Under the pieces are notes generated by a model, which ran no database searches, was not told where the DNA came from, and saw only the letters and a program-made list of their open reading frames with translations. A stretch of 64,000 nt of DNA from Bdellovibrionota bacterium (GTDB lineage Bacteria; Bdellovibrionota_C; UBA2361; JAAYZI01). Positions 1 through 64,000 of the stretch are shown here, piece by piece (within the stretch, counting starts at the first letter, position 1; every line of letters starts with the position of its first letter). Position numbers and translations under genes: made by a program. Where the stretch lies: the NCBI GenBank assembly GCA_050950765.1, contig JBMNIF010000003.1, forward strand, positions 448,001 through 512,000. The letters are read 5' to 3'.

Positions 1-146
1 AACGGCATTCCTGGAATTGCAGAGCTTTCTAAAACTACATTCCCCTCTTCGTCATAAATCGCTTTATTAAGAGTGTGTAAGAACGCTGCTGTGGCCGGAC
101 CAAAACCTACACATGCGATATCAACCGCCATCTTCATTGCTTCCAT
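1..146 (-). CDS. FAD-dependent oxidoreductase, ETF-QO/FixC-like (5' part; runs off the window)
   Basis: Manual translation MEAMKMAVDIACVGFGPATAAF... gives an N-terminal Rossmann GxGxA motif. GGAGG RBS upstream; lies downstream of an acyl-CoA dehydrogenase. Confidence 0.7.
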   Translation of the reverse strand, partial: MEAMKMAVDIACVGFGPATAAFLHTLNKAIYDEEGNVVLESSAIPGMP

Positions 147-189
147 AAGAACCTCCCTAAATACCGTGCAATCAATTCCCCCAATAATT

Positions 190-220
190 AAAAAAGGTGC
201 CTTTTTAACGGGCACCTCTT
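190..220 (-). terminator. Probable intrinsic terminator after the acyl-CoA dehydrogenase
   Basis: Minus strand reads AGGTGCC-loop-GGCACCT followed by a T run. Confidence 0.55.
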
Positions 221-242
221 ATCAACTACGCAACCTGCCTAA

Positions 243-2333
243 TTATAATTGCGGATAATCCAACGCTTCCGGAATCATTACCGTAGTCAAGGCTTGCGCA
301 GCTCTATCTTTGGCAAATCTAAATCCCACTAAACGTCGATCTGTTTCAGCACGTAGATCTTCAAACTCTTTCAATTGATCACAAGAATCAACAGCACCAC
401 TCTCTCTATAACCGTAAACCAGCTCCGTACAAATTCTTCCGACTTCACCAGCAGCATGCGCAGCTTGAACGGTACACAGGTCTGATAAGAAGTTGACGCA
501 ACCACTTAATCCATCTGTAACAGCAGGGTTGTCCTGACCTTTTTCAGCGAGCTCAACAACATCAAGGATCTGAAAGCGTGATGCCAAGACCCAACATAAA
601 GCATCCGCCAACGGGAAAGTAACACTCTGTCTTTGATTGTGATAGAGCACTTTACCTTTTGCATCTTTTGTTTTTAGGAGATACCGCACACACCAGAGCC
701 ACATTCTCATAGCTTGTGCCGTAATTCCTGCCGCACAATATTTCTCAGCAAGACGATCTTGTTCAACAATCCACTGTTCAAATTGAGCAAGAAAAACTTC
801 GTTTGTCATAGTCGCACTTAAGTGGCGTCTTTGCACAGCTTCTGGACCTTCATAAGTTGCTTCAAGTTGTGCATCTGTCCACTTTTGCATAAGGAATCCA
901 GGACAATCTTCTGTAATTCCATAGCCTCCCATCAAGCTAACAGCTTCCCGCATCATCGTGGCACCGTATCCAGTATCCCAAAGTTTACAAGCTGGGCAGA
1001 GTACATTACTCAAAGCATCACCGACAACAAACTGCACTAACTTATCATTCAAGAGCTCTTCATATCGAGCAGCATCTCGCGCGCTATCTGGCGTAGCAGC
1101 AAGTTTAATAAACTCCAACGCCTGCGGGGTTACACTCTTAAAAACTTTTAGTTGTGCCCGTGCTCCCTCAATCTGCTGTTCTTTAAAATAGGAGTCTCTC
1201 CAATGATCGATAGTATCAAAATTATCTAACAGATAGGCCGCACCGAATCCTAAAGATGAAGCAGCTTCTCCAGCAGCCCAAACATCGACTAAGCGATGCA
1301 ATGGATCTTCTTTCATCTGCAATCCAGCTTCAAACCTCGGAGTGCCAGGATTTGTTCCTTCTCCACCACGGAAGCGTTGTCTCTGATAACGGATAATGGG
1401 TTCAACAGCTGAAATTAACTTAGCAGCCGTCATCAATCCGACCGTAACTCTGGTTCTGCGAAAAGTAGCTTCAATCACATCACCGTGATTGTAATTAGGA
1501 ACGATAACACCGTCTTTAATCTTATAACCACCAACGATCCTACTAGCTGGAACTTTAGCAGTAATAATTGGGTCTCTCGTTGATGATAACTGATGAACCA
1601 TCTTTAATGTTATAGCACCACGATCAAATGTGCCTTCATCATCTTCATGCACAACAATCATGCAGCTTCCTTTTATACGAGGATCTGCAGAATCAACGGC
1701 AGCCGTTACAAAGTTAGCGAAATCCATATTTGTAATAAATCGTCCCCGTTTTTGGACTTCAAGAATCGGCTCTTGTCCTTCTTTCCATTCAGCAACTTTT
1801 ATCTTTCCGCACAACACCCCTGTATCAACTCCTACATACGGAAGGGGTTCCGTTAAAGCAAAGGCACCGCGCAGCTGTTTGCGATCTTCATTGGGCTGCG
1901 GTGGAACAGATTGCGAAAGATAATAGCGACGTTGTTCTTCGGTGCCGCGCTCACAGATCGGAGCAAGAGCTAAGTTACCCGCTAAGCTACACGTTGCAGA
2001 ACCGCCATCCACCCAAGCAAGTTCGAAAGCAACTAGAGCAACAGCCATATTTTTAGGACCTTCTACGAAACCGCCCATTTCAGGATCCATAAAGGCTGCC
2101 GTAATTCCTGACTCATCAAAGCATTTCAACATATTTTGTTTAGCAGGGGTCCATTCATGAAATTTACGCTCGCCGCTAGCTACCATTTTAGCAACAACGC
2201 TACGTGCCACAGTTCTTGTTGACTGCACCAGCATCTGCAAATCATATCGATCTGAAAAACGCCACATTATCTGACGAATATCGTCTCCCGGTAAGGTTTT
2301 TAATGTTTCAGCACCGTCACCCGTCATGTTCAT
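243..2333 (-). CDS. Acyl-CoA dehydrogenase family protein
   Basis: GAFALTEP, RFITN, MGGYG and YEGPEAVQ motifs of ACADs. Confidence 0.9.
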   Translation of the reverse strand: MNMTGDGAETLKTLPGDDIRQIMWRFSDRYDLQMLVQSTRTVARSVVAKMVASGERKFHEWTPAKQNMLKCFDESGITAAFMDPEMGGFVEGPKNMAVALVAFELAWVDGGSATCSLAGNLALAPICERGTEEQRRYYLSQSVPPQPNEDRKQLRGAFALTEPLPYVGVDTGVLCGKIKVAEWKEGQEPILEVQKRGRFITNMDFANFVTAAVDSADPRIKGSCMIVVHEDDEGTFDRGAITLKMVHQLSSTRDPIITAKVPASRIVGGYKIKDGVIVPNYNHGDVIEATFRRTRVTVGLMTAAKLISAVEPIIRYQRQRFRGGEGTNPGTPRFEAGLQMKEDPLHRLVDVWAAGEAASSLGFGAAYLLDNFDTIDHWRDSYFKEQQIEGARAQLKVFKSVTPQALEFIKLAATPDSARDAARYEELLNDKLVQFVVGDALSNVLCPACKLWDTGYGATMMREAVSLMGGYGITEDCPGFLMQKWTDAQLEATYEGPEAVQRRHLSATMTNEVFLAQFEQWIVEQDRLAEKYCAAGITAQAMRMWLWCVRYLLKTKDAKGKVLYHNQRQSVTFPLADALCWVLASRFQILDVVELAEKGQDNPAVTDGLSGCVNFLSDLCTVQAAHAAGEVGRICTELVYGYRESGAVDSCDQLKEFEDLRAETDRRLVGFRFAKDRAAQALTTVMIPEALDYPQL

Positions 2334-2682
2334 ATCCTTTTTAAAGGTGTTTTAAAAAATAAAAAAAAATAAGGGTCTTTAATACATGCCCACAACTCAT
2401 AAGTTTATTGAAGATTAAGATAGGGATAGCTAACAAAGAATCACACCCACAAAAAATCGTCCAGACATACTAATCCGTTCAGAGGCAAGTCTCAAGTCCT
2501 TAGCATGTTAGTAATTAACAATTTAGGGATAATAAGCATTAAATGGATTATTCAGATAAAAAATGACCCCCTAAAAATCTTAAGTGCCGCACTTAAATTA
2601 AGCCAATCAATCGAAAAAACAAGCCAATTAGCCCCCTAGAACGATCGTTCTAAACCGCAATCCCTTCAATGAATCAGGTCAA

Positions 2683-4215
2683 TCAATCCATTATCTCATT
2701 CAAGCCGTCGCGTAGGATCTCTTTCTCGATCTCTATCTGATCTGTTGTTGGGATTTCGTAATTGCGATCGTTTGGATGTATTGGAATGCCTTGCGCATAA
2801 ATTCCTTGCCTCTGAAAACGCCACAGAGCAAAATAATTGAGCCCTCGAGAATATGCTGTCTTTTGTAAAAGCTTAACATCATCAACAGAAAGCCCAGCTC
2901 CGTTCTCCCAAGGGAAATAATAACTTTGACCGTCAAGGGTTAGCCCGTCACCCTTTGAAAGTGCCCCTATATCATCAGAGTGGTGCAGCTCTATCGGATC
3001 CCCTGCGCCTTCAGCATCATTACCTGCATAACAATTCGGACAGGGGTTGCGGACGAATTGTACATTTTTATCAAGATGCGTCTCTGCTATCGATCGCATT
3101 GCAAGATACGATACCACGTCAAGATTATCCTCAAGCATCACTATTGCAATATTTTTATTCCGTGCATTTAACGAGGTATTAAAATCAAACACAGGCTTTA
3201 CCTCTTTCACCATCTCTGCAAACTTATTACGCGTCTCAGAATCATAACGGATTAGAGATCTGAAATCTCTGGGGCTCACCATATTAAATCCAGCATCAAT
3301 AGTTGTCCTATCATGCTTACGCATAGTTGAGCCGTTACTAAGGTAGAGCGCTAAGGTAATAATTCGACCCCTCTCACTAAAGATCTGCAAAACCCTTTTC
3401 AAATACTCAAAGTCTTTACCAAAGGTGCCATCCGCTAAAACCCCTAAAAAGATCTCTCGAATCCCCGAATCTAAAAGAGTTTGTAACTCCGCTGCGACAG
3501 TCCGTCTGGCATTCGGCTGCATTAAATATAACATGGCATAGCCCCTAGCCTGCCCTGTGTATAACGGTGCTGCTTCATCTTTCGGAGTTGGCGTTGGTTC
3601 AGGCTTGGTCGGCTCTACAATACTTATTTTTGTAGTAGTATTTGAAGGCGTTTTCTTACTCATTATCCCTGGAATTAAGCCATAATCGCTATCTTCAATA
3701 ATAGCACCTGACTCACGCAATTCATTAAGGTCTTCTTCGTTCAAAATAGGATCTGACACACCATCTTCAACAGATGGTGAAGGAAGTGACGTCGGCACAC
3801 TACTCGGCGGCATGCTATCCTCCAAGGCAAGTTCAGAACGTGCCGCATCTAAGCTGTCTTTTACTGCAAGTAGTTTTTGATCACTTGCACTAACACCATT
3901 ATCACTGTGTAAAAGCTGCTTGGCAGTCCGAATAGTTTCAGATTTAACCAACTTTGAATCTTTCTCCAGCTCCGCTTCCTCAACTGTTTCAGGTGTAACT
4001 TGATTTTTCTTAGATAAGTCATGCGCTTTGTTGATAGCACTTTCTTCAGTAGAAGCTGGTGTTATTTCTCCCTGCTTTTCCTTTTTTTGCACGATTTTGC
4101 GGAACGTAGTTCGTGATAAATTCGACAATGTCGTCTTTCCGCTGAGCGCTCTCGTAACTAATAGCGACACCACAAGTAACACCAAACAGAGTATTACATA
4201 TTTTTTTTTAATCAT
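2683..4215 (-). CDS. Hypothetical exported or membrane-anchored protein
   Basis: 510-aa ORF with an N-terminal hydrophobic segment, low-complexity P/E/T linker and globular C-terminal domain. Confidence 0.7.
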   Translation of the reverse strand: MIKKKYVILCLVLLVVSLLVTRALSGKTTLSNLSRTTFRKIVQKKEKQGEITPASTEESAINKAHDLSKKNQVTPETVEEAELEKDSKLVKSETIRTAKQLLHSDNGVSASDQKLLAVKDSLDAARSELALEDSMPPSSVPTSLPSPSVEDGVSDPILNEEDLNELRESGAIIEDSDYGLIPGIMSKKTPSNTTTKISIVEPTKPEPTPTPKDEAAPLYTGQARGYAMLYLMQPNARRTVAAELQTLLDSGIREIFLGVLADGTFGKDFEYLKRVLQIFSERGRIITLALYLSNGSTMRKHDRTTIDAGFNMVSPRDFRSLIRYDSETRNKFAEMVKEVKPVFDFNTSLNARNKNIAIVMLEDNLDVVSYLAMRSIAETHLDKNVQFVRNPCPNCYAGNDAEGAGDPIELHHSDDIGALSKGDGLTLDGQSYYFPWENGAGLSVDDVKLLQKTAYSRGLNYFALWRFQRQGIYAQGIPIHPNDRNYEIPTTDQIEIEKEILRDGLNEIMD

Positions 4216-4432
4216 CGCTACTCATCACCCGTAAAAAATCTCTCCCCTTTTGGCACGCCTATCACTGCAAAAAAACAGAGATTAAGAGCATCTCTCACAT
4301 CGTTAACAAATTCAAGTAATAAATCCATCTTGCTAGCTTAGATCACTTGTCGCAAAATGACACTCCTAAGTAACACAATTAAATGTTCTCTGCTTTTTTC
4401 GGTTATGTATTAGGTTATGTATTAGGTTTAAA

Positions 4433-5482
4433 ATGCCAATAGTTAGCTCCTCTTCATTTTCAACGCATATAAAAAACGGTTATATTCAAACCATACTTCC
4501 ACCATTTTTTTATAAGTCAGAAAAACATCCCGTACAGTATTACAGAAGGCGTATCTTAACCCCCGATCAAGATTTTCTAGATCTGGATTGGCTGTGTGGC
4601 GGCAACTCGCGTGCCATAATTATTACCCACGCCTTAGAAGGCTCTTCACAGAGTTGGTACGTTAAACAAGCAGCTAAACAACTTCTATCTGCTGGCTGGG
4701 ATGTCTTAGCTTGGAACTTAAGAAGTTGTAGCACAGAGTTGAATAAATGCCCGACTTGGTACCATGCTGGTTCCGTAGAAGACCTTGCTCGAGTCTTTTC
4801 GCACGCACTTTTTACCAAAAGATATCAAGAGATCTGCATGTTGGGATTCGGCTTCGGAGGCGTTATCACCCTTAATTTTCTCGGTTCACACAGTCATGAG
4901 ATTGCACAGTTAGTAAATCGCACTGTTGTTTGTTCCGTTCCATGCGATCTTGAGTCTTATATGCAAAAGACAACTTCATGGCGTAATAATATCTTTTACA
5001 CAGGTATTTTACGAAGCTTGAAAAATAAAATACGTAAGAAAACTGTTTTATTTCCGGAAGTTTTTAAAGATATTGACCTAAATAAAATACGTAACTTAAA
5101 AGAGTTTGATACCTTCTGTACCGCCCCGCTGCACGGCTTTAACAGTGCAGCTGACTATTGGAAAGTCTGCAGCCCCAAACGCATCTTGTTAAAAATCGAA
5201 GCACCAACACTAATTATCAACGCACTTAACGATCCATTTCTGCCCGAGATCTGCTTCCCCTACGAGGCAGCACTAAAAAGCAATTTTATCCATCTGGAGA
5301 CACCCCTTACGGGTGGGCATCTAGGTTTTTACACCAATTTTTTAAAAACAAACTGGTTTATCTCTCGTGCACTAGAGTTTTTAGAACCTTTCGCTGGCAT
5401 TACAGCAGATACTCCTTTAGAGAATCCGAGTTCAGGAACTTCAACTCCTAAAGAGCGACTTCAGCGCGCTGTCGGAGAATAG
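4433..5482 (+). CDS. YheT-like alpha/beta hydrolase
   Basis: DFLDLDW, HALEGSS, NALNDPF and GGHLGF motifs. The nucleophile elbow reads GFGFGG instead of GxSxGG, so it may be inactive. Confidence 0.8.
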   Translation: MPIVSSSSFSTHIKNGYIQTILPPFFYKSEKHPVQYYRRRILTPDQDFLDLDWLCGGNSRAIIITHALEGSSQSWYVKQAAKQLLSAGWDVLAWNLRSCSTELNKCPTWYHAGSVEDLARVFSHALFTKRYQEICMLGFGFGGVITLNFLGSHSHEIAQLVNRTVVCSVPCDLESYMQKTTSWRNNIFYTGILRSLKNKIRKKTVLFPEVFKDIDLNKIRNLKEFDTFCTAPLHGFNSAADYWKVCSPKRILLKIEAPTLIINALNDPFLPEICFPYEAALKSNFIHLETPLTGGHLGFYTNFLKTNWFISRALEFLEPFAGITADTPLENPSSGTSTPKERLQRAVGE

Positions 5483-5794
5483 CTTTAACAAACAATAAAT
5501 AATTATTTTTTCCTACACATTTATATATATTCCATATATATTCACACTACGTCTTAAAGCATTTCAAAAATGTAGTGGGTAAAATTTTATTCATTCATCT
5601 AAAAACAATGCTTGCTTCTGAAAACTTTATGCCGTATAGGAACCCTTATGCGTTTTTTAAAGAAAAATTTAAATTCATTTTAATTCAAGGAGGGTCAAGA
5701 AAACAAAAAATCAAACATACATAAAAGCAATTGTTTCTTTAGTTTTTTCGGATACTTATTTAATTAACACTCACATTCAAATTGAGGATTAGTC

Positions 5795-7876
5795 ATGCAA
5801 ACATATCAGACTATAGATCTAAGGAATATCGCATTAGTTGGTCACGGTTCTTGTGGCAAAACCAGTCTAAGCGAAGCTATGCTAGTTTGTACCGGAGTCA
5901 TAGATCGCATGGGCACAATAGAAGCAGGAAACACGATTTCTGATTATCATGATGATGAAAAAGCAAGACAGATTTCGATTAGTACTGGTTTACTTAATCT
6001 TGAGTGGAACAATAAGAAAATTAACCTCCTTGATACCCCTGGATATTCAGATTTTATCGGAGAAGCTATCAGCGCGCTAACTGTCTCAGATTGTGCACTT
6101 GTAATTATCAATGCAGGTCAAGGCGTTCAAGTTGGAACGGAGCAGTTGTGGCAACGTGCTGAAGATAAAAAAATGCCTATTATAGCTGCGATTACAGGGC
6201 TTGATAAAGAACACGCTGATTATGAAGCTATTTTAACAGAAGCAAAAAAGACTTTCGGCAATAAATTGATCCCCATGTTAATTCCACTGAATCAAGGTGT
6301 TGGTTTTAATCAGGTTGCCGATGTCATTCGTAAAAAGATTTTAACATTCAAAACCGACGGTAGCGGTCAATTCGAAGAGAGCGCACTTCCCGCTGATTTG
6401 CAGGAAACAATCAATAAATATCATCAAGATCTGGTAGAATATGTTGCAGAAAGTGATGATTCTTTAATGGAGAAGTTTTTTGATCAAGGTGGACTTTCGG
6501 AAGATGAATTAAAGGACGGGTTACACACTGCCTTTCAAACAGGTTCCTTTGTACCAGTTTATCCCATAGCTGGACGTAGTAATATCGGTGTTGTACGAAT
6601 GCTGGATTTTATCACAAAATACGGCACTTCCCCACTTGACAATCCCAGCACTATCGTTACGGACGGCTCCACAGAAAATGTAGAGTTAGAAATTACAGAT
6701 CCACGCACAGCTTTATATATTTTTAAAACAAGTAGCGAAGCTCATATCGGAGAAGTTTCGTACTTCCGCGTCCTTTCAGGGAAAGTAAGCACCGGTATGG
6801 ATCTATTGAACAGTACTCAACAGAAGCCGGAACGTTTAGGGCAAGTTGCTATCGTTTGTGGCAAGAACAGAACTTCTGTTGACGAACTCTCGGCGGGAGA
6901 TATCGGGAGTACCGTTAAGCTAAAGGTCTCAAAAGCAGGAGATACTTTATGCGATCAGAAAAGCGCCATTATTTATCCTGCCATAGAATATCCCGCTCCT
7001 AATATGGGAGCCGCATTAAAAGCGAAATCAAAAAGTGATGAAGATAAGATCGGATTAGGCTTAGCCGCTCTTAAACAAGAAGATCCGACTTTTAATTATT
7101 TTATGGATTCTGAAACGAAACAGACTGTAATAACAGGACAAGGTGAGTTGCACCTGCAAGTTGCTATGGAACGTTTGAAGGCGAGGTTTAACATTGACCT
7201 TGATCTAATAGAACCGAAAATTCCGTATCGTGAAACTATTGCTGGCAAAGCAGATTCTAAGTATCGCCACAAAAAACAATCAGGTGGTGCGGGGCAATTC
7301 GCTGAGGTGTGGATGACAGTTGAAGCGCTTCCTCGTGGTTCTGGAATAGAGTTCACGCAAACTCTTGTTGGGCAAAATGTAGACCGCGTTTTTGTTCCCT
7401 CTGTTGAAAAGGGAGTTTATGCTGCTTGCGAAGAAGGTCCATTAGCTGGATGTAAAGTCGTTGATGTAAAAATCAATTTCTATGACGGCAAGATGCACCC
7501 CGTTGATTCAAAGGATATCGCCTTTCAGATCGCAGGAAAAGAAGGTTTTAGAGAAGCCTTTATGAACGCTAAACCTTGCCTACTGGAGCCGATCTACAAT
7601 ATCTCGGTAAAAGTTCCTGAAGAGTATATGGGTGACGTTATGGGCGATATCTCATCTCGTCGTGGTAGGATCCAAGGGACTGAAGCTGAGGGGAACTTTA
7701 CCGTAGTTAAAGGGCAAGTTCCTCAAGCAAATCTCTATCAATATGCAACGGCTTTGCGTTCAATAACAGGTGGTCGCGGCATCTTTTCTCGTGAGTTTAG
7801 CCACTATGCCGAGATGCCGAAAGAGATGGAAGAAAAAGTTATCGCTGAGATGAAGAGAGACGCTGAATCAGCTTAA
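5795..7876 (+). CDS. fusA: Elongation factor G paralogue (EF-G2-like)
   Basis: RNIALVGH..GKT, DTPG, GQGELHL, HKKQSGGAGQF and LLEPI motifs. Stand-alone gene with divergent G motifs. Confidence 0.85.
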   Translation: MQTYQTIDLRNIALVGHGSCGKTSLSEAMLVCTGVIDRMGTIEAGNTISDYHDDEKARQISISTGLLNLEWNNKKINLLDTPGYSDFIGEAISALTVSDCALVIINAGQGVQVGTEQLWQRAEDKKMPIIAAITGLDKEHADYEAILTEAKKTFGNKLIPMLIPLNQGVGFNQVADVIRKKILTFKTDGSGQFEESALPADLQETINKYHQDLVEYVAESDDSLMEKFFDQGGLSEDELKDGLHTAFQTGSFVPVYPIAGRSNIGVVRMLDFITKYGTSPLDNPSTIVTDGSTENVELEITDPRTALYIFKTSSEAHIGEVSYFRVLSGKVSTGMDLLNSTQQKPERLGQVAIVCGKNRTSVDELSAGDIGSTVKLKVSKAGDTLCDQKSAIIYPAIEYPAPNMGAALKAKSKSDEDKIGLGLAALKQEDPTFNYFMDSETKQTVITGQGELHLQVAMERLKARFNIDLDLIEPKIPYRETIAGKADSKYRHKKQSGGAGQFAEVWMTVEALPRGSGIEFTQTLVGQNVDRVFVPSVEKGVYAACEEGPLAGCKVVDVKINFYDGKMHPVDSKDIAFQIAGKEGFREAFMNAKPCLLEPIYNISVKVPEEYMGDVMGDISSRRGRIQGTEAEGNFTVVKGQVPQANLYQYATALRSITGGRGIFSREFSHYAEMPKEMEEKVIAEMKRDAESA

Positions 7877-7888
7877 ATATTTTACGAG

Positions 7889-7919
7889 GGAAGTGAGATG
7901 TGTCACACATCTCGCTTCC
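7889..7919 (+). terminator. Stem-loop downstream of the EF-G paralogue
   Basis: GGAAGTGAGATGTG...CACATCTCGCTTCC inverted repeat; no clear U tract. Confidence 0.45.
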
Positions 7920-8060
7920 TATGAGTTAGGTTCTCCTTAGCCTAGACAGTTTTTAAAAAGCTTCCTGCATCTGTTTTTATGTTAAAACATAAACCTGTCA
8001 AGAATATGGAAGGTTAATCGCTTACGTTATAATCGTGAAGACCTCTTATAAAAATGTATA

Positions 8061-8762
8061 ATGATTCAAAACGATACCGAAACTCATAGTTCATCAGTAA
8101 TTATAAACTCTATCATAGATCAAGCGGTACAGATAAGGTCTCTTTCAGATCGGATAGAGTTTATCTCATCAAGTTTTTTAGGTGCCCCTTATCAAGTAAA
8201 TCCATTAGTAGGTTCTGCTAGTACACCTGAAAGCTTTACAGCCTCCATAAGCGCTTTTGATTGTGTAACTTTTTGTGAAACTGTTTTGGCACTCACCTTT
8301 TCAAAAAACGGTGCAGATTTTAATAGTATTTTGCAACAGATTCGTTACAAGTGCGCTCAAATAAGTTGGCTTACTCGTAATCACTATATGACTTCATGGA
8401 TTGAAGAAAATATCAGAAATAACTTTATAAAATTAGATAGAACATTTTCCAACGCCACGATCTCCCGTCTTTTATCCACACTGGACGGCTACCCCCCACA
8501 AGAAGCGACTATCTATTATCGTCCTATTGAACTATTTTCATCGTATGACGTGATTAAAGATGCAACGTTTCTTCTTTTCGTCAGTACCCGTTCTAATTTA
8601 GATTATTTTCATCTAGGTATCGCCGTTAGAAAAAATGATGAGCTCTATCTGCGTCATGCTGCTAAAAGTATCGGTTCTGTTAATGACGAACTATTTTCTA
8701 ATTTTTTAGCTAGAAACAGTATGTTGGGGATAACTATGCTTGAAGTTATTGAAGAACGTTAA
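8061..8762 (-). CDS. DUF1460 / NlpC-P60-like peptidoglycan amidase
   Basis: FLGAPY, FDCVTFCETVLAL, RNHY, HLGI and RHA motifs. Confidence 0.8.
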
Positions 8763-8892
8763 AGTTTTTTTCCTTTAATTTTCTTATAAAAATTAAGCTA
8801 CTCTAATGTGCCGATAAAAAGATATCTACTGTGCATTTAAAATATCTGTTATACCCCTTTTTATTTGAGAGCAATAGTGTGGGGAGAGTTTT

Positions 8893-10188
8893 ATGGTCAA
8901 AACAAAGACAGAAGGTACGATATACATAAAACGATTAAAAAGAGTTATGTCAGCTTTAAAAAAAGAGGGTGGAGATGCTGCTCTTTTTTTAAGTAGTGCA
9001 CCTGAAGTCTCTCGCTCACGTGATGAAAACTATCCTTATAAACAACACTCCGATTTCTATTATTTAACCGGCTCAAAGCGTAAAGATACCGCTCTACTTG
9101 TTACGACAAAGTGTGATCAGCCAATAATTTTTGCAATCAAGGACGATCCTAAACAGATACTTTGGGAAGGGACGAGTGAAGATCCGGCTGAAATCGCCCG
9201 CCGTTGTGATGCAGAACTGGTTCTGTGTCAAGACATCTACACGGAGATACTTCCTGGCATGAATGGCATTGATGTTCTTTATTATCAGAACATCCCGAAC
9301 ACCATCGCATGGAATATTACAAAACGTATTATCAGCCAACCGTCTTGGTTAAGAGGTCCTCTACCGAGTAGGTTTAATCATAGCGATGTAATTTTGGAGC
9401 CACTACGCCTGATAAAAGATAGCTCGGAGATACAGAAGATTCAAAATTCGATAAACCTTACAGCTGCCTGTTTATATGGGATCATTCCACTTATAACAGC
9501 AGGTGCTACGGAAGGAGAGATACAGGCGGCATTTGATTATAATTTGCGTTTACGTGGGGCGTGCCCCGCTTTTAAAACTATTGTAGCGGCAGGTGCCTCC
9601 GCCTCCGTTCTGCACTATGACAAACATTCAGAGGTGCTCAAAAATAAACAATTACTGATGATTGATTGCGGTGCTGAGTATGAGATGTACTGCGGGGATA
9701 TTACTCGTACCTATCCGATCGGAGGTCGTTTTGAGGGTGTTCTAAGAGAGATTTACAGTATCGTTCTCTCCGCTCAAAAAGCAGCCATTGCGACGATAAA
9801 ACACGGCGTAAAAATGCAAAAAGTTTATGCAGCTGCTGCCAAGAAAATGATACGCGGCTTAAAAGATCTGGGGGTGTTAAAAGGTGACGAGCGTGATTTA
9901 TTTAAAAGTGGTGCTATTCTGCCATATTTTCCGCACTCTATCGGGCATTCTTTAGGACTTGATGTGCATGATATCGGTAAACTTCGCGCCGATAAGGAGA
10001 CGATCTTAGAAGCCGGTATGGTTATCACAGTTGAACCTGGTCTCTATTTTCAAAAAGCGCAAAAAGGTATCCCGCGATGCGGAATCCGTATTGAAGACGA
10101 TGTTCTCGTTACAAAAACTGGTCACCAGATCTTAGGCAACCCCATCCCGAAAGAGATAGCAGATCTTGAAGCACTAATGATCGGGTAG
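8893..10188 (+). CDS. pepP: Xaa-Pro aminopeptidase
   Basis: SDFYYLTG, DITRT, HSIGHSLGLDVHD, TVEPGLY and GIRIEDD motifs. Confidence 0.9.
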   Translation: MVKTKTEGTIYIKRLKRVMSALKKEGGDAALFLSSAPEVSRSRDENYPYKQHSDFYYLTGSKRKDTALLVTTKCDQPIIFAIKDDPKQILWEGTSEDPAEIARRCDAELVLCQDIYTEILPGMNGIDVLYYQNIPNTIAWNITKRIISQPSWLRGPLPSRFNHSDVILEPLRLIKDSSEIQKIQNSINLTAACLYGIIPLITAGATEGEIQAAFDYNLRLRGACPAFKTIVAAGASASVLHYDKHSEVLKNKQLLMIDCGAEYEMYCGDITRTYPIGGRFEGVLREIYSIVLSAQKAAIATIKHGVKMQKVYAAAAKKMIRGLKDLGVLKGDERDLFKSGAILPYFPHSIGHSLGLDVHDIGKLRADKETILEAGMVITVEPGLYFQKAQKGIPRCGIRIEDDVLVTKTGHQILGNPIPKEIADLEALMIG

Positions 10189-10226
10189 AATTTACTACTC
10201 CCATTCTGGGGAGGATCCCTTACCCA

Positions 10227-11742
10227 TTAGGGACGGCTGAACGGGCGCGACTGCAGAACGGGATCAGCTAGGTTTAGACGGAGGTCAAAGGTCTGTACGA
10301 GGGTCAAAAATTTGGTGCCACCCTTCAGGGACAGCTGGAACGGGCGCAATTGCAGAATGGGATCAGCTAGGTTTAGACGGAGGTCAAAAATTTGGTGCCA
10401 CCCTTCTTTTTTACCGCTTTGACAGCTTAAGCGACTGGATGAATTTGGTGCCACCCTTCAAGGACGATCGGACGGGCTGCAACTAAAAATCGAATCGGCT
10501 AGGTCTGTACGGGGGTTAAAAATTTGGTGCCACCCTTCAGTGCAGAATCTTGGCTTAAAAGGATAAAGTCTTTAAAATCAATATGTTAGCACCTAACTAA
10601 AAATGGTTAGTTTTGGTGCCACCCACTAGTAAAAGTGGGTGTCCTAATTGGCTGGCAGCGGGGCTTTGGATCTGGTGCCACCCTTCTTTTTTACCGCTTT
10701 GACAGCTTAAGCGACTGGATGAATTTGGTGCCACCCTTCAGGGACAGCTGGAACGGCGCGATTGTAGAATGGGATCAGCTAGGTTTAGACGGAGGTCAAA
10801 GGTCTGGACGGAGGTCAAAAATTTGGTGCCACCCTTCAGTGCAGAATCTTGGCTTAAAAGGATGAAGTCTTTAAAATCAATATGTTAGCACCTAACTAAA
10901 AATGGTTAGTTTTGGTGCCACCCACTAGTAAAAGTGGGTGTCCTAATTGGCTGGCAGCGGGGCTTTGGATCTGGTGCCACCCTTCTTTTTTACCGCTTTG
11001 ACAACTTAAGCGACTGGATGAATTTGGTGCCACCCTTCAGTGCAGAATCTTGGCTTAAAAGGATGAAGTCTTTAAAATCAATATGTTAGCACCTAACTAA
11101 AAATGGTTAGTTTTGGTGCCACCCACTAGTAAAAGTGGGTGTCCTAATTGGCTGGCAGCGGGGCTTTGGATCTGGTGCCACCCTTCTTTTTTACCGCTTT
11201 GACAGCTTAAGCGACTGGATGAATTTGGTGCCACCCTTCAGGGACAGCTGGAACGGCGCGATTGTAGAATGGGATCAGCTAGGTTTAGACGGAGGTCAAA
11301 GGTCTGGACGGAGGTCAAAAATTTGGTGCCACCCTTCAGTGCAGAATCTTGGCTTAAAAGGATGAAGTCTTTAAAATCAATATGTTAGCACCTAACTAAA
11401 AATGGTTAGTTTTGGTGCCACCCACTAGTAAAAGTGGGTGTCCTAATTAGCTTGGGCGGGCTGATACTAAAAAATGAATCAGCTAGATTACGACGGGGGT
11501 AAAAAGTGGGTGTCCTAATTGGCTGGCAGCGGGACTTTAGATCTGGTGCCACCCACTAGGGACGGCAGAATGGGCTGTAACTAAAAACCGAATTGGCTAG
11601 GTCTGTACGGGGGTCAAAAAACTGGTGCCACCCTTCAGGGACGGTTGAACGGACGAGATTGCAGAATGGGATCGGCTAGATCTCTACGGAGGTAAAAAGT
11701 GTCACCCTTTGGCTAGTCAAGCTAGCCTAGAGGGTGATGCAC
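10227..11742 (+). repeat. Mosaic repeat array 1: 18 TGGTGCCACCC cores separating reused modules A/B/C/D
   Basis: Cores at 10313, 10393, 10446, 10525, 10614, 10673, 10726, 10824, 10913, 10972, 11025, 11114, 11173, 11226, 11324, 11413, 11544 and 11623. Lies between convergent genes. Confidence 0.95.
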
Positions 11743-11762
11743 CAGCCACACTAGATCTTTAA

Positions 11763-14075
11763 TTAATCTTTAGTTGCCACCTCTAAAGCCAGTTGTTTAG
11801 AACCCTTTAGATCCAACTTACCGCTACCAAGTAATGGGATATGATCGACACGGTAATAATCCTCAGGCTTCGGGATCCAGATATTAGGAAGTCCTCTCTC
11901 TGCCAACTGTTTTGACAACATTCTGGGATCTATATCATCAAGAATGTGCAAAACTACCAGCCTTTCACCACGTTTAGCATCAGGTACCCCCATCACCACA
12001 CAGACTCGATCTATTCGATCTAAGATCTCATGCAATATCTCTTCAGATTTAATATGCGGTATCATCTCACCAGCAATTTTACTGAAACGGTTTAAGCGAT
12101 CTGTAATATGAATAAAACCATCAGCATCACATACTGCGATATCACCCGTACAATACCAAGAGTCTTTAACGACCTCTTTAGTTAGATCTTCACGTTGATA
12201 ATATCCCATCATAACATTCGGACCCTTAACGTATAATAAGCCTTCTTGATTAGCTCCCAACTCTTGACCGGTCGTAATATCAACAACCTTTACGGTTATC
12301 TGCGGCATAGGTCTACCAACTGTACCTTCCTTAAATCCAACCTGTCCTTTCCAATATCCGGAAACATCGTGCAAATTTACAGAAACAACAGGGGCTGTCT
12401 CTGTACAGCCGTACCCCTCATAAATATTAAGTCCAAACTTCTGATAAAAATCCACAGCAACTTTGCCTTTTAATTTCTCCGCTCCTGAAACTATTGTTTT
12501 AAGAGAAGCAAACTGTTCTTTGGTACATTTCTTAATATAGTTCGCTATAAAGGTCGGAGTTCCGATTAAAAGGGATAGCTTATGCTCTTCAATCGCTTTT
12601 CCTATTGTAGCGGCTTCAAATGGATTGTGATGATAGACCACTTTAAAACCTGCTAGAATCGGCATCCACAAAGCAACTGTATACCCGAAAGAGTGGAAGA
12701 ACGGTAAAATCGCCATCAAACCATCTTTACGATTTAGACTTAAAGCGGAGATAAAGGCCTCAGCATTTGAAGTGATATTATAATGCGAAAGCATCACCCC
12801 TTTAGGCTCTCCCGTGCTACCGCTAGAAAAAATTAACGTAGCTAGATCATCTCTCGAAGGTTTATCTGAGAAGAAAAGTTTTTCCAAAACAACTCTCGGG
12901 AATAAGAGGGTAATTATTTCGTAGCATAATTTTTTAAAACGTTCAGGTCTCTCTATTATATCCTCGACAAAAAGCATCGATTCCGATGGCTGCTTGCCAA
13001 GTTTATTTAATAACTCTCGTGCAGTGATGATTGTCTCCATCCCTGTTTGTTTTTTTACAGACTCAATAAACTCATCAGGCACAGTGTAATTTAAATTAAC
13101 AGGAATCTTACCTACAAAGTATAAAGCGATATTGGTCAAGGTTGACTGAACAGAGGGTGGCAACATCACTCCGACAAACTTCGATGAAGATTCGCGCAAT
13201 TCCTTCTTTAATTTTCTACTCAATAGCAATGCTGCAGCCAACACTTGCAGATAATTTAATTTAAACCCATTAGCATTCGCCATTGCAAAGCGAAACGGAG
13301 ATCTCGAAGCCGTTTTCAGAAACGCTAGCGGCAAAACGCCAAAGACCTCTTTTCTATAACATGCCACATCAGCCCCCAACTCCTGCACTGCACGCCGTGC
13401 TTCATACGGAGTCGCTGCTTCTTTTATCGGAGCGCCGAAAGCAACCGTCATCGGATACGGTATCTCTTGCGGCAATGTACAACGAATATTACTGTTAAAT
13501 AAATTGCATTTTATGCCCCAAACTTTATCCAGATAAACTGGGATCACCGGAGCATCACTATTTTTTCTAATCCACCTAAAACCACTAGTAAACGGCAACA
13601 TATTACCAACTCGTTGCACATGCCCTTCTGCAAAGATAACTATCAGTTCACCGTTTCTAACGGCTTGTGCAGCTTCACCAAGTGACTTAAGGCTTTCTCG
13701 AGTACACTTAGCTGGAATCGGGATGACACGCATTAATTTTGTTAACGGTTTTATCAACGGTTTATTAGCGATCCGCTCATAAACTAAAAATCGCACAGGA
13801 CGTTTTATTACCGCTGCCAATATCAACGGGTCAAAATACGAAACGTGATTACAAACTAAGATAGCTCCTCCGCTCTGAGGGATATTTTCATCACCTACAA
13901 TTTTCAGTTTGTAAATAAAGCGGATTATCAACCAATTCATTTTGGTAATAAAAAAACGTGGACAGATCAACAGAGCTGCAAGCACAAGAGCAGCTAGGAC
14001 AGCCATTGTTTCCAGTAAAATCCCAAAATAAAAAAGAACAATTAAAAGTATTTCAATAGTAGCAACAATTATCAT
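11763..14075 (-). CDS. aas: Aas-like bifunctional acyltransferase / acyl-ACP synthetase (copy 1)
   Basis: NHVSYFD and FAEG (PlsC); FSSGSTGEPKG, EGYGCTE and TGD (AMP-binding). Confidence 0.85.
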   Translation of the reverse strand: MIIVATIEILLIVLFYFGILLETMAVLAALVLAALLICPRFFITKMNWLIIRFIYKLKIVGDENIPQSGGAILVCNHVSYFDPLILAAVIKRPVRFLVYERIANKPLIKPLTKLMRVIPIPAKCTRESLKSLGEAAQAVRNGELIVIFAEGHVQRVGNMLPFTSGFRWIRKNSDAPVIPVYLDKVWGIKCNLFNSNIRCTLPQEIPYPMTVAFGAPIKEAATPYEARRAVQELGADVACYRKEVFGVLPLAFLKTASRSPFRFAMANANGFKLNYLQVLAAALLLSRKLKKELRESSSKFVGVMLPPSVQSTLTNIALYFVGKIPVNLNYTVPDEFIESVKKQTGMETIITARELLNKLGKQPSESMLFVEDIIERPERFKKLCYEIITLLFPRVVLEKLFFSDKPSRDDLATLIFSSGSTGEPKGVMLSHYNITSNAEAFISALSLNRKDGLMAILPFFHSFGYTVALWMPILAGFKVVYHHNPFEAATIGKAIEEHKLSLLIGTPTFIANYIKKCTKEQFASLKTIVSGAEKLKGKVAVDFYQKFGLNIYEGYGCTETAPVVSVNLHDVSGYWKGQVGFKEGTVGRPMPQITVKVVDITTGQELGANQEGLLYVKGPNVMMGYYQREDLTKEVVKDSWYCTGDIAVCDADGFIHITDRLNRFSKIAGEMIPHIKSEEILHEILDRIDRVCVVMGVPDAKRGERLVVLHILDDIDPRMLSKQLAERGLPNIWIPKPEDYYRVDHIPLLGSGKLDLKGSKQLALEVATKD

Positions 14076-14132
14076 CGAAATAAAAAATCCTAAAAAACAT
14101 TTACAATATTAAACACTACAAAAAAAACGATT

Positions 14133-16463
14133 TTAAGCACTTGCCTTTTTCTGACTCGCCAACTCTAACGCCATCTGCTTTGCTTTCCTTAAATCTAATT
14201 TACCACTTCCCAGAAGCGGCATCTCTTCCACCCTATAATAATCCTCCGGCTTCGGAATCCACAAGTTCGGCAAACCGTGCTCCGACATTAACTTTGAAAG
14301 GTGTCTCGGATCAATCTCATCTAGCAGATGTAATACTACTAGGCGCTCTCCTCTCTTACCATCAGGCACACCAGTCACAACACAAACTCGTTCAGACTTA
14401 TCAAGCAACTCATGAAAAAGCTCTTCTGCTTTAATATGCGGCACCATTTCACCAGCAATCTTACTAAAACGACTTAAACGATCCGTTATTTTAATAAAGC
14501 CTTCATCATCACACATCGCGATATCGCCCGTGCAATACCAAGAGTCTTTCATTACCTCGCGCGTCAAATCTTCCCTACCCAAATACCCCATCATTACATT
14601 AGAGCCTTTAATGTATAGAAGCCCTTCCTGATTAGCTTCAAGCTCCTCTCCCGTATCTACATCTAAAATCTTAGCTGCTATCTGCGGCATTGGTCTACCA
14701 ACTGTGCCTTCTTTATAGCCGAGCTGTCCTTTCCAATATCCAGAAACATCTTTTAAATTTACGGAAACTACCGGTGAGAGTTCTGTGCAACCGTAACCTT
14801 CATGAATATTAATCCCGAATTTATCGTAAAAATCGACAGCCACACCTTTCTTTAACTTTTCAGCGCCAGCGATCGCTAAGCGCAGATACGAAAACTGTTC
14901 CTTAGTACATTTTTTAGTATACGCAGCAAAGAAAGTAGGCGTTCCAACGATTAAAGTCACCTTATGATCTTCCATAGCTTGTCCAATGGTGCTCGCATCA
15001 AAGGGACTGAAATGATAAACGACTTTAGCTCCAGATAATAGCGGCAACCACAAACAGACTGTAAAGCCAAATGAATGAAAAAACGGCAAGATGCCTATTA
15101 ATGTATCCTTACGCCCGATATGCAAAGAAGCTAAAAAACTCTCAATATCAGAAGCGATATTATCATGTGACAACATCACGCCTTTGGGTTCGCCTGTACT
15201 ACCACTTGAGAAAACTAAGGTTGCCAAATCATATCTCGACGGCTTTTCCGTTAGATAAAGTTTCTTAATCAGAAACTGCGGCATCAGCAAAGCGATAGAG
15301 ACATGTTTCAATTTCTCCCAAGTAGACAGCCCTCCTAAAAGATCTTCTAAAAAGAGCATTGAAGGGAGCGCCTGCTTATTAAGTTTTTCTAAAAATTTTT
15401 TAGAGGTGACAATCGTCTGCATCCCCGTTTGCTTTTCTACTGAAAGTAAAAATTTATCAGAAGCTGTATAATTTAAATTAACAGGTATTTTTCCTATGAA
15501 ATACAGGGCGATATTGATCAACACGGCCTCTACGGAAGGTGGCAACATAATCCCGACAAATTTAGATTCAGATGGTGGAATAGTCTGCTTTAAAATCTTT
15601 GCAGAGAGTAATGACATCCCTAGCACCTGCATATAATTCAAACTACGTCCTGTGGCGTTCGCCATCGCCTTGCGAAAAGGAGCTCGCTTGGCAGTCCTCA
15701 AAAAAGCTAAGTGCAATACCTGAAAAACTTCTTTTTTATACGGTGCAACATCAGCTCCCAATTCCTGAACGATACGACGTATTTTATAGGCACTACACTC
15801 TTCTTTAATGGGTTCTCCAAAAGCCACTGTCATCGGATACGGCAACTCTTTTGGCATATTGCAATGAAACTTTCCTTCAAAGAAAACCCAGTTTGTCCCC
15901 CAAACGCGATCAATATAAACAGGAATTATCGGAGCATTGCTTTCTCGTCTGATACGGTTAAAGCCGGTTGTAAATGACAACATCGTACCGACTCGTTGCA
16001 CATGTCCTTCAGCAAAGATAACGACTAATTCTCCGTTTTTTACAGCGTCTGCGGCCATATCTAAAGCTCGTACGCTATCTCTATTACATTTTGCTGGGAT
16101 CGGAATCGCCTTGACAGCTTTCGCTATAGGTTTTACGAACCATGTGTTATAAATCGCATCATACACCAAAAAACGAACAGGTCTGTTCATAGAAGCGGAT
16201 AGAATCAACGGGTCTAAGTAAGAAACATGATTACAAACAAGGATTGCTCCGCCATCTTTCGGAATGTTTTCAAGACCTATAATTTTTAACTTATAAACGA
16301 TCCTGATAATAAATCGGGTCAACGCCAAGATCGTACGTTGCGGAGCAATAACAGCGCATAACACCACTATCAAAGTTATTATTAAAAGTGTCTGTAATAG
16401 AATTCCTAATTTTAATAAAAGTAGGAGTAGTGCAAGGGGAAGTAGAAGTATAATTATAGTCAT
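14133..16463 (-). CDS. aas: Aas-like bifunctional acyltransferase / acyl-ACP synthetase (copy 2)
   Basis: Same motifs as copy 1; tandem paralogue. Confidence 0.85.
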   Translation of the reverse strand: MTIIILLLPLALLLLLLKLGILLQTLLIITLIVVLCAVIAPQRTILALTRFIIRIVYKLKIIGLENIPKDGGAILVCNHVSYLDPLILSASMNRPVRFLVYDAIYNTWFVKPIAKAVKAIPIPAKCNRDSVRALDMAADAVKNGELVVIFAEGHVQRVGTMLSFTTGFNRIRRESNAPIIPVYIDRVWGTNWVFFEGKFHCNMPKELPYPMTVAFGEPIKEECSAYKIRRIVQELGADVAPYKKEVFQVLHLAFLRTAKRAPFRKAMANATGRSLNYMQVLGMSLLSAKILKQTIPPSESKFVGIMLPPSVEAVLINIALYFIGKIPVNLNYTASDKFLLSVEKQTGMQTIVTSKKFLEKLNKQALPSMLFLEDLLGGLSTWEKLKHVSIALLMPQFLIKKLYLTEKPSRYDLATLVFSSGSTGEPKGVMLSHDNIASDIESFLASLHIGRKDTLIGILPFFHSFGFTVCLWLPLLSGAKVVYHFSPFDASTIGQAMEDHKVTLIVGTPTFFAAYTKKCTKEQFSYLRLAIAGAEKLKKGVAVDFYDKFGINIHEGYGCTELSPVVSVNLKDVSGYWKGQLGYKEGTVGRPMPQIAAKILDVDTGEELEANQEGLLYIKGSNVMMGYLGREDLTREVMKDSWYCTGDIAMCDDEGFIKITDRLSRFSKIAGEMVPHIKAEELFHELLDKSERVCVVTGVPDGKRGERLVVLHLLDEIDPRHLSKLMSEHGLPNLWIPKPEDYYRVEEMPLLGSGKLDLRKAKQMALELASQKKASA

Positions 16464-16748
16464 AGGACAATACTAAAGATAAAAAAACCACACATACCTT
16501 TGAGCTGATATCAGATCAATTCATCTTTAAAAAAGTTCTAAATAAAAAATCCAAATAAAACAGAGCATCTCGCCTTCAAAATAACCCCAGCAGATAATTG
16601 AAGGACATACAAGCTAGCGGCTATTATATTGATTAACGAGATCCTTAATTCTATCTATCTTATTTCGCTTTAAACCTAAACTCCCCCGAAATTATACAAG
16701 GGTGATATTTTTATTCACAAACTCCCTTGAAATTATACGAGAGGGAGT

Positions 16749-18356
16749 TTATTTATTTTTTGCAAACAATGTCCTGACAAAATCTCCTTCATCCATATCA
16801 AACAAAGTGAGTATATCTTTTTGTTTTCTAGAAAGAGGTGCCATGAGTTTCGTTTCTCTATCGTTATAATTTACTTTTCTTACTTTCCTCATTTCATTGA
16901 GAAGTTTTTTCGTTGAGGAAACCGGCTTTTTACTTTCTGTTCCCAAATGATTACATAAATCTGCTTGCAAGATTTGAGCTAAAAAGCCTATGAAGAACTT
17001 TCCTTGCGTACTTTGGTCGTTGTGGGTTCTGAATCTTGAGAAATCAATATTGTTTTTCATGCTGTCATAATTTTTTTCAATTCGATCTCTTTGTCTATAC
17101 AGGGTTAAAACTTCTTCCCAACTCAATGCTTCCACATTGGTTAAAATCCCGAACATGCCTAAGATCTTCCAGCTTTCAGTAATTGCTGTAAGATCTTTTT
17201 CATAGCTTTTCAAGATTTCATTTTCTACTTCGGTATTGAAATAGGAGAGGCGTTTCTTTCTTTTCTTTTTCCCTAAGGATTTCGTCAAAGCCTCTTCATC
17301 TCGTTTTAATTTTGCTCCAAAAATCACTTCTTCATCTCTGGCTTTTTCCGTGTTGAAATATGAGCACGCATAGAGCCGATGTCCCTCTATGTCAACTTCT
17401 TTTTTATGCCCATAGCATTCCAATTCGACTGAATAGTTCTCAGCTGAACGTATATGATCCGCTTCGTTGAGTAAAATTGCTTCATAGATGTTTTGGCTAC
17501 TTGGAAAAGCTATGATAAATTGAATGCCTCCATCTCCGTGAAGCAAGTCTAAGTTGTTGCTTGTGATAAATCCTCGATCCATAATGAAGATAACGGAACT
17601 TAAGCCAAACTCCTTGGCTAAGTTGAGCATTGACCCAATATGAACCTTGTCGGGAATTGACCCATCATAAAGTTCATAGCATAAGGGTAAATTCAACTTT
17701 TGTGAATAAAGCAAACCGACGTTGATTTGCTCTAATTTTTCATGGTCTCGATTGTAGCCCATCTGAGCAAATTCAAGATTTTCACTATATGTGGAAATGC
17801 TTGTAACGTCATAAGCGACTACATCGTTTTTCGTTTTATTCAAGTCGATCCATGTTTTAAAAAACTCCCAAATTTTCTCCTTGGAAATCCATTGATACAC
17901 TTCGTTCAAATGTTTTTCGGATACAAAGCAATCAAAAGGCAGATCCGAAGATTCGTAAAAATCATCCAGATACATCATCACATTTCCTTCACAAACCATG
18001 TAAAAAGCTGTTGTCAGAAGTTTTTGATAATCCTCCGGAAATACTTCTTTAAGAGCTTTTGTTAATTGCAACTCCTCAGCTCTCTCATTGAGCAGGTGAG
18101 TATGACCTGAATCTAAAAACTTATTCACATTTTTTTCTCTTGGATGCGGCAGGTTAAACAAATCAAAATAATGGTCATTAGGAAACATAGTTTTCGGTTC
18201 TTCTTCGTTTAATCTTCCGATCGCCTTATCTCTATGTGACCAATTTCCATTTTTTGTCTGGTAATGCTCGTAAATGTAGTAGACATAGCGATGGTTTCCT
18301 GATTTTTTGATAGAGGTTTTTTGTGGAACATCAACTGTATTTTTATAAATTGCCAT
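16749..18356 (-). CDS. IS1634-family DDE transposase
   Basis: YDVTSISTYS, GYNRD, MDRGF and Y..RD.IEK motifs. Likely start ATG 18356 after AAGGGTGA; the ORF track extends to 18404. Confidence 0.85.
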   Translation of the reverse strand: MAIYKNTVDVPQKTSIKKSGNHRYVYYIYEHYQTKNGNWSHRDKAIGRLNEEEPKTMFPNDHYFDLFNLPHPREKNVNKFLDSGHTHLLNERAEELQLTKALKEVFPEDYQKLLTTAFYMVCEGNVMMYLDDFYESSDLPFDCFVSEKHLNEVYQWISKEKIWEFFKTWIDLNKTKNDVVAYDVTSISTYSENLEFAQMGYNRDHEKLEQINVGLLYSQKLNLPLCYELYDGSIPDKVHIGSMLNLAKEFGLSSVIFIMDRGFITSNNLDLLHGDGGIQFIIAFPSSQNIYEAILLNEADHIRSAENYSVELECYGHKKEVDIEGHRLYACSYFNTEKARDEEVIFGAKLKRDEEALTKSLGKKKRKKRLSYFNTEVENEILKSYEKDLTAITESWKILGMFGILTNVEALSWEEVLTLYRQRDRIEKNYDSMKNNIDFSRFRTHNDQSTQGKFFIGFLAQILQADLCNHLGTESKKPVSSTKKLLNEMRKVRKVNYNDRETKLMAPLSRKQKDILTLFDMDEGDFVRTLFAKNK

Positions 18357-18414
18357 ATCAATCACCCTTGTATATATTATACACAATAGGGAGGAAAATA
18401 TCAAGAGAGTTTTT

Positions 18415-18464
18415 TAAAAAAATATCGCATAAAAGCTCGTAAAAATGAGCGTTTATGCGATATT
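18415..18464 (-). terminator. Terminator-like hairpin inside the IS, upstream of the transposase
   Basis: AATATCGCATAAA...TTTATGCGATATT stem followed by a T run on the minus strand. Confidence 0.55.
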
Positions 18465-18736
18465 TGAGTCGCTAATAATAGCTACAGTGTATAAAAAACG
18501 GGGATTTTAGGTTTAAAATGCAGATCATCGAAAAACCACACGACAAAAAGCTTCAGATCTTTATTAAAAAAGCTCTAAAAAGTCGAAGCTTCTTATAACT
18601 GAAACTTTATTTGATAGTAACCCTTGCAATCCCCTAAGATGATTTTTAGCGACTGTCTAAAAAGATCTGTTGAGATAATATCTTGAAATAACTAATTTTT
18701 TCTAAATATTCAAATTAGAGCAACCATTCTTCCAAA

Positions 18737-19105
18737 GGTGGCACCGCCACCCTTCAGGGACAACTGAACGGGGTGATACTAAAAAATAAGTCAACTAGAT
18801 TACGACGGAGGTTAAGAGTGGGTGTCCTAATTGGAGAGCGAGATCGGTTAGGTTTCGACGGAGGTTAAAAATTTGGTGCCACCCTTCAGTGCTAAAAGAC
18901 TCTAAAATTGCAATAGTTAGTAATATCAGTATGTTAGTAAAAGCTCAGAATTCGGCAGTTTTGGTGCCACCCAACAGAGGGGAGCCGCCACCCACTAGGG
19001 ACAATTGAACGGGGTGATACTGCAAAACGAACTGGTTAGATTTCTACGGAGGTTAAAAGGTGGGTGTCCTAAAAAGAAGAAAGTATCTACACTCGGGGGT
19101 CAGGA
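18737..19105 (+). repeat. Mosaic repeat array 2 (modules A, E and terminal module)
   Basis: Cores at 18874 and 18962 (88 bp apart), two GTGGGTGTCC cores and A modules. Confidence 0.9.
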
Positions 19106-19113
19106 GGTCGACA

Positions 19114-20229
19114 ATGAATCAAAAAATACGTGCAGTTATTATGTGTGGAGGATCGGGGACCCGCCTTGCCCCACTTACAACAGAAACCCCCAAACAATTT
19201 TTACCGTTATCAGATCCACACGCTAGCATGATTCAACTTACTGCTAAGCGCATCCAACCCCTTATCACAGATGCTCTTACGGTTGTAACGAACGCCAAGC
19301 AAGCACACTGGGTTAAGGAGCAACTTCCACAAGCACAGATCATTCTTGAGCCTGAGCCGCGTAACACTGCACCAGCCATAGGGTTAACTGCGCTCTATAT
19401 GGATCCTGATGATGTCATGTTAGTTTTTCCGGCAGATCATATCTTTGCTAATGAGGAGATCTTGCGTGAACGTTTAGGTTATGCCGCAACCCTTGCCGCA
19501 TCAAACGACCTACTTGTGACATTGGGAATGCTTCCGACACATCCGCACACAGGCTTGGGGCATATTGAGAGGTCTGTTGCCATAGACAATTCACGCGCAA
19601 GCTACCGAGTGGCTCGCTTTGTTGAAAAACCTCCTTACGAAAAAGCCAAAGAGTACACCGAATCAGGGAGGTACTATTGGAATGGCGGGATGTTTGCTTG
19701 GCGCGTTGGGTTCTTTTTAGAACGCATGGCTCTTTGCGCTAAAGATCTCTACGCAGGTTTAATGCAGATTAAAGAATCTAAGTTAAGCCCTGATGTCATC
19801 GCAGAAATTTTCCCTCGTCTTCCGAAAATTTCTGTTGATTACGCCATCCTTGAGAAAAGTGCGGAATATACTGCCGTTATTGAGTGCAAAGATTTAGGTT
19901 GGAACGATTTAGGTGACTGGTCTGTACTTGGAGCGATCTGGGATAAAGATTCAAACGGTAATGCCATTAGAGGATCCGTCACTGTATCCGACTGTTCTAA
20001 TTGTGTTATGTGCAATCAAGGGCTAGGAGATCTTTCGGTATCAGGTTTACACGATGCCGTCATAGTCAAAGCACAAAACAGACTCCTGATCTCTCCGCGC
20101 AAAAGCACTCAACTTGTTGGCAAAACTGCTGAGACCTTTGCTTCCTGCACTGACACGGTCATAAACTTAGGAGTACCAAATATCTCGATAACGCAAAAAG
20201 ACAAGCGATGGATTATCGCTGCTAACTAA
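19114..20229 (+). CDS. manC: Mannose-1-phosphate guanylyltransferase
   Basis: GGSGTRL.P, PKQF, EPEPRNTAPA, PADH, FVEKP, WNGGMF and WNDLGDW motifs. ATG 19114 follows AGGAGG. Confidence 0.9.
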   Translation: MNQKIRAVIMCGGSGTRLAPLTTETPKQFLPLSDPHASMIQLTAKRIQPLITDALTVVTNAKQAHWVKEQLPQAQIILEPEPRNTAPAIGLTALYMDPDDVMLVFPADHIFANEEILRERLGYAATLAASNDLLVTLGMLPTHPHTGLGHIERSVAIDNSRASYRVARFVEKPPYEKAKEYTESGRYYWNGGMFAWRVGFFLERMALCAKDLYAGLMQIKESKLSPDVIAEIFPRLPKISVDYAILEKSAEYTAVIECKDLGWNDLGDWSVLGAIWDKDSNGNAIRGSVTVSDCSNCVMCNQGLGDLSVSGLHDAVIVKAQNRLLISPRKSTQLVGKTAETFASCTDTVINLGVPNISITQKDKRWIIAAN

Positions 20230-20307
20230 AACGGCACTGTGTATAATTCTTAGTTATTAGCGTAAGATGCCTTTTTATTTTTCGTTTGAGGTCGAACAAT
20301 AGGTACT

Positions 20308-21684
20308 ATGAGATATCTTAAATCTTTTTTAGAATCACCCCAAAAGATATTTTTGTTACTCGCAACTGTTTTCGGCATACTGACCATCTCTTTTACCTCT
20401 CCATTCAAGGTCCCTGATGAAGCTGCGCACTTTATTAGAGCGTATGAAGTTTCTGAAGGTGTTTTTTTACCGACCATTCAAAATAATCTGACAGTTGCGC
20501 TATTACCAAAGCAATTAAAAGAGACTCTCGATGTCGTAGACAAGTTCGCTTTTTCAAATAGTAAAATAACTTTACAAGACTTAAATCCGAACGGTGCAAA
20601 AATTGATTATTCCGATAAAGTCTTAGTACGTTCTGCCACAGGGCAATACTCACCGTTTCCATACATAGTAACCGCCACATCCCTAAAAGTAGTTCGAGTT
20701 TTTAGCGATAACCCACTTACACTGTATTTTTGCGGTAAGATCATGGCGCTACTCTCTTGGACGACAATGATTTTTCTAGCGATAAAAATCATTCCTTTCG
20801 GCAGATGGTTAATGCTTTTATTAGCGCTCCTTCCGATACATCTATTTTTAGCACCTTCATTTTCAGCTGATTCCGCGATTAATAGCGCTACTTTTTTATT
20901 GATAGCCATTGTTCTGCAGCTACACTACTCAAAAGATACCGTTAAATATCTCCGTTTAAAGTTATGTACCGTTGTGTTCTTATTACTTTCAATTTGTCTT
21001 TCAAAAACAGTTTACATCTTTTTACTACCACTTTTATTTCTTATACCAGCAAGATATTTTCACAATCGCACCCGTTATTTTATATACGGCGGCTCCACCT
21101 TATTATTAGTCATAGGCGCTCACCTTTTCTGGTTTAATTATATTCACGGACTACATGAAGAGCGCGTAGCAAATGTTTTTCCAAAGGAGCAATTAGCATT
21201 TATTCTAAGCGATCCATCTGAATTTTTAAAAATTATGCTCACTTCAGCGAAAGACAATTTCTCCGGATATATCTGCTCTTTTATCGGAATTTTAGGCTGG
21301 CTGGATATCCACCTCTCAGCTTGGATTTACTGTACTTATCCCGTAGTATTACTTTCAAGTTTATTTTTTACGGATAAAAAAGAGATCTCCATACACTACT
21401 CCCTTAGATTATTATCACTAATCATTTTTTTGATAGGCGCGCTAATTATCGCCGTTGCTTTATATTGCACATGGAATCCACTTCGCAGCCCTGTCTTAAA
21501 CGGCATTCAAGGACGTTACTTTATATCATTTTCTCTCTTGGGAGCTCTCCCATTTTTTGCGCTGCCACACCTACACTACTATTGCAAACGGCAATGGGTC
21601 TTAGGTGCTTTTATAATGCTCTATCTCAATTTTGTCTGGGTCTGTGTGGAGGTAATTTTAAAAAGTAGCTACTTGTATTACTAA
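20308..21684 (+). CDS. DUF2142 family polytopic membrane protein (putative GT-C-type glycosyltransferase)
   Basis: PDE.AHF.RAY, GILGWLD and GIQGRYF motifs; many TM segments. Confidence 0.75.
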   Translation: MRYLKSFLESPQKIFLLLATVFGILTISFTSPFKVPDEAAHFIRAYEVSEGVFLPTIQNNLTVALLPKQLKETLDVVDKFAFSNSKITLQDLNPNGAKIDYSDKVLVRSATGQYSPFPYIVTATSLKVVRVFSDNPLTLYFCGKIMALLSWTTMIFLAIKIIPFGRWLMLLLALLPIHLFLAPSFSADSAINSATFLLIAIVLQLHYSKDTVKYLRLKLCTVVFLLLSICLSKTVYIFLLPLLFLIPARYFHNRTRYFIYGGSTLLLVIGAHLFWFNYIHGLHEERVANVFPKEQLAFILSDPSEFLKIMLTSAKDNFSGYICSFIGILGWLDIHLSAWIYCTYPVVLLSSLFFTDKKEISIHYSLRLLSLIIFLIGALIIAVALYCTWNPLRSPVLNGIQGRYFISFSLLGALPFFALPHLHYYCKRQWVLGAFIMLYLNFVWVCVEVILKSSYLYY

Positions 21685-21849
21685 GTTGTGCCTGCCCCAT
21701 TCAGAAAATATTTACCTCTAAGAAAAGACTTCTTTTCAATTATTTTCTAAATAGTATCTGGGATACTGTTTAGAAAAAAGATAATTTATACTATAAATCT
21801 AGATGAACTACTGAACCGACAATATATCTATTTTAAACAAAGGTTGATT

Positions 21850-22242
21850 ATGAAGCATATTTTCTCGTTAATACTTCTCTGTTTGACAGCATGTTCAATG
21901 ACTCCTGGTTATTCCTGTGAAAACGAACCACAAAGCACCATTCCAGTTTACGCTCACGGCTCAATTATAAAAGAGGTAAATGGTGTAAAAGTTAGTGCGT
22001 GGAGTCGCGGTGTTTTACTTGTTCCTGGTGAGAACACTTTATTGATAAAAGTTGATCCAACTAATTACAACAGCCTTGCTCCGCAAAATACCATCTACGA
22101 ATTGGAGATGACTGCCGTAGAGGGAAAGGAATATATTGTAACAAGTAAAACCGGTATCGGTCAGATCTGTGCTTGGGAACGTAATAGAATAACAGGTCAG
22201 CCGGATTATTCTGCTAATGCTGGCTGCGTTAAACGCCGATAG
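21850..22242 (+). CDS. Hypothetical lipoprotein
   Basis: Signal peptide ending in the lipobox LTAC. Confidence 0.65.
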   Translation: MKHIFSLILLCLTACSMTPGYSCENEPQSTIPVYAHGSIIKEVNGVKVSAWSRGVLLVPGENTLLIKVDPTNYNSLAPQNTIYELEMTAVEGKEYIVTSKTGIGQICAWERNRITGQPDYSANAGCVKRR

Positions 22243-22484
22243 GGACTATCGGTGAAATCTAAAATTAGTACGTCTTATACGCGACATGATAATTTAGCAG
22301 GAAAATATTTTTTTTATGTTGCGCTATAAGCGTTTAACTGATGGAAGTGACAGCAGATACGCCATCTGTCGAGATTACATTAACCTTTGATTTTTCATTT
22401 TTACAGTAAGTTAGGAGCAAGTCATCTCGTTCACTAGATGCCACACTAGCGAGGAGGTTTTTTTGCTATCCCAATTAGAGGAAC

Positions 22485-23294
22485 ATGATTTATCGTATTC
22501 TGGAAAATATATTTATACTTTGTATAATTTCTGTGGTTTTTTTAGGTGTTTGGGCATTTTATATAGAACCAAATATGCTCGCAGTTACAAACTACAAGAT
22601 CAAAGATAAAAATTTAAAAGGGATAAAAATTGTTTTAGCTGGTGATTTCCATGTTGCACCTAATCAAGAAAAACGTTTACAGAAAACAGTCCAAAAAATA
22701 AATGATCAAAAACCTGATCTAATCTTATTAGTTGGTGATTTTGTATCGGGGCATGAACGAAAAATGACTCTGTCTGCTGAGGCTATTGCAAAAAATCTTG
22801 CTAATTTAAAGGCAGAGTATGGAGTCTATTCAGTTTTAGGAAATCACGATTGGTGGATAGATGGAGAGGAGGTAACACAAGAGTTAAAGAAAGTAGGGAT
22901 AAATGTTCTCGCAGATTCAAACATGACCGTAAAGATTAATGACAAAGTAGTTTACATTGCAGGTGTTGAAGATCTATCGACAAGGAATTCAGATATTCAT
23001 TCTGCACTGAAGGGAACAAAAGATCCAACGATTTTATTATCACATTCACCTGATATCTTTCCAGAAGTTCCAGCAGGTGTAAATTTAACTGTGGCAGGGC
23101 ATCTTCACGGTGGGCAAATTCGATTTCCATTTATAGGATTTTTATTTATACCGTCAAAATATGGCGAAAGGTATATTTATGGATTATTTGAAGAGAACGA
23201 TAAAAAAATGATCGTTACAAAAGGTGTAGGTAACAGCATTCTGCCATTCCGCTTTAATTGCAAACCTGAAATTGTAGTGATTGATTTTGAATAG
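22485..23294 (+). CDS. Metallophosphoesterase (YkuE/YaeI-like)
   Basis: DFH, GDFV, GNHD, SHSPD and GHLHGGQ motifs. Confidence 0.9.
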   Translation: MIYRILENIFILCIISVVFLGVWAFYIEPNMLAVTNYKIKDKNLKGIKIVLAGDFHVAPNQEKRLQKTVQKINDQKPDLILLVGDFVSGHERKMTLSAEAIAKNLANLKAEYGVYSVLGNHDWWIDGEEVTQELKKVGINVLADSNMTVKINDKVVYIAGVEDLSTRNSDIHSALKGTKDPTILLSHSPDIFPEVPAGVNLTVAGHLHGGQIRFPFIGFLFIPSKYGERYIYGLFEENDKKMIVTKGVGNSILPFRFNCKPEIVVIDFE

Positions 23295-23304
23295 GACTTG
23301 TCAT

Positions 23305-23495
23305 TGGTGCCACCCACCAGTACGACCTGCCATTTCGCAGCAGCGGTTTTTGATTTTGATGATTTTTATAAAGAAAATGGTGTTGATGCTCTGTCAACAC
23401 AGGGCGCAGAGCAGATATAATCACTTTGTGGGTGGCACCAGTTTTACCCCCGTAAAAACCTAGCCGATCCGCTTTGCAGTTCCAGCCCGCCCTAG
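23305..23495. repeat. Inverted core pair enclosing a 108-bp duplicate of 44145-44252, followed by an A module
   Basis: TGGTGCCACCCAC at 23305 and GTGGGTGGCACCA at 23428; 23330-23437 is identical to 44145-44252. Confidence 0.9.
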
Positions 23496-23540
23496 CGTCC
23501 TTGAATCCTTTTCAATTTTATAAGCATCTAAAATTTAGCT

Positions 23541-23567
23541 TTAGTTTTATTACCGTTCTGCCGAATA
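23541..23567 (+). promoter_or_regulatory. Possible sigma-28 promoter for the flagellin-like gene
   Basis: TTAG-N15-GCCGAATA versus consensus TAAA-N15-GCCGATAA. Confidence 0.35.
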
Positions 23568-23691
23568 CATTAGCAAGGGAGAGCTCTTGTATTAGGGAAG
23601 TACAAAAAGAGAGCGCACGGATGCAAAACTTTTTATATAAAAACAGCTATCAACTCAAAGCCTCCATACTTAACTGTGACGGAGGTCTGCC

Positions 23692-25680
23692 ATGAGTACA
23701 ACTATCGGAAGCGTTATTACAGGTTCTTTCATTAACCTTTTTGGAAAATCCACTTCTAAATCTAAACTTTCTCTAAGCCCCCTTAGTTCAGGCGACAACA
23801 AAAAAGATGCAGTTGATTTTTCTACAAATCTAAGAAGCGGAGCTTCCGTTTATAGTAGAGCTATTAAAACCATCTCTTCAGGCGCTGGATATATCAACTT
23901 AGCTAAAGATACCTTGACTAAATTAAGTGATATCACAGACAAACTCATCACATTGGCAGAAAAAGCCACAAAAACTAGCGGAACAACCTCATTACGCAAG
24001 TTAAATCGCTCTTTCCAAGATCTCGCTGACGAATTTAACGATCTAGTAGATAATGCAGATTTTGGCGATCGTGAATATTTAACCATAGAAGGGCTAGAAC
24101 AACTCTTCACTGACATCGGACTCTCTACCAAAAATTCACGCGACTTAGCCACTTTATTTGACAACTTTATTATTGCAAATAAAGACTCTGACAAAACTCT
24201 CGCTAGTGAAATGATGAAACAAAAAAAACCGAGTCAGATACCATCAACTGCCTTTAGCAGCACTATTAATAAACCTTACGAAACACACCTTGCTCAAAGT
24301 ACAACAACATCCGATCCAAACATAACAAACAGCGCCGGATTTATTTCTTCCGTAAATACGGTGACACAACGAAATAACGCAACAGACCCCACCATTACAG
24401 AAATCACTTTCACCTCTGCAGAAACAGCTTCAGAAAACACACTTCAATACTCAGCAGGGACTACTTTAAAAACCATTTCACAATCTTCAGGCTACTCCGT
24501 AATTGAATCTACAGACGATCTAATTCTTGGTCAGAATACTTCCAACTATAAACAACTTTTCCTAATAGATGCTTCAGGAACGGTGCTGCACCAACTCACT
24601 AACATGACAGAATCAGTTTCCTTCGGTGAGGTTGCTATCAGCGACACTAATGACACTATTTACAGTTATGCTAATGCTACCACTACATCAGTGGTAAAAA
24701 GCTCTTTTTTAACAGCAGGCTCCGACCCTGCTACAAATATTGAAACAGATATAGAAAGCACCTCTTTAAGCTCTGATTTAAGTCTCTTTGACAATATAAA
24801 GATCAGTGCGGACGGTAGCTATTTAGCTTATCGTTCAAATACAAGCGGAACTTGGAAAACTCACCTCAAAGATTCTGAAACATTAACTTCTGATACAACC
24901 TTAGAAAATAACTCAGATATAACAAATTTCGGATTTATTGCTAACGATACACTAGCTCTGATTCAAGGCGTAGCAGGCAATCAAACGATCTCTTATTACA
25001 AAGATGGTTCAGACAATTTAAAAACAGTAGCGAGCGCCTTAAATATCGGACACTTTTCTACTGTGCAAGCAGATACAAGCAAAAAAAGCTTCATCTCATA
25101 TACCAGTAATGACATCTCGAGTTATAACGATCTCTACGTCATTGATGAAAAAGGCAATAACATTACTACCTATGATTTTGAAGCGAGTGATAATATCAGC
25201 AACTTCAGCATTGCAAGTAATGAAAACGGACTACCACGAATCGGGCTCTTCGGAACCCTCTCTGTAAATGGTGATACAGACTCAGAGATGTATCAAATAG
25301 ATATTTCAGGAGGACCTAAAAACATTAAATACACTACTAATGTTTCAAGACCTTTAAAAATATTTAGCAGCACATTTAGTTTATCTAACCGCGCCTCTGG
25401 TTACGTTGCTCTTGATGATCTAAAAGCTATAAAAAAACAGATCACAGAAAACCTTGAAAATCTCGATAAGATCCTAGATGTAATGCAAGAAAACGTTGAC
25501 CTCGTTCGCGCCACAGGCTTAGCTATGTTAGAAGTTGCAAACAAGATCACAAGCTACGATGATGCCGAAAGTGTTGCCAAATCACTCCGCTTGGAGATCT
25601 TAAAAACAGCTCCAACCCTACTTAACCAAGTCCACAACTTGGAACCTTTAGCATCAGCAGCCCTGCTTTACGAAGACTAA
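23692..25680 (+). CDS. Divergent flagellin-like protein with a large central insert
   Basis: N-terminal (LADEFNDLVDNADFG) and C-terminal (ITSYDDAESVAKSLRLEIL...LLNQVHNLEP) helical regions match flagellin D0/D1 by eye; S/T-rich beta-type middle. Confidence 0.65.
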   Translation: MSTTIGSVITGSFINLFGKSTSKSKLSLSPLSSGDNKKDAVDFSTNLRSGASVYSRAIKTISSGAGYINLAKDTLTKLSDITDKLITLAEKATKTSGTTSLRKLNRSFQDLADEFNDLVDNADFGDREYLTIEGLEQLFTDIGLSTKNSRDLATLFDNFIIANKDSDKTLASEMMKQKKPSQIPSTAFSSTINKPYETHLAQSTTTSDPNITNSAGFISSVNTVTQRNNATDPTITEITFTSAETASENTLQYSAGTTLKTISQSSGYSVIESTDDLILGQNTSNYKQLFLIDASGTVLHQLTNMTESVSFGEVAISDTNDTIYSYANATTTSVVKSSFLTAGSDPATNIETDIESTSLSSDLSLFDNIKISADGSYLAYRSNTSGTWKTHLKDSETLTSDTTLENNSDITNFGFIANDTLALIQGVAGNQTISYYKDGSDNLKTVASALNIGHFSTVQADTSKKSFISYTSNDISSYNDLYVIDEKGNNITTYDFEASDNISNFSIASNENGLPRIGLFGTLSVNGDTDSEMYQIDISGGPKNIKYTTNVSRPLKIFSSTFSLSNRASGYVALDDLKAIKKQITENLENLDKILDVMQENVDLVRATGLAMLEVANKITSYDDAESVAKSLRLEILKTAPTLLNQVHNLEPLASAALLYED

Positions 25681-25682
25681 AA

Positions 25683-26547
25683 ACCTGACTTCCAAATACC
25701 AATTTAAGGCATCCACTTTTAGGTTAAATTCCATTTTCCCCTAATGTCTTGATATTATTAACACCCCTGAAGGGTGGCACCAAATTTTTGACCTCGCTTT
25801 GCAGTTGCAGCCCGTCCTGCTGCCCTGAAGGGTGGCACTAAATTCAAGCCCAGCTAAATCTGCTAGATCTGCTCAAACTGGTGGGTGGCACCAGTTTTTT
25901 GACCCTCGCTGCTTCTTACTGGTGGGTGGCACCAAAACTGCCAAATTCTAAGTTTTTACTAACATCTTGATATTATTAGCTATTGTAATTTTGGAGTCTT
26001 TTAGCACTAAAGGGTGGCACCAAATTTTTAACCCCCGTAGAAATCTAGCTAACTCGCTCTGCAGTTGCAGCCCGTTCTGCTGTCACTAAAGGGTGGCACT
26101 AAATTCAAGCCCAGCTAAATCTGCTAGATCTGCTCAAACTGGTGGGTGGCACCAGTTTTTTGACCCTCGCTGCTTCTTACTGGTGGGTGGCACCAAATTT
26201 TTAACCTCCTAGATCTGCCCAAACTGGTGGGTGGCACTAAATTCAAGCCCAGCTAAATCTGCTAGATCTGCCCAAACTGGTGGGTGGCACTAAATTTTTA
26301 ACCTTCGTAGAAATCTAGCTAACTCGCTTTGCAGTTGCAGCCCGTCCTATTGTCCCTAAAGGGTGGCACCAAAACTGTCAAATTCTAAGTTTTTACTAAC
26401 ATCTTGATATTATTAGCTATTGTAATTTTAGAGTCTTTTAGCACTGAAGGGTGGCACCAAATTTTTAACCCCCGTAGAGACCTAACCGATCCCGCTCTGC
26501 AAGTTGCAGCCCGTCCTGCTGTCACTAAAGGGTGATACAAATTCACC
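25683..26547 (-). repeat. Mosaic repeat array 3 (12 GGGTGGCAC cores)
   Basis: Cores at 25772, 25830, 25883, 25924, 26012, 26091, 26144, 26185, 26229, 26282, 26361 and 26449. Lies between convergent genes. Confidence 0.95.
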
Positions 26548-27842
26548 TACTCTTTCGGCAATAGCTCTTTAATAAACGTATGCGTCAATGACTTCTGCTT
26601 AATAATTGCGTAACAAGGTCCAGCTTCAACCGTGAAGTTTATAGTTTTCTTTTTTCTTTTATTTTTTTCATTATTCAGATTCAAAGCTACAATGAAAGGC
26701 TTTTTCATCACAATTTTTTTCGCCGTCATCTTAACTTCACCGGTAGAAACCGTTTTCTGATTCAATGAATTATGATGCACTGTTTGAAGGACAACCCCCG
26801 CACTAATACTTTCATTATTTATAGGAACGATCTTCTTTTTACCAAAAGGCTGGTACTCCAAAGTAACAGATGGATAATGCAACATTGATTCATCCATCGA
26901 AAATCTACTCGGCAAAATTTCATCTGAAGTTAAAATTTGTGCTCTGGCTAAACCTGGACCAAAGCCAGAGATTACCCCTGCCTGCACCTGCCCAACAGCT
27001 GTTGTTTCAACGGCAACCATCTCATAATTTGTATTATGCATCCCAGTATAACCGCCTTTAAATTTCCAAGGATCAAAATCTCGCGGGCATAACAACACGG
27101 CACGGGTATCACGTTGTTTAATATTCGGTATTATTACAACCATGCTTGTGTCATCGCGCCCTTTCAAAAAAATTCGTTGTTGTTTATCTACATCTGTCAA
27201 AATTCGATAGCCACCCCTCTCTGATTCTTTTTTCGGCATACTATGCCTCACCGTTAAATTATCACGATCTTTAAAGCGCGACCTAGGATCAACAATAGGC
27301 ATACTCGCCATCTGCTCTGCTAAGGGACGCTCCTCACTAAAAGATACAGATACATAATATGCGTTGGGTTTACCTTGCGGCACCTTCTCTCCTGCATACT
27401 GAAAACGAAGCGTCATCTCCTTTAATTCAGCATCCATAAAAAGAGTATCTCGCTTCCATTCTTTCCAAGGAGCCCCTTTATATAATTTAATATCATTCGG
27501 AATATCTAACTGAGTATCGGTGATAATACTCTCCAGCAACAATTTAAATTTATAATCCTCAACAGGAGTAACTTCATAGTGCTTAGCATCTTTAGCAAAC
27601 TCAACACGGGCACCGATTTTAGGAGGTGGCATTACTTCTTCATCCAACTGATCCAACTTCCTCTCTAGCGAATCAAACGAACCTGCTTTAGTAGGCGTTG
27701 GAGTAGCTTCCTCCTCCGTTACATCCAACAAACCTTTCCAAGGATCATCATCAGCAAAAAGAGGTGCAGTAAATAAAGAGGCTTCAAGTGCACCTAAAAT
27801 TAAGCCACTAAAAAACATTTTTTTCAGTTTTAAATTTTTCAT
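26547..27842 (-). CDS. Hypothetical exported protein, last gene of the mre/rod cluster
   Basis: 431-aa ORF with a signal-peptide-like N-terminus, 3 bp downstream of rodA. Confidence 0.7.
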   Translation of the reverse strand: MKNLKLKKMFFSGLILGALEASLFTAPLFADDDPWKGLLDVTEEEATPTPTKAGSFDSLERKLDQLDEEVMPPPKIGARVEFAKDAKHYEVTPVEDYKFKLLLESIITDTQLDIPNDIKLYKGAPWKEWKRDTLFMDAELKEMTLRFQYAGEKVPQGKPNAYYVSVSFSEERPLAEQMASMPIVDPRSRFKDRDNLTVRHSMPKKESERGGYRILTDVDKQQRIFLKGRDDTSMVVIIPNIKQRDTRAVLLCPRDFDPWKFKGGYTGMHNTNYEMVAVETTAVGQVQAGVISGFGPGLARAQILTSDEILPSRFSMDESMLHYPSVTLEYQPFGKKKIVPINNESISAGVVLQTVHHNSLNQKTVSTGEVKMTAKKIVMKKPFIVALNLNNEKNKRKKKTINFTVEAGPCYAIIKQKSLTHTFIKELLPKE

Positions 27843-27845
27843 ATT

Positions 27846-28991
27846 TCAGCTCGCAAAAAGATGTCCTTTTCTTATATTAACACCAAATACCAATCCTAGC
27901 AGAAATAAATTAGTAAGAAGCGCAGATCCTCCGTAACTGAAGAGGGGTAACGGAATACCTACTACAGGTAAGATGCCAACTACCATCCCAACGTTTACAA
28001 AAAGATGAAACGCAATAAGTATTGTAATTCCAACCACTAACAGCCCAGAAAAAAGGTCTTTACTGTGCCGCGCAATCCGTAACATTCTATAAAGCATAAA
28101 GAAAAACAGTGTTAAAACTACCAAACAACCGACAAACCCCCACTCTTCCGCTAAAACAGAAAAAATAAAATCAGTGGTGTGCTCGGGCAGGAACTCCAAT
28201 TGCGACTGAGTTCCCTGCAACATTCCTTTCCCAAATAGACCCCCCGATCCTACGGCAATCTTCGATTGAATAATGTGATATCCACTACCCAACGGATCGG
28301 CATCGGGATCAATCAGAGTCATTACACGCCTTTTCTGATATTCTTTAAGTAAAAAATTCCAAATTGGAAAAACAGAAATAATTCCAACACCACCTACTAA
28401 GATCAGTGTGCGCAACTTAATTCCAACGAAAAGCAACATCCCGAATCCTATGGCAGCGATAACCAACGCCGTACCCAAATCTGGTTGTGCCATAATTAAC
28501 GCCATAGGAATTAAAGTAAACAGCGTTGGAAGAAAGAGTTGCTTTAACCCATACCCTCCTTCTTCTGGGAGATTTTTAGAAAGATACCGTGACATCGTTA
28601 AGATTAATGAGAGTTTCATCAATTCAGAAGGTTGAAAATGCGCAAACTCCAAATCAAACCAACGCCTAGCACCATGAGACCAAGTTCCGACTAGCAGCAC
28701 AGCAACCAGCAGCAGCAATACCACTATGTAACTCGGATAAGCTATCTTATAAAGAAATTTCGGCGGAATACTCACCGCAGCCAACATGATGAGTAATCCT
28801 ATAAGCCAAAAAAAGATCTGTTTTAGAAATGGTTTACTATACGTTTCTATCGGCAACCAACCCAACGTCTCTGAAACATCTTCATTAAATCCGGCGCTAT
28901 AAAGCACCGTTAAACCGCACACACAGATTAACATGATACAGATGAACAATGCCCAATCAAAATGATAAAAAAATCTTCTATCTATAACCAT
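27846..28991 (-). CDS. rodA: Rod shape-determining protein RodA
   Basis: GARRW, QPSE, QPDLGT, GSGG and PE.HTDFIF motifs. Confidence 0.95.
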   Translation of the reverse strand: MVIDRRFFYHFDWALFICIMLICVCGLTVLYSAGFNEDVSETLGWLPIETYSKPFLKQIFFWLIGLLIMLAAVSIPPKFLYKIAYPSYIVVLLLLVAVLLVGTWSHGARRWFDLEFAHFQPSELMKLSLILTMSRYLSKNLPEEGGYGLKQLFLPTLFTLIPMALIMAQPDLGTALVIAAIGFGMLLFVGIKLRTLILVGGVGIISVFPIWNFLLKEYQKRRVMTLIDPDADPLGSGYHIIQSKIAVGSGGLFGKGMLQGTQSQLEFLPEHTTDFIFSVLAEEWGFVGCLVVLTLFFFMLYRMLRIARHSKDLFSGLLVVGITILIAFHLFVNVGMVVGILPVVGIPLPLFSYGGSALLTNLFLLGLVFGVNIRKGHLFAS

Positions 28992-29019
28992 CTGAATCGT
29001 TCTTCACAAAAAATTTTAT

Positions 29020-30897
29020 TCACTCCACCGGTTTTTCTTTTACCACATCAAACGTCTGCTCATTAGCTGGTGCCGGTAGATCTCTTACTAAATAAGCCTG
29101 CATAATTTTTTTTGCGATAGGCGCAGAAGTCACACCTCCATGACCTCCTCCTTCCACCACAACTGCCACCGCTATACGAGGATCTTGTGCAGGCGCAAAA
29201 CCACTGAACCACGCTAATGAATCTTCATTTTTTAAAGTTTTAGTCCCTATCATTTTTTTAGTCTGCGCAGTTCCTGTTTTACCGCCAACTTCAATGCCGA
29301 ACTCCTTCAACGCTGCACGCCCTCCCGTACCTCCTGCTTCATTAACAACCGAAACTAAAGCGTCCCGTACTGTATTCAAAACCCAATCTTCTACTCCTAA
29401 CGTTTGTTGTTCAACAATCTTTCCTTCATAATGTAACGTTCCATCTTGCAACTCGACCTCTTTAACTAAATATGGTTTCAAGACCCTTCCCCCATTAACC
29501 AAAGCTGCCATAGCACGTGCTACCTGTAATGGAGTAACTGCGATAGCTCCTTGCCCGATAGAAACAGAAGGAGTTTCACCTGGATACCACTTATTATCCG
29601 GTGCTTTGTACATCTTCTTTTTCCACTTTGTAGAAGGGATTAATCCAACCTGTTCATCAACCAGCTCTAATCCTGTCTTTTTTCCAAAGCCAAAGCGCGT
29701 AGCATAATCATGAATGCGATCAACCCCTAAACGTTGCCCGACTGTATAAAAATAAACGTTACACGATTTTTTTAACGCATCCTTTATATCCATTGCACCG
29801 TGTCTGCCATGACAACTAAAAGCCCTACCTTTGCCTACTTGAAAAGTACCGCCACAGTGGATAATTTCAGAAGGTTTGACAACGCCTTCTGACAAACCAG
29901 CAACGCCAACAATAGCTTTAAAGACGGACCCTAAAGGATAGACCCCTTGAACCACTCTATTATTTAAAATCTTATCAGGCCCATTTAGCTCCGCCCAAAC
30001 TTTAGCTGAAATACCATCAACAAAGAGATTTGGATCAAAACTAGGTTTAGATGTCATCGCTAAAATCTCGCCTGTCTGCGGATCCAACGCAACAGCAGCT
30101 CCTTTTAAGCCTGTCATAGCTTCTTCCATAGCTTGCTGAGTTCTATAATCTATGGTCAATGTAACATTATGGCCAGGTTTTTCACCTTCATAGTAAGCAT
30201 CTTTAAGACGAGTTCCTGAAGCATTGACAAAAATCCCTTTTGTCCCACGCCGTCCCTGTAAGAGCCGTTCTTGTAAACGCTCAACACCGTATTTACCAAC
30301 TATATCTCCTTGTCGATAACCGGAAAAATTAGGACTTTCTAATTGAGCTTGCGAGATCTCACCGATATATCCCAACACATGCGAAGCCCAATCATCATAG
30401 ATATAAATTCTAGCGGGAACCGTATTTATCGCTATGCCTTTTAATGTATGTTTGCGCGCTGCGATATGCGCCACATCCTCCCTAGAGATATCCTTTAATA
30501 TTAAACGTGGTTCAAAACGTCGTCTTTTCCTTTGAGGCTGAGAGGAAACTTCTTTCAGTTGTTGTGGATCTTTTCCTATAATTTTAGCAAGGTCATACAA
30601 AGTCTGATCACAACTTGCGCCACAATCTTCTTTAACAAGTTCAATATCAAAGGACGGTCTATTTTTTACTAAAACTTCACCACCTCTGGCATAGATCTCT
30701 CCACGTGGCGGATTTAAATAAACCTCTCTTAAACGGTTGTTTTCCGAACGGGTTTGAAAATATTCGCCGTGTAAAATCTGTAAATACCATAGCCTTAAAC
30801 TAATGATGAAAAAGATCAGTAGAATGATGCCAGATGCAATTCTAGAACGTAAAACCAGATTTAGAGAATTCGCATCTGAAATTTTCATCATCTTCAC
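29020..30897 (-). CDS. mrdA: Penicillin-binding protein 2
   Basis: SVFK (SxxK), SCN and KTGTAQ motifs; operon context. Confidence 0.95.
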   Translation of the reverse strand: MKMMKISDANSLNLVLRSRIASGIILLIFFIISLRLWYLQILHGEYFQTRSENNRLREVYLNPPRGEIYARGGEVLVKNRPSFDIELVKEDCGASCDQTLYDLAKIIGKDPQQLKEVSSQPQRKRRRFEPRLILKDISREDVAHIAARKHTLKGIAINTVPARIYIYDDWASHVLGYIGEISQAQLESPNFSGYRQGDIVGKYGVERLQERLLQGRRGTKGIFVNASGTRLKDAYYEGEKPGHNVTLTIDYRTQQAMEEAMTGLKGAAVALDPQTGEILAMTSKPSFDPNLFVDGISAKVWAELNGPDKILNNRVVQGVYPLGSVFKAIVGVAGLSEGVVKPSEIIHCGGTFQVGKGRAFSCHGRHGAMDIKDALKKSCNVYFYTVGQRLGVDRIHDYATRFGFGKKTGLELVDEQVGLIPSTKWKKKMYKAPDNKWYPGETPSVSIGQGAIAVTPLQVARAMAALVNGGRVLKPYLVKEVELQDGTLHYEGKIVEQQTLGVEDWVLNTVRDALVSVVNEAGGTGGRAALKEFGIEVGGKTGTAQTKKMIGTKTLKNEDSLAWFSGFAPAQDPRIAVAVVVEGGGHGGVTSAPIAKKIMQAYLVRDLPAPANEQTFDVVKEKPVE

Positions 30898-30898
30898 A

Positions 30899-31420
30899 TT
30901 ATTTTTTTACAATCTGATATTCACTAATGCCAACAAGAGTTTTGTTCGCAATTTTACGTCTAAAAAAGTAAAATAAAAACGGAGCTATGATAGCTCCTAA
31001 AGCAGCTTCCAATATCGTGTCGAAAAGGATGCTCCATTCATAATTAATTTCATCATGCACAAGCGCCAAGATTAGATGATGCAAAGACACCGTTAAAAAT
31101 GACGCAATAAAAACCCCTATAACAATCACAAAAGCAGACTCAATAAAGACTCGTTGCGAAGACAACACCAATAAAGCAAATACTAAAACATACGCTCCTG
31201 CCCATGGTCCAAGCAACACTCCACTACACAGATCCAATTCAAATCCAAGCGCAAACGCTAAAATAGCTCCTCTAACATTAGGCTCATAGAATGCTAAATA
31301 AACCAGAACCACCGCCAACAGATTCGGCACCACCATTGCAGGTGCGATCATTTTTAAGATCGTCCCTGGGATAAGAATTGCCAGCATGCCTAAGAATAGT
31401 ATAAAGGATGATTTTTTCAT
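30899..31420 (-). CDS. mreD: Rod shape-determining protein MreD
   Basis: Hydrophobic 173-aa protein between mreC and mrdA. Confidence 0.85.
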   Translation of the reverse strand: MKKSSFILFLGMLAILIPGTILKMIAPAMVVPNLLAVVLVYLAFYEPNVRGAILAFALGFELDLCSGVLLGPWAGAYVLVFALLVLSSQRVFIESAFVIVIGVFIASFLTVSLHHLILALVHDEINYEWSILFDTILEAALGAIIAPFLFYFFRRKIANKTLVGISEYQIVKK

Positions 31421-32271
31421 TCTACCTCTTCTGCCTCTGACTGTTCTCCGACAACGATCAAAACATCCTCTAATTTATTAAAATCGATAGACGTTCTAAC
31501 CTTCAAATCTCGGAACAGAGTTCCCTTCTCATAATCCCCGACAAAAGACACCACCCCAAGTAACAACCCTTTAGGATAGATTCCATCCAATCCAGAAGTA
31601 ATAACCCTATCTCCGAGCCTGACATCCTCTTCACTTTTTACAAATTGCAAACGATAAAAATTTCCGCCTGTACCTTCAACCACACCACGCGTTCGAGTAC
31701 GTTGAATTATAGCATCAGCACCACTACTGGGATCACTTAAAAGAAGAACTTGCGAAGTGTGCAATCCAACCGATACGATCTGTCCGACTACACCATTTCC
31801 GGAAATAACCGCCATCCCTTCCTTAATGTTATCATTCATACCACGATTGACGGTAATTTTTTTTGACCAATTGGTAGGATCGTAAGCTAAAACTCTAGCG
31901 ATATAACCATTCAAAGCCGATGCTTCTGCAACATTCAACAAACTCTTTAAGCGCTCATTTTCACTTGCCAATTCGATTAGTTTTGAGTTTTCAGCTTCAA
32001 GCACCATTAAACGATCCGCCAAGTGTCTATTTTCTTCCTTTACCCCTATCAGATTTATATAGTTTCCCCAAAGCCCGTTAATCCAATCATGCACTGAACG
32101 ATTCAACGCTTGTACGGGTGCTAATGCCTCAGAAAAAACAGTAGTTCCAAACTTTACTATACTCGGATTTCGCGATGTATAAGCAGTCAGCGCCAGTGCC
32201 ACACAAAATAAAATTATCGAAACACTAATTGATCGCTTAACCCCCGTCTGCGCCAAGATCTTTCGCCTCAA
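31417..32271 (-). CDS. mreC: Rod shape-determining protein MreC
   Basis: ENERLKSLL coiled coil and TSGLDGIYPKG motif. Confidence 0.95.
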   Translation of the reverse strand: MRRKILAQTGVKRSISVSIILFCVALALTAYTSRNPSIVKFGTTVFSEALAPVQALNRSVHDWINGLWGNYINLIGVKEENRHLADRLMVLEAENSKLIELASENERLKSLLNVAEASALNGYIARVLAYDPTNWSKKITVNRGMNDNIKEGMAVISGNGVVGQIVSVGLHTSQVLLLSDPSSGADAIIQRTRTRGVVEGTGGNFYRLQFVKSEEDVRLGDRVITSGLDGIYPKGLLLGVVSFVGDYEKGTLFRDLKVRTSIDFNKLEDVLIVVGEQSEAEEVE

Positions 32272-32302
32272 AATTTAATTTTATTATTTACAATAAAAAG
32301 CG

Positions 32303-33355
<1,053 letters not shown>

Positions 33356-33496
33356 TTATAGACAATCTTTCGAAAGGGTATTTGTAACACGCAGAGAGGC
33401 TGCAATCAATTAAAGGTCATATTTTTTGCAAATCCTCTATAACTACCTCTAAATTATAGTATCAGCACACCATTCAAGAGAGTATTTAGAATCTCC

Positions 33497-33969
33497 GCCA
33501 ATTAGGACACCCACTTTTAACCCCCGTCCAGATCTAGCTACTTCGTTTTGCAGTATCAGCCCGCTTAATCGTCCCTAGCGAGTGGTAGTAAATTCTCCCC
33601 GTCCAGATCTAGCCACTTCGCTCTGCCGTCGCAGCCCGTTCAGCCGTCCCTGAAGGGTGGGGGAGCTTCTGGTGGGTGGCACCAAAACTAACCTTTTTTA
33701 GTTAGGTGCTAACATATTGATTTTAAAGACTTCCCCCTTTTAAGCTAAAATCTGCACTGGTGGGTGGCACCAAATTTTTAACCCCCGTACAGACCTAGCT
33801 GACTCGCTCTGCAGTTTCAGCCCGTCCTGCCGTCCCTGAAGGGTGGCACCAGATCCAAAGCCCTGCTGCCAATTAGGATACCCACCTTTACTGGTGGGTG
33901 GCACCAGATCTGCCTAATATCGGTTTTTTGCTAACGCCTTGATATTATTAGCTATTATAATTTTAGAGT
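33497..33969 (-). repeat. Mosaic repeat array 4
   Basis: Cores at 33674, 33762, 33841 and 33896; modules A, C, D and E-like; GGACACCCAC at 33505. Confidence 0.9.
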
Positions 33970-34373
33970 GTAGGATGAGTGGCTGTCTCGGAGCTAACAA
34001 CCGATTCAGGATTATTAGAGGTGTCGACGCTAAACTGTTGTTTTATCTTGTCTGGCACATTTGGCAACTTTTCAAGTTTAACTGCAACCTGAAATGCTAC
34101 GATTTTTGCCGCTAAAAACGAGATCTGATCATCTTGAGGAAGTTTTCTATCTACAAAAATTAAATCGCGTTTATCCAAACAACACGCTCCACTCAACGCC
34201 TTCCAGCCATAGCCCTGTTTTAATCTTTCACGCCTCACCTCAAACCCAGCATCCAACAAAGCAGAAGATAGCTCATTGATTATCTTCTCTTTTTTGGGAT
34301 CACAGTTTGATACTCTTCTTTTACGACGTTTCGGGCTCATAATCATGTTTTTAACTGTTTTAGAAAATTCCAT
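33963..34373 (-). CDS. Hypothetical protein
   Basis: 136-aa ORF; VRRERL..G..SGAC...IFVDRKL looks protein-like. Confidence 0.6.
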   Translation of the reverse strand: MEFSKTVKNMIMSPKRRKRRVSNCDPKKEKIINELSSALLDAGFEVRRERLKQGYGWKALSGACCLDKRDLIFVDRKLPQDDQISFLAAKIVAFQVAVKLEKLPNVPDKIKQQFSVDTSNNPESVVSSETATHPTL

Positions 34374-34597
34374 ATCTTAATCAACATTATAACTTGATAG
34401 ACTTGTATTCTAGTTAATTTTTGTTACTATACCCACCCCGAAGCTTTTGTAAACAGATATAGAGTCGTTTTGACCGTGATTTCGGTGTCGGATCGAATAG
34501 CTAAAGTTCTCCTCCCCCCGAAAGGTGGTTCTGTTTCCGTTTAGTTTTTTTTTGAGAAAGCAATTATTTTTCGAGCGAGTTTTTTGGAGTGATAACC

Positions 34598-34990
34598 ATG
34601 GCAAACGCAGCTAACAATGAGACAGCAGGCAAGAGACAGATGACGTTTCTTGAGAAGGTCACCGCAGAACAGTTACGTGATGACATTCCAGAGTTTCGTC
34701 CTGGTGATACTGTTAGAGTTCATACAAAAATTGTTGAAGGCAATAAAGAACGTATTCAGATCTTTGAAGGAATTGTTATTAAACGCCATAAAAGCACCTC
34801 TTCTAATAGTGCAACGTTCACAGTCAGGAAGATCTCTTACAACGTCGGCGTTGAAAGAACATTTCTTTTACACAGTCCCCGCATAGCTAGGATTGAATTA
34901 GTTACAAAAGGTCGTGTGCGTAGAGCACGCCTTTTCTATCTTCGTGATTTACGCGGAAAAGCTGCTAGGATTAAAGAAAAAAGAAACTAA
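34598..34990 (+). CDS. rplS: 50S ribosomal protein L19
   Basis: [31 protein letters not shown] and LFYLR motifs. Confidence 0.97.
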
Positions 34991-35010
34991 AATCTTTATT
35001 GGCTACTTAC

Positions 35011-35051
35011 AAAAAAGCAGCACTGAATATAAGTTTCAGCGCTGCTTTTTT
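35011..35051 (+). terminator. Intrinsic terminator, probably bidirectional
   Basis: AAAAAAGCAGCACTGAA...TTCAGCGCTGCTTTTTT. Confidence 0.8.
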
Positions 35052-35299
35052 ATTGCTATTTTATCGCCATTCAATCTCTTTTAATCTCTTTTACTTTAAC
35101 ACATAAAAAAGTCTTCCTCTGTTTTTAATCATTAGCACCTTCACCTTTTACAAAATCATCTCCAACAGCATAAATAAATTTTTTAATAGTAACAGCAGCA
35201 CCACCTCTCCTCCACAGTTAAAACAATAAAACACCTATGAAAGAATTATTTTCACCCTTTTTTAATCAGAATAGGACGGAAAAAGTGACCGCTTACATT

Positions 35300-36895
35300 T
35301 TAATCAGCTGCCCGCCGTAAAAGATTTTCAATTCTTTTTAAAAGCACCTTACGTTGCACTGTTTTTTCACAATAGTCGTCAGCACCAAGGTCTAAAAGTT
35401 GATACTCTTTATCTAGATCTGTTGATACAGTCAGAACCATTACTGGAATATTATTTAAAGAAGGGTTTTCTCTAAGAGCCTGCACTAAAGCTGCCCCATC
35501 CATTTCAGGCATCATCAGATCTGTTAAGATCAGATCCGGTAGAATTTTCTTTGCCAGCTCAAAAGCTTCCTTCCCATTAGCTGCGGACTTCACTTCATAA
35601 CCAGCTGCTTTTAGCACTAACAACAAAATATCCATCTGATCTGCATCGTCTTCTGCAACTAATAATAATGGATTGGCACGTGGAGTTTTGTATATCTTTC
35701 GCGCATCAATCTGTCGCTTCTGATTTTTTAAATTATTCTTATTCTCCGCAACATTTAAAGCTTGCTGCACTTCCAACGGCTCTGCATTGAACGTTTGTAA
35801 TGCCCTCTGACATAGTAACTTCGTATAAACCTCAGGAAGAAGCCTTGCGATACTATGCAAAGATTCAAAAGCGATCTCTCCATGCTCTATCTTATTTAAT
35901 CCATCTTGCAGTAACGTTATTGCACCATCATCATAAACCGACTCAAGGAGAGTAGCTTCTTTAATATTATCTTTTAATTTATTTAAAACGAAATTATCGT
36001 GATTAACGATTATCCCCATTAAATAGACATAGCCGTAATAACCACGTTGTTCACATTGAGGACAACCGCGACCAATCTGATAATTAGAAACACCTTCCGG
36101 ACGCAAAACAGCAGGAAGGTCTTCCAACCATTTCGGATCGCACACCGCTTCTCTGGCACAAGCGGAACACGTTTTATTTGCAAAAGCAGCTGTTAGCGAA
36201 CCAACCAAATTAAGTTTATTAAAAGCGTAATCTGATTCTCTTAACTTTAATAACGGAGTTAAAGGATCAACCGCTTGAAGTGTGGCGACCAACAACTCAT
36301 CTTTACTGTGCTCAAGCACATACCGCTTTGTAAGATCGCTTGTCACTTCTCCAACAGGGATAGCAGGACTTAAAGCTAAAAGCATACTCTGCACGGCGTT
36401 AGTCTGAACTTCATTACATGAAGAAGCTATAATCAAACCACTCTTTGCTTGAATGATCGCCTCCAACTGCGAACGCATCTGCGGTGTTAAGGCAAGCTTC
36501 GCCAAAAAATCTTGCTTTGAAATAACTTTTATTTCTGAAATAACGGAACGAAACTGCCCCTCTTTAAAGACAAAATAAAGAACGTTGTCAGCGTCAGATA
36601 TAAAACAATCACAATCGCTCTTTTCACCGTTCTTTGTAGAGAGACCGAGTAGCTTAGCGCAATACTCATTAGCGCAACTTCTTAAATAAGAAAAAAACGG
36701 TTGTTTTAAATTAACATCATAAGATTCAAAACGAACTTCCTCAGAACCGTTCAAAACTTGTATCTTTATCACGTCCCTTAAAGCTGAAATCATCACCGTC
36801 CCTTGCGGCAAGGTAGCTGCTTCCTTTATGGCGACCTTCAACGTCTTCATCGCTATCTTTATATCTTCAACTGAGCATGTCTTTATAGTTTCCAT
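35300..36895 (-). CDS. Degenerate PilB/GspE-like domain fused to a C-terminal receiver domain
   Basis: CSAC...GRGCPQC zinc motif and TLLQDGL.K; REC motifs AEDD, DLMMPEMDG and GADDYC.K. No intact Walker A. Confidence 0.75.
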   Translation of the reverse strand: METIKTCSVEDIKIAMKTLKVAIKEAATLPQGTVMISALRDVIKIQVLNGSEEVRFESYDVNLKQPFFSYLRSCANEYCAKLLGLSTKNGEKSDCDCFISDADNVLYFVFKEGQFRSVISEIKVISKQDFLAKLALTPQMRSQLEAIIQAKSGLIIASSCNEVQTNAVQSMLLALSPAIPVGEVTSDLTKRYVLEHSKDELLVATLQAVDPLTPLLKLRESDYAFNKLNLVGSLTAAFANKTCSACAREAVCDPKWLEDLPAVLRPEGVSNYQIGRGCPQCEQRGYYGYVYLMGIIVNHDNFVLNKLKDNIKEATLLESVYDDGAITLLQDGLNKIEHGEIAFESLHSIARLLPEVYTKLLCQRALQTFNAEPLEVQQALNVAENKNNLKNQKRQIDARKIYKTPRANPLLLVAEDDADQMDILLLVLKAAGYEVKSAANGKEAFELAKKILPDLILTDLMMPEMDGAALVQALRENPSLNNIPVMVLTVSTDLDKEYQLLDLGADDYCEKTVQRKVLLKRIENLLRRAAD

Positions 36896-36941
36896 AATTT
36901 TTGCCTACCCAAAACCTTTAAAAAGTCATTCACTAGCCATT

Positions 36942-36969
36942 TTATCGGCATTTAAGGCGTTCCTCTTGA
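36942..36969 (-). promoter_or_regulatory. Possible sigma-28 promoter
   Basis: Minus strand reads TCAAG-N15-GCCGATAA, a perfect -10 match, 46 bp before the start. Confidence 0.45.
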
Positions 36970-37179
36970 GAGAATTTATTACTAAAATCAGAGCGTTAAA
37001 AACGACTTATGCTTTCATTCGTAAAAATGATAAAAAAGCAGCGCCCCCCAACGCTAGCGCAATTATTTCTCATAAAAAATCTTTATCATTCCAATAGTTA
37101 CGGCTATGCCTTTTAAACCTCAATGTGATATTGATCATGTTTTGTAATTACTCTTGATACACAAGTTTTTAGATACTCC

Positions 37180-40100
37180 ATGAATAAGCGCCGTTTGATT
37201 ATCACAATATTATTTACGACCCTTTTAGTGTCGCTTATTTTGTTTCTTTATGCTTGGAACACTTTACAACATTTTGGAGCCACTCAGATCACTGCTCTTC
37301 TACAATCCGAGATCGACGAATCGTGCGGAGGAACTTTTAAGACAGATCAGATTACAATAAATCCTTTTTTACTTTCTGCCACCGCAACTAATGCACGGAT
37401 AGAACAGGCCGATAATCAAGCTGTTTTGAATTTTAAAAAACTTCACGCCACCTTCAGTCTGAAAAGAATCTTTGAACATGTTATTATATTAAAAGAGCTC
37501 AATCTTATTGAAGGCACCTCTACTGGTGTTACCCCTCAAACCCCCACCTATATCTTTATAGACTACCTAGCAAAGCCATTACCGCCAGAGAAACAAATAC
37601 CAGGAAGGTGGCGTTTAAAGCTGCACGATCTTAATGTTTTAAAAACAACTATCAATGAAAAATTAGGGACTCTAGCACTGACCTCATATGACACCGCTTT
37701 CTCTTTAAAAAGAGATAACCGCGACAATTTTATTCTGACTTCCAGCATGGGAGCTTTAGATGCAAGTATTAAAGGCAAAGTTTGGCATCTCGGAAGTGTA
37801 GAGGGAGAGGGGTATATTGATGACTACGATCTTAAGTTAAATAAAGTAAGTATAAATTCAGACTCGCCTTGGATTACTGCTATTTTACGCTTCGCCACAA
37901 CACCTGATGACGATACGGTGGAAGGTACCTTAAACTTTAATCTACCCACTTCATTACTCGGTCTCGACTCTTGGATCAATGCCACTTTAGCAGGAGGGGG
38001 AGAAGTTAGTGGGGATCTCGACAATTTAAAGTTAGCAGGAAGTATTGCAAGTGTTGACACAGCACCTGCTTTTATTCCCATTGCAGACACAACTATCCCA
38101 CTAAACAAGTTAAAGATCGACTACACTGCAACACTTGATGACGGTTACTCTGCCAAGATTACAAATATGAGTGCAGAATCTTACAAAATTGATATCACTC
38201 AACCGATCTCCATTAAAAATGATGTTTTTTCTGGAGAAGCAAATATCAAACTACCCGAATTAAACATCTCAGGTACACATTGCAAAAATGCAGATATCAA
38301 TCTTAATTTATCAGGTGATATCTCTGCCATATCAGCCGTTCTTGATGGATCCTGCCAGAGTCTTTCAGTTATCGGTGCAGAGATACCTTCGCCACATCTA
38401 AGATTTGAATATATCAATGGCGAGATGCAGCTTAATCTTGAGCATCAACAAAGAGACGGAGGAGAACTACACGTAGTTTTAAAGATGTCGGAAACTCCCG
38501 ACACTACCATTATTGATAATTTTGAAGTTTCCACAAAAGATTACCCTCTAAAGCTATCAAAAAATCTGACAGCTAAGATCAATACAGATCTCCGTCTTGA
38601 TAATCACACACACTCGCCAACTGATACCGTCTTAAACTCTAAAACTACAGCCACATTTTCAATTGACCTCCCTCACTTTTCACAACTTAACGGAGAAGCT
38701 ACTATTAAAGATGCTCTCTTTTCTCTTAAAGCAGAAACTCTCGACAACACTATAAAGATAGAACTTTCAAAAAATTTAAAGACCCCTTCACCTTTTAAAT
38801 TACGCCTAGATGTTGCAACTTTTAACCTCGAAACACTTTCTCCTACCCTTGCCTGTTCAACTATCTCTCTGCAAGGTGATTATAACTTTTTCCCAGAAGT
38901 TGCCACTAAAGGTAACGGAAAGATTAAAATTTCGGAACTGCAGTTAGGTTGTGAGCCGCATCGTCTAACTCTTCTAAATGAGGCAAATTTAATTATCAAA
39001 AACGGCACCTTATTCATCAAAAACCTTACAACAAACGGTGAAAATGCACAGGCGATATTTTCAGGTCAAATCACTACTTCTAAGATTGATTTAGCTGCTA
39101 ACTTAAAAATTCAACTAGCACTCCTTCAACATACCTTCCCTTTTGTTGATGATCTGCAAGGAGATCTGGAAGCTGATTTTAAAATAAACGGAGGCTTTAG
39201 TGATATCTCACTTATAGGAACTGCGAGTATCAAAGAGGGAGAGATATCGGTGGAATCTTGGGATATCAATGCCCACTCTTTGGAGGGAACTGCCCTCTTT
39301 TCTAAAGGTAAAATCTCTCTACAAGATCTTAGTGGAGAATTAAATAACGGTTCAATCCAGCTCGGCGCTTCTATTGCTCTCGATAAATCAGATCAAAATA
39401 AGCTAACAGTTAATTTTTCAGATATTACATTAAAACCAGACGATAATTTATCAATGCAAATTTCAGGAGATTTAAAACTATCGGACGTCACAGAGCGCCC
39501 TACACTAGAAGGCAACATCGCTATAAATCGAGCTGAAATTTTACAAAGTCTCAACCTTGCTACTGCAATCAATGCTCTGACTGAATATCTCTTTAAGAGC
39601 AAACACAAAAAAACAACCCAAACACTTCCTGATATCGCTCTCAACATCCGTTTAGTAGCAGCGCGTAATTTTATGATTATAAGCAACCTTCTTCAAGCTG
39701 AATTAAAGGGAGCATTCACTATTAAAGGAAATTTACAAAATCCGAAATTACGCGGGACAGCGCAAACTATTTCAGGATGGCTAGCTTTTAATGATCACTA
39801 CTTTGATATTACATCAGGACGCGTCATCTTTAAACAATCGAAACCTGATGGTGCCTTAGAAGTTATCGGGGAGACTACGATTTTTAATAATACAGGCAAT
39901 TTGGAGACTGTTTTTCTTGAGGCGACAGGTTCCTTAACAAACCCGCATGTACGCTTAACTTCAGAAAATAACCTTTCTCAAAATGAAATTTTAACACTTC
40001 TCACAACATCTCCAAACACGGAGGTGCCCGATATTCATCGCGGGACAGCGCTTGACGCACTTTCAATATTACCAGATGACGATCATCACGGTGTCGCAGC

Positions 40101-42855
40101 GCTACTGAACTCTTTAACGCGCATCGATGCTATCTCCATAGAACCTGCACATGATTCAACAAGTGGAACAATTCATCCAGCATTTATCGCCCGTAAAGAC
40201 CTAACCGATCGTATCTCGCTAAGTGGTGAATCTATCTTGAGCGGCACAGAACCTAATTCAAAACTAAAACTAAACTACCGCTTAAATGACGACATCTCTT
40301 TTATGGGTATTTTGGACAGTGCTGACGAAGAAAGAAACACTGCCTTAGAGGCTAATCTTGTTTTTACTATCTTTTCAAAAGAAGCAAAACTAATCTCTAT
40401 TACAATGTCAGGAAACGATTCTTTCAGTGAACGAACTCTGATTCCACACTTGCGCATCAATCAAAGCTCTAAGGTATTTTTTAAAGAACTGCCGTACTCA
40501 GTTGATCTATTAAAACGCTTCTATCATGATCAAGGCTACTTTGACGTTAAAATTACAGCAAATGCTAAAGAAAAAGATGGTTACTTAGAGCAGATTAATT
40601 TTGTTATTGATGAGGGCTCTCTTTACACCATTCAACAGATCGACTGTATAGGTGACAAACTTCCTAAAAAATTTATTTCAGAAAAAATGTTCTTAAAGAA
40701 TATCGGGAAACCCGCTTCAAAAGAGGTTTTAGAAAATATCTCAAATAGCATCTTAAAGAAGTTACGTCGGCACGGTTATCTCAGTGGTAGTGTACGTGGG
40801 CGTTATAGCAACAAAGGGGCGCTACTCTCTTATAAAATTCACTGCGGAAACATCACTAAATTTTCATTTTCAGGCAACTCTCTTTTTAGTGATACGGAGC
40901 TATTGGAAACAATTAATATCTTTCGGAGGAAGCAACCTTTTGGAAGTAATACGATCCTTATCTTACTTGAAAATATTAAAAATTTATATCAGAAAGCGGG
41001 CTATGCAGATATTAAAGTAAACTGGTCACGTGAGGTAACAGAACAATCTACAACTTACAATATTACTATTATTGAGGGTAAAAAAACTGCTATCTCAGCT
41101 GTTAAAATTTTAGATCTACCACTCACTGATGACACACTTGATAACGCTTTACAACGACACGGCTCTTCGTTGCAAAAGATCAAAGAGCCTGTCAATGCTG
41201 TTGATAGTGAACTGCAACAAAATGCCCACCTTTTAAGTATGATCCTACAAGAAGAAGGCTGGCCTAATGCAGATGTCACATATTCCACTTCTTTAGAGCC
41301 AGATCTGTCATCAGTCAAAATTGTATATACTGTGCAAGCGGGTGCTCCAAAACTGATTTCAATTATCAATACAGTGGGGTGGCCTGAAGAGTTACAAAAA
41401 CCAAACCCGCCCAACCTCCCCTGCCCGATGCAACAGGTAGAGGGGTATGGTAGGTTATTATTGGAAGAGTTAAATAATAACGGCTTTATTCACGCCGCAG
41501 TAGGAGTTGAGTTTATTAAGAGCGCTTCTCCTGAGGCAAGTTGTATATCACCATCTGCAACGATATGTTCTACCGATCCTGTTTATACAGCAACAATTAC
41601 ACTAAACCCAAATCAACGCACGTACATAAGAGAGATCTCTATTCTCGGTAATAAGCAGATTGATGAATCCACTATCTTGAAACATCTTTCGATAAAATCA
41701 GGGATGCCGTGGTCTAATAATCAATTTCAAGAGAGCCGTCGCAATCTCTTAAAGCTCGGTCTTTTTTCTAATGTTGATTTTATCCCTAAAGATAACTCAC
41801 TAAATTCTGAAGCAGAAGATCTGTATATAGTAGTAAAAGAGCGGGCGCTTCACACCTTAGACCTCGGGGTAGGAGCCAATTCTGAGCTAGGGCTACACCT
41901 TTTTGGTGAAGCTACAAACAGAGAATTCTTCAAAGACGGCAGAACGACCTCTATCAGAAGTGACATTTATTATGATCCAGCAGAAGAGGACATCTCCCAC
42001 GGAATAGCCAACTTCAGATATTCACATCCATCATTTCTTGATACGAGGTATCAGCTGACGAACGATCTCCGTTTTCAGAAGCTAGACCTTTCAACTTTTG
42101 AATTTAATGTTGATCGTTTAATGTTTAACACGAACTTTTCTGATGTAAGTCACGGTAACTTTTCTCACTCTTTTGGGCATTCGTTTATTGTTGAAGATCT
42201 CAGTGATGTTTCTGAAGATGCTATTTTAAGCGATTTGGATAGTGGTACAAACTCTCTAAGTATCTTATCAGCGCAATTCAACTATGACCGTCGAGATAAT
42301 CCTATCAATCCGCGAAACGGCTACTATGCAACGTTAAGTAGTAGTTTAGCAACAGATCTTATCGGCTCCGATGCTGATTACTATATGCTGCAAGGAAGGT
42401 TATCAGGGCTACACCAGATCCCTGATTCTCGTTTTGGAATCGGTGCCAACCTAAATGTAGCAGCTGCTTGGGCCTTTAATGGAACGGAAGAGATCCCCAT
42501 TTCGCAACGTTATTATCTCGGCGGGCGCAATTCGGTACGTGGCTTCAGAGAAAACTCACTCGGGCCACTTGGATCTGACGGTAGTGTTATCGGTGGAGAT
42601 GTTTCTGTTCTTAGTAATATCGAATTAAAATACGATCTGACAGAACACTTTTCATTACTTACCTTTCTTGATTCAGGTACTGTTTTTTTACAAGATGAAG
42701 GGATTGATTTTGATGAATTGCGTTGGAGTAGCGGAGGTGGCTTTAGATATAGATCTCCGATCGGGCCTATCGGATTTGATATTGCGCATCCATTAGATGA
42801 AAAAGCAGGCGAGCCCTCTATCCGCGTCCACTTCAGCATCGGCTCAACTTTTTAG
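37180..42855 (+). CDS. TamB/AsmA-like region fused to POTRA repeats and an Omp85 (TamA/BamA) barrel
   Basis: N-terminal TM anchor, beta-rich repeats, POTRA motifs (GYF, LGLFSNV), YLGGRNSVRGF, SPIGPI and a terminal F. Confidence 0.8.
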   Translation: MNKRRLIITILFTTLLVSLILFLYAWNTLQHFGATQITALLQSEIDESCGGTFKTDQITINPFLLSATATNARIEQADNQAVLNFKKLHATFSLKRIFEHVIILKELNLIEGTSTGVTPQTPTYIFIDYLAKPLPPEKQIPGRWRLKLHDLNVLKTTINEKLGTLALTSYDTAFSLKRDNRDNFILTSSMGALDASIKGKVWHLGSVEGEGYIDDYDLKLNKVSINSDSPWITAILRFATTPDDDTVEGTLNFNLPTSLLGLDSWINATLAGGGEVSGDLDNLKLAGSIASVDTAPAFIPIADTTIPLNKLKIDYTATLDDGYSAKITNMSAESYKIDITQPISIKNDVFSGEANIKLPELNISGTHCKNADINLNLSGDISAISAVLDGSCQSLSVIGAEIPSPHLRFEYINGEMQLNLEHQQRDGGELHVVLKMSETPDTTIIDNFEVSTKDYPLKLSKNLTAKINTDLRLDNHTHSPTDTVLNSKTTATFSIDLPHFSQLNGEATIKDALFSLKAETLDNTIKIELSKNLKTPSPFKLRLDVATFNLETLSPTLACSTISLQGDYNFFPEVATKGNGKIKISELQLGCEPHRLTLLNEANLIIKNGTLFIKNLTTNGENAQAIFSGQITTSKIDLAANLKIQLALLQHTFPFVDDLQGDLEADFKINGGFSDISLIGTASIKEGEISVESWDINAHSLEGTALFSKGKISLQDLSGELNNGSIQLGASIALDKSDQNKLTVNFSDITLKPDDNLSMQISGDLKLSDVTERPTLEGNIAINRAEILQSLNLATAINALTEYLFKSKHKKTTQTLPDIALNIRLVAARNFMIISNLLQAELKGAFTIKGNLQNPKLRGTAQTISGWLAFNDHYFDITSGRVIFKQSKPDGALEVIGETTIFNNTGNLETVFLEATGSLTNPHVRLTSENNLSQNEILTLLTTSPNTEVPDIHRGTALDALSILPDDDHHGVAALLNSLTRIDAISIEPAHDSTSGTIHPAFIARKDLTDRISLSGESILSGTEPNSKLKLNYRLNDDISFMGILDSADEERNTALEANLVFTIFSKEAKLISITMSGNDSFSERTLIPHLRINQSSKVFFKELPYSVDLLKRFYHDQGYFDVKITANAKEKDGYLEQINFVIDEGSLYTIQQIDCIGDKLPKKFISEKMFLKNIGKPASKEVLENISNSILKKLRRHGYLSGSVRGRYSNKGALLSYKIHCGNITKFSFSGNSLFSDTELLETINIFRRKQPFGSNTILILLENIKNLYQKAGYADIKVNWSREVTEQSTTYNITIIEGKKTAISAVKILDLPLTDDTLDNALQRHGSSLQKIKEPVNAVDSELQQNAHLLSMILQEEGWPNADVTYSTSLEPDLSSVKIVYTVQAGAPKLISIINTVGWPEELQKPNPPNLPCPMQQVEGYGRLLLEELNNNGFIHAAVGVEFIKSASPEASCISPSATICSTDPVYTATITLNPNQRTYIREISILGNKQIDESTILKHLSIKSGMPWSNNQFQESRRNLLKLGLFSNVDFIPKDNSLNSEAEDLYIVVKERALHTLDLGVGANSELGLHLFGEATNREFFKDGRTTSIRSDIYYDPAEEDISHGIANFRYSHPSFLDTRYQLTNDLRFQKLDLSTFEFNVDRLMFNTNFSDVSHGNFSHSFGHSFIVEDLSDVSEDAILSDLDSGTNSLSILSAQFNYDRRDNPINPRNGYYATLSSSLATDLIGSDADYYMLQGRLSGLHQIPDSRFGIGANLNVAAAWAFNGTEEIPISQRYYLGGRNSVRGFRENSLGPLGSDGSVIGGDVSVLSNIELKYDLTEHFSLLTFLDSGTVFLQDEGIDFDELRWSSGGGFRYRSPIGPIGFDIAHPLDEKAGEPSIRVHFSIGSTF

Positions 42856-43182
42856 CAAAGAACCTCCTAGCTATATATAAAGATGCTTATGCGATACTCT
42901 CTTTTTGTTAAAACTTATCGCTGAAGCGCCTGTATAATAATAATTAAATCAATATGTTAGCATTAAAAGGGGCTAACAAACTTATTCTTATTATTTTTCA
43001 GGATCCTTTTTTTATTTAATAACATCTCATGAATACAGGTTTATGACTTATTCAGTTTTAGGGTTTTTAAAAGGTACTCTATCTGTGAATAGGTTTTATT
43101 TGGTGAATGGCTACTTAATTTGTTTTTATACAATAAAAACCTGATGCGGAAGATTAGGTTTAAAAGTTTTGAGGGCTTACAA

Positions 43183-44235
43183 ATGATAAGCATAATAATT
43201 ATAGACCAAGGAAAAGGTGTCTTAGGGCGAAGAGGGGCAATGGATGCTATGCGTTCCGTTATCCCTGCTGATACAAATATCAACAGTCTAGATAATTCTA
43301 ATATTGAGCGCTTACGCGCTTTAGTATCAGAGATGAAAGATGAAGAATTAATTTTGTTCATCAACTCTAACGCCACAAAAGATCTAGTTGCAATGAAAAG
43401 GATCGTTGATGAAGCTACTGCAAAGCACAGTCATGAGATCATGATTGCTTCATGTATGGCTGATAATGATGAGATTAAACTTCCCAAACTAACACCATCA
43501 CACCTTGTTAGTGGTGTTTCTGAGTGTGATTTATGGCCAATAGGTTGTATCGCAGTACGTGCTTCATTTTTACATGCACACTTACGAACGGAAAAATCGA
43601 TCTCTGAGATCTTAATTTACTCTTTATGCGATGCGGGAATGAACAACATCCCGATCAAAACTTTCGATAGTCAGGTGAAGCTTAACCACAATCTTGACGA
43701 TGAAATTTGTATGATGTTTGCCGAACAACGTGCACGTTTATTGAATTATGTCGTTAATTCTTGCAACATTGAAGAGCTTTTTCCAAACCATCCTTGGAGC
43801 AAATACGAAACAGAATCTGCAGCAGCAAGTTATCAAACTTTAGCTGCTATATTCTACAAACTAGGAGATATTCAGGATGCCAAAGAGTGTCTCTCTTTGA
43901 GTGATAAACTTGAAGAGAGTCCTAGATCTTTAGCGCTTAGAGCGCTAATTGCAATGGATAATGGCGAAGCTCTCGGTGCTGTTGCTAACCTTATTTCAAG
44001 CTTGCAACGTTATGAGGTTAGAAAACGTAATGACAACGAAGATCATTATTTAACTTTCACTCCTCAAGATTTAGAAAAGATTAATGAACACTTAAATCAA
44101 GGACTGGAAGCTTTAAATCAACAAAACAATGTAGTTGCAGCGCACCATTTCGCAGCAGCGGTTTTTGATTTTGATGATTTTTATAAAGAAAATGGTGTTG
44201 ATGCTCTGTCAACACAGGGCGCAGAGCAGATATAA
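43183..44235 (+). CDS. Hypothetical protein with a C-terminal TPR-like region
   Basis: ATG after GAGGG; the ORF track starts at 43120. Helical TPR-like C-terminal half. Confidence 0.65.
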   Translation: MISIIIIDQGKGVLGRRGAMDAMRSVIPADTNINSLDNSNIERLRALVSEMKDEELILFINSNATKDLVAMKRIVDEATAKHSHEIMIASCMADNDEIKLPKLTPSHLVSGVSECDLWPIGCIAVRASFLHAHLRTEKSISEILIYSLCDAGMNNIPIKTFDSQVKLNHNLDDEICMMFAEQRARLLNYVVNSCNIEELFPNHPWSKYETESAAASYQTLAAIFYKLGDIQDAKECLSLSDKLEESPRSLALRALIAMDNGEALGAVANLISSLQRYEVRKRNDNEDHYLTFTPQDLEKINEHLNQGLEALNQQNNVVAAHHFAAAVFDFDDFYKENGVDALSTQGAEQI

Positions 44236-44240
44236 TCACT

Positions 44241-44347
44241 TTGTGGGTGGCATTAGTGCCACCCTTCAGGGATGACAGAGCGGGCATCGATTGCAGAACG
44301 GATTAGCCAGATCTTCACGGAGGTTAAAAAACTAGTGCCACCCACAA
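44241..44347. repeat. Miniature element: one A module inside 17-bp inverted repeats
   Basis: TTGTGGGTGGCATTAGT ... ACTAGTGCCACCCACAA (1 mismatch). Confidence 0.8.
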
Positions 44348-44357
44348 GTTAAAGCCC

Positions 44358-44972
44358 TTACTTTGATCTATTGCAGTAAAGAAAGATAAAAGCGCCTAAG
44401 ATTGCGCCAAGTGTATCAGCCAACATATCTTTTTGAGCGTCCCAGATATCGCCTTGAGAACCGAGAAATGCCGCACCAACTTCCCCACCATCTATTTCAG
44501 CATAAATCCACTCAATCAGCTCCCAAGCATTGGCTAGTGCCATAATAAAAATCACGCCGAAAAATGCCGCAACTTTTACAGAATTAACTCTTTTTGTCCT
44601 AAACAAAAACTCCGCCACACCAAAGGCATTAATACCGATAATAAAATGAGCAAACCTATCAAAATTATTACGCGTAAAACCGAAGAGAGAAGTAAAGAAA
44701 TCAAACGGTACCCGTTCAAACGAATAATGCGCACCTACTGTATGTAACACTAGCCAAAGAAAGACGATAAAATAGGCGGTATTAGAAAACTTAAAGAAAC
44801 GATAGGTCAGCACTAAGGCTAGCGTTACAATTAACACGCTGGAGATCTCAACATACCAAACTTTAATATCAAAAGGATTTATATATGACCAAATAATCAG
44901 GATGCTAAGAAGTAACAACAAAGTAACAGGAACAACTTTTTTTACAGATTTCATAAGATCACCATTTTTCAA
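44358..44972 (-). CDS. DUF2238 (YjdF-like) membrane protein
   Basis: GAHYSF..VP, RNNFDRFAH, WELIEW and FLGSQGDIWDAQKDM motifs. Confidence 0.85.
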   Translation of the reverse strand: MKNGDLMKSVKKVVPVTLLLLLSILIIWSYINPFDIKVWYVEISSVLIVTLALVLTYRFFKFSNTAYFIVFLWLVLHTVGAHYSFERVPFDFFTSLFGFTRNNFDRFAHFIIGINAFGVAEFLFRTKRVNSVKVAAFFGVIFIMALANAWELIEWIYAEIDGGEVGAAFLGSQGDIWDAQKDMLADTLGAILGAFIFLYCNRSK

Positions 44973-45061
44973 CTTTAAACTACCTCTTTAAGTAATTCCC
45001 CAACGTTATAACAAAACAATAAACTCTGAGGTAGCGCCAACTCCCGCCTTTGCTCACTACT

Positions 45062-45355
45062 TTTTTTACCTCCGTAAAAAACCTAACTAATTCGTTTTTT
45101 AGTTTCAGCCCGTTCCATCGTCACTAAAGGGTGAATTTTTAACCTCCGTGAAAATCTAGCTAATTCATTTTTTAATATCAGCCCGTTCGATTGTCCCTAA
45201 TAGGTGGTAATAAATTTTTACCTCCGTACAGACCTAGTTGACTCGTTCTGCAGTTTCAGCCCGTTCCATCGTCACTGAAGGGTGAATTTTTAACCTCCGT
45301 GAAAATCTAGCTAATTCATTTTTTAATATCAGCCCGTTCAACTCTCCCTAGTGCA
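45062..45355 (-). repeat. Array of four A modules with eroded cores
   Basis: Repeated TTTT(A)ACCTCCGT...CAGCCCGTTC units; cores reduced to AAGGGTG or AGGTGG. Confidence 0.8.
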
Positions 45356-45370
45356 ATAAATCACCCCGCA

Positions 45371-46462
45371 CTATTTAAGTTCTATTAACTCATATGCAGT
45401 GCTTCCTAACCCTAAACTTTCAGCATGCTCTATCTGACGAGTAGCATGTATCTCCGGCCACAATTCTTTAAAAATATCTCTTCCAAAAGTTTTTAATCCA
45501 AGATCATAGGCTGCCTTATCAACCGCAACAGGATCTGCACTTGCTAAGATCGCCACATCATTAAAAAGCACCGGATTGTGCCCACCTTCGCAGTCACAAT
45601 GCTTCGTTACATGATAAAAATAATTTATAAATACCGTTTTCCCCTTAGAACAGTGGTGTTTAGCAGCACCGTAAGCATATTCCGCCAACTTCTCTTGAAA
45701 GGTATCATTAACACCTGCCCAACTAAAAGTAATAGCCTCTCTCGTGCAAGCAGTATAACACCCACCACACCCAGTACACTTCTCTGAAAAAAGTGCCAAT
45801 TTTTTATCAATAACCTTTAACGCTTCATGATTACAAAATTGAGTACACACACCACAAGCCACACACTTTTTATAATTTATATGTGGTCGAAAATCTGAAT
45901 GTTGCGCCAACTTCCCAGCACGACTAGCCATCCCCATGCCAAGATTCTTAATAGCACCTCCGATACCAGCCATGCCATGACCTTTAACATGAGACAAAAC
46001 TACTAAGGAATCAAAGAAAGGAATATCCGGTACAAGATAAACTTTCTTAAAGTGCTTCCCGTCAATTTCTACTTCATGTCGTATCTGTCCGTTCAGACCA
46101 TCCATTATTACAATCGGCGCACCAACTTTATCAAAGGTAAAGCCGTGCTCATAAGCGATATTTAGGTGATCATACGTGTTTGAGCGTTGTCCGTGATAAA
46201 GTGTATTTGTTTCTACTAATAACGGTCGCCCTAATCTCTCTTTAATTTTACTGATAACAACTTTCGTCACTTCAGGTTTAATAAAGCCTTCATTATCTTT
46301 TTCACCGAAGTGTTGCTTTACTGCCACGATTTTATTTTTTGAAATAATTGAAAGGAGCTTTGATTCATGTAGAATTTGAGAGGTTTTTATTTTTAATTCA
46401 TCTAGAGACGCTTCTGCAGAAAGGGGAATCATCCATACTTTAGGTTTTTTAAGTTCTTCCAT
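45371..46462 (-). CDS. DUF362 Fe-S protein with two 4Fe-4S motifs
   Basis: KQHFGE, HVKGH, GGAIKNLGMG, two CxxCxxCxxxC motifs, CDC and DPVAVD. Confidence 0.88.
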   Translation of the reverse strand: MEELKKPKVWMIPLSAEASLDELKIKTSQILHESKLLSIISKNKIVAVKQHFGEKDNEGFIKPEVTKVVISKIKERLGRPLLVETNTLYHGQRSNTYDHLNIAYEHGFTFDKVGAPIVIMDGLNGQIRHEVEIDGKHFKKVYLVPDIPFFDSLVVLSHVKGHGMAGIGGAIKNLGMGMASRAGKLAQHSDFRPHINYKKCVACGVCTQFCNHEALKVIDKKLALFSEKCTGCGGCYTACTREAITFSWAGVNDTFQEKLAEYAYGAAKHHCSKGKTVFINYFYHVTKHCDCEGGHNPVLFNDVAILASADPVAVDKAAYDLGLKTFGRDIFKELWPEIHATRQIEHAESLGLGSTAYELIELK

Positions 46463-46532
46463 TCTTCCACCTGATAATTAACGACAAACGACAAAACGCT
46501 AGCTCACTAAAACGCTTCAAGAACAGATTGTT

Positions 46533-46665
46533 AGACCTGACTTCCGAGTGTAGGTACTTTTTAAATTTACCAATTTAGGATCAGTTTAGGATACCCACTT
46601 TTAGCAAAAATCTGAGTTTTTACCAACATCATAATATTATTGGATTATTATAATCTTAAGATTCA
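46533..46665 (-). repeat. Degenerate terminal module, second core and E module
   Basis: AGACCTGACTTCCGAGTGTAGGTACTTT...GGATACCCAC followed by a decayed IHF module. Confidence 0.65.
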
Positions 46666-46708
46666 AACACCTTAATCGCAAAGCTCACAACAAAGGAGGG
46701 TAATGCTA

Positions 46709-49108
46709 TTATTTTATTGAAAGTAAATGATAACTCTTTTGCTTAGTTAAAAGTGAACTTCTGTGTGATAATAAAGCTTCTTTTAGTACTGCCTTATCCT
46801 TGCTCGCATTGGAAAGAACAGCTTTTGCGTAGTTAAGTAGCAAGCGCCTGTCTTCTAATTCATTTTCAAGATATATCTTCATTGATGTAATTTCTGCCAA
46901 CCGTTCTGCCGTAGCAGCACGCTCCTTCTCTATGGCAGCAACCACAATAGGCTCTGCTTCTTTTAATTTGTCATTGTATTCTCGCACAGCGAAAACTACC
47001 TTCTCCTGCTGAGTAGCATCGTTCGGATTATAATAAGCCATCTCCGTTTCCTGTTGAACCTTATACGAAACGGCATTAAGCTCTCTCCAGATCTTATCGA
47101 CTTCAGGCGAGAATGGAGCAATTTCAGAAACCATTTGATAAACTTTATGCTCTTTTGCATAACGCTTACCACGACCAACCCAGATTACATTTTTATTTTC
47201 CTGTAACTTCCCCTCTTTTTTTAGCTCCTTTAATTTCATCTCAAGATTGGCAATTTCCGATTCTTCTTGCTTTAAATTAAAGGTATCATCCCGTATCGGT
47301 GCCTCTGAAGATGCTAGACGCTCATCAATCCTCTCTATCCTTTTCTGAAGAGCGTCAACCTCTCCCTTTGACTCAAGTAATCCGATATTTTCTCTGCCAA
47401 GTACCTTCGTTAGCGGTGCACTTAAACCTCCCGCTCCATACGTTTCTTGCACTATTTCAGTTGCAGCCAACTCAAGCGCAGTTACCTCAAGTTGAGGCTC
47501 AGGTTTTTTAGCCGCTGTTTCTTTCGGAACGGCAATCTCCCCATCGTCTTTCTCCACATCTTCTTTCGGAACAACAACCTCACTATCCTCTTTCGGAGCA
47601 GGAACCTCAGTTTCATTAGATATATCTTCATCAAGGACAAGTTGAGGTTCAGGTTTGCTAACGATCTCGTCTTCCGAAATAATAACTTCAGTCTCGTTAG
47701 ATATATTTTCATCAAGACTCTGCAGGGTATCAGCATCATACTCTTTCGTTGTCTCAATTTTTTCAGGTAGATCATTTTCTTGTTGTAACGGCAACACTTC
47801 TTGAGGAGTAACGTTAAGAGCTATATTATTATCAGATATATCTTTCTCATTATCGGACATATCATCATTTTCATAACTTGCACTTAACGCCGCCATAATA
47901 GTAGAAGTGGTTGAGAAAGTATTTTTGGAATACGCCATATAAGCCACAACCACACATACAATACAAAACAGCCCGATTAAATTTATAAAGTATCTTCGTG
48001 AGTTTTTCTTATAAACTTCTCTCTCTATCTGCGCCGCATTTTCTAATAGAGACCCTGAAAAGATACTTTCAGAATTATTAAGTTCATTCCGTAAAAACGC
48101 CCCTTCTTCCGAATAAGATGTTTTCTCTTCAGGTATATTAAAGCTCTCCTCATCCGAAAGTGTTTGATCGAGCTTCTCTGTCGTTTGTGCATCAGCGTGT
48201 GTTATTTCATTAGCTAAATTTTCCGACTGCTGGATAGGCTCGTCTTCTAACGTGCCCTCAAAAGTATCATTTGCTGAATCTCCTTCAAGATCATCAACAA
48301 CACTCAACCCTTCGGCATCAAGCTCTCTCTGTTTTTTTCCAATATTAATACCAAATTCGATGGCTATGCAGGTTATATTATCAACACCACCGTGTTTATT
48401 CGCTAAATCAACTAATGCCTGCGCCACATCCTCTGTCGGTGTACTATTAAAAATATTTAAGATCTCCTGATTGTCCACCATATTATAAAGACCATCAGAA
48501 CATATTAAATATTTATCTCCGTTCATAGGATTTGATGGGCATGGCCAACAATCAACCTCGACTAATGGAGTAGGTCCTAGCGATCTTGTCAGCATGTGCG
48601 AAATAGGGTGATTTTCAACTTGCCCTTCCGTAATAGCTCCAGATTTTAAAAGCTCAGATACAAGAGTATGATCTTCTGTTAGCTGTTCAATTCCTCCCTT
48701 TCTAATTCGATATGCCCTCGAATCTCCAACATTTAAAACAAACAGTTCAGAATCATGAAAATACAACCCTGCAACAGTAGTCCCCATCCCTGCCAACTCA
48801 GGTTGCTCAACACCACGATCAAAAATCGCAGAATTAGCTTGAATAGCAGCAGTCGCTAGATCTTCAACAGTTAAAGAGTTACGCCCTTCGATATATTCAG
48901 TAAAAATTCTTACCGCTAATTGCGACGCTACCGCTCCCCCCTTAACGCCGCCCATACCATCAGCCACGATAAAGAGGATATCTTTACCAACTTCAAAGAC
49001 AGAAACTGAATCCTGATTCTCTACCCGTCGTCGTCCCACGTCACTGCAAATAGAGTAACGTATGTTGTTGAGTACGCTATCTTCGATATGAGGAGCTAAG
49101 GTCGCCAT
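46709..49108 (-). CDS. PP2C-family Ser/Thr phosphatase with a TM helix and long C-terminal domain
   Basis: RRVENQD, VADGMGG, GMGTT, NVGDSR, CSDGL and GGVDNIT motifs; central TM; C-terminal coiled coil. Confidence 0.85.
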   Translation of the reverse strand: MATLAPHIEDSVLNNIRYSICSDVGRRRVENQDSVSVFEVGKDILFIVADGMGGVKGGAVASQLAVRIFTEYIEGRNSLTVEDLATAAIQANSAIFDRGVEQPELAGMGTTVAGLYFHDSELFVLNVGDSRAYRIRKGGIEQLTEDHTLVSELLKSGAITEGQVENHPISHMLTRSLGPTPLVEVDCWPCPSNPMNGDKYLICSDGLYNMVDNQEILNIFNSTPTEDVAQALVDLANKHGGVDNITCIAIEFGINIGKKQRELDAEGLSVVDDLEGDSANDTFEGTLEDEPIQQSENLANEITHADAQTTEKLDQTLSDEESFNIPEEKTSYSEEGAFLRNELNNSESIFSGSLLENAAQIEREVYKKNSRRYFINLIGLFCIVCVVVAYMAYSKNTFSTTSTIMAALSASYENDDMSDNEKDISDNNIALNVTPQEVLPLQQENDLPEKIETTKEYDADTLQSLDENISNETEVIISEDEIVSKPEPQLVLDEDISNETEVPAPKEDSEVVVPKEDVEKDDGEIAVPKETAAKKPEPQLEVTALELAATEIVQETYGAGGLSAPLTKVLGRENIGLLESKGEVDALQKRIERIDERLASSEAPIRDDTFNLKQEESEIANLEMKLKELKKEGKLQENKNVIWVGRGKRYAKEHKVYQMVSEIAPFSPEVDKIWRELNAVSYKVQQETEMAYYNPNDATQQEKVVFAVREYNDKLKEAEPIVVAAIEKERAATAERLAEITSMKIYLENELEDRRLLLNYAKAVLSNASKDKAVLKEALLSHRSSLLTKQKSYHLLSIK

Positions 49109-49298
49109 TAAAAGTTCTTCGCGTGTTTAAACAAAAAAAGATTATTGATTTATACTTTATTGAAAAGAGATCCGGCAGCATAAACGAGCACCCACCCTCT
49201 TCGCAATAAGCAGCACTGATTAGACGTCATCAGAAACGATATAGATTCAGGCATTTACGAAGAAAATGAGGTGGTCTTTTAAAATTGCAACCTTATTT

Positions 49299-49670
49299 TC
49301 CTGACTCCAAAGTGTAGATACTTTCTTCTTTTTAGGACACCCACTTTTAGCTAAATCTTAAGCTTACACTAACGTTTTGATATTATTAAGTTATTGTAAT
49401 TTTAGAGTTTGGGTGTCCTATTTGTATGCTTTGACCTCCGTCTAAATCTAGCTGATCTTGCTCTGCAATCGCGCCCGTTCCAATTTTTTGACCTACGTCT
49501 AGATCTACCTAGTGGGTGGCACCAAATTTTTAACCTCCGTCCAGATCTTTGACCTCCGTCTAAACCTAGCTGATCTTGCTCTGCAATCGCGCCCGTTCCA
49601 ATTTTTTGACCTACGTCTAGATCTAAGTGATCCGCTTTTCTGTTTCAGCCCCGTTTTATTACCCCTAGTA
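49299..49670 (-). repeat. Mosaic repeat array 5 (terminal module, IHF module between inverted second cores, A modules)
   Basis: TAGGACACCCA at 49333 and TGGGTGTCCTA at 49410; main core at 49514. Confidence 0.85.
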
Positions 49671-49709
49671 AGTGAAGAGAGCGTCCTTGAAGGATGAAGA
49701 TACCTTACT

Positions 49710-50615
49710 TTACCTTACATATTTCACAAATGGACGTTGTATAATAAAATCTTCGTCATAGACCTGACTAGCTAAACGATCTGCCAAGTTTCTATCTTTT
49801 TCAGGACCAGCAAGAACTCTATAAAATTGATCTCCAGCGACACTTGCTGACTCTATAACTGCGGGGAACCCCGTAGAACGCAATTTATACAATACCTCCT
49901 TCGCATCTCCCAAGTTCCTAAAAGAACCTACCTGCGCATACCAACCCCTACTTACCTTTTCGACCTGCTCCTGAGGCGGCTCAGGTTTTTTTTCAACATT
50001 GCTTAACTTCGGAGTTATCTTTTCCAGCTCCTGTTTCTCCTCTTCTACCTGCTTTTCCCCCTCTTCCTGTTTTTTTTCTTCTTCACCTTCTTTATATTTT
50101 TCAGCCTCTTTCTCTTCTAGCGGGCGTAGCAGCTTCCCCAGAGTCTCCTCCTTTTCATCTTGTTGAGAGAGGTCTTGTTGGGATAACGTTTTTTCCAACT
50201 GATCTACTTCAGCCTGCCCTAACAACTCTTTTTTATCACCTTCTTTTTTATCACTCTCTTCAATTAAAGCTGCTGCCAGATCCCCTATCATGGGAGCTCC
50301 CGCAGCGTCATCTATCGACTTTAAGACAGGCACTTCTCGCTCTTTTTGACTAGAATCGGCACCTTCAGCATGCTTAGATACTGTCCCAAGCTTGGCATAA
50401 ACATTAGAAACCTGCTCCGGATCTAACTGCTTTTTATACAAATTTCTTACTATCGGATATTTAGGAACTCCAACCAAAGCCTCATTCATAGCATTGTCAT
50501 ATCCGCTTTTTTGCCCAAAATAAAAACCGGACAAATAAGAGACAATCATAAATGCCATCACGACACCAACAATTGCTACCACCCAAAAGATGCTAAGCTT
50601 TATTTCCTTCTGCAT
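49710..50615 (-). CDS. SPOR-domain cell division protein (FtsN/DedD-like)
   Basis: TM anchor, charged linker, and C-terminal WYAQVGSF...YRVLAGP. The ORF track starts at 50681. Confidence 0.8.
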   Translation of the reverse strand: MQKEIKLSIFWVVAIVGVVMAFMIVSYLSGFYFGQKSGYDNAMNEALVGVPKYPIVRNLYKKQLDPEQVSNVYAKLGTVSKHAEGADSSQKEREVPVLKSIDDAAGAPMIGDLAAALIEESDKKEGDKKELLGQAEVDQLEKTLSQQDLSQQDEKEETLGKLLRPLEEKEAEKYKEGEEEKKQEEGEKQVEEEKQELEKITPKLSNVEKKPEPPQEQVEKVSRGWYAQVGSFRNLGDAKEVLYKLRSTGFPAVIESASVAGDQFYRVLAGPEKDRNLADRLASQVYDEDFIIQRPFVKYVR

Positions 50616-50653
50616 GAGATTACTACCAAAAGATACACAAGAACAAAAAAGTA

Positions 50654-51874
50654 TTAAGACTCTCCGAGCCAAGTCCCCCAAGTCTTGATTGTATCCGACA
50701 ATATACTATCTACACCAGTCAAAATCTCTCCAATTTCATCGGATATTTTTCCTTGATCTAGCGCAATCCGCAAAAGCGGATCTCCTGCTACCTCCAAAAC
50801 ACCGTATAAAAACTGAGACAAAACCAGAACATACTCTCGAACATTCCCATTTAACGCCGCATCCTTCAGAAAAAACGGCAAGAAAAAGCCTCTCCTCATA
50901 AGAAAACCTAATTTTTCAGGAACTTTTCTATAATCAGGGACAACAGAAGCGCTTTTCTTTAAAGACAATCTTTTAAATCTAATAGCGAGAGAGCTTAACA
51001 ACCATAAAAGATTATCACTCTCGGCGAACTTTGCCGTACAAAGTTGCAAATCCACACCTTGCTTCTCCCCTGCTAAATAAAAACACAAAGCCATTAAATC
51101 TTTTTCAGACCATTCTTCAAGGTTTTTAAGGTCAGACAGGTCATCACACCCTGATAGCCAGCCCCGCTGCGGACAAGATAATTGAACGTTATCACAGGTA
51201 GCAACTTTCTCATGATATAACTGATTAAACTCTCTCTTTTTGATTGACGAAGGCGCTAGCCATAAGTGAGTCTTAACTTCTTTTCTATCTTCAAGAACAG
51301 AATATAACTCTTCTTTAAGCTCCACACCTGAAAGTTCTTGCATCTGCTTTATCTGCCAAAAAATCTCGGAATAAATTTTCTTTAATGAAATCTCATCTTC
51401 AAAATTAAGAACTTTTTTCGCTCCAAAGGTAATATCAGTAGCAACTCCACAGATACGTGCAGAGACAAAATGCAACGCAGCTAAAGCACTCAATCTAAAA
51501 AACTCATCTTTAGAGGCATATCTTGAAAATGAAGGAAGCACGACGGAGATCTTCGTCGGCAAAGTTTCTGTAACGACACTAAAAGACCTCTCCCGCTCAT
51601 CCCAACTTTCCGCTAACGGCACTAAAAAAGCATTTAAAAAATCGTTCTCAAAAGAACACTGCCCTGAAAAATTCGTCGGTAGATTCGCAATAATTTCAGC
51701 CGCCACTTGGGCAGGTGAACAACGCAAAAACTTACCTATCCTTTGCGGACAATCACTAACAACATCACCATACGAAAGAGAAAGTACCGGAACAAAGAAG
51801 GCATCTCCGAGATATTCCGGCCAAAGTTTTTGCACTGTCTGTTTCAATTCAGCATTAGCTTTAAGAAAACTCAT
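50654..51874 (-). CDS. Arginyl-tRNA synthetase-like protein lacking catalytic motifs
   Basis: YGD...SPAQVAAEI...FLNAFL resembles the ArgRS N-domain and the C-terminus is DALR-like. No HIGH or KMSK motif. Syntenic with a SPOR gene. Confidence 0.6.
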   Translation of the reverse strand: MSFLKANAELKQTVQKLWPEYLGDAFFVPVLSLSYGDVVSDCPQRIGKFLRCSPAQVAAEIIANLPTNFSGQCSFENDFLNAFLVPLAESWDERERSFSVVTETLPTKISVVLPSFSRYASKDEFFRLSALAALHFVSARICGVATDITFGAKKVLNFEDEISLKKIYSEIFWQIKQMQELSGVELKEELYSVLEDRKEVKTHLWLAPSSIKKREFNQLYHEKVATCDNVQLSCPQRGWLSGCDDLSDLKNLEEWSEKDLMALCFYLAGEKQGVDLQLCTAKFAESDNLLWLLSSLAIRFKRLSLKKSASVVPDYRKVPEKLGFLMRRGFFLPFFLKDAALNGNVREYVLVLSQFLYGVLEVAGDPLLRIALDQGKISDEIGEILTGVDSILSDTIKTWGTWLGES

Positions 51875-51961
51875 TTTTAGATCTCACAAAACAAAGGTGT
51901 TAAGTTTCTCCTGTGTAATATCCGTAATATCTTTTTTTTCAGTAACGACATAAGAGTTGTA

Positions 51962-52921
51962 TTACTTCCCAGAGCTACACAGATCAACACACTTTTTTAT
52001 AAACTTTTTACCGAGTTGATATTTTAATTGATATCCGACTCTCTGTTCAGAAGTAGCAAAAGAGTACGCCCTTGCCATAAAGTATAAGAACCTCTCTTCT
52101 AAAGGATATATCACTAAATCATTCAAGGAATGAAGAAAATCATTTATAGACCTTGCATCTACAAGATCTAAAAACATAAAGACATCATAGCGATCCAATA
52201 AGTAAAAAATAGCTACTGGATCTTTTTCCACCGTGATTTTCTGAATCTCTTTAATTAAACGTGTGCCTGAAACCGTTTTTAACGCCCCTGTTTCCACCCC
52301 CTCTACAAGAAGCCTTTCAGTTTTCTTTTCAAAAGATCCTCCTATCCTCACACTGTAACGACAGCCGCGAAAAATTCTAGTCGGGTCGTCAAGAAAGCTT
52401 TTGTCGTGCAAAACACGGATCTGATTAAACTTCAGATCTTGTTTACCATTAAAAAAATCTAAGATGGCGTGCTCTGCTTGTAGTGTAAGATGACCTTTTT
52501 CAATACAATCTATAAACTCTTCCAACGAAAGAGCCATAGCATTGATAGAAAAGTCTCTCCGTTTTAGATCTTCAACAACACTTGCAGCAGTTACAGTCGG
52601 TAAGGCTCCGCCCCTTTCATAGTATTCACTTCTTGCCCTTGCAATATCGATCTCCTTACAAGGTAACCACTTAGAAGGCAATTCAACTTTTACTGACATA
52701 AAAGATGTGAACTTTTGCAATTTGCCGTCCACAATACTCGTAACACGTTTAGCTAATGTTGAAACTTCTCCATCAAGCACAAGATCAATATCATTACTTC
52801 TAAACGGCTTCTCCCCCAGAAGGTCTCTGACACCACCTCCAACAACAAAAAGAGAAAGATTCAATGTCGCTGCTTCTTTTTGCAATATTTGCAAGAGATC
52901 TTTATAAGTGCCCTCTATCAT
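51962..52921 (-). CDS. Class II tRNA nucleotidyltransferase (CCA- or A-adding-like)
   Basis: VGGGVRD, DIDLV, EDLKRRDFSINAMA and DDPTRIFR motifs. Confidence 0.85.
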   Translation of the reverse strand: MIEGTYKDLLQILQKEAATLNLSLFVVGGGVRDLLGEKPFRSNDIDLVLDGEVSTLAKRVTSIVDGKLQKFTSFMSVKVELPSKWLPCKEIDIARARSEYYERGGALPTVTAASVVEDLKRRDFSINAMALSLEEFIDCIEKGHLTLQAEHAILDFFNGKQDLKFNQIRVLHDKSFLDDPTRIFRGCRYSVRIGGSFEKKTERLLVEGVETGALKTVSGTRLIKEIQKITVEKDPVAIFYLLDRYDVFMFLDLVDARSINDFLHSLNDLVIYPLEERFLYFMARAYSFATSEQRVGYQLKYQLGKKFIKKCVDLCSSGK

Positions 52922-52927
52922 CAGATC

Positions 52928-54163
52928 TTATTTATCAACGTTGTAATGTTTTAAAAAACTTTGTATGCCTTGCGCCATCCCAAGCGCTAAATCCTTTCTA
53001 AACTCCTCTTTTCCAAGTTTTTCTCCCTCTTTCTGATTACTAATAAAAAAGAGTTCGGCTAATACACAAGGCATATGAGTACCTACCAAGACATAAAAAG
53101 GAGCCTTTTTAACCCCTCTCCCTTTTATAGCACTCCAATTCCGTTCCATCTCAGAAATAATTTGATCATGTAGATCCTTTGCAAGAGCAATGGAATCTTC
53201 CAACTTCGCATTTTGAATCATCTCACTCAACATCATATAAAGATCTGCCGCAGCCCCTTCATACTTAATTGAAGCATTTTCACGTTCCGCCATTTTAATG
53301 GCTGCACTATCTTGCGTATTATCTAAATAATACACCTCAACTCCTGCAGCTTTTGCATCTTCTGAAGCATTAATATGCAGACTAATAAAGAGATCAGCGT
53401 TATAACTATTGGCAAAAGCAGTTCTTTCAGAAAGCGGAATAAACTCATCAGTTCTGCGAGTTAATTTTACTACTATCCGAGGATCTTTTTCTAAGATCTC
53501 TTGTAATTGTAAAGCGATCGCTAGCACCACATCTTTTTCAAGGAGTCCCCCTACTCCAACAGCACCGAAATCTTCTCCGCCATGACCTGGATCAAGCACA
53601 ATCAGGATTTGCCCCTCCTTTTTAGTATGTCGTGTAGTAGTAGCTTCCTGCTTAAACGGTAAATTATCCTTTATCTGCGCTATTCTAATTAACGCCACAT
53701 CGTGCATATCAGAATCTTGAAACTCTTGAACGATCTTCTGATACAAAGCTAGCGCCGTCTCTTTATCCGACCAATCAGAGAGATAAATTTCAGCGCGTCG
53801 CTTAATTGCATCATCTGCCAAAGGAGAATCCTTATATTTTTCACTAAGCTCCGTCAGCAAAGTATTAACTTGTTGCAATCTCTTGGGCTCACCGTGAAAG
53901 CGGTAAAGTTGTTCGATTAAAATGCTAGCATTATTCAAAGCTGAAGCGGCACCGTCAGCTTGCGGGTTTTTATTAGCGTAACTGATAAATTCATCCGCCA
54001 ACTTTTCCCAATCAGAAACTTTTTCCACCTCAGAATCAGTATTTCGTAAGCGTAGATAACGTTCCTTTAAACCTTTAAAATACACTTCGTTTTGCTGTGC
54101 TACAACCGTTTCAGGTATCACATTAAGTAAAATAAAGAACAAAATAGAAAAGAGTTTCTGCAT
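52928..54163 (-). CDS. N-acetylmuramoyl-L-alanine amidase (Amidase_3) with a TPR-like N-terminus
   Basis: LDPGHGGED, EKD, FISLHIN and APFYVL motifs. Confidence 0.9.
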   Translation of the reverse strand: MQKLFSILFFILLNVIPETVVAQQNEVYFKGLKERYLRLRNTDSEVEKVSDWEKLADEFISYANKNPQADGAASALNNASILIEQLYRFHGEPKRLQQVNTLLTELSEKYKDSPLADDAIKRRAEIYLSDWSDKETALALYQKIVQEFQDSDMHDVALIRIAQIKDNLPFKQEATTTRHTKKEGQILIVLDPGHGGEDFGAVGVGGLLEKDVVLAIALQLQEILEKDPRIVVKLTRRTDEFIPLSERTAFANSYNADLFISLHINASEDAKAAGVEVYYLDNTQDSAAIKMAERENASIKYEGAAADLYMMLSEMIQNAKLEDSIALAKDLHDQIISEMERNWSAIKGRGVKKAPFYVLVGTHMPCVLAELFFISNQKEGEKLGKEEFRKDLALGMAQGIQSFLKHYNVDK

Positions 54164-56844
54164 TATAATTCCTTTGCCTGTTTCTGTAACTTAGCTAAGA
54201 GGTTTAATGAATCCAACGGCGTCATACTATTTAGATCAATATCTTCAAGAAAAGTAGCTAATTTTTGTAGGTCTTGATAATCAGGTGGTGGCACCACTTT
54301 AACGACAGGGGTCGGTGGAAAAAGCTCATACTGCGCAGAAGGTGTTTCCCTCTCTCTCTTTACTAATTGTTTTTTAGATCTATCACAATCTATCTTATCA
54401 TCTGAAGTGTGTAACAAATCCTTAGCTCTTTCAAGTAAACCTTGTGGTAAGCCTGCTAACTTAGCAACCTCCAAGCCATAAGAACGATTGGCTGGGCCTT
54501 TACAAATTTCATGAGTAAAAAGCACGTCATCGCCGTTTTCTACAACACCGACAGAGAGATTTTGCACAACCGAATGATAACAATCCAACTCCGTTAATTC
54601 ATGAAAATGCGTTGCAAAAAGGGTTCGGCAAGATATCTTCTCAATGATCCATTCCAGAATAGCTCGCGCAATAGCGCGTCCATCAGCCGTCGCCGTTCCA
54701 CGCCCTATTTCATCAATCAATAAAAGTGATCTTTCACTTGCATTAGTTACGATATGCGCAGCTTCACGCATCTCAACCATGAAAGTCGATTCGCCTTCCA
54801 GCAAATCATCAGATGCGCCCATGCGTGCAAAAAGTTTATCAACGATCCCGATTATAGCACGTGTTGCGGAGACAAAAGAACCGATCTGCGCCATAACTGT
54901 TATCAACCCAGCTTGTCTTAAAAAGGTTGACTTACCGCCCATATTAGGACCCGTCAACATTACGCATTGTAAGGTAGGCGATAGGCTTAATGAATTAGCG
55001 ATAAAAGATCCTTTTAATAACCTTGCCACAACAGGATGTTTCCCGTTTTCTATGTCCAAAATATTATCTTCAACAATTGTCGGACAAACATACCCCTCAA
55101 GATCCGCCACATCAGCAAAACTTAACAAGACATCGAGTTGACACAATTTGGCATAAACAGCACGGAGTTGCAGACAATACGGAGTTACTTTTGAACGCAA
55201 TTCTTCAAACATTTTACGTTCAAGATCATATTGTCTTGACTCAGCACTTAAGACCTCCTGCTCCATCTCTTTTAGGTCTTGAGTGATAAACCTTTCGGCA
55301 TTAACTGTCGTCTGTTTTTTTATATAACGTTCAGGCACCTTAGCAAGGTGTGTTTTTGTAACCTCGATAAAATATCCGTGCACATTATTAAAGCGAATCT
55401 TTAAAGACGGGATCTCTGTAATTTGACGCTCTTTTGCTTCAAGTTCTGCAATCCAAGAACGTCCTTTTTTTCGAATATGTCTCAGATGATCCAACTCTTC
55501 ATTGCAACCTTCTTTAAAGATCCCCCCTTCCTTACAGTGTGACGGCGGAGCATCTATAAGATCTTTTAAAATTTCATCGTTCAATTCAGAAGAAACAGTT
55601 AGTCCTTGTGCGATCTCTTTTAAACGCGCGCTATTATTTTCACCAGTAGCAAGGTGTTCTAAGACATTTTTCAAAGTTGGTAGTTGCGTTAAAGAATCTC
55701 TTAGCGCTGCCAATTCTCTCGGCGTCGCAATATTTAGTTCAACCCTAGCAGCGATTCTCTCAAAATCACTGATGTATTTTATTACAGTCCTGATCTGATC
55801 AGACTCGACCTTATTATTGAGGAAACTCCGAACGGCATCTTGACGTGCTAAGATCTCACCTTTTTCTGTTGAAGGATTTAAGATCCATTCTCTTAACAGT
55901 CTAGCACCTCCGACAGTTTTAGTATGATTCAAGACACTAAATAAAGTGCCAGCAGAATCTCCATCTTTAGAATTTTGCACCAGCTCTAAAGTTCGTCTAG
56001 CAGAAGCATCGATACTCATAATATTCGAGACATCACGGATGGAAACTTTTTGGAAAGGAAGCTCTACATTAACCGTAGTCTCATCAACAAAATCTACCAA
56101 TAGACGCACAGCTTTTTTAGCGTGCACTCCGAGCGCAGCATATCCACTCAGCGCTCCCATACGAGCTCCCTCTCTCAGTTCTGCATAGCGCGGATTTCTA
56201 AACTTAAGCGCTGCACCTCTATTATTTTCCTCAAGGCGTCTAATCCAAGTAGATCTTTTATCAAACTTCTGATCGGAAACCTCTTTTGGGATAATAATTT
56301 CTGCCGGAGTAAGCTTTGACAATTCCGCCACAAGCACCCCTCTGTCCAGAGCCTCTCTAACAAAGATCTCCCCTGTTTGCACTGATGAATATGCTATCGA
56401 AAACGCTTCTACACTTTCAGAAGTCGGATAAACAGCTGCGATGATAGGAGCCCGATCGCCCTCTAGATCGCACTGCAATGTAATTCCTGGTGTAACTATT
56501 CGATCCAGTTTTCTATCTATTCCACTTTTTGTCTCCGTGCTTTCACATTGCGAAACCAAAGCTATGGAAAAACCCAACTTTAAAAGTCTCTCCAGATAAG
56601 ATTCAATAACTGGGATGGGCACCCCTGCCATCGGAACAGGATCAGGCGCGTTCTTGGTACGGCTCGTTAAGGTTAAGTTAATAGCCTCTGCAATCGTGAC
56701 GGCATCTTCAAAAAATGCCTCATAGAAATCTCCGACCTGAAACAACAAGATACAATCTGAATATTGTTGTTTAAATTCCAGATACTGCCTAAGCATCGGA
56801 GATAAATTTTCTGATTGCTCCGCTACATTCATCAACAACCCCAC
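54163..56844 (-). CDS. mutS: DNA mismatch repair protein MutS
   Basis: GDFYE, TGPNMGGKST, STFMVEM, DEIGRGT and SYG motifs. Confidence 0.97.
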   Translation of the reverse strand: MGLLMNVAEQSENLSPMLRQYLEFKQQYSDCILLFQVGDFYEAFFEDAVTIAEAINLTLTSRTKNAPDPVPMAGVPIPVIESYLERLLKLGFSIALVSQCESTETKSGIDRKLDRIVTPGITLQCDLEGDRAPIIAAVYPTSESVEAFSIAYSSVQTGEIFVREALDRGVLVAELSKLTPAEIIIPKEVSDQKFDKRSTWIRRLEENNRGAALKFRNPRYAELREGARMGALSGYAALGVHAKKAVRLLVDFVDETTVNVELPFQKVSIRDVSNIMSIDASARRTLELVQNSKDGDSAGTLFSVLNHTKTVGGARLLREWILNPSTEKGEILARQDAVRSFLNNKVESDQIRTVIKYISDFERIAARVELNIATPRELAALRDSLTQLPTLKNVLEHLATGENNSARLKEIAQGLTVSSELNDEILKDLIDAPPSHCKEGGIFKEGCNEELDHLRHIRKKGRSWIAELEAKERQITEIPSLKIRFNNVHGYFIEVTKTHLAKVPERYIKKQTTVNAERFITQDLKEMEQEVLSAESRQYDLERKMFEELRSKVTPYCLQLRAVYAKLCQLDVLLSFADVADLEGYVCPTIVEDNILDIENGKHPVVARLLKGSFIANSLSLSPTLQCVMLTGPNMGGKSTFLRQAGLITVMAQIGSFVSATRAIIGIVDKLFARMGASDDLLEGESTFMVEMREAAHIVTNASERSLLLIDEIGRGTATADGRAIARAILEWIIEKISCRTLFATHFHELTELDCYHSVVQNLSVGVVENGDDVLFTHEICKGPANRSYGLEVAKLAGLPQGLLERAKDLLHTSDDKIDCDRSKKQLVKRERETPSAQYELFPPTPVVKVVPPPDYQDLQKLATFLEDIDLNSMTPLDSLNLLAKLQKQAKEL

Positions 56845-57497
56845 TTAATAGCCTCTAAAAGGTAACAGCGAAAAAGCTAATCGAATGCTTTCACTCTTTA
56901 TCTTTTCACCATATCTTATTATTTACACGTATATTTTCAAGGATCTCTGCTGAACGAATTTTGTTTAGAGATCTCTCTTCATCTTACATTTAACTCTTTA
57001 AAAGTGTCGGTATTTTCACTCTCTTAAGGGGATAGCTACTGCTAGAAGCACAGAAAAAGTAATAAAAAATCTCGTCTTAAAATGGAGATACTGCGGAGTC
57101 TCTAGCCCCTTTCTAAAAACTCTTAAATTTAAAGAACTCCGCACCTTACCTTTGTTTTTGACCTTATATATATGATCAAAATCTAGAACTCCCTGCTAAA
57201 AATGATGTGCTAAGGTAATTTTATTTTTTGACACAACTAATAAAATACAATATTTTTAGATAGTTACTCTTTTTTACTTAAGACGCTCTCCTATTTATGC
57301 CGACTATAATGGATACAATAGAGGCAGAAGAAAGAGATTTGCAGATATGACAAAGAAAGGGCTGCGTTGGTTTTGTTGCCGATTTCATGTATAGCATCAT
57401 TCTCACACTGTCCGTTTGCCATTATATTTTATTTTTAATTGATAGAGGTCGTAGCACCCTGCTTAGTGCAGTAGCTTATTTTTGATTTTGGGATACG

Positions 57498-59858
57498 ATG
57501 ATTCATCAGATTGAAATTTGGATACTTGAACTTATCCGCTGGTATTTTAATTCCAGTTTCGTATTTGCCATACCATCTATCGTCCTCATCATTGTCCTCC
57601 TCTTTTTGCAGTTTTCACATCAAAACAAAAACCCTCTCCCTGGCATTGGTGCCATTCTACTTTGTATTGTCGAATTCTTTCACCTAGTTGAAAAATTCCA
57701 GGTAAGAGCTGATCTCTACTTTACAGACTTAATCCATCAGATGGAGATGCCATCACCATCTTCCTTTGGAAAATTGCCTTTTGGCTTCGAGCAGATCTTC
57801 ACTATCTTTGTTGGAAAAGCTGAAACTCGAACTTACCTTGAAGAGTTAATTTTTGTTATTTTTGCCACCTACTTTATACTTTTTCTAATAGAGGGTAGGA
57901 AGGATTATAAAAGAACTGGTGTCATACTCGGAGATTTCTCCATAAAAGATATCGTGAGTGGCTTTAATAATGAGGATCGTCGTCCTATCCGTTCAAAATC
58001 AAATGAGCTAGGTTCCGGAGATTTAGCCAATACAGATCAGATTATAAAATGGACAAAACCATCAGGTTCAAAAGGAGATACCTGTTTGCCAGTTACTGAT
58101 CTGCGCGGAAGCGACGGTATCTCGCTACGTTCCGGAGAGCTAGTCTGGCCAGCCGGAGAAAGGAATCGTCATATTTTAGCTATTGCAAAAACCGGTAGTG
58201 GAAAAACCTCCCGTTTAATCTTACCGATTCTTTATAGCGATTGTCTTTGCCAAGATCGTTCCACTATCGTGATCGACTCAAAGCCTGAGATGTGGCGCAA
58301 ATTGGCTCGCATGACTCGTGAATATAATCCTGAAAAAAATATCATGCTCTTCAACCCGTTAGATATTTCACGAAGCATGAGTTGGAATATTTTAAGTAAG
58401 ATTGAAGATGACACCGACTGTAAACTAATCGCTAACACCTTGATCATGGCAACAGAGAATCCATCTGCTAAAGGTGACAGCCCTTTCTTTAGGAACAACG
58501 CTCTTTCGATTTTAAATGCTATCATGGTCGGCTTATTGCGAGATCCTGATGAAACCTTATCAATGCCGAGGATCCACGAATTGGTACAATCTGGTATGAA
58601 GCCACTTTGTGATTGGTTGGAATCTCATCCGGAAGCATTCAGGACTTCCAGAACCTTTGTTGAATTGGCTAGATCAGAATCTCAAAATGCTGACACGATT
58701 ATGTCGGAGTTGGGATCCCGCTTAAGCGCTTGGGACCTACACGCTGTTCGTGCCACTACTGCCAAAGATGAATTGGATATCAAAAAGCTAATTACCGAAC
58801 CAACCCTCTTCATCGTTGAGTTCAGAGAATCAGAATTAGAGATGTTACGACCGTTGGCGAACGTAATTGTTATTGAGCTTCTAAGATTCTTAACGAAACA
58901 AGCCGAGTTCTGTCCTGGATCTAAATTACCACGTCCTGTCGGTTTAGTTATTGACGAGTTTGCTTCTGCACTAGGTCGCTTGCCTGATATTCACGTCAAG
59001 TTAAACACATTGCGTTCCCGTAATGTTAGTATCGTGGCAGCAATTCAATCAATCGCACAGATAAAATCGAACTATGGCGATACAGCAGATTCCGTATTAG
59101 CTGGTTTTAGCTCAACTATTTTAATGCCGTCTTTGGATGTCCAAGATGCAGAGTGGGCATCGAAAGAATCAGGTCAGATGACTATTCGCTTTCAAACCGC
59201 ATCTACCGGTAGTAACCGAAAGATTATTGAGTGGTTTGCTAGTAAAAACGTCGGCTCTCAAGAACAGGTACAACAACGTGCTGTTTTAACACCAGACGAG
59301 ATCGGACGTCCTGCCGATAACCGCGCTACCTTTTTCATGCCGAATACCCCACCCTTTCAAGGTTTCTTGGTGCCATTTTTCAAGATTCCGGAGATGCTCA
59401 AACGTCTAACAGAGTTTGATAACGATAAAGATGAGCTCTTTTTACGGGATGCGCCGATCGATTATGTAGATGCTCCCCCTGCTCCACCAGCTGCCAAACA
59501 GAACGCTGCTGCTTCAGGTGGGCTGCCTGCAGGTATCTCCAATACAGCAGGTTGGACAGATGAACAGCTAGCAAAGAAGCTTGATGAAGTTAGAGCCAGC
59601 CTTGATTGGGATAATACCACAGGGAGCGCTAGAAAATGGTGGGAAGCTTTTGAGAATGAAAATAAGCACCGTCTGGCATTGGTGCTTAGATTGGCTGAAG
59701 AGCTAGCTAACCGTAAAGCAACAATTACGGAATTCTTTCTCGCCTACGTTTACAGTAACACAGATAATATCCAAGCGAATTTATACTACCTTGACTACTC
59801 TCGCTTAAAGAAAGAGGAAGAACGCAAACGTAAAGAAGCTGCAGCAGCTAATCCGTAG
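57498..59858 (+). CDS. VirD4/TraG-like type IV coupling protein ATPase
   Basis: N-terminal TMs, Walker A AKTGSGKT, DSKPE, FNP..S.SWN, Walker B LVIDEF, QSIAQI..YG and LTPDEI. Confidence 0.8.
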   Translation: MIHQIEIWILELIRWYFNSSFVFAIPSIVLIIVLLFLQFSHQNKNPLPGIGAILLCIVEFFHLVEKFQVRADLYFTDLIHQMEMPSPSSFGKLPFGFEQIFTIFVGKAETRTYLEELIFVIFATYFILFLIEGRKDYKRTGVILGDFSIKDIVSGFNNEDRRPIRSKSNELGSGDLANTDQIIKWTKPSGSKGDTCLPVTDLRGSDGISLRSGELVWPAGERNRHILAIAKTGSGKTSRLILPILYSDCLCQDRSTIVIDSKPEMWRKLARMTREYNPEKNIMLFNPLDISRSMSWNILSKIEDDTDCKLIANTLIMATENPSAKGDSPFFRNNALSILNAIMVGLLRDPDETLSMPRIHELVQSGMKPLCDWLESHPEAFRTSRTFVELARSESQNADTIMSELGSRLSAWDLHAVRATTAKDELDIKKLITEPTLFIVEFRESELEMLRPLANVIVIELLRFLTKQAEFCPGSKLPRPVGLVIDEFASALGRLPDIHVKLNTLRSRNVSIVAAIQSIAQIKSNYGDTADSVLAGFSSTILMPSLDVQDAEWASKESGQMTIRFQTASTGSNRKIIEWFASKNVGSQEQVQQRAVLTPDEIGRPADNRATFFMPNTPPFQGFLVPFFKIPEMLKRLTEFDNDKDELFLRDAPIDYVDAPPAPPAAKQNAAASGGLPAGISNTAGWTDEQLAKKLDEVRASLDWDNTTGSARKWWEAFENENKHRLALVLRLAEELANRKATITEFFLAYVYSNTDNIQANLYYLDYSRLKKEEERKRKEAAAANP

Positions 59859-59891
59859 ACTAATACCGTTTTTACCCCCCCCCAAAAAAAA

Positions 59892-60765
59892 AACTGACCC
59901 CCTACTGGTGGGTGGCACCAAATTTACCAGCATTCTTTTAAGCCAAGATTCTGCACTGGTGGGTGGAGCCGTCCTTGCTGGTGGGTGGCACCAGATCTGC
60001 AGACCCTACAGTTGCAGCCCGTTCAGCCGTCCTTGAAGGGTGGCACCAGATCCAAGCCCCGCTGCCAATTAGGACACCCACCTTTAACTGGTGGGTGGCA
60101 CCAAAACTGCCAGATTTTAAGCTTTTGATAACATCTTGATATTACTAGCGGCACTGGTGGGTGGCACCAGTTTTTTAACCTCCGTCCTTGAAGGGTGGCA
60201 CCAGTTTTTTCCCGCTGCAATTTGCAGCCCGTTCAGCCGTCCCTGAAGGGTGGCACCAAATTTATCCAGTCGCCTAAGCCATCAAAGCAGCAAAAAAGAA
60301 GGGTGGCACCAGCGTCTAGCTGCCCAAACCGGTGGGTGGCACCAAAACTAACCATCTTTAGTTAGGTGCTAACATATTGATTTTAAAGGCTTCATTCTTT
60401 TAAGCCAAGATTCTGCACTGGTGGGTGGCACCAAATTTTTGACCAGTGCTGCTGGTGGGTGGCACCAGATCCAAGCCCAGCCAAAGTCAGCAGATCCCGT
60501 CTTACTAGTGGGTGGCACCAAGACTGCCGAACACCAGATCTGCAGCCCGTTCAGCCGTCCCTGAAGGGTGGCACCAGCGTCTAGCTGCCAGATCCAAGCC
60601 CCGCTGCCAATTAGGACACCCACCTTTAACTGGTGGGTGGCACCAAAACTGCCAGATTTTAAGCTTTTGATAACATCTTGATATTACTAGCGGCACTGGT
60701 GGGTGGCACCAGTTTTTTAACCTCCGTCCTTGAAGGGTGGCACCAGTGCTGGAACCAGTGCTGGA
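59892..60765 (-). repeat. Mosaic repeat array 6 (16 GGGTGGCACCA cores)
   Basis: Cores at 59910, 59983, 60038, 60093, 60159, 60193, 60248, 60301, 60334, 60423, 60457, 60510, 60566, 60635, 60701 and 60735. Lies between convergent genes. Confidence 0.95.
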
Positions 60766-60784
60766 AGAAATTTTATATAAAAAA

Positions 60785-61405
60785 TTAGGCTTTCTTTTTA
60801 GTCGTTGTGGCTTTTTTGGACTTTCCTGTTTTTGTTTCTGTCTTCGTTGTTTTCTTCGGCTCTTTAGTTTTCGGCTCTTTAACAACCCCTTTAGCAACCG
60901 TTTCTTTTTTGGCAGCTTTTACTTTTTTAGAGCTTTTTTCTGCCTTCTCCTTCTCTACAGCCTTAACTTTTTTTGAGCTTTTTTCTGCCTTTTCTACACC
61001 TGTTACTTTTTTAGAACCTTTTTCTTTTTCTGTCTTTTCTACATCTGTTGCCTTTTTCGTGGTTGTGGCTTTTTTCGTGGTTTTTTTCTCTTTTGTCTTA
61101 CCTTTATCAGAGCTAGCTTCACGGTCTACCTTATCACTCTCAGACCCTTTTACATCGATACTATCACTAGAACCTGTCTTCTTAGAATCCGCCGATTTTT
61201 CGGTATTCTCACTTGAGGAGTTCTTTGCTTGCGCTCCTCTTAAGATCTGCTCACCAAAGTTTAGCTTTTGCTGCTCATAACGCTCCATGATCCCTTCAAG
61301 CTCTTCTTTCTTGCTCGACCAAGTACATCCATCAATGCTAAACAACAAAACGGAGCCGCCACCAAAAGAAACTTCTTTTTCTAAATACTTGATTTTCTTA
61401 GCCAT
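60785..61405 (-). CDS. Lys-rich protein with a histone H1-like low-complexity tail
   Basis: Small globular N-terminus followed by KKATT and EKSSKKVKA repeats. Confidence 0.7.
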   Translation of the reverse strand: MAKKIKYLEKEVSFGGGSVLLFSIDGCTWSSKKEELEGIMERYEQQKLNFGEQILRGAQAKNSSSENTEKSADSKKTGSSDSIDVKGSESDKVDREASSDKGKTKEKKTTKKATTTKKATDVEKTEKEKGSKKVTGVEKAEKSSKKVKAVEKEKAEKSSKKVKAAKKETVAKGVVKEPKTKEPKKTTKTETKTGKSKKATTTKKKA

Positions 61406-61499
61406 TTACCATTTCACTCGAAAAAAATACACCGCTGATGTAATTAGTTCGATGAAAGAACAATGCACTGCGATTCACAAAAAGCACTAACTTCTAATC

Positions 61500-61542
61500 A
61501 AAAAAAAACGGAGACGACTCAAGAATAAGCCACCCCCGTTTT
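61500..61542 (-). terminator. Intrinsic terminator of the OmpA-like gene
   Basis: Minus strand ACGGGGGTGGCT...AGTCGTCTCCGT stem with GU pairs, followed by T8. Confidence 0.7.
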
Positions 61543-61564
61543 CTTAACTAGCAACGCATTTTTA

Positions 61565-62359
61565 TTACTGCGCGATAGCGTCCTGTGCAGCAGGTGCCGC
61601 TGCAGCATCAACATGCACTTCAACACGACGATTAATCGCACGTGCCCAATCTGTCTGCTCTTCAAAGATCGGTTTTGATTTTCCAAACGTCACGGTTGAA
61701 ACACGCTCAGGTGCGATCCCTAAAGCTAACAACTCCTGACGAACCGCTTCAGCTCTATCAAGTCCAAGCTTCTCATTGTACTCAGGTGTACCGATGTAGT
61801 CAGTATGCCCCTCAAGCACAACATTAACATCACCGGAATCTTGAAGTAATTGTCCGATCTGTTTTACACGACCTCTGCCAAGATCGTTCAAAGCACGAAC
61901 ATTAAAATCGAAATTAACATCTGGGAAATAAATATTGCGCTCACCCCCCTGATCTGGATTTAACGCCGTCACTTCAGCAGTATTACCAGCCTCAAGATCT
62001 GCGTAATTATAAGGGGAGATAGAACGACAATCCGGCACACTGGAATCACCAGAGAAACACTCCGGGTTTCTGAAGTCATACGGCTCACGATACCCCATAA
62101 CACTCCGCGTCGTTTCAGTAGAAGATGCAAAGTAACTTAATGGTCTAAAAAACACCTCACGCGCAACCCAACCTATCGGGTGCACTACGTAAGCTAACAC
62201 TCGCAAAGGATGAGACTCACTCTCACGATAGCGTGGTGCGGTATGATAGCTCACTATCCCATTATCAGCAGGAAGTTTATCTTGTGCTGAAACAACACAA
62301 GGAAAAACAGCCAAAACACTTAAAACCAATAAAACTTTAATTTTCGTTGCCATTCCCAA
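61565..62359 (-). CDS. OmpA/Pal C-terminal domain protein
   Basis: Signal peptide; NFDF, EGHTD, YNEKLGLDRA and NRRVE motifs. Confidence 0.88.
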   Translation of the reverse strand: MGMATKIKVLLVLSVLAVFPCVVSAQDKLPADNGIVSYHTAPRYRESESHPLRVLAYVVHPIGWVAREVFFRPLSYFASSTETTRSVMGYREPYDFRNPECFSGDSSVPDCRSISPYNYADLEAGNTAEVTALNPDQGGERNIYFPDVNFDFNVRALNDLGRGRVKQIGQLLQDSGDVNVVLEGHTDYIGTPEYNEKLGLDRAEAVRQELLALGIAPERVSTVTFGKSKPIFEEQTDWARAINRRVEVHVDAAAAPAAQDAIAQ

Positions 62360-62486
62360 TCTCTCAAAAGGATTTCACAAAATTGTCACAATCCCCGCCC
62401 CCTTCGCAACTAATCAAATCACAGCAAGGAACAGGACACCCCACTACGGAGAACGCACTCCCCATGGCAAAAACTCCACCACGGTA

Positions 62487-62515
62487 AGGATATTTAGAGA
62501 CGCCTTTTTCGTCAA
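62487..62515 (-). promoter_or_regulatory. Sigma-70-type promoter for the OmpA-like gene
   Basis: Minus strand TTGACG-N17-TATCCT. Confidence 0.55.
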
Positions 62516-62770
62516 GGGTAGAAATCTACGAGACATATAGATTCACTTCACGGAATAAAGGTCTCAAAAACATCTCTATCCTCCCTGCTAGTATTCTCTT
62601 TCTCGTTGACTTTAGCAAGGTATTTTATGCGGTTACCACCTTACAAAAAATACTTTCTTAATTCCACGAAACTGCAGATACCGACTCGGCATCTTAAGAT
62701 ATAGCTACTGTTGTATAAATTTAAGATTTTTCTAAAAAAATCAGTACAAAAAACCTAAGGTGCTAAAATT

Positions 62771-64000
62771 ATGAGCAAAACTAGCAAAATGATGTTTTAT
62801 TCATTAAATATTTACAACATAAGAGTCTCCATTCTCTTAGGGTTATCAGCATTGCTACTCAATGCCCTGCCTAATATTACAGAACCTGAAACGGTCTTCA
62901 TCGGGAATATCTGTATCTTTATCTCAGCTCTGATACTCCCCCCTTTCTATGCCGCCGTTACAGCGATTTTAGGTTTACTGCCTCACGTCTTTATTTCAGA
63001 GATAAACCCGATCTGCTTCATTCAAGCATTTATTTTGACAGTGGTTATTTCATCTTTCATAAAAAGAAATCCGAAGATCCCTGCTTATCTTATAGCGATC
63101 CCACTTCTGTGTATTTTAATACCGGCACAATATTACTTATCGCGTGCAAATTTTTTTGCTCCCTTATCACCACAAGGCAGTGCCTTAAATCTTCATAACC
63201 TCCTTATAGCCGGTTATAGCGATACCCTCTTTGTTATAATCGCCGGTACCCTCTTGCTAAATAATGATATCTGGAACTTTTTAACGAAAAAGCCCCGTAA
63301 CATCAGACTTTCATATTTATTATACCACACCATCCCTTCAGGGCTATTAACTGCATCTCTACTTGTAATTATTGTGAGTGGACTAGAATCTACCGCTAGC
63401 ATCCTCAGCATATTCTTCTTTTCGATCTTCATCAGTATCGCTTTAGCAAAATTTTTAGCAAAAGCGATCGAAGATAATTCCGGATCTTTAATTACAGAAA
63501 AAACATTTGAACACCACCGCAGCACGGCTTTTTCTGGAACTTCAAGCGAGTTCTGGAAAAGAAAAAGCACCAGCACAGGAGAGATCCCATTCCCTAGTGT
63601 CTTAAATACAACCACAACCTCTTCAACAAAAAATAAAAGTATCAATAGCAATACGGGAGTCTGCGCCATTGACAAAAACGGTGTCGTCCTATTTTTAAAC
63701 AGACAATTTAAAGAATTACTGCACGTAACACACCCAACACCCCTCGGACAACCGTTAGCTGAAATAGGAATAGAAGAGGGTGCACGGGATGATATCTTAC
63801 AACTTGTCTCTAGAACTATTAAAAGCGGCTCTCGTAAAATAGAGATAAAGTTAAATTCTCTTCCGGAGAAGCTCCGTTTTTATGAGATAAGAGCTGAGTT
63901 TTCAGAAGATCTGCAAGCGATCTCATTAAGCGACAACAATGACGGTGTCGTTATAAAAGTCAAAGACATCACTAATCGAAGAGCACTGGAAAGTCATATG
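62771..64000 (+). CDS. Membrane sensor with a PAS domain, probably a histidine kinase (truncated by the window end)
   Basis: Open frame from ATG 62771 to the window end; absent from the ORF track. Several TM helices, then GVCAIDKNG..LFLNRQF and VKDITNRRALE. Confidence 0.75.
   Translation, partial: MSKTSKMMFYSLNIYNIRVSILLGLSALLLNALPNITEPETVFIGNICIFISALILPPFYAAVTAILGLLPHVFISEINPICFIQAFILTVVISSFIKRNPKIPAYLIAIPLLCILIPAQYYLSRANFFAPLSPQGSALNLHNLLIAGYSDTLFVIIAGTLLLNNDIWNFLTKKPRNIRLSYLLYHTIPSGLLTASLLVIIVSGLESTASILSIFFFSIFISIALAKFLAKAIEDNSGSLITEKTFEHHRSTAFSGTSSEFWKRKSTSTGEIPFPSVLNTTTTSSTKNKSINSNTGVCAIDKNGVVLFLNRQFKELLHVTHPTPLGQPLAEIGIEEGARDDILQLVSRTIKSGSRKIEIKLNSLPEKLRFYEIRAEFSEDLQAISLSDNNDGVVIKVKDITNRRALESHM

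Follow-up and report, generated by a model that had tools for sequence, protein, structure and literature searches.

Described Systems Built on Y1 Transposases

Elements of the TIRtron/TIRYT kind were described by Di Nocera, De Gregorio and Rocco (2013; PMC3733652) and correspond to TnpA-Y1 subclass 2.1 as presented by Quentin et al. (2018; PMC6006769). Such elements carry a RAYT-like Y1 gene that is longer than classical RAYTs and is bounded by TIRs that are not GTAG REPs, with the TIR sequence itself forming a genome-wide repeat family of single copies, dimers, and clusters. Subclass 2.1 genes are characterized in the account of Quentin et al. by the lack of nearby REP-like sequences, by an HUH motif of the form NH[YF]H or NHVH and a Tyr motif of the form Y-x3-NP (their Table 1), and by C-terminal HTH-type domains, namely Bac_DnaA_C, HTH_23, and HTH_28; a GGGGWSAS motif is reported for the majority of the described TIRs (PMC3733652, PMC6006769).

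REPtrons (Nunvar, 2010; Bertels and Rainey, 2011; Ton-Hoang, 2012; Messing, 2012, structure 4ER8) are built on REPs, which are 20–40-nt imperfect palindromes with a GTAG (or CGTC) tag that alternate in BIMEs and form inverted doublets in REPINs. TnpA-REP is reported to cut and join single-stranded REPs in vitro (PMC8266576), and RAYTs are described as usually present once per genome and passed on vertically (Bertels, 2017). The IS200/IS605 family (IS608, ISDra2) shares the Y1/HUH fold, with several near-identical copies per genome, a Y-x3-Q motif, tnpB, differing subterminal hairpins at the ends, a lagging-strand bias, and a "peel and paste" single-strand logic with insertion beside a fixed short sequence.

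Integron cassette arrays, which depend on a tyrosine recombinase and the folded attC site, consist of co-oriented, unrelated segments that occur in many orders, with one and the same short recombination site at the boundaries of every segment.

Core Arrays in the Window and the Genome

The window, a 64-kb stretch of DNA (C3:448001-512000), contains 57 exact copies of the core GTGCCACCC, as compared with a mean of 0.09 and a maximum of 1 in 100 dinucleotide-preserving shuffles of the window. The core is present in full as TGGTGCCACCC at 51 of the 57 sites and as the variant TAGTGCCACCC at six. The features of the window are as follows, with module A being the commonest module.

10227..11700, + strand: largest array of the window, between convergent genes; 18 exact cores; modules of 53–131 bp
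18745..19075, + strand: small array; two exact and two degenerate cores (CCGCCACCC)
23305..23505, no strand assigned: MITE-like 135-bp unit with an inverted core pair, at 23305-23315 (+) and 23430-23440 (−)
25772..26545, − strand: array between convergent genes; 12 exact cores and a degenerate terminal core
33497..33906, − strand: array; four exact cores and two eroded module-A copies (33515-33654)
44254..44343, + strand: two cores (TAGTGCCACCC) around a single module A
45062..45350, − strand: eroded relative; four tandem module-A copies with cores cut to GGGTGAA or diverged
46560..46690, − strand: module remnants with no core, of the "AATAATAT..GATGTTGG" and "AGTGGGTATCC" types, read by eye
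49430..49651, − strand: eroded array; three partial module-A copies and one exact core (49514-49524)
59910..60765, − strand: array between convergent genes; 16 exact cores and at least six module types

By locus, the exact cores number 18 at 10.3–11.6 kb, 2 at 18.9 kb, 2 at 23.3–23.4 kb, 12 at 25.8–26.4 kb, 4 at 33.7–33.9 kb, 2 at 44.3 kb, 1 at 49.5 kb, and 16 at 59.9–60.7 kb. An earlier note on this DNA had given about 57 intergenic copies; exactly 57 were counted, all of them in the gaps separating ORFs of ≥100 aa. Its placing of the three largest arrays between convergent genes agrees with the coordinates of the ORFs that converge on them—that is, 8893-10188(+)/11763-14075(−), 23692-25680(+)/26547-27842(−), and 57498-59858(+)/60785-61405(−)—and its module sizes agree with the core-to-core distances of the largest array (80, 53, 79, 89, 59, 53, 98, 89, 59, 53, 89, 59, 53, 98, 89, 131, and 79 bp). 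The eroded relatives that it listed were recovered as truncated-core module-A copies at 45062-45350 and as module remnants at 46.5–46.7 kb. Its statement that cores are co-oriented within an array holds for all arrays of the window except the 23.3-kb locus, which has the sole inverted pair.

Both ends of the largest array carry eroded module-A copies with degenerate cores. The small array at 18745..19075 consists of three module-A copies or parts and one 88-bp module; the 135-bp unit is followed by a module-A copy at 23442-23505 (−); and the array at 33497..33906 sits downstream of the ORF 33963-34373. In the array at 59910..60765, some core hairpins are followed by a T-run and resemble + strand terminators.

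Across the whole genome (2.64 Mb), 1025 cores occur at 161 loci on all five contigs, with unique flanks, and the core arrays make up approximately 2.5% of the sequence. Neighboring cores are head-to-tail in 874 of 904 pairs, with 22 convergent and 8 divergent; 6 of these 30 inverted pairs are those at the Y1 gene copies described below. No clear replication-strand bias was seen when array orientation was compared with local GC skew (88 against 71 arrays). The arrays are confirmed as real head-to-tail series of short non-coding modules joined by an 11-base motif.

Modules and Their Joints

The order of modules in the window arrays is mosaic, reading ABAEDB.EDBEDB.ED., EAHHHHAEHH., and aEDaHHE.BaaEDa. 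in crude motif labels. The finite library of modules in varying orders that the earlier note had proposed is thus upheld as to order, but is less finite than supposed, with 743 of 843 inter-core segments being unique sequences genome-wide and forming 322 greedy clusters. Internal deletion of module A, with both of its ends retained, accounts for many of the short modules. For module A itself, no consensus fold or conserved structure was found. Conservation in an unbiased sample of 284 copies is only slightly higher in the core (0.85–0.87) than in the interior (0.81), and only about half of the full-length copies (n = 389) retain an exact core on each side.

The mosaic joints between arrays fall at core edges. 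Indeed, among the 310 blocks shared between arrays at ≥95% identity, with a median length of only 102 bp, 378 of 620 endpoints lie 5–15 nt from a core centre, as compared with only 27% of random array positions.

The Y1 Transposase Element

The earlier note had placed a trans-acting enzyme outside the window, and searching the complete genome with Pfam Y1_Tnp gave six matches, all to one 322-aa ORF and none in the window. The six gene copies share 97.5–99.0% nucleotide identity over 1406–1498 bp and occupy unrelated flanks, with a partial seventh copy also present. As the note had envisaged for a Y1_Tnp/RAYT gene, the core flanks every one: the layout is core(+), 35 nt, core(−), gene, core(−) in all six, and each copy lies between opposed arrays of + orientation at the left and − orientation at the right. 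The ends of this TIR-bounded element of roughly 1.4–1.5 kb are inverted cores in all six copies, the left end having CTGGTGCCACCC and the right end the complement of this sequence, with the core complement at the element end reading GGGTGGCAC. Partial copies of the 3′ end of the element (414, 250, 157, 88, and 71 bp), each ending with a core, stand in tandem beside it.

Judged from its sequence and a predicted model (pLDDT 89.3), the gene product is a RAYT-like Y1/HUH transposase with a TnpA-REP-like fold. Its nearest match is E. coli TnpA-REP (4ER8), by sequence (E 5e-5), by profile (E 8.5e-9), and by fold (Foldseek TM 0.71; VIA-align Z 13.5, with the runner-up at 7.9). The catalytic motifs are intact, with the HUH motif present as HFH (NHFH) and the Tyr motif as YIYINP, and 20 family members all share H61, H63, W100, Y121, Y123, N125, and P126. 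Conservation extends to the C-terminal half, which is modelled with confidence within the whole-protein model and has no clear fold match; no HTH or DnaA_C domain was detected in it, with Pfam finding Y1_Tnp alone.

Core and Y1 Homologs in Other Lineages

In another Bdellovibrionota genome (G035, CP129486), the best homolog (E 1.6e-86) has a core 115 bp upstream and an inverted copy, with one mismatch, about 250 bp downstream. In Planctomycetes, 5 of 80 fetched array loci have a Y1 homolog within 1.5 kb, and 3 of these 5 have + cores upstream and − cores downstream. Within the Pirellulaceae, an upstream core is found at 3/3 loci of a 394–412-aa Y1 type vs 0/9 loci of other Y1 paralogs; the core there flanks a distant Y1 clade and forms co-oriented arrays as well. 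The homologs of relatives have related ends and arrays of their own, namely CTGGTCCGTCCC, ACTGGTGCCCC (11 copies), and CTGGAGGGGGCC. Two core-bearing genomes, G019 (37 cores, 92% complete) and G034 (12 cores), gave no Y1 match.

Comparison with Described Systems

The element resembles TIRtrons/TIRYTs in its longer RAYT-like gene, in its TIRs other than GTAG REPs, and in the genome-wide spread of the TIR sequence. NHFH and YIYINP fit subclass 2.1, an assignment made from motifs only. The present system differs in its copy number, 1025 cores in 2.64 Mb vs families described as "moderately abundant," in its head-to-tail arrays of mosaic modules of about 30–130 bp, in its six near-identical gene copies, in the repeats that accompany the gene, REP-like sequences being absent near subclass 2.1 genes according to Quentin et al., and in a TIR that does not fit GGGGWSAS, the motif given for most described TIRs; it may also differ in its C-terminal half, where Pfam detects no HTH/DnaA_C domain.

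REPtrons provide both the closest structure and the closest curated family, although the protein scores below the cut-off of the NCBIfam model REP_Tyr_transpos (67.4 vs 80 bits). As in REPtrons, inverted copies of its cognate repeat flank the gene, the repeats are intergenic, favor convergent gaps, and number between hundreds and a thousand, and single-strand cleavage and joining would be the likely chemistry. Unlike REPs, most cores form no hairpin (a perfect 6-bp stem is found at 89/1025), and the GTAG tag is absent from the logo of the genome-wide cores. The BIME/REPIN-like anatomy of the earlier note does not hold, given the predominance of direct pairs and the absence of conserved structure in module A; unlike the single-copy domesticated RAYTs, moreover, the gene is multicopy and IS-like. 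Because the cores are head-to-tail and mostly non-palindromic, and the gene is multicopy, the TIRYT/TIRtron class fits better than BIME/REPIN. "Undescribed," the earlier note's word for the system, was too strong, the kind having been described in PMC3733652. Its REP/RAYT interpretation is thus partly supported: an enzyme resembling TnpA-REP, the association of the core with Y1 genes elsewhere, and joints at core edges make it right in kind, with the wrong anatomy.

The IS200/IS605 family is similar in fold and in copies per genome, and a comparable single-strand logic with insertion beside a fixed short sequence would be expected. However, the protein has a Y-x3-NP motif where the family has Y-x3-Q, there is no tnpB, the ends are inverted repeats, and a lagging-strand bias is not visible in the arrays, the gene copies numbering only six. 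The protein, with its YIYINP motif, scores only 18.3 bits with the IS200 model (cut-off 55). The likeness to integrons is one of way of working only, with co-oriented segments bounded by the same site; there is no integrase or attC fold, the segments are without genes, and the presumed enzyme is an HUH nuclease.

Origin of the Arrays

On balance, the arrays are probably amplified repeats that carry no gene and accompany an IS-like "TIRtron" with a RAYT-like Y1/HUH gene and inverted-core ends (CTGGTGCCACCC). By analogy with E. coli TnpA-REP and its REPs, we infer that the Y1 enzyme would nick and rejoin single strands of DNA at the core or next to it, after which the segment between cores would be copied or moved to another core. 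If the partners were single strands of equal polarity, the segment would end up between direct core copies, which would explain the head-to-tail layout as well as the free ordering of modules. The arrays may afterwards grow and homogenize locally, with cores and modules serving as the sites of tandem duplication.

Tandem duplication on a local scale clearly plays a part. In all eight module families tested, copies from one array resemble each other more closely than they resemble those from other arrays (e.g., 0.85 vs 0.76; 0.99 vs 0.85), indicating that the arrays are also shaped by ordinary tandem duplication, and 62 of 74 exact-duplicate modules are restricted to one array. Tandem periods of 299 and 201 bp with 97–99% identity are found in the array at 10227..11700. 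Much of the array pattern needs only local duplication. These findings, together with the internal-deletion modules and the lack of a clear replication-strand bias, are also what would be expected if the element only seeded cores, and host replication slippage, unequal crossing-over, and gene conversion at cores and modules built the arrays, an explanation that we consider rather unlikely. Single module families reach up to 44 arrays and cores 161 loci, a spread so wide that a dispersal step is needed; furthermore, 12 exact module sequences are common to different arrays, and the short between-array blocks end at the core. Distant loci that share 11–25 bp of identity recombine inefficiently in view of the requirements of RecA, which also counts against this explanation. 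The module families are old (76–87% identity) and the gene copies young (97–99%), and therefore the present element need not be the maker of the arrays. The TIRtron explanation also has against it the two core-bearing genomes that gave no Y1 match, an array orientation without the clear strand bias of IS200/IS605, the scarcity of core hairpins and of structure in module A, and the small margin by which the core exceeds the module interior in conservation.

It is improbable that the arrays are retained for a host function, as 3′-end RNA stabilizers or terminators, insulators of convergent genes, or nucleoid-protein sites, with only a historical tie to the transposase. Convergent gaps do contain 28% of arrays (45/159) while making up 16% of all gaps; the hairpin ACTGGTGGGTGGCACCAGT with TTTTT behind it, on the opposite strand to the core, has a terminator-like score, with 6 such sites in 59.7–60.9 kb vs 2.1 expected; and E. 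coli REPs play such roles according to published abstracts. However, full hairpin and T-run occur together at only 16 of 1025 cores, divergent gaps hold their expected share of arrays (25/159), and no clear orientation rule with respect to neighboring genes was found (49 against 36). The same-family relative G001 carries two cores only, and hence the host lineage does not need them.

The core could also be the TIR of MITE-like units moved by another transposase, with the Y1 gene a mere passenger, as might be suggested by the core-bounded inverted pairs, 130–190 bp apart, in the G019 genome and by the 135-bp unit in the window (23305-23440). This is very doubtful: inverted pairs are rare, six of them being at Y1 copies, the core accompanies Y1 genes in three lineages and is missing from other Y1 paralogs, and the first 26 nt of the 135-bp unit are those of the right end of the transposase element. 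That the arrays are chimeras from a repeat-rich metagenome bin is scarcely credible, since, although contigs of four public short-read runs stop at array edges and thus leave the array interiors without independent support in those runs, the loci have unique flanks on all five contigs, contigs of several runs enter arrays from both sides with identical sequence and a 142-nt public contig matches 26267-26408 with zero differences (although X1 may be the source sample), and similar arrays occur in unrelated assemblies, one of them a complete chromosome.

Because the motif is the end sequence of a RAYT-like element, the arrays are a much enlarged version of a type of selfish repeat that is already known. 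A bolder reading, which we put forward tentatively and regard as possible though not likely, is that of an HUH-based counterpart of integron cassettes—that is, site-specific single-strand exchange by a Y1/HUH enzyme at an 11–17-nt site (ATTTGGTGCCACCCACC), with core-bounded segments acting as cassettes that may be re-inserted at any core with constant polarity. If true, approximately 2.5% of the genome would have been built by HUH exchange, and the recognition site would be conserved across two phyla and two distant enzyme clades.

Core arrays in the window

The 11-bp core, GTGCCACCC, occurs in 57 exact copies in the window, against a mean of 0.09 and a maximum of 1 in dinucleotide-preserving shuffles, with the extended form TGGTGCCACCC found in 51 of the 57 and the variant TAGTGCCACCC in six. 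The cores are confined to eight intergenic loci, the sole pair that is not co-oriented lying at 23.3 kb, and convergent ORFs flank the three largest arrays. Core-to-core spacing in the first array runs 80, 53, 79, 89, 59, 53, 98, and so on, and the same array shows tandem periods of 299 and 201 bp at 97–99% identity. The 45.1-kb locus consists of four module copies with shortened cores, and module remnants only are left at 46.5 kb. The earlier note had described the arrays in these terms—that is, as 57 intergenic cores separated by modules of defined sizes, in a convergent context and with eroded relatives at 45.1 and 46.5 kb—and its description is accurate.

The array at 59.9 kb is bordered on its outer side (59875-59900), next to its last core, by a T run and then a G run, each of about 9–10 nt as read on the minus strand. 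At 60153-60171, 60695-60713, and 59905-59930 (+), the hairpin ACTGGTGGGTGGCACCAGT followed by TTTTT lies on the strand opposite the core with a terminator-like score; these hairpins face the upstream plus-strand gene, and the hairpin plus T-run form was found in only 16 of the 1025 cores genome-wide. That gene (57498-59858, +), directly upstream of the array, encodes a TraG/VirD4-type type IV secretion coupling protein. Elsewhere in the window, two adjacent minus-strand ORFs of about 770 aa each (11763-14075 and 14133-16463) were observed; in the former, an acyltransferase and an AMP-binding (acyl-activating) enzyme are fused. A single 1891-aa ORF (37180-42855, +) carries DUF748 and TamB domains, POTRA repeats, and an Omp85 barrel, and has the appearance of a single-chain TamB-TamA-like fusion.

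A genome-wide repeat family

The repeat family is real and very large. The five-contig assembly (2.64 Mb, 40% GC), of which the window is C3:448001-512000, contains 1025 exact cores in 161 clusters when cores no more than 300 bp apart are counted as one cluster; 109 of these clusters are multi-core, 18 of them with mixed orientation. When the permitted gap is raised to 400 bp, 110 multi-core arrays result, which together make up 66.7 kb (2.5% of the genome); the longest measures 1993 bp and the richest has 28 cores. ORFs of at least 100 aa cover 80–84% of the DNA, and 950 of the 1025 cores lie outside them. The conserved stretch exceeds 11 nt, being approximately AAAWYTGGTGCCACCC followed by a TTCAG-like (about two thirds) or an ACCAG-like sequence. 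Neighboring cores are arranged head-to-tail in 874 of 904 pairs, and a perfect 6-bp hairpin stem is present in 89 of 1025 cores. Arrays show no clear bias with respect to the local replication strand (88 vs. 71), and the impression from the window that arrays share the direction of the upstream gene fails genome-wide (49 vs. 36).

Several readings of the cores were rejected. A CRISPR is ruled out by the 11-nt repeat, the recurring "spacers", and the 161 loci. No Rfam family matched in the window, and no tRNA or tmRNA was found; the core complement, GGGTGGC-A-CCA, resembles a tRNA 3′ end, with nothing tRNA-like before it. A sigma-54 promoter (TGGCAC-N5-TTGC) was dismissed by eye, the −12 element being absent, and an uptake or KOPS-like sequence was dismissed on the grounds that cores occur only with modules and without clear strand skew.

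Modules, their order, and their joints

Between cores, 843 segments no longer than 400 bp were counted, comprising 743 unique sequences, and they form 322 greedy clusters; single-linkage merging of the clusters was dropped owing to over-merging, with 510 falling in one group. The main module families measure 79–80, 53, 88, 32, 111, and 54 bp core-to-core. With crude motif labels, under which 285 of the 843 segments remained unlabelled, every class was found to precede nearly all other classes, and module order was weakly non-random (G of 135.6 vs. 69 ± 12 in shuffles). A profile of the commonest module (module A), built without the core, detected 526 copies genome-wide, 389 of them full length, and only about half of the copies retain an exact core on either side. 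Among 284 unique full-length copies, per-site conservation was 0.85–0.87 in the core vs. 0.81 in the interior, and RNAalifold on 120 copies yielded no consensus secondary structure in the module (−2 kcal/mol).

Module identity is higher within than between arrays in all eight families tested, and 62 of 74 exact-duplicate modules are confined to a single array. Together with the tandem periods, this within-array similarity and confinement of duplicates indicate that local tandem duplication is a major force in array formation. Between-array blocks, scored at ≥95% identity over ≥70 bp, number 310 (median 102 bp, maximum 586 bp), and 378 of their 620 endpoints lie 5–15 nt from a core centre, vs. 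27% of random within-array positions. Single modules are thus common to distant arrays, and the exchange points lie at the core; the pattern that the earlier note would have taken as a refutation, randomly placed breakpoints, is not seen.

Metagenomes in which the organism occurs come from a bioreactor, an anaerobic digester, a biogas fermenter, and a landfill (public runs X1, X2, X10, and X18, from four studies). The landfill strain shows scattered single-base changes, and its contig leaves the window sequence exactly at the start of the 33.5-kb array. Logan contigs of all four runs stop at array edges (window 22000-35000). The contig joints listed have sides of 20–32 nt and jump between arrays, and are therefore uninformative on heterogeneity or circles. 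No RNA dataset is among the sequencing runs listed. Sister-strain loci sought through the ORF at 33963-34373, in a set of metagenome contigs from which near-identical records may be missing, yielded only two relatives, with 52–55% identity and without cores.

The transposase element

Six Pfam Y1_Tnp matches were found in the whole genome, each a copy of the same ORF and none in the window. The gene, encoding a 322-aa RAYT-like protein (P0001), is located at the following positions:

G000 C2:892201-893166, gene copy of the 322-aa Y1 transposase
Five further places in the same genome, gene copies of the same transposase

Five of the encoded proteins are identical at 322 aa, and one is 99% identical. 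The element copies share 97.5–99.0% identity over 1406–1498 bp, with unrelated flanks, and a partial seventh copy adjoins one of the six. In every copy, a module-A copy, CTGGTGCCACCC, 35 nt, and an inverted core are followed by about 70 nt, the gene, and ACTGGTGGGTGGCACCAG, and the arrays on both flanks point inward. Partial copies of the 3′ part of the element (414, 250, 157, 88, and 71 bp) lie in tandem beside the right end, each terminated by a core. The link to a RAYT enzyme drawn from the window thus holds: a Y1_Tnp gene flanked by cores is found elsewhere in the genome and is absent from the window. Within the window, a 135-bp unit between inverted cores (23305-23440) begins with the 26 nt of the element's right end and, to judge from its sequence, is likely a MITE-like deletion derivative of the transposase element.

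The protein contains an HUH motif (HFH) and YIYINP, and Pfam detects only Y1_Tnp in it. It scores below the cut-offs of both the NCBIfam REP_Tyr_transpos model (67.4 bits; cut-off 80) and the IS200 model (18.3 bits; cut-off 55). The best solved relative by sequence is E. coli TnpA-REP (4ER8; E = 5e-5), which is also the best match in a profile search (E = 8.5e-9; ISDra2, 4e-4). In fold searches with an AlphaFold model (pLDDT 89.3), 4ER8 was again the best match of both Foldseek (TM 0.71, rmsd 2.6, 141 columns) and VIA-align (Z 13.5 over 154 aligned residues; next IS608 TnpA, 7.9). The C-terminal half (about 180 residues, ~145–322) is conserved across the family and confidently modelled, with G240, R272, W293, G296, G305, and P309 invariant or nearly so; no family was found for it, nor a clear fold match in whole-model searches. 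The full-length family comprises 453 representatives at E ≤ 1e-30 and is unnamed, its atlas clusters being labelled only "hypothetical" or "transposase family".

Core and gene in other genomes

In a comparison with 30 relatives, the 11-mer was counted 943 times in the present genome, 37 times in G019, 16 times in G025, and at most five times in each of the other 28, and the protein family was found in 27 of the 30 relatives, mostly as several diverged copies. The homologs in relatives bear related ends and arrays of their own: GGCACCAGTTCGTGGGG occurs eleven times beside the homolog gene in G015, GGCCCCCTCCAGTAGTAG lies upstream of the homolog in G030 with its complement downstream, and CCTGGTCCGTCCCA is inverted on both sides of the homolog in G013. 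The complete Bdellovibrionota chromosome CP129486 has only nine cores; its closest homolog (E = 1.6e-86) has a core 115 bp upstream and a one-mismatch inverted copy about 250 bp downstream. In G019 (loci L015-L020, CALMIO01), the core takes the form CTGGTGCCACCCTGTTTT in direct arrays and in inverted pairs 130–190 bp apart, with modules unrelated to those studied here. Neither in this 92%-complete MAG (37 cores) nor in an incomplete Pseudobacteriovorax MAG (12 cores) was a Y1 match found by family alignment or Pfam. G021 has a different, classical REP-like repeat (L013:99-254): some 1.15 kb upstream of a homolog of the family, a 63-bp unit occurs three times in tandem, and every unit contains a perfect palindrome of 14 bp (CAATTCGTCACACA/TGTGTGACGAATTG).

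A collection scan for two cores 51–81 bp apart returned at least 89 stretches, many from Pirellulaceae, the taxa among them being a lower bound on the range of the core. Matches in high-GC genomes (Micromonospora, Streptomyces, Kitasatospora, Polyangiaceae, Algihabitans, and others) were rejected as coding Gly/Thr/Pro-type repeats. The Pirellulaceae arrays (L033, L035, L053, L063, L096, L100, L101, and others) are intergenic and built of co-oriented TTGGTGCCACCCACC units with locally repeated spacers of 15–60 bp; three of these genomes have 83, 84, and 21 cores, compared with no more than eight in reversed-pattern controls. Among 80 Planctomycete loci fetched with flanks, five have a Y1 homolog within 1.5 kb, three of the five with plus-strand cores upstream and minus-strand cores downstream. 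An upstream core is present at all three loci of a 394–412-aa Planctomycete type, and at the nine loci of other Y1 paralogs there is none; this type is only a distant relative of the 322-aa protein (27% identity over 97 residues, E = 2e-7).

Comparison with known systems

Passages of Quentin et al. (2018; PMC6006769) and Di Nocera et al. (2013; PMC3733652) served for comparison with TIRYT, and passages of Bertels et al. (2017; PMC5581495) and Corneloup et al. (2021; PMC8266576) for comparison with RAYT/REP; parts of further REP/RAYT works were also considered (Nunvar, 2010; Bertels and Rainey, 2011; Messing, 2012; Ton-Hoang, 2012). The defining features of IS200/IS605 (a Y-x3-Q motif and a curated score) are lacking here, as is the anatomy by which REP, BIME, and REPIN sequences are defined (a palindrome, a GTAG tag, alternating or inverted arrangement, and a single-copy gene). 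The BIME/REPIN-like anatomy suggested in the earlier note is consequently abandoned, given the head-to-tail cores, the few hairpins, and the multicopy gene.

Of the known systems, the TIRtron/TIRYT class comes closest, and the claim that the system is undescribed goes too far. TIRtrons are RAYT-like genes with terminal inverted repeats (TIRs) capable of forming dispersed families "in dimers or clusters" (PMC3733652). TIRYT is equated with subclass 2.1, which is prevalent in delta-proteobacteria and characterized by NH[YF]H, Y-x3-NP, and long C-terminal parts, and beside whose genes the main survey found no REP-like sequences (PMC6006769). The present family differs, however, in being much more amplified, in its head-to-tail mosaic arrays, in a TIR that does not fit GGGGWSAS, in a protein without a detectable HTH domain, and in a gene present in six IS-like copies. 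The core may already be printed in published TIR lists (Di Nocera 2013, Figure 9/Additional file 5; Quentin 2018, supplements), which may also include Rhodopirellula sequences. In the literature search, only primers were found among the matches listed for the exact core strings. Among the matches listed, Bdellovibrio is absent from the RAYT/REPIN literature, and the terms TIRYT or TIRtron are used by only two.

Proposed mechanism and implications

The association of the core with a Y1 gene recurs in three lineages, and the arrays are very probably the cognate repeats of the Y1 element. E. coli TnpA-REP nicks and joins single-stranded REPs in vitro, as reported by Corneloup et al. (2021; PMC8266576). 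By our proposal, the present enzyme would nick and join single strands at the core or next to it, the partners being two single-stranded cores of like polarity, such that the transferred segment would end between direct core copies; such exchange would yield head-to-tail arrays with free module order, which would later expand locally through duplication. This enzyme-driven account as a whole, from nicking and joining at the core to local duplication, is offered with less assurance, as a moderately probable one. Counting against it, neither activity nor polymorphism was observed, the arrays show no clear replication-strand bias, core hairpins are few, some genomes have cores but no detected Y1 gene, and the gene copies are young whereas the modules are old.

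The arrays disrupt short-read assemblies of the organism, and their head-to-tail mosaic is a pattern left unexplained by the REPIN model. To our knowledge, no function has been tested for the RAYT-like enzymes of the TIRYT kind (subclass 2.1), which have long C-terminal halves and are widespread. With its six intact genes and roughly a thousand cognate sites, this genome offers biochemistry an unusually clear enzyme-substrate pair. The sharing of one core by Y1 clades as distant as those of Bdellovibrionota and Pirellulaceae suggests a conserved and directly testable recognition rule.

What the first reader, a model, noticed from the sequence alone, without database searches (positions are those of the whole stretch)
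10576..60683. IHF consensus held exactly 25 bp from a core in different modules
Seen: WATCAANNNNTTA lies exactly 25 nt from a core at 10576, 10875, 11076, 11375, 33710 and 60370 (module C, AATCAATATGTTA). The same holds at 25960, 26397, 60129, 60671, 33932 and 18924 (1 mismatch) in E-type modules, and from the second core (GGACACCCAC or variant) at 49370 and 25742. The NNNN positions vary (TATG, GATG, GGCG, AACG, GACA) and the 25-nt linkers differ, while the consensus and spacing stay fixed. Full C and E modules both span 88-89 bp core to core. Known: WATCAANNNNTTR is the IHF consensus, and IHF bends DNA to synapse sites in lambda att, F/R388 oriT and E. coli RIP/BIME-1. Inference: these are selected nucleoprotein architectures that bring two cores together.
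Basis: partly seen in the sequence, partly recalled or inferred. Interest (0 to 1): 0.88.

Follow-up and report, generated by a model that had tools for sequence, protein, structure and literature searches.

The report
IHF-site module in REP-like repeat arrays
Between ordinary genes this uncultured bacterium carries chains of a short repeated DNA core, and one kind of spacer in those chains holds a well-kept match to the binding site of the DNA-bending protein IHF at a fixed, helix-phased distance from the cores; it resembles the IHF-binding REP/BIME repeats of E. coli but is built differently.

Summary
Genome-wide, 107 of the 127 strict IHF-consensus hits that lie within 150 nt upstream of a core sit 25-26 nt from it.

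The "cores" (GGTGCCACCC, 967 per 2.64 Mb) form same-orientation intergenic arrays with about 200 spacer-module types. They also bracket, in inverted orientation, all six copies of a RAYT-like HUH transposase gene. So these are REP/BIME-like mosaic repeats with a NIME-like layout.

The IHF match is the best-kept part of a ~25-nt box (CTAATAATATCARNNNNTTAGCAAAA) that precedes 147 of 967 cores. Variation falls on the R and N positions. The C and E modules share only this box, their heads and their tails.

A distant genome (G125) has arrays with a different core and unrelated spacers but the same box. In relatives the box is also enriched in unique contexts. IHF-alpha-like and IHF-beta-like genes are present.

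New here: core-to-core distances are quantised at about 11 nt, roughly one helical turn.

The E-type linkers are homologous, not independent. Binding, bending and core synapsis are untested. Earlier scan notes described mosaic arrays in this and other genomes; my look-ups returned no note on the IHF box.

The parts
10189..11762 (+). Mosaic array A. It has 18 cores (GGTGCCACCC) in one orientation and four C-type modules with the IHF box.
10576..10588 (+). IHF-consensus box AATCAATATGTTA in a C module. The same box occurs at 10875-10887, 11076-11088 and 11375-11387. Each lies 26 nt before the next core.
18790..19100 (+). Array B. It has two cores (18875, 18963) and inverted second cores (18818, 19060). 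The E module carries the box TATCAGTATGTTA at 18924-18936 (WATCAR form). An IS1634-family transposase gene abuts the array.
23306..23439 (.). A solitary inverted pair of cores (23306 + and 23430 -) just after a gene end. It carries no box.
25681..26546 (-). Array C with 8 cores. E-type boxes lie at 25960-25972 and 26397-26409. A box at 25742-25754 lies 25 nt from a variant second core.
33338..33962 (-). Array D with 4 cores, upstream of mreB. It has a C-type box at 33710-33722 and a truncated E-type box at 33932-33944.
49109..49709 (-). Degenerate array E with one exact core. The box at 49370-49382 lies 25 nt from the inverted second core GTGGGTGTCC.
59859..60784 (-). Array F with 16 cores. 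Short (66-nt) E-type modules have boxes at 60129-60141 and 60671-60683. A C-type box lies at 60370-60382.
42947..42959 (+). Solitary copy of the box (AAATCAATATGTTAGCA) in a unique intergenic region. No core is nearby.

Best explanation
The IHF matches belong to one class of spacer modules in REP/BIME-like mosaic repeat arrays. The arrays are chains of a 10-nt core in a single orientation, separated by modules of 20-200 nt. The same core, in inverted orientation, brackets every copy of a RAYT-like (HUH/Y1) transposase gene, so the core is that enzyme's REP-like end.

About 15% of cores are preceded at 25-26 nt by a ~25-nt box. The centre of the box is WATCAR-N4-TTR. I think the box is a binding site for the cell's own IHF heterodimer. 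It has been captured by the repeat family and kept by selection.

Because cores are spaced in steps of about 11 bp, and the box sits whole turns from both neighbouring cores, an IHF-induced U-turn would fold the module. That fold would lay the two flanking cores, and whatever protein sits on them (most likely the RAYT-like enzyme), side by side. This is how IHF works at transposon ends and in E. coli BIME-1.

Shown: the positions, the conservation pattern, the spacing and phasing, the presence of the genes, and the RAYT association.

Inferred: IHF binding, bending, juxtaposition of the cores, and whether the benefit goes to the repeat (processing or spread) or to the host (nucleoid structure).
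For: Spike at 25-26 nt: 107 of 127 strict hits and 141 of 147 relaxed hits. In all, 147 of 967 cores carry a box upstream.

Conservation, using 98 unique E-type segments chosen by their linker only:
- The nine specified consensus positions are 0.94-1.00 conserved when R is counted as purine.
- Three of the four N positions are 0.68-0.77.
- The left flank is 0.50-0.76.
- All 6 departures at the last R are A to G.

C versus E: the box region is shared, but the left interiors (1462 of 2000 shuffles score as well) and the linkers (201 of 2000) are not significantly alike.

Second genome, G125. Its MutS is 37% identical, against 41-51% for the four relatives compared in the same search.
- It has 189 copies of another core, GTAMCTGGCAC, against 0 for the control.
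- It has 41 consensus sites 5-35 nt upstream of that core, against 0 for the control.
- Of 26 modules picked by length alone, 20 have an exact consensus, 4 have a one-letter variant at the same place, and 2 have none.
- The box is the only conserved part besides the core.

The box AATAATATCARNNNNTTA (up to 1 mismatch) is enriched over its reversed control in most genomes of the order. Examples are 42 vs 6, 25 vs 1 and 21 vs 0. There it lies in unique contexts. In this genome 26 hits lie away from cores, against 7 control hits in total; site 42947 is one such solitary box.

IHF genes: the best NCBIfam hits are IHF-alpha (106.7 bits) and IHF-beta (102.8 bits). The arm motif R-G-R-N-P and the beta motif RIEIR align with E. 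coli IHF in PDB entries.

REP nature: 6 of 6 RAYT-like genes are flanked by inverted cores. Pfam Y1_Tnp scores above its cut-off.

Phasing: core spacing has a period of 11.0-11.25 nt. R is 0.49 for 793 modules and 0.334 for 211 cluster modal lengths, and 0 of 1000 jittered nulls reach these values. The period holds for the 188 clusters without a box. The box-to-upstream-core gaps have a period of 11.0 with R 0.589, again 0 of 1000. Modules show no internal 11-nt repeat.

Known precedents: the BIME-1 L linker carries an IHF site (PMC3333891 and PMC2817692, passages read). The Correia element binds IHF in vitro (PMC2229807, passages read).
Against: No binding data exist, and the DNA specificity of IHF in this phylum is unknown.

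Both IHF genes score just below NCBIfam's equivalog cut-offs (106.7 vs 111; 102.8 vs 115).

Within this genome the E-type linkers are homologous. Constant spacing there needs no selection.

The NNNN letters are partly conserved too (TATG/GATG, with position 2 at 0.95). This points to common descent of the box, not to convergence.

The conserved block is wider than the 13-nt consensus (TAATAA upstream, GCAAAA downstream). Another protein, or a second one, could be reading it.

Only the downstream core is at a fixed distance.

The 11-nt periodicity is a property of all modules. For the 23 box-bearing clusters alone it is not significant (424 of 1000 nulls). The number of truly independent module families is small, so the jitter tests overstate significance.

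G125 was found by searching for the box. Its fetched loci were chosen around box hits, so its module sample is biased.

The RAYT-like protein scores below the NCBIfam RAYT cut-off (67.4 vs 80). G019, which shares the core, has no such gene by two searches. Of 11 homologue loci in other genomes, only 5 showed a plausible inverted flank match of 10 nt or more. One further match was trivial and 5 loci had none.
Confidence: 0.6

Rival explanations
1. The box is a real protein site, but for a protein other than IHF. Candidates are the 170-residue C-terminal extension of the RAYT-like protein, the lysine-rich HU-like protein, or an unknown factor. Under this rival the match to the E. coli IHF consensus is incidental.
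For: The conserved block (about 25 nt, including TAATAA and GCAAAA) is wider than the IHF core consensus. The RAYT-like protein has about 170 residues beyond its Y1 domain with no family match. A third HU/IHF-family protein with a Lys-rich tail exists.
Against: Every specified position of a 13-nt asymmetric consensus is kept, and variation falls on the R and N positions, in two genomes. The box is enriched in unique contexts in relatives. It is present in G125, where only a weak RAYT-like hit was found (E 6.4e-4). IHF footprints cover about 30-35 bp (recalled), so a wide conserved block is compatible with IHF.
Confidence: 0.15
2. The box has no function. It and its spacing are kept only because the modules are recent copies of one another, by amplification and gene conversion of selfish repeats.
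For: The E-type right halves are one homologous sequence. The 13 C copies are nearly identical. The NNNN letters are partly conserved.
Against: The neighbouring left flank of the same copies has decayed to 0.50-0.76 while the box stays at 0.94-1.00. C and E share the box but have no significant flank similarity. G125 modules have diverged everywhere except the core and the box. Solitary boxes occur in unique DNA.
Confidence: 0.12
3. The box acts in transcription or at the RNA level. It could be an outward promoter element, or a signal in the 3' untranslated RNA of the upstream gene.
For: In C modules a TTGGCT-17-TAAAAT match (9 of 12) overlaps the start of the box. Arrays prefer gene 3' ends. 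Of 69 arrays with both neighbours called, 34 are convergent, 28 co-directional and 7 divergent. In co-directional gaps 21 of 28 arrays point the same way as the genes. On the reverse strand, 64 of 147 box-preceded cores give TGGCACC-N4-YTGC, a GG-N10-GC arrangement like sigma-54 promoters.
Against: No sigma-70-like match was found in the E-type array (0 found against 1.1 expected). There were no Rfam matches. The box modules fold no better than shuffles (z -0.79 and 0.02). The sigma-54-like element would put the box downstream of the start site, not upstream where IHF sites of such promoters lie (recalled).
Confidence: 0.08

Closest known systems
E. coli BIME-1 / RIP (REP - L linker with IHF site - inverted REP), with its RAYT (TnpAREP)
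   Same: Both are high-copy intergenic repeats at gene 3' ends. In both, the core sequence brackets a Y1/HUH RAYT-type gene in inverted orientation. In both, a conserved linker between two cores carries an IHF consensus (PMC3333891 and PMC2817692, passages read).
   Different: Here the neighbouring cores are in direct, not inverted, orientation. The core is a 10-nt near-palindrome without the GTAG head, not a 20-40-nt hairpin. There are about 200 module types, not a handful of linkers. The RAYT-like protein is 322 aa, present in six copies, and scores below the NCBIfam RAYT cut-off. The phylum is different (earlier scan notes say Bdellovibrionota).
Neisserial intergenic mosaic elements (NIME: 20-bp dRS3 cores separated by more than 100 families of RS elements)
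   Same: The array layout is the same: one short GC-richer core repeated along an intergenic stretch, separated by many families of 19-214-bp spacers that reshuffle (PMC1797815, passages read).
   Different: dRS3 is an inverted-repeat core targeted by a phage recombinase, and no IHF site is described for RS elements in the passages I read. Here the cores are asymmetric, associated with a RAYT-like gene, and spaced in 11-nt steps.
Correia / NEMIS elements of Neisseria
   Same: A small non-coding repeat that carries a functional (in vitro) IHF site in its interior (PMC2229807, passages read).
   Different: Correia elements are MITEs with 26-51-bp terminal inverted repeats and target duplication. 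They are not arrays of direct cores.
IHF sites next to transposase-binding ends (e.g. IS10/Tn10 outside end) - recalled, not checked in a paper here
   Same: An IHF consensus lies a few tens of bp inside a terminal recognition sequence, so that the bend folds the end onto the enzyme.
   Different: Those are DDE transposons acting on double-stranded ends. RAYT/IS200-type enzymes act on single-stranded hairpins and are not known to use IHF.

Membership tests
REP/BIME (RAYT-associated repetitive extragenic palindromes) | The repeat brackets the rayt gene as two copies in inverted orientation | tested here: met
   All 6 of 6 gene copies have a core on the + strand about 300 nt upstream and a core on the - strand about 250 nt downstream. 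The 5' side forms a 13-bp inverted pair of cores.
REP/BIME (RAYT-associated repetitive extragenic palindromes) | High copy number, extragenic, clustered | tested here: met
   There are 967 cores in the genome. They form 96 arrays of 3 or more cores. The arrays are mostly in convergent or co-directional gaps.
REP/BIME (RAYT-associated repetitive extragenic palindromes) | The unit is a 20-40-nt imperfect palindrome with a conserved 5' GTAG-type head | tested here: not met
   The core is 10 nt (GGTG-C-CACC plus C). Only 65 of 967 cores are followed by the inverted second core that makes a hairpin. Most modules fold no better than shuffles.
REP/BIME (RAYT-associated repetitive extragenic palindromes) | In BIMEs, neighbouring REPs alternate in orientation | tested here: not met
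   Arrays run in a single orientation. There are 793 same-strand neighbour pairs within 200 nt or less.
BIME-1 / RIP | A conserved linker between two REPs carries an IHF consensus | tested here: met
   This is sequence evidence only.
BIME-1 / RIP | IHF binds the linker | not testable with these tools
   This needs EMSA or footprinting.
RAYT (NCBIfam NF047646, REP-associated tyrosine transposase) | Score above the curated cut-off; HUH and catalytic Tyr motifs | tested here: inconclusive
   The protein scores 67.4 bits against a cut-off of 80. Pfam Y1_Tnp scores 29.8 against 23. H-F-H and Y-I-x-x-N-P are visible in the sequence; that these are the catalytic motifs is recalled. The protein is about twice the usual length.
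IHF heterodimer (ihfA/ihfB) | Two paralogous subunits whose best matches are IHF-alpha and IHF-beta | tested here: inconclusive
   The best hits are the alpha model (106.7 bits, cut-off 111) and the beta model (102.8 bits, cut-off 115). The best PDB matches are IHF chains, and the arm and RIEIR residues align.
NIME | dRS3-type 20-bp inverted-repeat core (ATTCCC-N8-GGGAAT) | tested here: not met
   The core sequence and its symmetry differ (PMC1797815).

The most novel reading that the evidence does not exclude
The arrays are not just selfish REP clutter. They are helically phased nucleoprotein scaffolds. The cores are set at whole multiples of the in-vivo helical repeat (about 11.1 bp, recalled), so that a core-binding protein lines up on one face of the DNA. 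IHF-box modules act as built-in hairpin bends that fold the chain. The same design, with a different core, has been kept or re-invented in a distantly related bacterium. That would be a new kind of programmed chromosome-folding element, or a new IHF-dependent mode of REP processing by a long RAYT-like enzyme.
Probability: 0.22. Interest if true: 0.8.

Novelty: new variant of a known kind. Interest (0 to 1): 0.6.

Why it matters
IHF sites inside REP/BIME repeats have been known in E. coli for decades without a settled purpose. This case adds three features.

- In each array family the IHF box is the only well-conserved part of its module type besides the core and its junctions. The two families come from distant genomes and have different cores.
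- The cores are chained in one orientation.
- The core spacing is quantised at about one helical turn.

Together these make the question "what is the IHF site in REP repeats for?" testable with simple spacing and bending experiments. They also extend RAYT-linked repeats to a phylum where my library searches found none described.

Tried and rejected
- Rfam, whole window: 0 matches. tRNA/tmRNA: none.
- Single-strand folding of five modules: only the core plus inverted-second-core module folds better than shuffles (z -2.09). The box modules do not.
- Sigma-70 scan: no match in the E-type array. A weak match was found in C modules only.
- I tested whether the box goes specifically with hairpin-type cores. 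The link is weak: 17 of 147 against 65 of 967 overall, odds ratio 2.1. The copies are not independent.
- Genome-contig scan for the 25-nt box gave 14 single hits. Twelve look like chance hits in AT-rich DNA, one is a family relative, and one led to G125.
- I tested whether the core family is shared by relatives. Only 2 of 30 (G019 with 37 copies, G025 with 16) show more than a handful. In G019 the core ends MITE-like inverted pairs, with no box in the four stretches read.
- Internal 11-nt repeats as a source of the length periodicity: not seen. Lag 11 matches at 0.260, which is background.
- Sequencing runs: no RNA holder is listed.
- Contigs of four DNA runs break at the arrays. They show neither array variation nor its absence.
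- Paper searches returned noise. Searches found nothing relevant.
- A sigma-54-like GG-N10-GC on the reverse strand of E-type ends was counted but not pursued.


Full report
**What is there**

The window is G000:C3:448001-512000 of a 2.64-Mb, 40% G+C genome in 5 contigs. Earlier scan notes call the organism an uncultured Bdellovibrionota bacterium; I did not test that. Near-identical DNA occurs in anaerobic-digester, bioreactor and similar metagenomes from 14 studies.

The window holds ordinary chromosomal genes: EF-G, mreBCD-pbp2-rodA, mutS, rplS, a BamA-like gene and others.

Between them lie seven stretches that carry the 10-nt core GGTGCCACCC. There are 51 copies in the window against 0.02 expected, and 967 in the genome. 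Within an array all cores point the same way. They are separated by "modules" of about 20-200 nt. Genome-wide there are 793 neighbour pairs at 200 nt or less, 695 different module sequences, and about 211 k-mer clusters. The core is preceded by YT (T at -1 in 98%) and followed by TTC or ACC, then AG.

**The observation**

The window has 19 strict consensus hits against 3.6 expected, and 0 of 100 shuffles reach 19.

Of 395 strict hits, 127 lie within 150 nt upstream of a same-strand core, and 107 of those are at a gap of 25 or 26 nt. With WATCAR the figure is 141 of the 147 hits at gaps 20-30. In all, 147 of 967 cores (15%) have such a box upstream. The distance to the upstream core is not fixed; it takes values of 17, 29, 39-40, 52, 62, 73 and so on.

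**What the cores are**

The genome has six copies (five identical, one 99% identical) of a 322-aa protein with a Pfam Y1_Tnp domain, plus a seventh partial copy. Its best NCBIfam hit is "REP-associated tyrosine transposase", at 67.4 bits, below the cut-off of 80.

All six copies are bracketed by cores in inverted orientation. On the 5' side is an inverted pair of cores that can form a 13-bp stem. On the 3' side is a reverse-strand core. Arrays of opposite polarity lie on the two sides.

That is the defining arrangement of RAYT genes and their REPs (PMC2817692, abstract and passages read). It also matches the E. coli "REPtron" (PMC3333891, passages read).

Homologues of the protein occur in 113 of 124 genomes of the phylum. 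I looked at 11 homologue loci:
- Five have a plausible inverted flank match of 10 nt or more. Several resemble this core (ACTGGTGCCA, AATAGGTGCCA, GGGTCACCC).
- One match was trivial.
- Five loci had none by that test.

Arrays favour gene 3' ends. Of 69 arrays with both neighbours called, 34 sit in convergent gaps, 28 in co-directional gaps and 7 in divergent gaps. In co-directional gaps 21 of 28 point with the genes.

So the arrays are REP/BIME-like. They fail two classical features: the unit is not a 20-40-nt hairpin, and neighbours do not alternate in orientation. The layout is closer to neisserial NIMEs, which are short cores separated by more than 100 spacer families (PMC1797815, passages read).

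**Is the IHF match more than shared descent?**

Within this genome the E-type right halves are clearly one homologous sequence. The constant spacing there proves little by itself. Three further tests address the question.

(i) I chose E-type segments by their linker only, ignoring the box. This gave 98 unique sequences.
- TAATAATATCA is 0.87-1.00 conserved.
- The R position is A74/G22.
- The four N positions are 0.77, 0.95, 0.68 and 0.74.
- TT is 1.00.
- The final R is A91/G6.
- The left flank is only 0.50-0.76.
- Even the linker used for selection is only 0.57-0.99.

(ii) The C and E consensus sequences share the head (core to CAGTGC), the tail (AGTTTT) and the box region (AWATCAAKATGTTAGCA). 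Their left interiors and their linkers are no more alike than shuffles (1462 of 2000 and 201 of 2000 shuffles score as well).

(iii) A scan of species genomes for the 25-nt box gave 14 single hits.
- One is in G124, which appears to be the same genome as the same-family relative G001 (matching contig number and place). It holds a homologous module.
- One led to G125. This MAG has MutS only 37% identical, against 41-51% for the four relatives compared in the same search.
- G125 has its own same-orientation arrays with a different core, GTAMCTGGCAC: 189 copies against 0 for the reversed control.
- It has 41 IHF-consensus sites 5-35 nt upstream of that core, against 0 for the control.
- Of 26 modules of 85-115 nt taken by length alone, 20 carry an exact WATCARNNNNTTR, 4 carry a one-letter variant at the same place, and 2 carry none.
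- In their alignment the only conserved parts are the core and CAATAATATCAA-nnn-GTTA.
- Caveat: G125 was found through the box, and its loci were fetched around box hits.

**The box outside the repeats**

AATAATATCARNNNNTTA (up to 1 mismatch) exceeds its reversed control in most genomes of the order. Examples are G006 42 vs 6, G013 25 vs 1, G116 21 vs 0 and G010 27 vs 3. Several families of the wider class show no excess, for example G042 11 vs 20.

In G006, G013 and G116 the sites are scattered single copies in unrelated contexts. In this genome 180 of 206 hits lie within 200 nt of a core and 26 lie elsewhere, against 7 control hits in all. The site at window 42947 is one of these.

This fits a site for a host protein that the repeat family has picked up.

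**IHF genes**

There are three HU/IHF-family genes. One is best matched by the IHF-alpha models (106.7 bits, cut-off 111). One is best matched by the IHF-beta models (102.8 bits, cut-off 115). One is a Lys-rich HU-like protein.

Against solved structures the first two align best with IHF chains. The arm R-x-G-R-N-P and the beta-subunit R-I-E-I-R are kept. That these residues contact WATCAR and TTR is recalled from the IHF-DNA structure literature; I did not check it here.

Core-to-core distances are quantised. Peaks lie at 21, 32-33, 43, 53, 65-66, 79, 88, about 100, 110-111, about 122 and about 131 nt.

A Rayleigh scan gives the following.

| Data set | n | Best period (nt) | R | Jittered nulls reaching R (of 1000) |
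|---|---|---|---|---|
| All modules | 793 | 11.25 | 0.49 | 0 |
| One modal length per cluster | 211 | 11.0 | 0.334 | 0 |
| Clusters without any box | 188 | 11.0 | 0.324 | 0 |
| Singleton clusters | 156 | 11.0 | 0.266 | 1 |
| Clusters with a box | 23 | 11.0 | 0.448 | 424 (not significant) |

The gaps from the upstream core to the box (36 cluster-gap pairs) have a period of 11.0 with R 0.589, and 0 of 1000 nulls reach it.

Modules show no internal 11-nt repeat that could generate this. G125's fetched modules peak at 11.5 nt (58 modules, biased sample).

The truly independent families are few, so these tests overstate significance. Still, the period equals the helical repeat of bacterial DNA in vivo (about 11 bp, recalled).

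If the IHF dyad lies about 1 bp 5' of the W (recalled), it sits about 44 bp from the centres of both flanking cores in the 88-89-nt C and E modules. In the other box modules it sits whole multiples of about 11 bp from the upstream core. This is the geometry needed for a U-turn to lay two cores side by side. It is inference.

**Verdict**

The finding is best read as a REP/BIME-like, RAYT-associated mosaic repeat family in which one module class carries a selected IHF-type site. It is a new variant of the E. coli BIME-1/RIP theme, with a NIME-like direct-array layout and helically quantised spacing.

Binding, bending, synapsis and the beneficiary (repeat or host) remain untested.

Rivals:
- Another protein reads the box.
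- The box is kept by pure descent.
- The box is a promoter or RNA signal. This rival is weakened.

My library searches found no description of such arrays in Bdellovibrio-like bacteria, or of helically phased intergenic repeats with IHF sites. Subscription journals are not covered.

Noticed in passing
whole genome; window arrays 10189-11762, 25681-26546, 59859-60784: Core-to-core distances in the arrays come in steps of about 11 nt, with peaks at 21, 32, 43, 53, 65, 79, 88, 100, 110, 122 and 131. This also holds for the 188 module clusters that have no IHF box.
   Followed up: yes
G000:C2:7699-8664 and five other places (outside the window): There are six copies (five identical, one 99%) of a 322-aa RAYT-like gene. 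Each is bracketed by inverted cores and by arrays of opposite polarity. A seventh partial copy lies at C2:8863-9087. Usual RAYTs are single-copy and about half this length.
   Followed up: partly
reverse strand of every core; E-type module ends, e.g. window 25924-25945: The reverse complement of the core contains TGGCAC, which is the sigma-54 -24 element. In 81 of 967 cores (64 of the 147 preceded by a box) the reverse strand reads TGGCACC-N4-YTGC, i.e. GG-N10-GC as in sigma-54 promoters. The IHF box would then lie just downstream of the start.
   Followed up: partly
window 16749-18404 (-): An IS1634-family transposase gene (246.9 bits) lies directly beside array B. An earlier scan note describes the same element family inside another array of this genome.
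   Followed up: no
G019 (same order), e.g. L012: The same core occurs 37 times as GGTGCCACCCTGTTTT, partly as inverted pairs around AT-rich stretches of about 100 nt (MITE-like). The genome shows no RAYT-like gene by two searches.
   Followed up: partly
window about 59870-59900: Adjacent homopolymer runs (T10 then G9 on the minus strand) sit at the end of array F, just after the VirD4/TraG-like gene 57498-59858. This could be a slippage-prone tract.
   Followed up: no
window 11763-14075 and 14133-16463 (-): Two tandem paralogues match the acyl-ACP--phospholipid O-acyltransferase / acyl-ACP synthetase (Aas) models. Each covers only the C-terminal two thirds of the 1147-position model.
   Followed up: no
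window 37180-42855 (+): A 1891-aa protein has a BamA/TamA-like barrel in only its last 420 residues. The first 1470 residues match no NCBIfam model at E 1e-10.
   Followed up: no
module sequences genome-wide: There is a weak excess of base self-matches at lags of about 9, 18, 27 and 37 nt inside modules (0.29-0.30 against about 0.26). It is unexplained.
   Followed up: no

Follow-up and report, generated by a model that had tools for sequence, protein, structure and literature searches.

A transposase-less shell of a Y1 HUH element that appears to hold the tail of a host gene

The locus at 23.3 kb of the window (the whole stretch of 64,000 nt that was analysed) is, judged from its sequence, a non-autonomous, transposase-less shell of a mobile Y1 HUH element which holds the tail of a host gene. 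Its structure points to a real, Pack-like shell of a TIR-bounded Y1 element that was loaded by one long-range capture. The anatomy can be read directly from the letters; the steps of the capture we infer. For these steps we favour, with a probability of about 0.55, a transposase-mediated capture into the right end of the element, followed by collapse through exchange within 8 core bases.

Anatomy of the 23.3-kb locus

The captured fragment (23330..23437, plus strand) and positions 44145-44252 are identical in 108/108 nt, exactly as the original prediction had stated, and the match cannot be extended on either side; in base-shuffled windows the longest direct repeat reached only 15-17 nt (5/5 shuffles). 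The fragment had also been described correctly as the 3′ end and stop of the 43183-44235 gene plus the adjoining core. It comprises one codon-final base, the last 29 codons, the TAA stop (44233-44235 in the donor), a further 9 nt and then 8 nt from the start of a core, inside which identity breaks as described (GGTGGCA/CC versus GGTGGCA/TT). Both junctions recur in independent assemblies (see below).

Inverted brackets of 13 bp surround the fragment (23305-23317 and 23428-23440), as predicted, but they are not generic cores; they correspond to the two ends of a Y1 element, on the right by best match. The left bracket lies in the downstream (right) end of this transposase element (23295..23330, minus strand), which consists of 15 nt inside the end, the core at 23305-23315 and a short outer tail, and which shares base 23330 with the fragment (1-nt overlap). 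This 36-nt module matches all six element ends and is present at 12 sites in the genome, 11 at the six transposase loci plus the 23.3-kb locus. It folds as a small hairpin of -5.4 kcal/mol (single fold, without shuffle control). On the right, a hybrid core (23430..23440, plus strand) is seen when the copy is compared with both the donor and the upstream end of the transposase element. The end of identity had been taken to indicate where the crossover lies. As the 8 nt GGGTGGCA (23430-23437) are common to donor and element, it gives the right limit only, and the crossover can be placed no more closely than in this 8-nt window; truncated cores have no peak at 8. The hybrid core is followed by a module of about 65 nt from the upstream (left) end of the element (23441..23505, plus strand; identified by BLAST), which lacks the outer core, a truncation also seen in the module-end survey. 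Its top three non-self BLAST matches, of 358, are modules at three transposase upstream ends (85.5-86.8%), and because the module is that common the right-side assignment is less specific than the left one. Right end and left-end module thus surround host-derived DNA with the transposase absent, which identifies 23295-23505 as a putative element shell.

To the left of the shell lies an intact host metallophosphoesterase gene of 269 aa (22485..23294, plus strand; Pfam Metallophos, E 1.1e-14). Its stop at 23292-23294 comes before the shell, and a fusion with the fragment is therefore ruled out. To the right follows a flagellin-like gene of 662 aa (23692..25680, plus strand; Pfam Flagellin_N, E 2.8e-6). 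The hexamer TTGAAT is found on both sides of the shell (23284-23289, 23501-23506) and may be a target duplication, an insertion overlap or chance.

An ORF at 23298-23423 keeps the donor frame behind a possible start codon after AGGA (41 codons). The copy on C1 described below has a corresponding ORF of 43 codons at C1:302.76-302.89 kb, also after AGGA, and the peptide of both ORFs takes in the conserved F..A.F.FD.FY stretch of the donor family. Chance could give such ORFs in both copies, and the captured fragment is, as far as its sequence tells, most likely a passenger without function.

The core repeat and its Y1 HUH transposase

The 11-bp core has the consensus GGGTGGCACCA and occurs in 943 exact and 140 one-mismatch copies in the genome, compared to 12-19 in shuffles. 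Neighbouring cores are mostly in direct orientation (879/908 pairs), and the arrays, with about 1,000 cores, total 88 kb. Among 91 genomes of the order, none of the others exceeds 37 exact cores. According to a position profile of the 1083 cores the GTAG tag is absent, and about two thirds of them have AA before the core and cannot close a hairpin.

Host DNA was copied together with a core, as had been proposed, and the suspected HUH transposase is present as well: a 322-aa protein encoded in six copies at six loci, with 0-14 differences in 969 nt (98.6-100% identical). Each copy has outward-facing cores at both ends; a target duplication is not evident by eye at any of the six. The protein passes the Y1_Tnp model PF01797 (29.8 bits, cut-off 23) and stays under the cut-off of the RAYT model NF047646 (67.4 bits, cut-off 80), and among PDB entries E. 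coli TnpA-REP matches it best (4ER8, E 5e-5). It displays the motifs NHFH (60-63), W100, YIYINP (121-126) and SS (142-143), with both HUH histidines and the tyrosine invariant in 25/25 aligned homologs. Its C-terminal tail is long and conserved in the order, and matches none of the Pfam HTH models Bac_DnaA_C, HTH_23 and HTH_28 at E 0.1.

Homologs of the transposase are found in 71/91 genomes of the order; a GTDB scan yielded 26 pattern matches, none of them confirmed. Full flanks were available for 20 of the 24 homolog loci retrieved; outward TGG-type inverted ends were present at 8 of these 20, compared to 14/380 cross-pairs, 5/1000 shuffles and 0/20 direct-orientation controls. Furthermore, in the genome G025 the same core bounds two 1.3-kb copies which are 94% identical and whose similarity stops 5-11 nt outside the cores. 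Together with the inverted cores at the transposase copies, these ends and the G025 pair mark the core as the outward-facing terminal repeat of the element, which has apparently run away in the genome under study.

Some further arrangements around cores were observed. Two places of the genome (C2:8905-9318, C2:891.4-891.9 kb) have, behind a right-end core, an additional copy of the 3′ end of the transposase gene, followed by short reiterations of the end tail. Another genome (G019, 92%-complete; loci L061, L062) has 37 exact cores, often as divergent pairs, without a Y1_Tnp match, possibly orphan repeats. At a locus of another family (L060, G025:C106:1-3500) gene pieces are duplicated at 89-92% between four same-strand cores; these are presumably pieces of toxin-antitoxin-like genes.

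The donor gene and its breakpoint

The fragment is the end of a conserved 350-aa gene (43183..44235, plus strand) with matches in 24/31 genomes, G000 (the genome under study) among them, and the 44-kb copy is therefore the donor. In the Atlas the protein has GT2/TPR clusters as neighbours at 0.91-0.92, and its TPR matches in Pfam fall under the cut-off; a GT2-like fold with a TPR-like C-terminal half may be taken from these models as a lead only. The copied stretch (44145..44252, plus strand, assigned by sequence identity) runs into the donor array (44245..44354), in which back-to-back cores (44245-44255, plus; 44254-44264, minus) are followed by a module and a third core (44333-44343, minus).

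The 5′ breakpoint of both copies of the fragment falls into a cryptic half-core, GCACCA (44142..44147, plus strand), which corresponds to the outer half of the core. It is the only GCACCA/TGGTGC in the 1053-nt gene, so that the chance of such a break is about 0.003 (a post hoc estimate). With the 1-nt overlap, the junction is readable as a donor cut C/C joined to an element end cut after C.

This breakpoint bears on the main rival of the favoured reading, namely that host gap repair filled the same shell. The element would have been nicked or excised by its own transposase, its broken end would have primed on the donor core via 8-nt homology, and the gene tail would have been copied and rejoined by the 1-nt overlap, with the enzyme never touching the donor. 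Abortive gap repair has been proposed for plant Pack-MULEs and Ds fillers. The homologies of 8 nt at one junction and 1 nt at the other fit such a repair, which we regard as possible; a far end in the gene's sole GCACCA is left unexplained by it.

Two observations in relatives concern the same gene. A transposase homolog is located directly upstream of the donor ortholog in G020 (L009, G020:C109), and a core-like GGGTGGC follows the stop of the ortholog in G001 (L008, G001:C200); chance is possible in both cases.

A second, decayed shell on C1

A third copy of the fragment, absent from the original prediction, was detected at C1:302849-302641 (210 nt, 95.2% identical to the donor). It has the same 5′ end as the 23.3-kb copy and spans the whole donor array to 44354, while the 23.3-kb copy ends at 44252. 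No difference to the donor is present in the first 104 nt and 10 are present in the next 106 nt, 8 of them in cores. A decayed upstream (left) end with matching polarity follows 1.9 kb away (C1:300870-301050, L064); both of its inner cores are altered, while the intervening module and the outer core are nearly intact. The right end has one core only, with 1 mismatch. From this layout, the C1 copy sits in what appears to be a second, decayed shell.

When 16 nt are removed from the left junction of the 23.3-kb locus, it matches the left junction on C1 over 8 nt (25 lengths tried; next best 4 nt). Thus one capture accounts for both, and a single capture probably best explains the two fragment copies. 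A capture junction shared by two loci would require one move of the loaded shell, which may thus be able to transpose as a unit. In relatives an empty site was not found, and synteny was absent at either recipient (4 and 3 loci compared).

The C1 copy weighs differently on the rivals. The selective damage of its cores (8/10 differences within 31/210 positions, probably two clustered events) is in line with host repair, which in turn leaves a longer copy through the whole donor array unexplained. The focused damage could also represent nicking scars or selection immobilising the shell. The original prediction had instead considered one-ended or rolling-circle HUH transposition; an IS91/Helitron-like form of it would run from the donor core to a terminator-like site in the gene. 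An HUH enzyme and the copying of host DNA adjoining a core would suit this process, as would the six element copies, at which no target duplication is apparent by eye, and the cryptic site could act as terminator. Nevertheless, the gene-internal far end is common to the fragment copies, and the core end varies (44252 versus 44354). One-ended transposition of the IS91 type would produce the reverse, a fixed element end and a variable far end. The enzyme matches Y1_Tnp and has no Y2_Tnp match at E 0.1 (a negative Y2_Tnp search of the whole genome, in which the control was silent too, carries no weight here), and the ends are inverted repeats, whereas IS91 has a distinct ori and ter (PMC13181058). 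We therefore consider a rolling-circle origin improbable.

Between the C1 shell ends lies a 401-aa gene in transposase polarity (C1:301298-302503, L064:4299-5504), a possible whole-gene cargo of this shell. Its product is helical-repeat-like without a Pfam family; paralogs are located at C1:260.6-264.4 kb, and the gene is lineage-restricted, with one weak match among 90 other genomes. Both shells sit just upstream of flagellar genes (23692-25680; C1:303045 onward), possibly by chance; the operon on C1 presumably contains flgF/flgG-like genes. A third shell is possible at C1:385471-385635: a left end of the transposase type is present there with its cores intact, together with part of the promoter region (82%), but no transposase accompanies it.

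Recovery of the junctions in independent assemblies

The junctions were checked in contigs of 4 runs from 4 studies (of the 24 runs listed), none of which was flagged as a possible source. In two of the runs the left junction is covered by contigs that enter from unique DNA and stop 30 nt inside the fragment; the X5 contig shows 0 differences over 1352 nt and the X16 contig 16 over 1113 nt. Contigs that start 30 nt inside the fragment carry the right junction in X5, X6 and X10 (3/4 runs). Overlaps of 30 nt would be expected at a branch of a 31-mer graph and are one below the 31-nt threshold for bridging. Donor and C1 junctions are carried by loose contig ends, with C1-specific junction letters in X5 and X10. 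Furthermore, the depth of the shared fragment contig is about threefold that of the flanks (X5, 25.7 versus 8.4-8.9; X6, 27.5 versus 10).

Spanning reads had been suggested as a check for both loci. Each junction does recur independently, while no contig among those listed spans the whole fragment, and the pairing of left and right junction therefore relies on the G000 assembly. For X16, the rows listed do not include the right junction, and a metagenome scan with 32 nt of the fragment gave 0 matches. The 30-nt overlaps, the lack of a spanning contig and these two results speak for an assembly artefact or junctions mispaired across a three-copy repeat. Against such an artefact, which is highly improbable, stand the left junction in 2/4 and the right junction in 3/4 independent runs, one of them a divergent strain, as well as the C1-specific letters and the threefold depth. 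A misassembly is thus unlikely. The missing cover over 23490-23806 in X16 was not read as an empty site. As X16 differs by about 1.4% in the neighbouring gene and nevertheless has the left junction, the capture predates the split of that strain, and the term "recently", used in the original prediction, is not supported.

Cores and gene-end duplications across the genome

It had been suggested that further captured fragments end at cores and that captured DNA becomes a new module of the library. The whole genome was searched for pieces of ORFs (mechanical ORFs of at least 120 aa, multi-copy ORFs dropped) in non-coding DNA, resulting in 70 local matches, which are not independent of each other, and 90 distant matches in 27 groups. 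Only 6/70 local gene-end duplications end within 30 nt of a core, against a background of 12.6%, and one of the six is a module overlapped by an ORF end. Local captures were consequently rejected as support for a core-driven process. As read from the list of distant matches, the donor fragment stands alone in being at least 60 nt long, coming from a single-copy gene and lying clear of IS ends and contig ends; the capture is thus a one-off. The fragment itself has only 2 extra copies, and the route into the module library is not supported. A 39-nt piece between divergent cores (C1:47653, 90%) was also considered as a capture and is more likely a remnant left in place. We take this piece to be lemA-like and the gene that follows to be htpX-like.

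Local tandem duplications of gene ends are unusually many in G000 and mostly far from cores (70 matches; e.g. C1:298.9-299.5 kb, C2:905.2-905.9 kb, C3:338.9-339.8 kb, C4:17.2-17.8 kb). With 64/70 far from cores, host repair alone can copy gene ends here. This frequency, independent of cores, speaks for the repair alternative, as do short reiterations and fillers immediately 3′ of cores. Other core-adjacent junctions join a core plus about 5-13 nt to arbitrary upstream sites, some with filler, and a common dinucleotide was not apparent by eye. Among 249 module ends 74 cores are truncated, with breaks at all positions from 0 to 9 (16, 6, 3, 17, 3, 10, 9, 4, 3 and 3) and without a peak. Modules switch within 0-2 nt of a core in 81/151 downstream and 60/121 upstream cases; the exchange thus occurs at or close to cores, but because the cores are identical its exact place cannot be fixed.

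Proposed history of the capture

Under the favoured transposase-mediated capture, the enzyme would be bound at the donor array and cleave DNA in single-stranded form at the cryptic GCACCA, at a distance of about 100 nt. The 5′ end thus freed would be linked to a 3′ end that lies within the right end of an element, 15 nt inward; the 1-nt overlap is compatible with a C/C to C/T strand transfer. The product would be an element carrying the gene tail and the donor array to 44354. Its C1 form would have lost 16 nt between two CCA triplets and survived with decayed cores, while the 23.3-kb form would result from exchange in the 8 nt shared by the donor core and the left-end core of the element, with loss of the intervening DNA. 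The donor gene is intact, so that copying from a displaced strand or a sister chromosome is implied.

The six transposase copies, the Y1_Tnp match, the 12-site right-end module, the polarity on C1 and the break in GCACCA count for this history. Against it, there is a single event; the left junction, 15 nt inside the element end, misses the core, which does not make for a clean exchange from core to core; the far end of the C1 fragment (44354) is not at a core either; core truncations have no single cut position, and no empty site was found in relatives. For related enzymes comparable reactions are described: E. coli TnpA-REP carries out strand transfer and cleaves at C/T at distances above 400 nt from its site (PMC3333891), and with a GTGG guide the cutting of a Marinomonas enzyme was shifted to CC (PMC8266576). 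GTGG is also present in the core, which we regard as a lead only.

Significance and comparison with known systems

Sequestration of gene fragments by RAYT/REP systems is already published. Set against the main texts of the REP-system papers, long-range cargo inside the own ends of a mobile element is new; no account of host cargo inside TIRYT ends was found in the mostly open-access literature covered. Judging from this locus, an element of this kind is able to transport host DNA to a distant site; in the genome concerned the enzyme has reached six copies, alongside about 1,000 cores in arrays totalling 88 kb. Its weight is limited by one event, the absence of signs of function and the fragment captures of RAYT/REP relatives already in print. 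For TIR-associated Y1 cutting it supplies substrates and predictions, i.e. the 11-bp end, the site at 44142-44147 and candidate C/C and C/T cuts.

With considerable doubt, this widespread family of TIR-bounded Y1 elements with enzymes of 320-340 aa may be viewed as bacterial Pack elements, which cut host genes at cryptic half-ends (GCACCA), load pieces or whole genes, move, and lock in by destroying their inner cores. If this were true, the C1 shell would have brought in the 401-aa lineage-restricted gene, and from the ORFs of 41 and 43 codons the conserved peptide at the C-terminus of the donor protein could be produced. As in plant and animal Pack-MULE/Pack-TIR elements, element ends surround a host-gene fragment and the transposase is lost. 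Pack-MULE and Pack-TIR elements use DDE transposases and make target duplications; here the enzyme is a bacterial Y1 enzyme acting on single-stranded DNA, and the shell is not multiplied beyond two. Helitrons, too, capture adjacent host DNA. With IS91/ISCR the system shares HUH chemistry, movement of adjacent host DNA and no evident target duplication, but enzyme family (no Y2 match) and end structure differ, and fixed and variable ends are reversed (PMC13181058).

REPtron/BIME systems (PMC2817692, PMC3333891; Corneloup 2021, PMC8266576) likewise show mosaic arrays around a short motif, sequestered gene fragments and cuts far from the bound repeat. Examples are fragments of codA-cynR in E. coli (Ton-Hoang 2012, PMC3333891) and 3′ ends of the transposase gene captured between REPs (Nunvar 2010, PMC2817692), the latter resembling those at C2:8905 and C2:891.9k. 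Unlike these systems (RAYT groups 2 and 3), the GTAG-tagged palindromic REP is absent among the 1083 cores, and instead of a single-copy, non-mobile transposase six near-identical copies exist.

By analogy, the element probably behaves as TIRtrons do (TIRYT; Di Nocera et al. 2013, PMC3733652). Quentin et al. 2018 (PMC6006769) treat this group as identical with TnpA-Y1 subclass 2.1, and it also corresponds to RAYT group 1, in which duplications are more frequent than in any other group of true RAYTs, at a rate of about 6% (PMC5581495). For subclass 2.1 an association with prochlorosin genes was reported and later qualified by the same authors (bioRxiv 2020.03.09.984088). As in TIRtrons, a Y1 HUH enzyme with NH[YF]H, W, Y---NP and SS motifs is encoded between inverted repeats that are not GTAG REPs and that form a genome-wide family. 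In contrast to TIRtrons, the Pfam HTH tail is absent and the core GGGTGGCACCA does not fit GGGGWSAS, the TIR motif of some TIRtrons only; 943 exact cores, mostly in direct arrays, are opposed to TIR families called "moderately abundant". The enzyme has 322 aa compared to a median of 238 in subclass 2.1, and its six copies are 98.6-100% identical compared to a subclass mean of 1.9 copies and 49% identity (PMC6006769). The SS motif and the lack of a long core insertion lean towards 2.1, while length and multi-copy state resemble 2.3 (PMC6006769). Lacking GGGGWSAS and the HTH tail, and being longer and more mobile, the element is thus TIRYT-like rather than a member of subclass 2.1.
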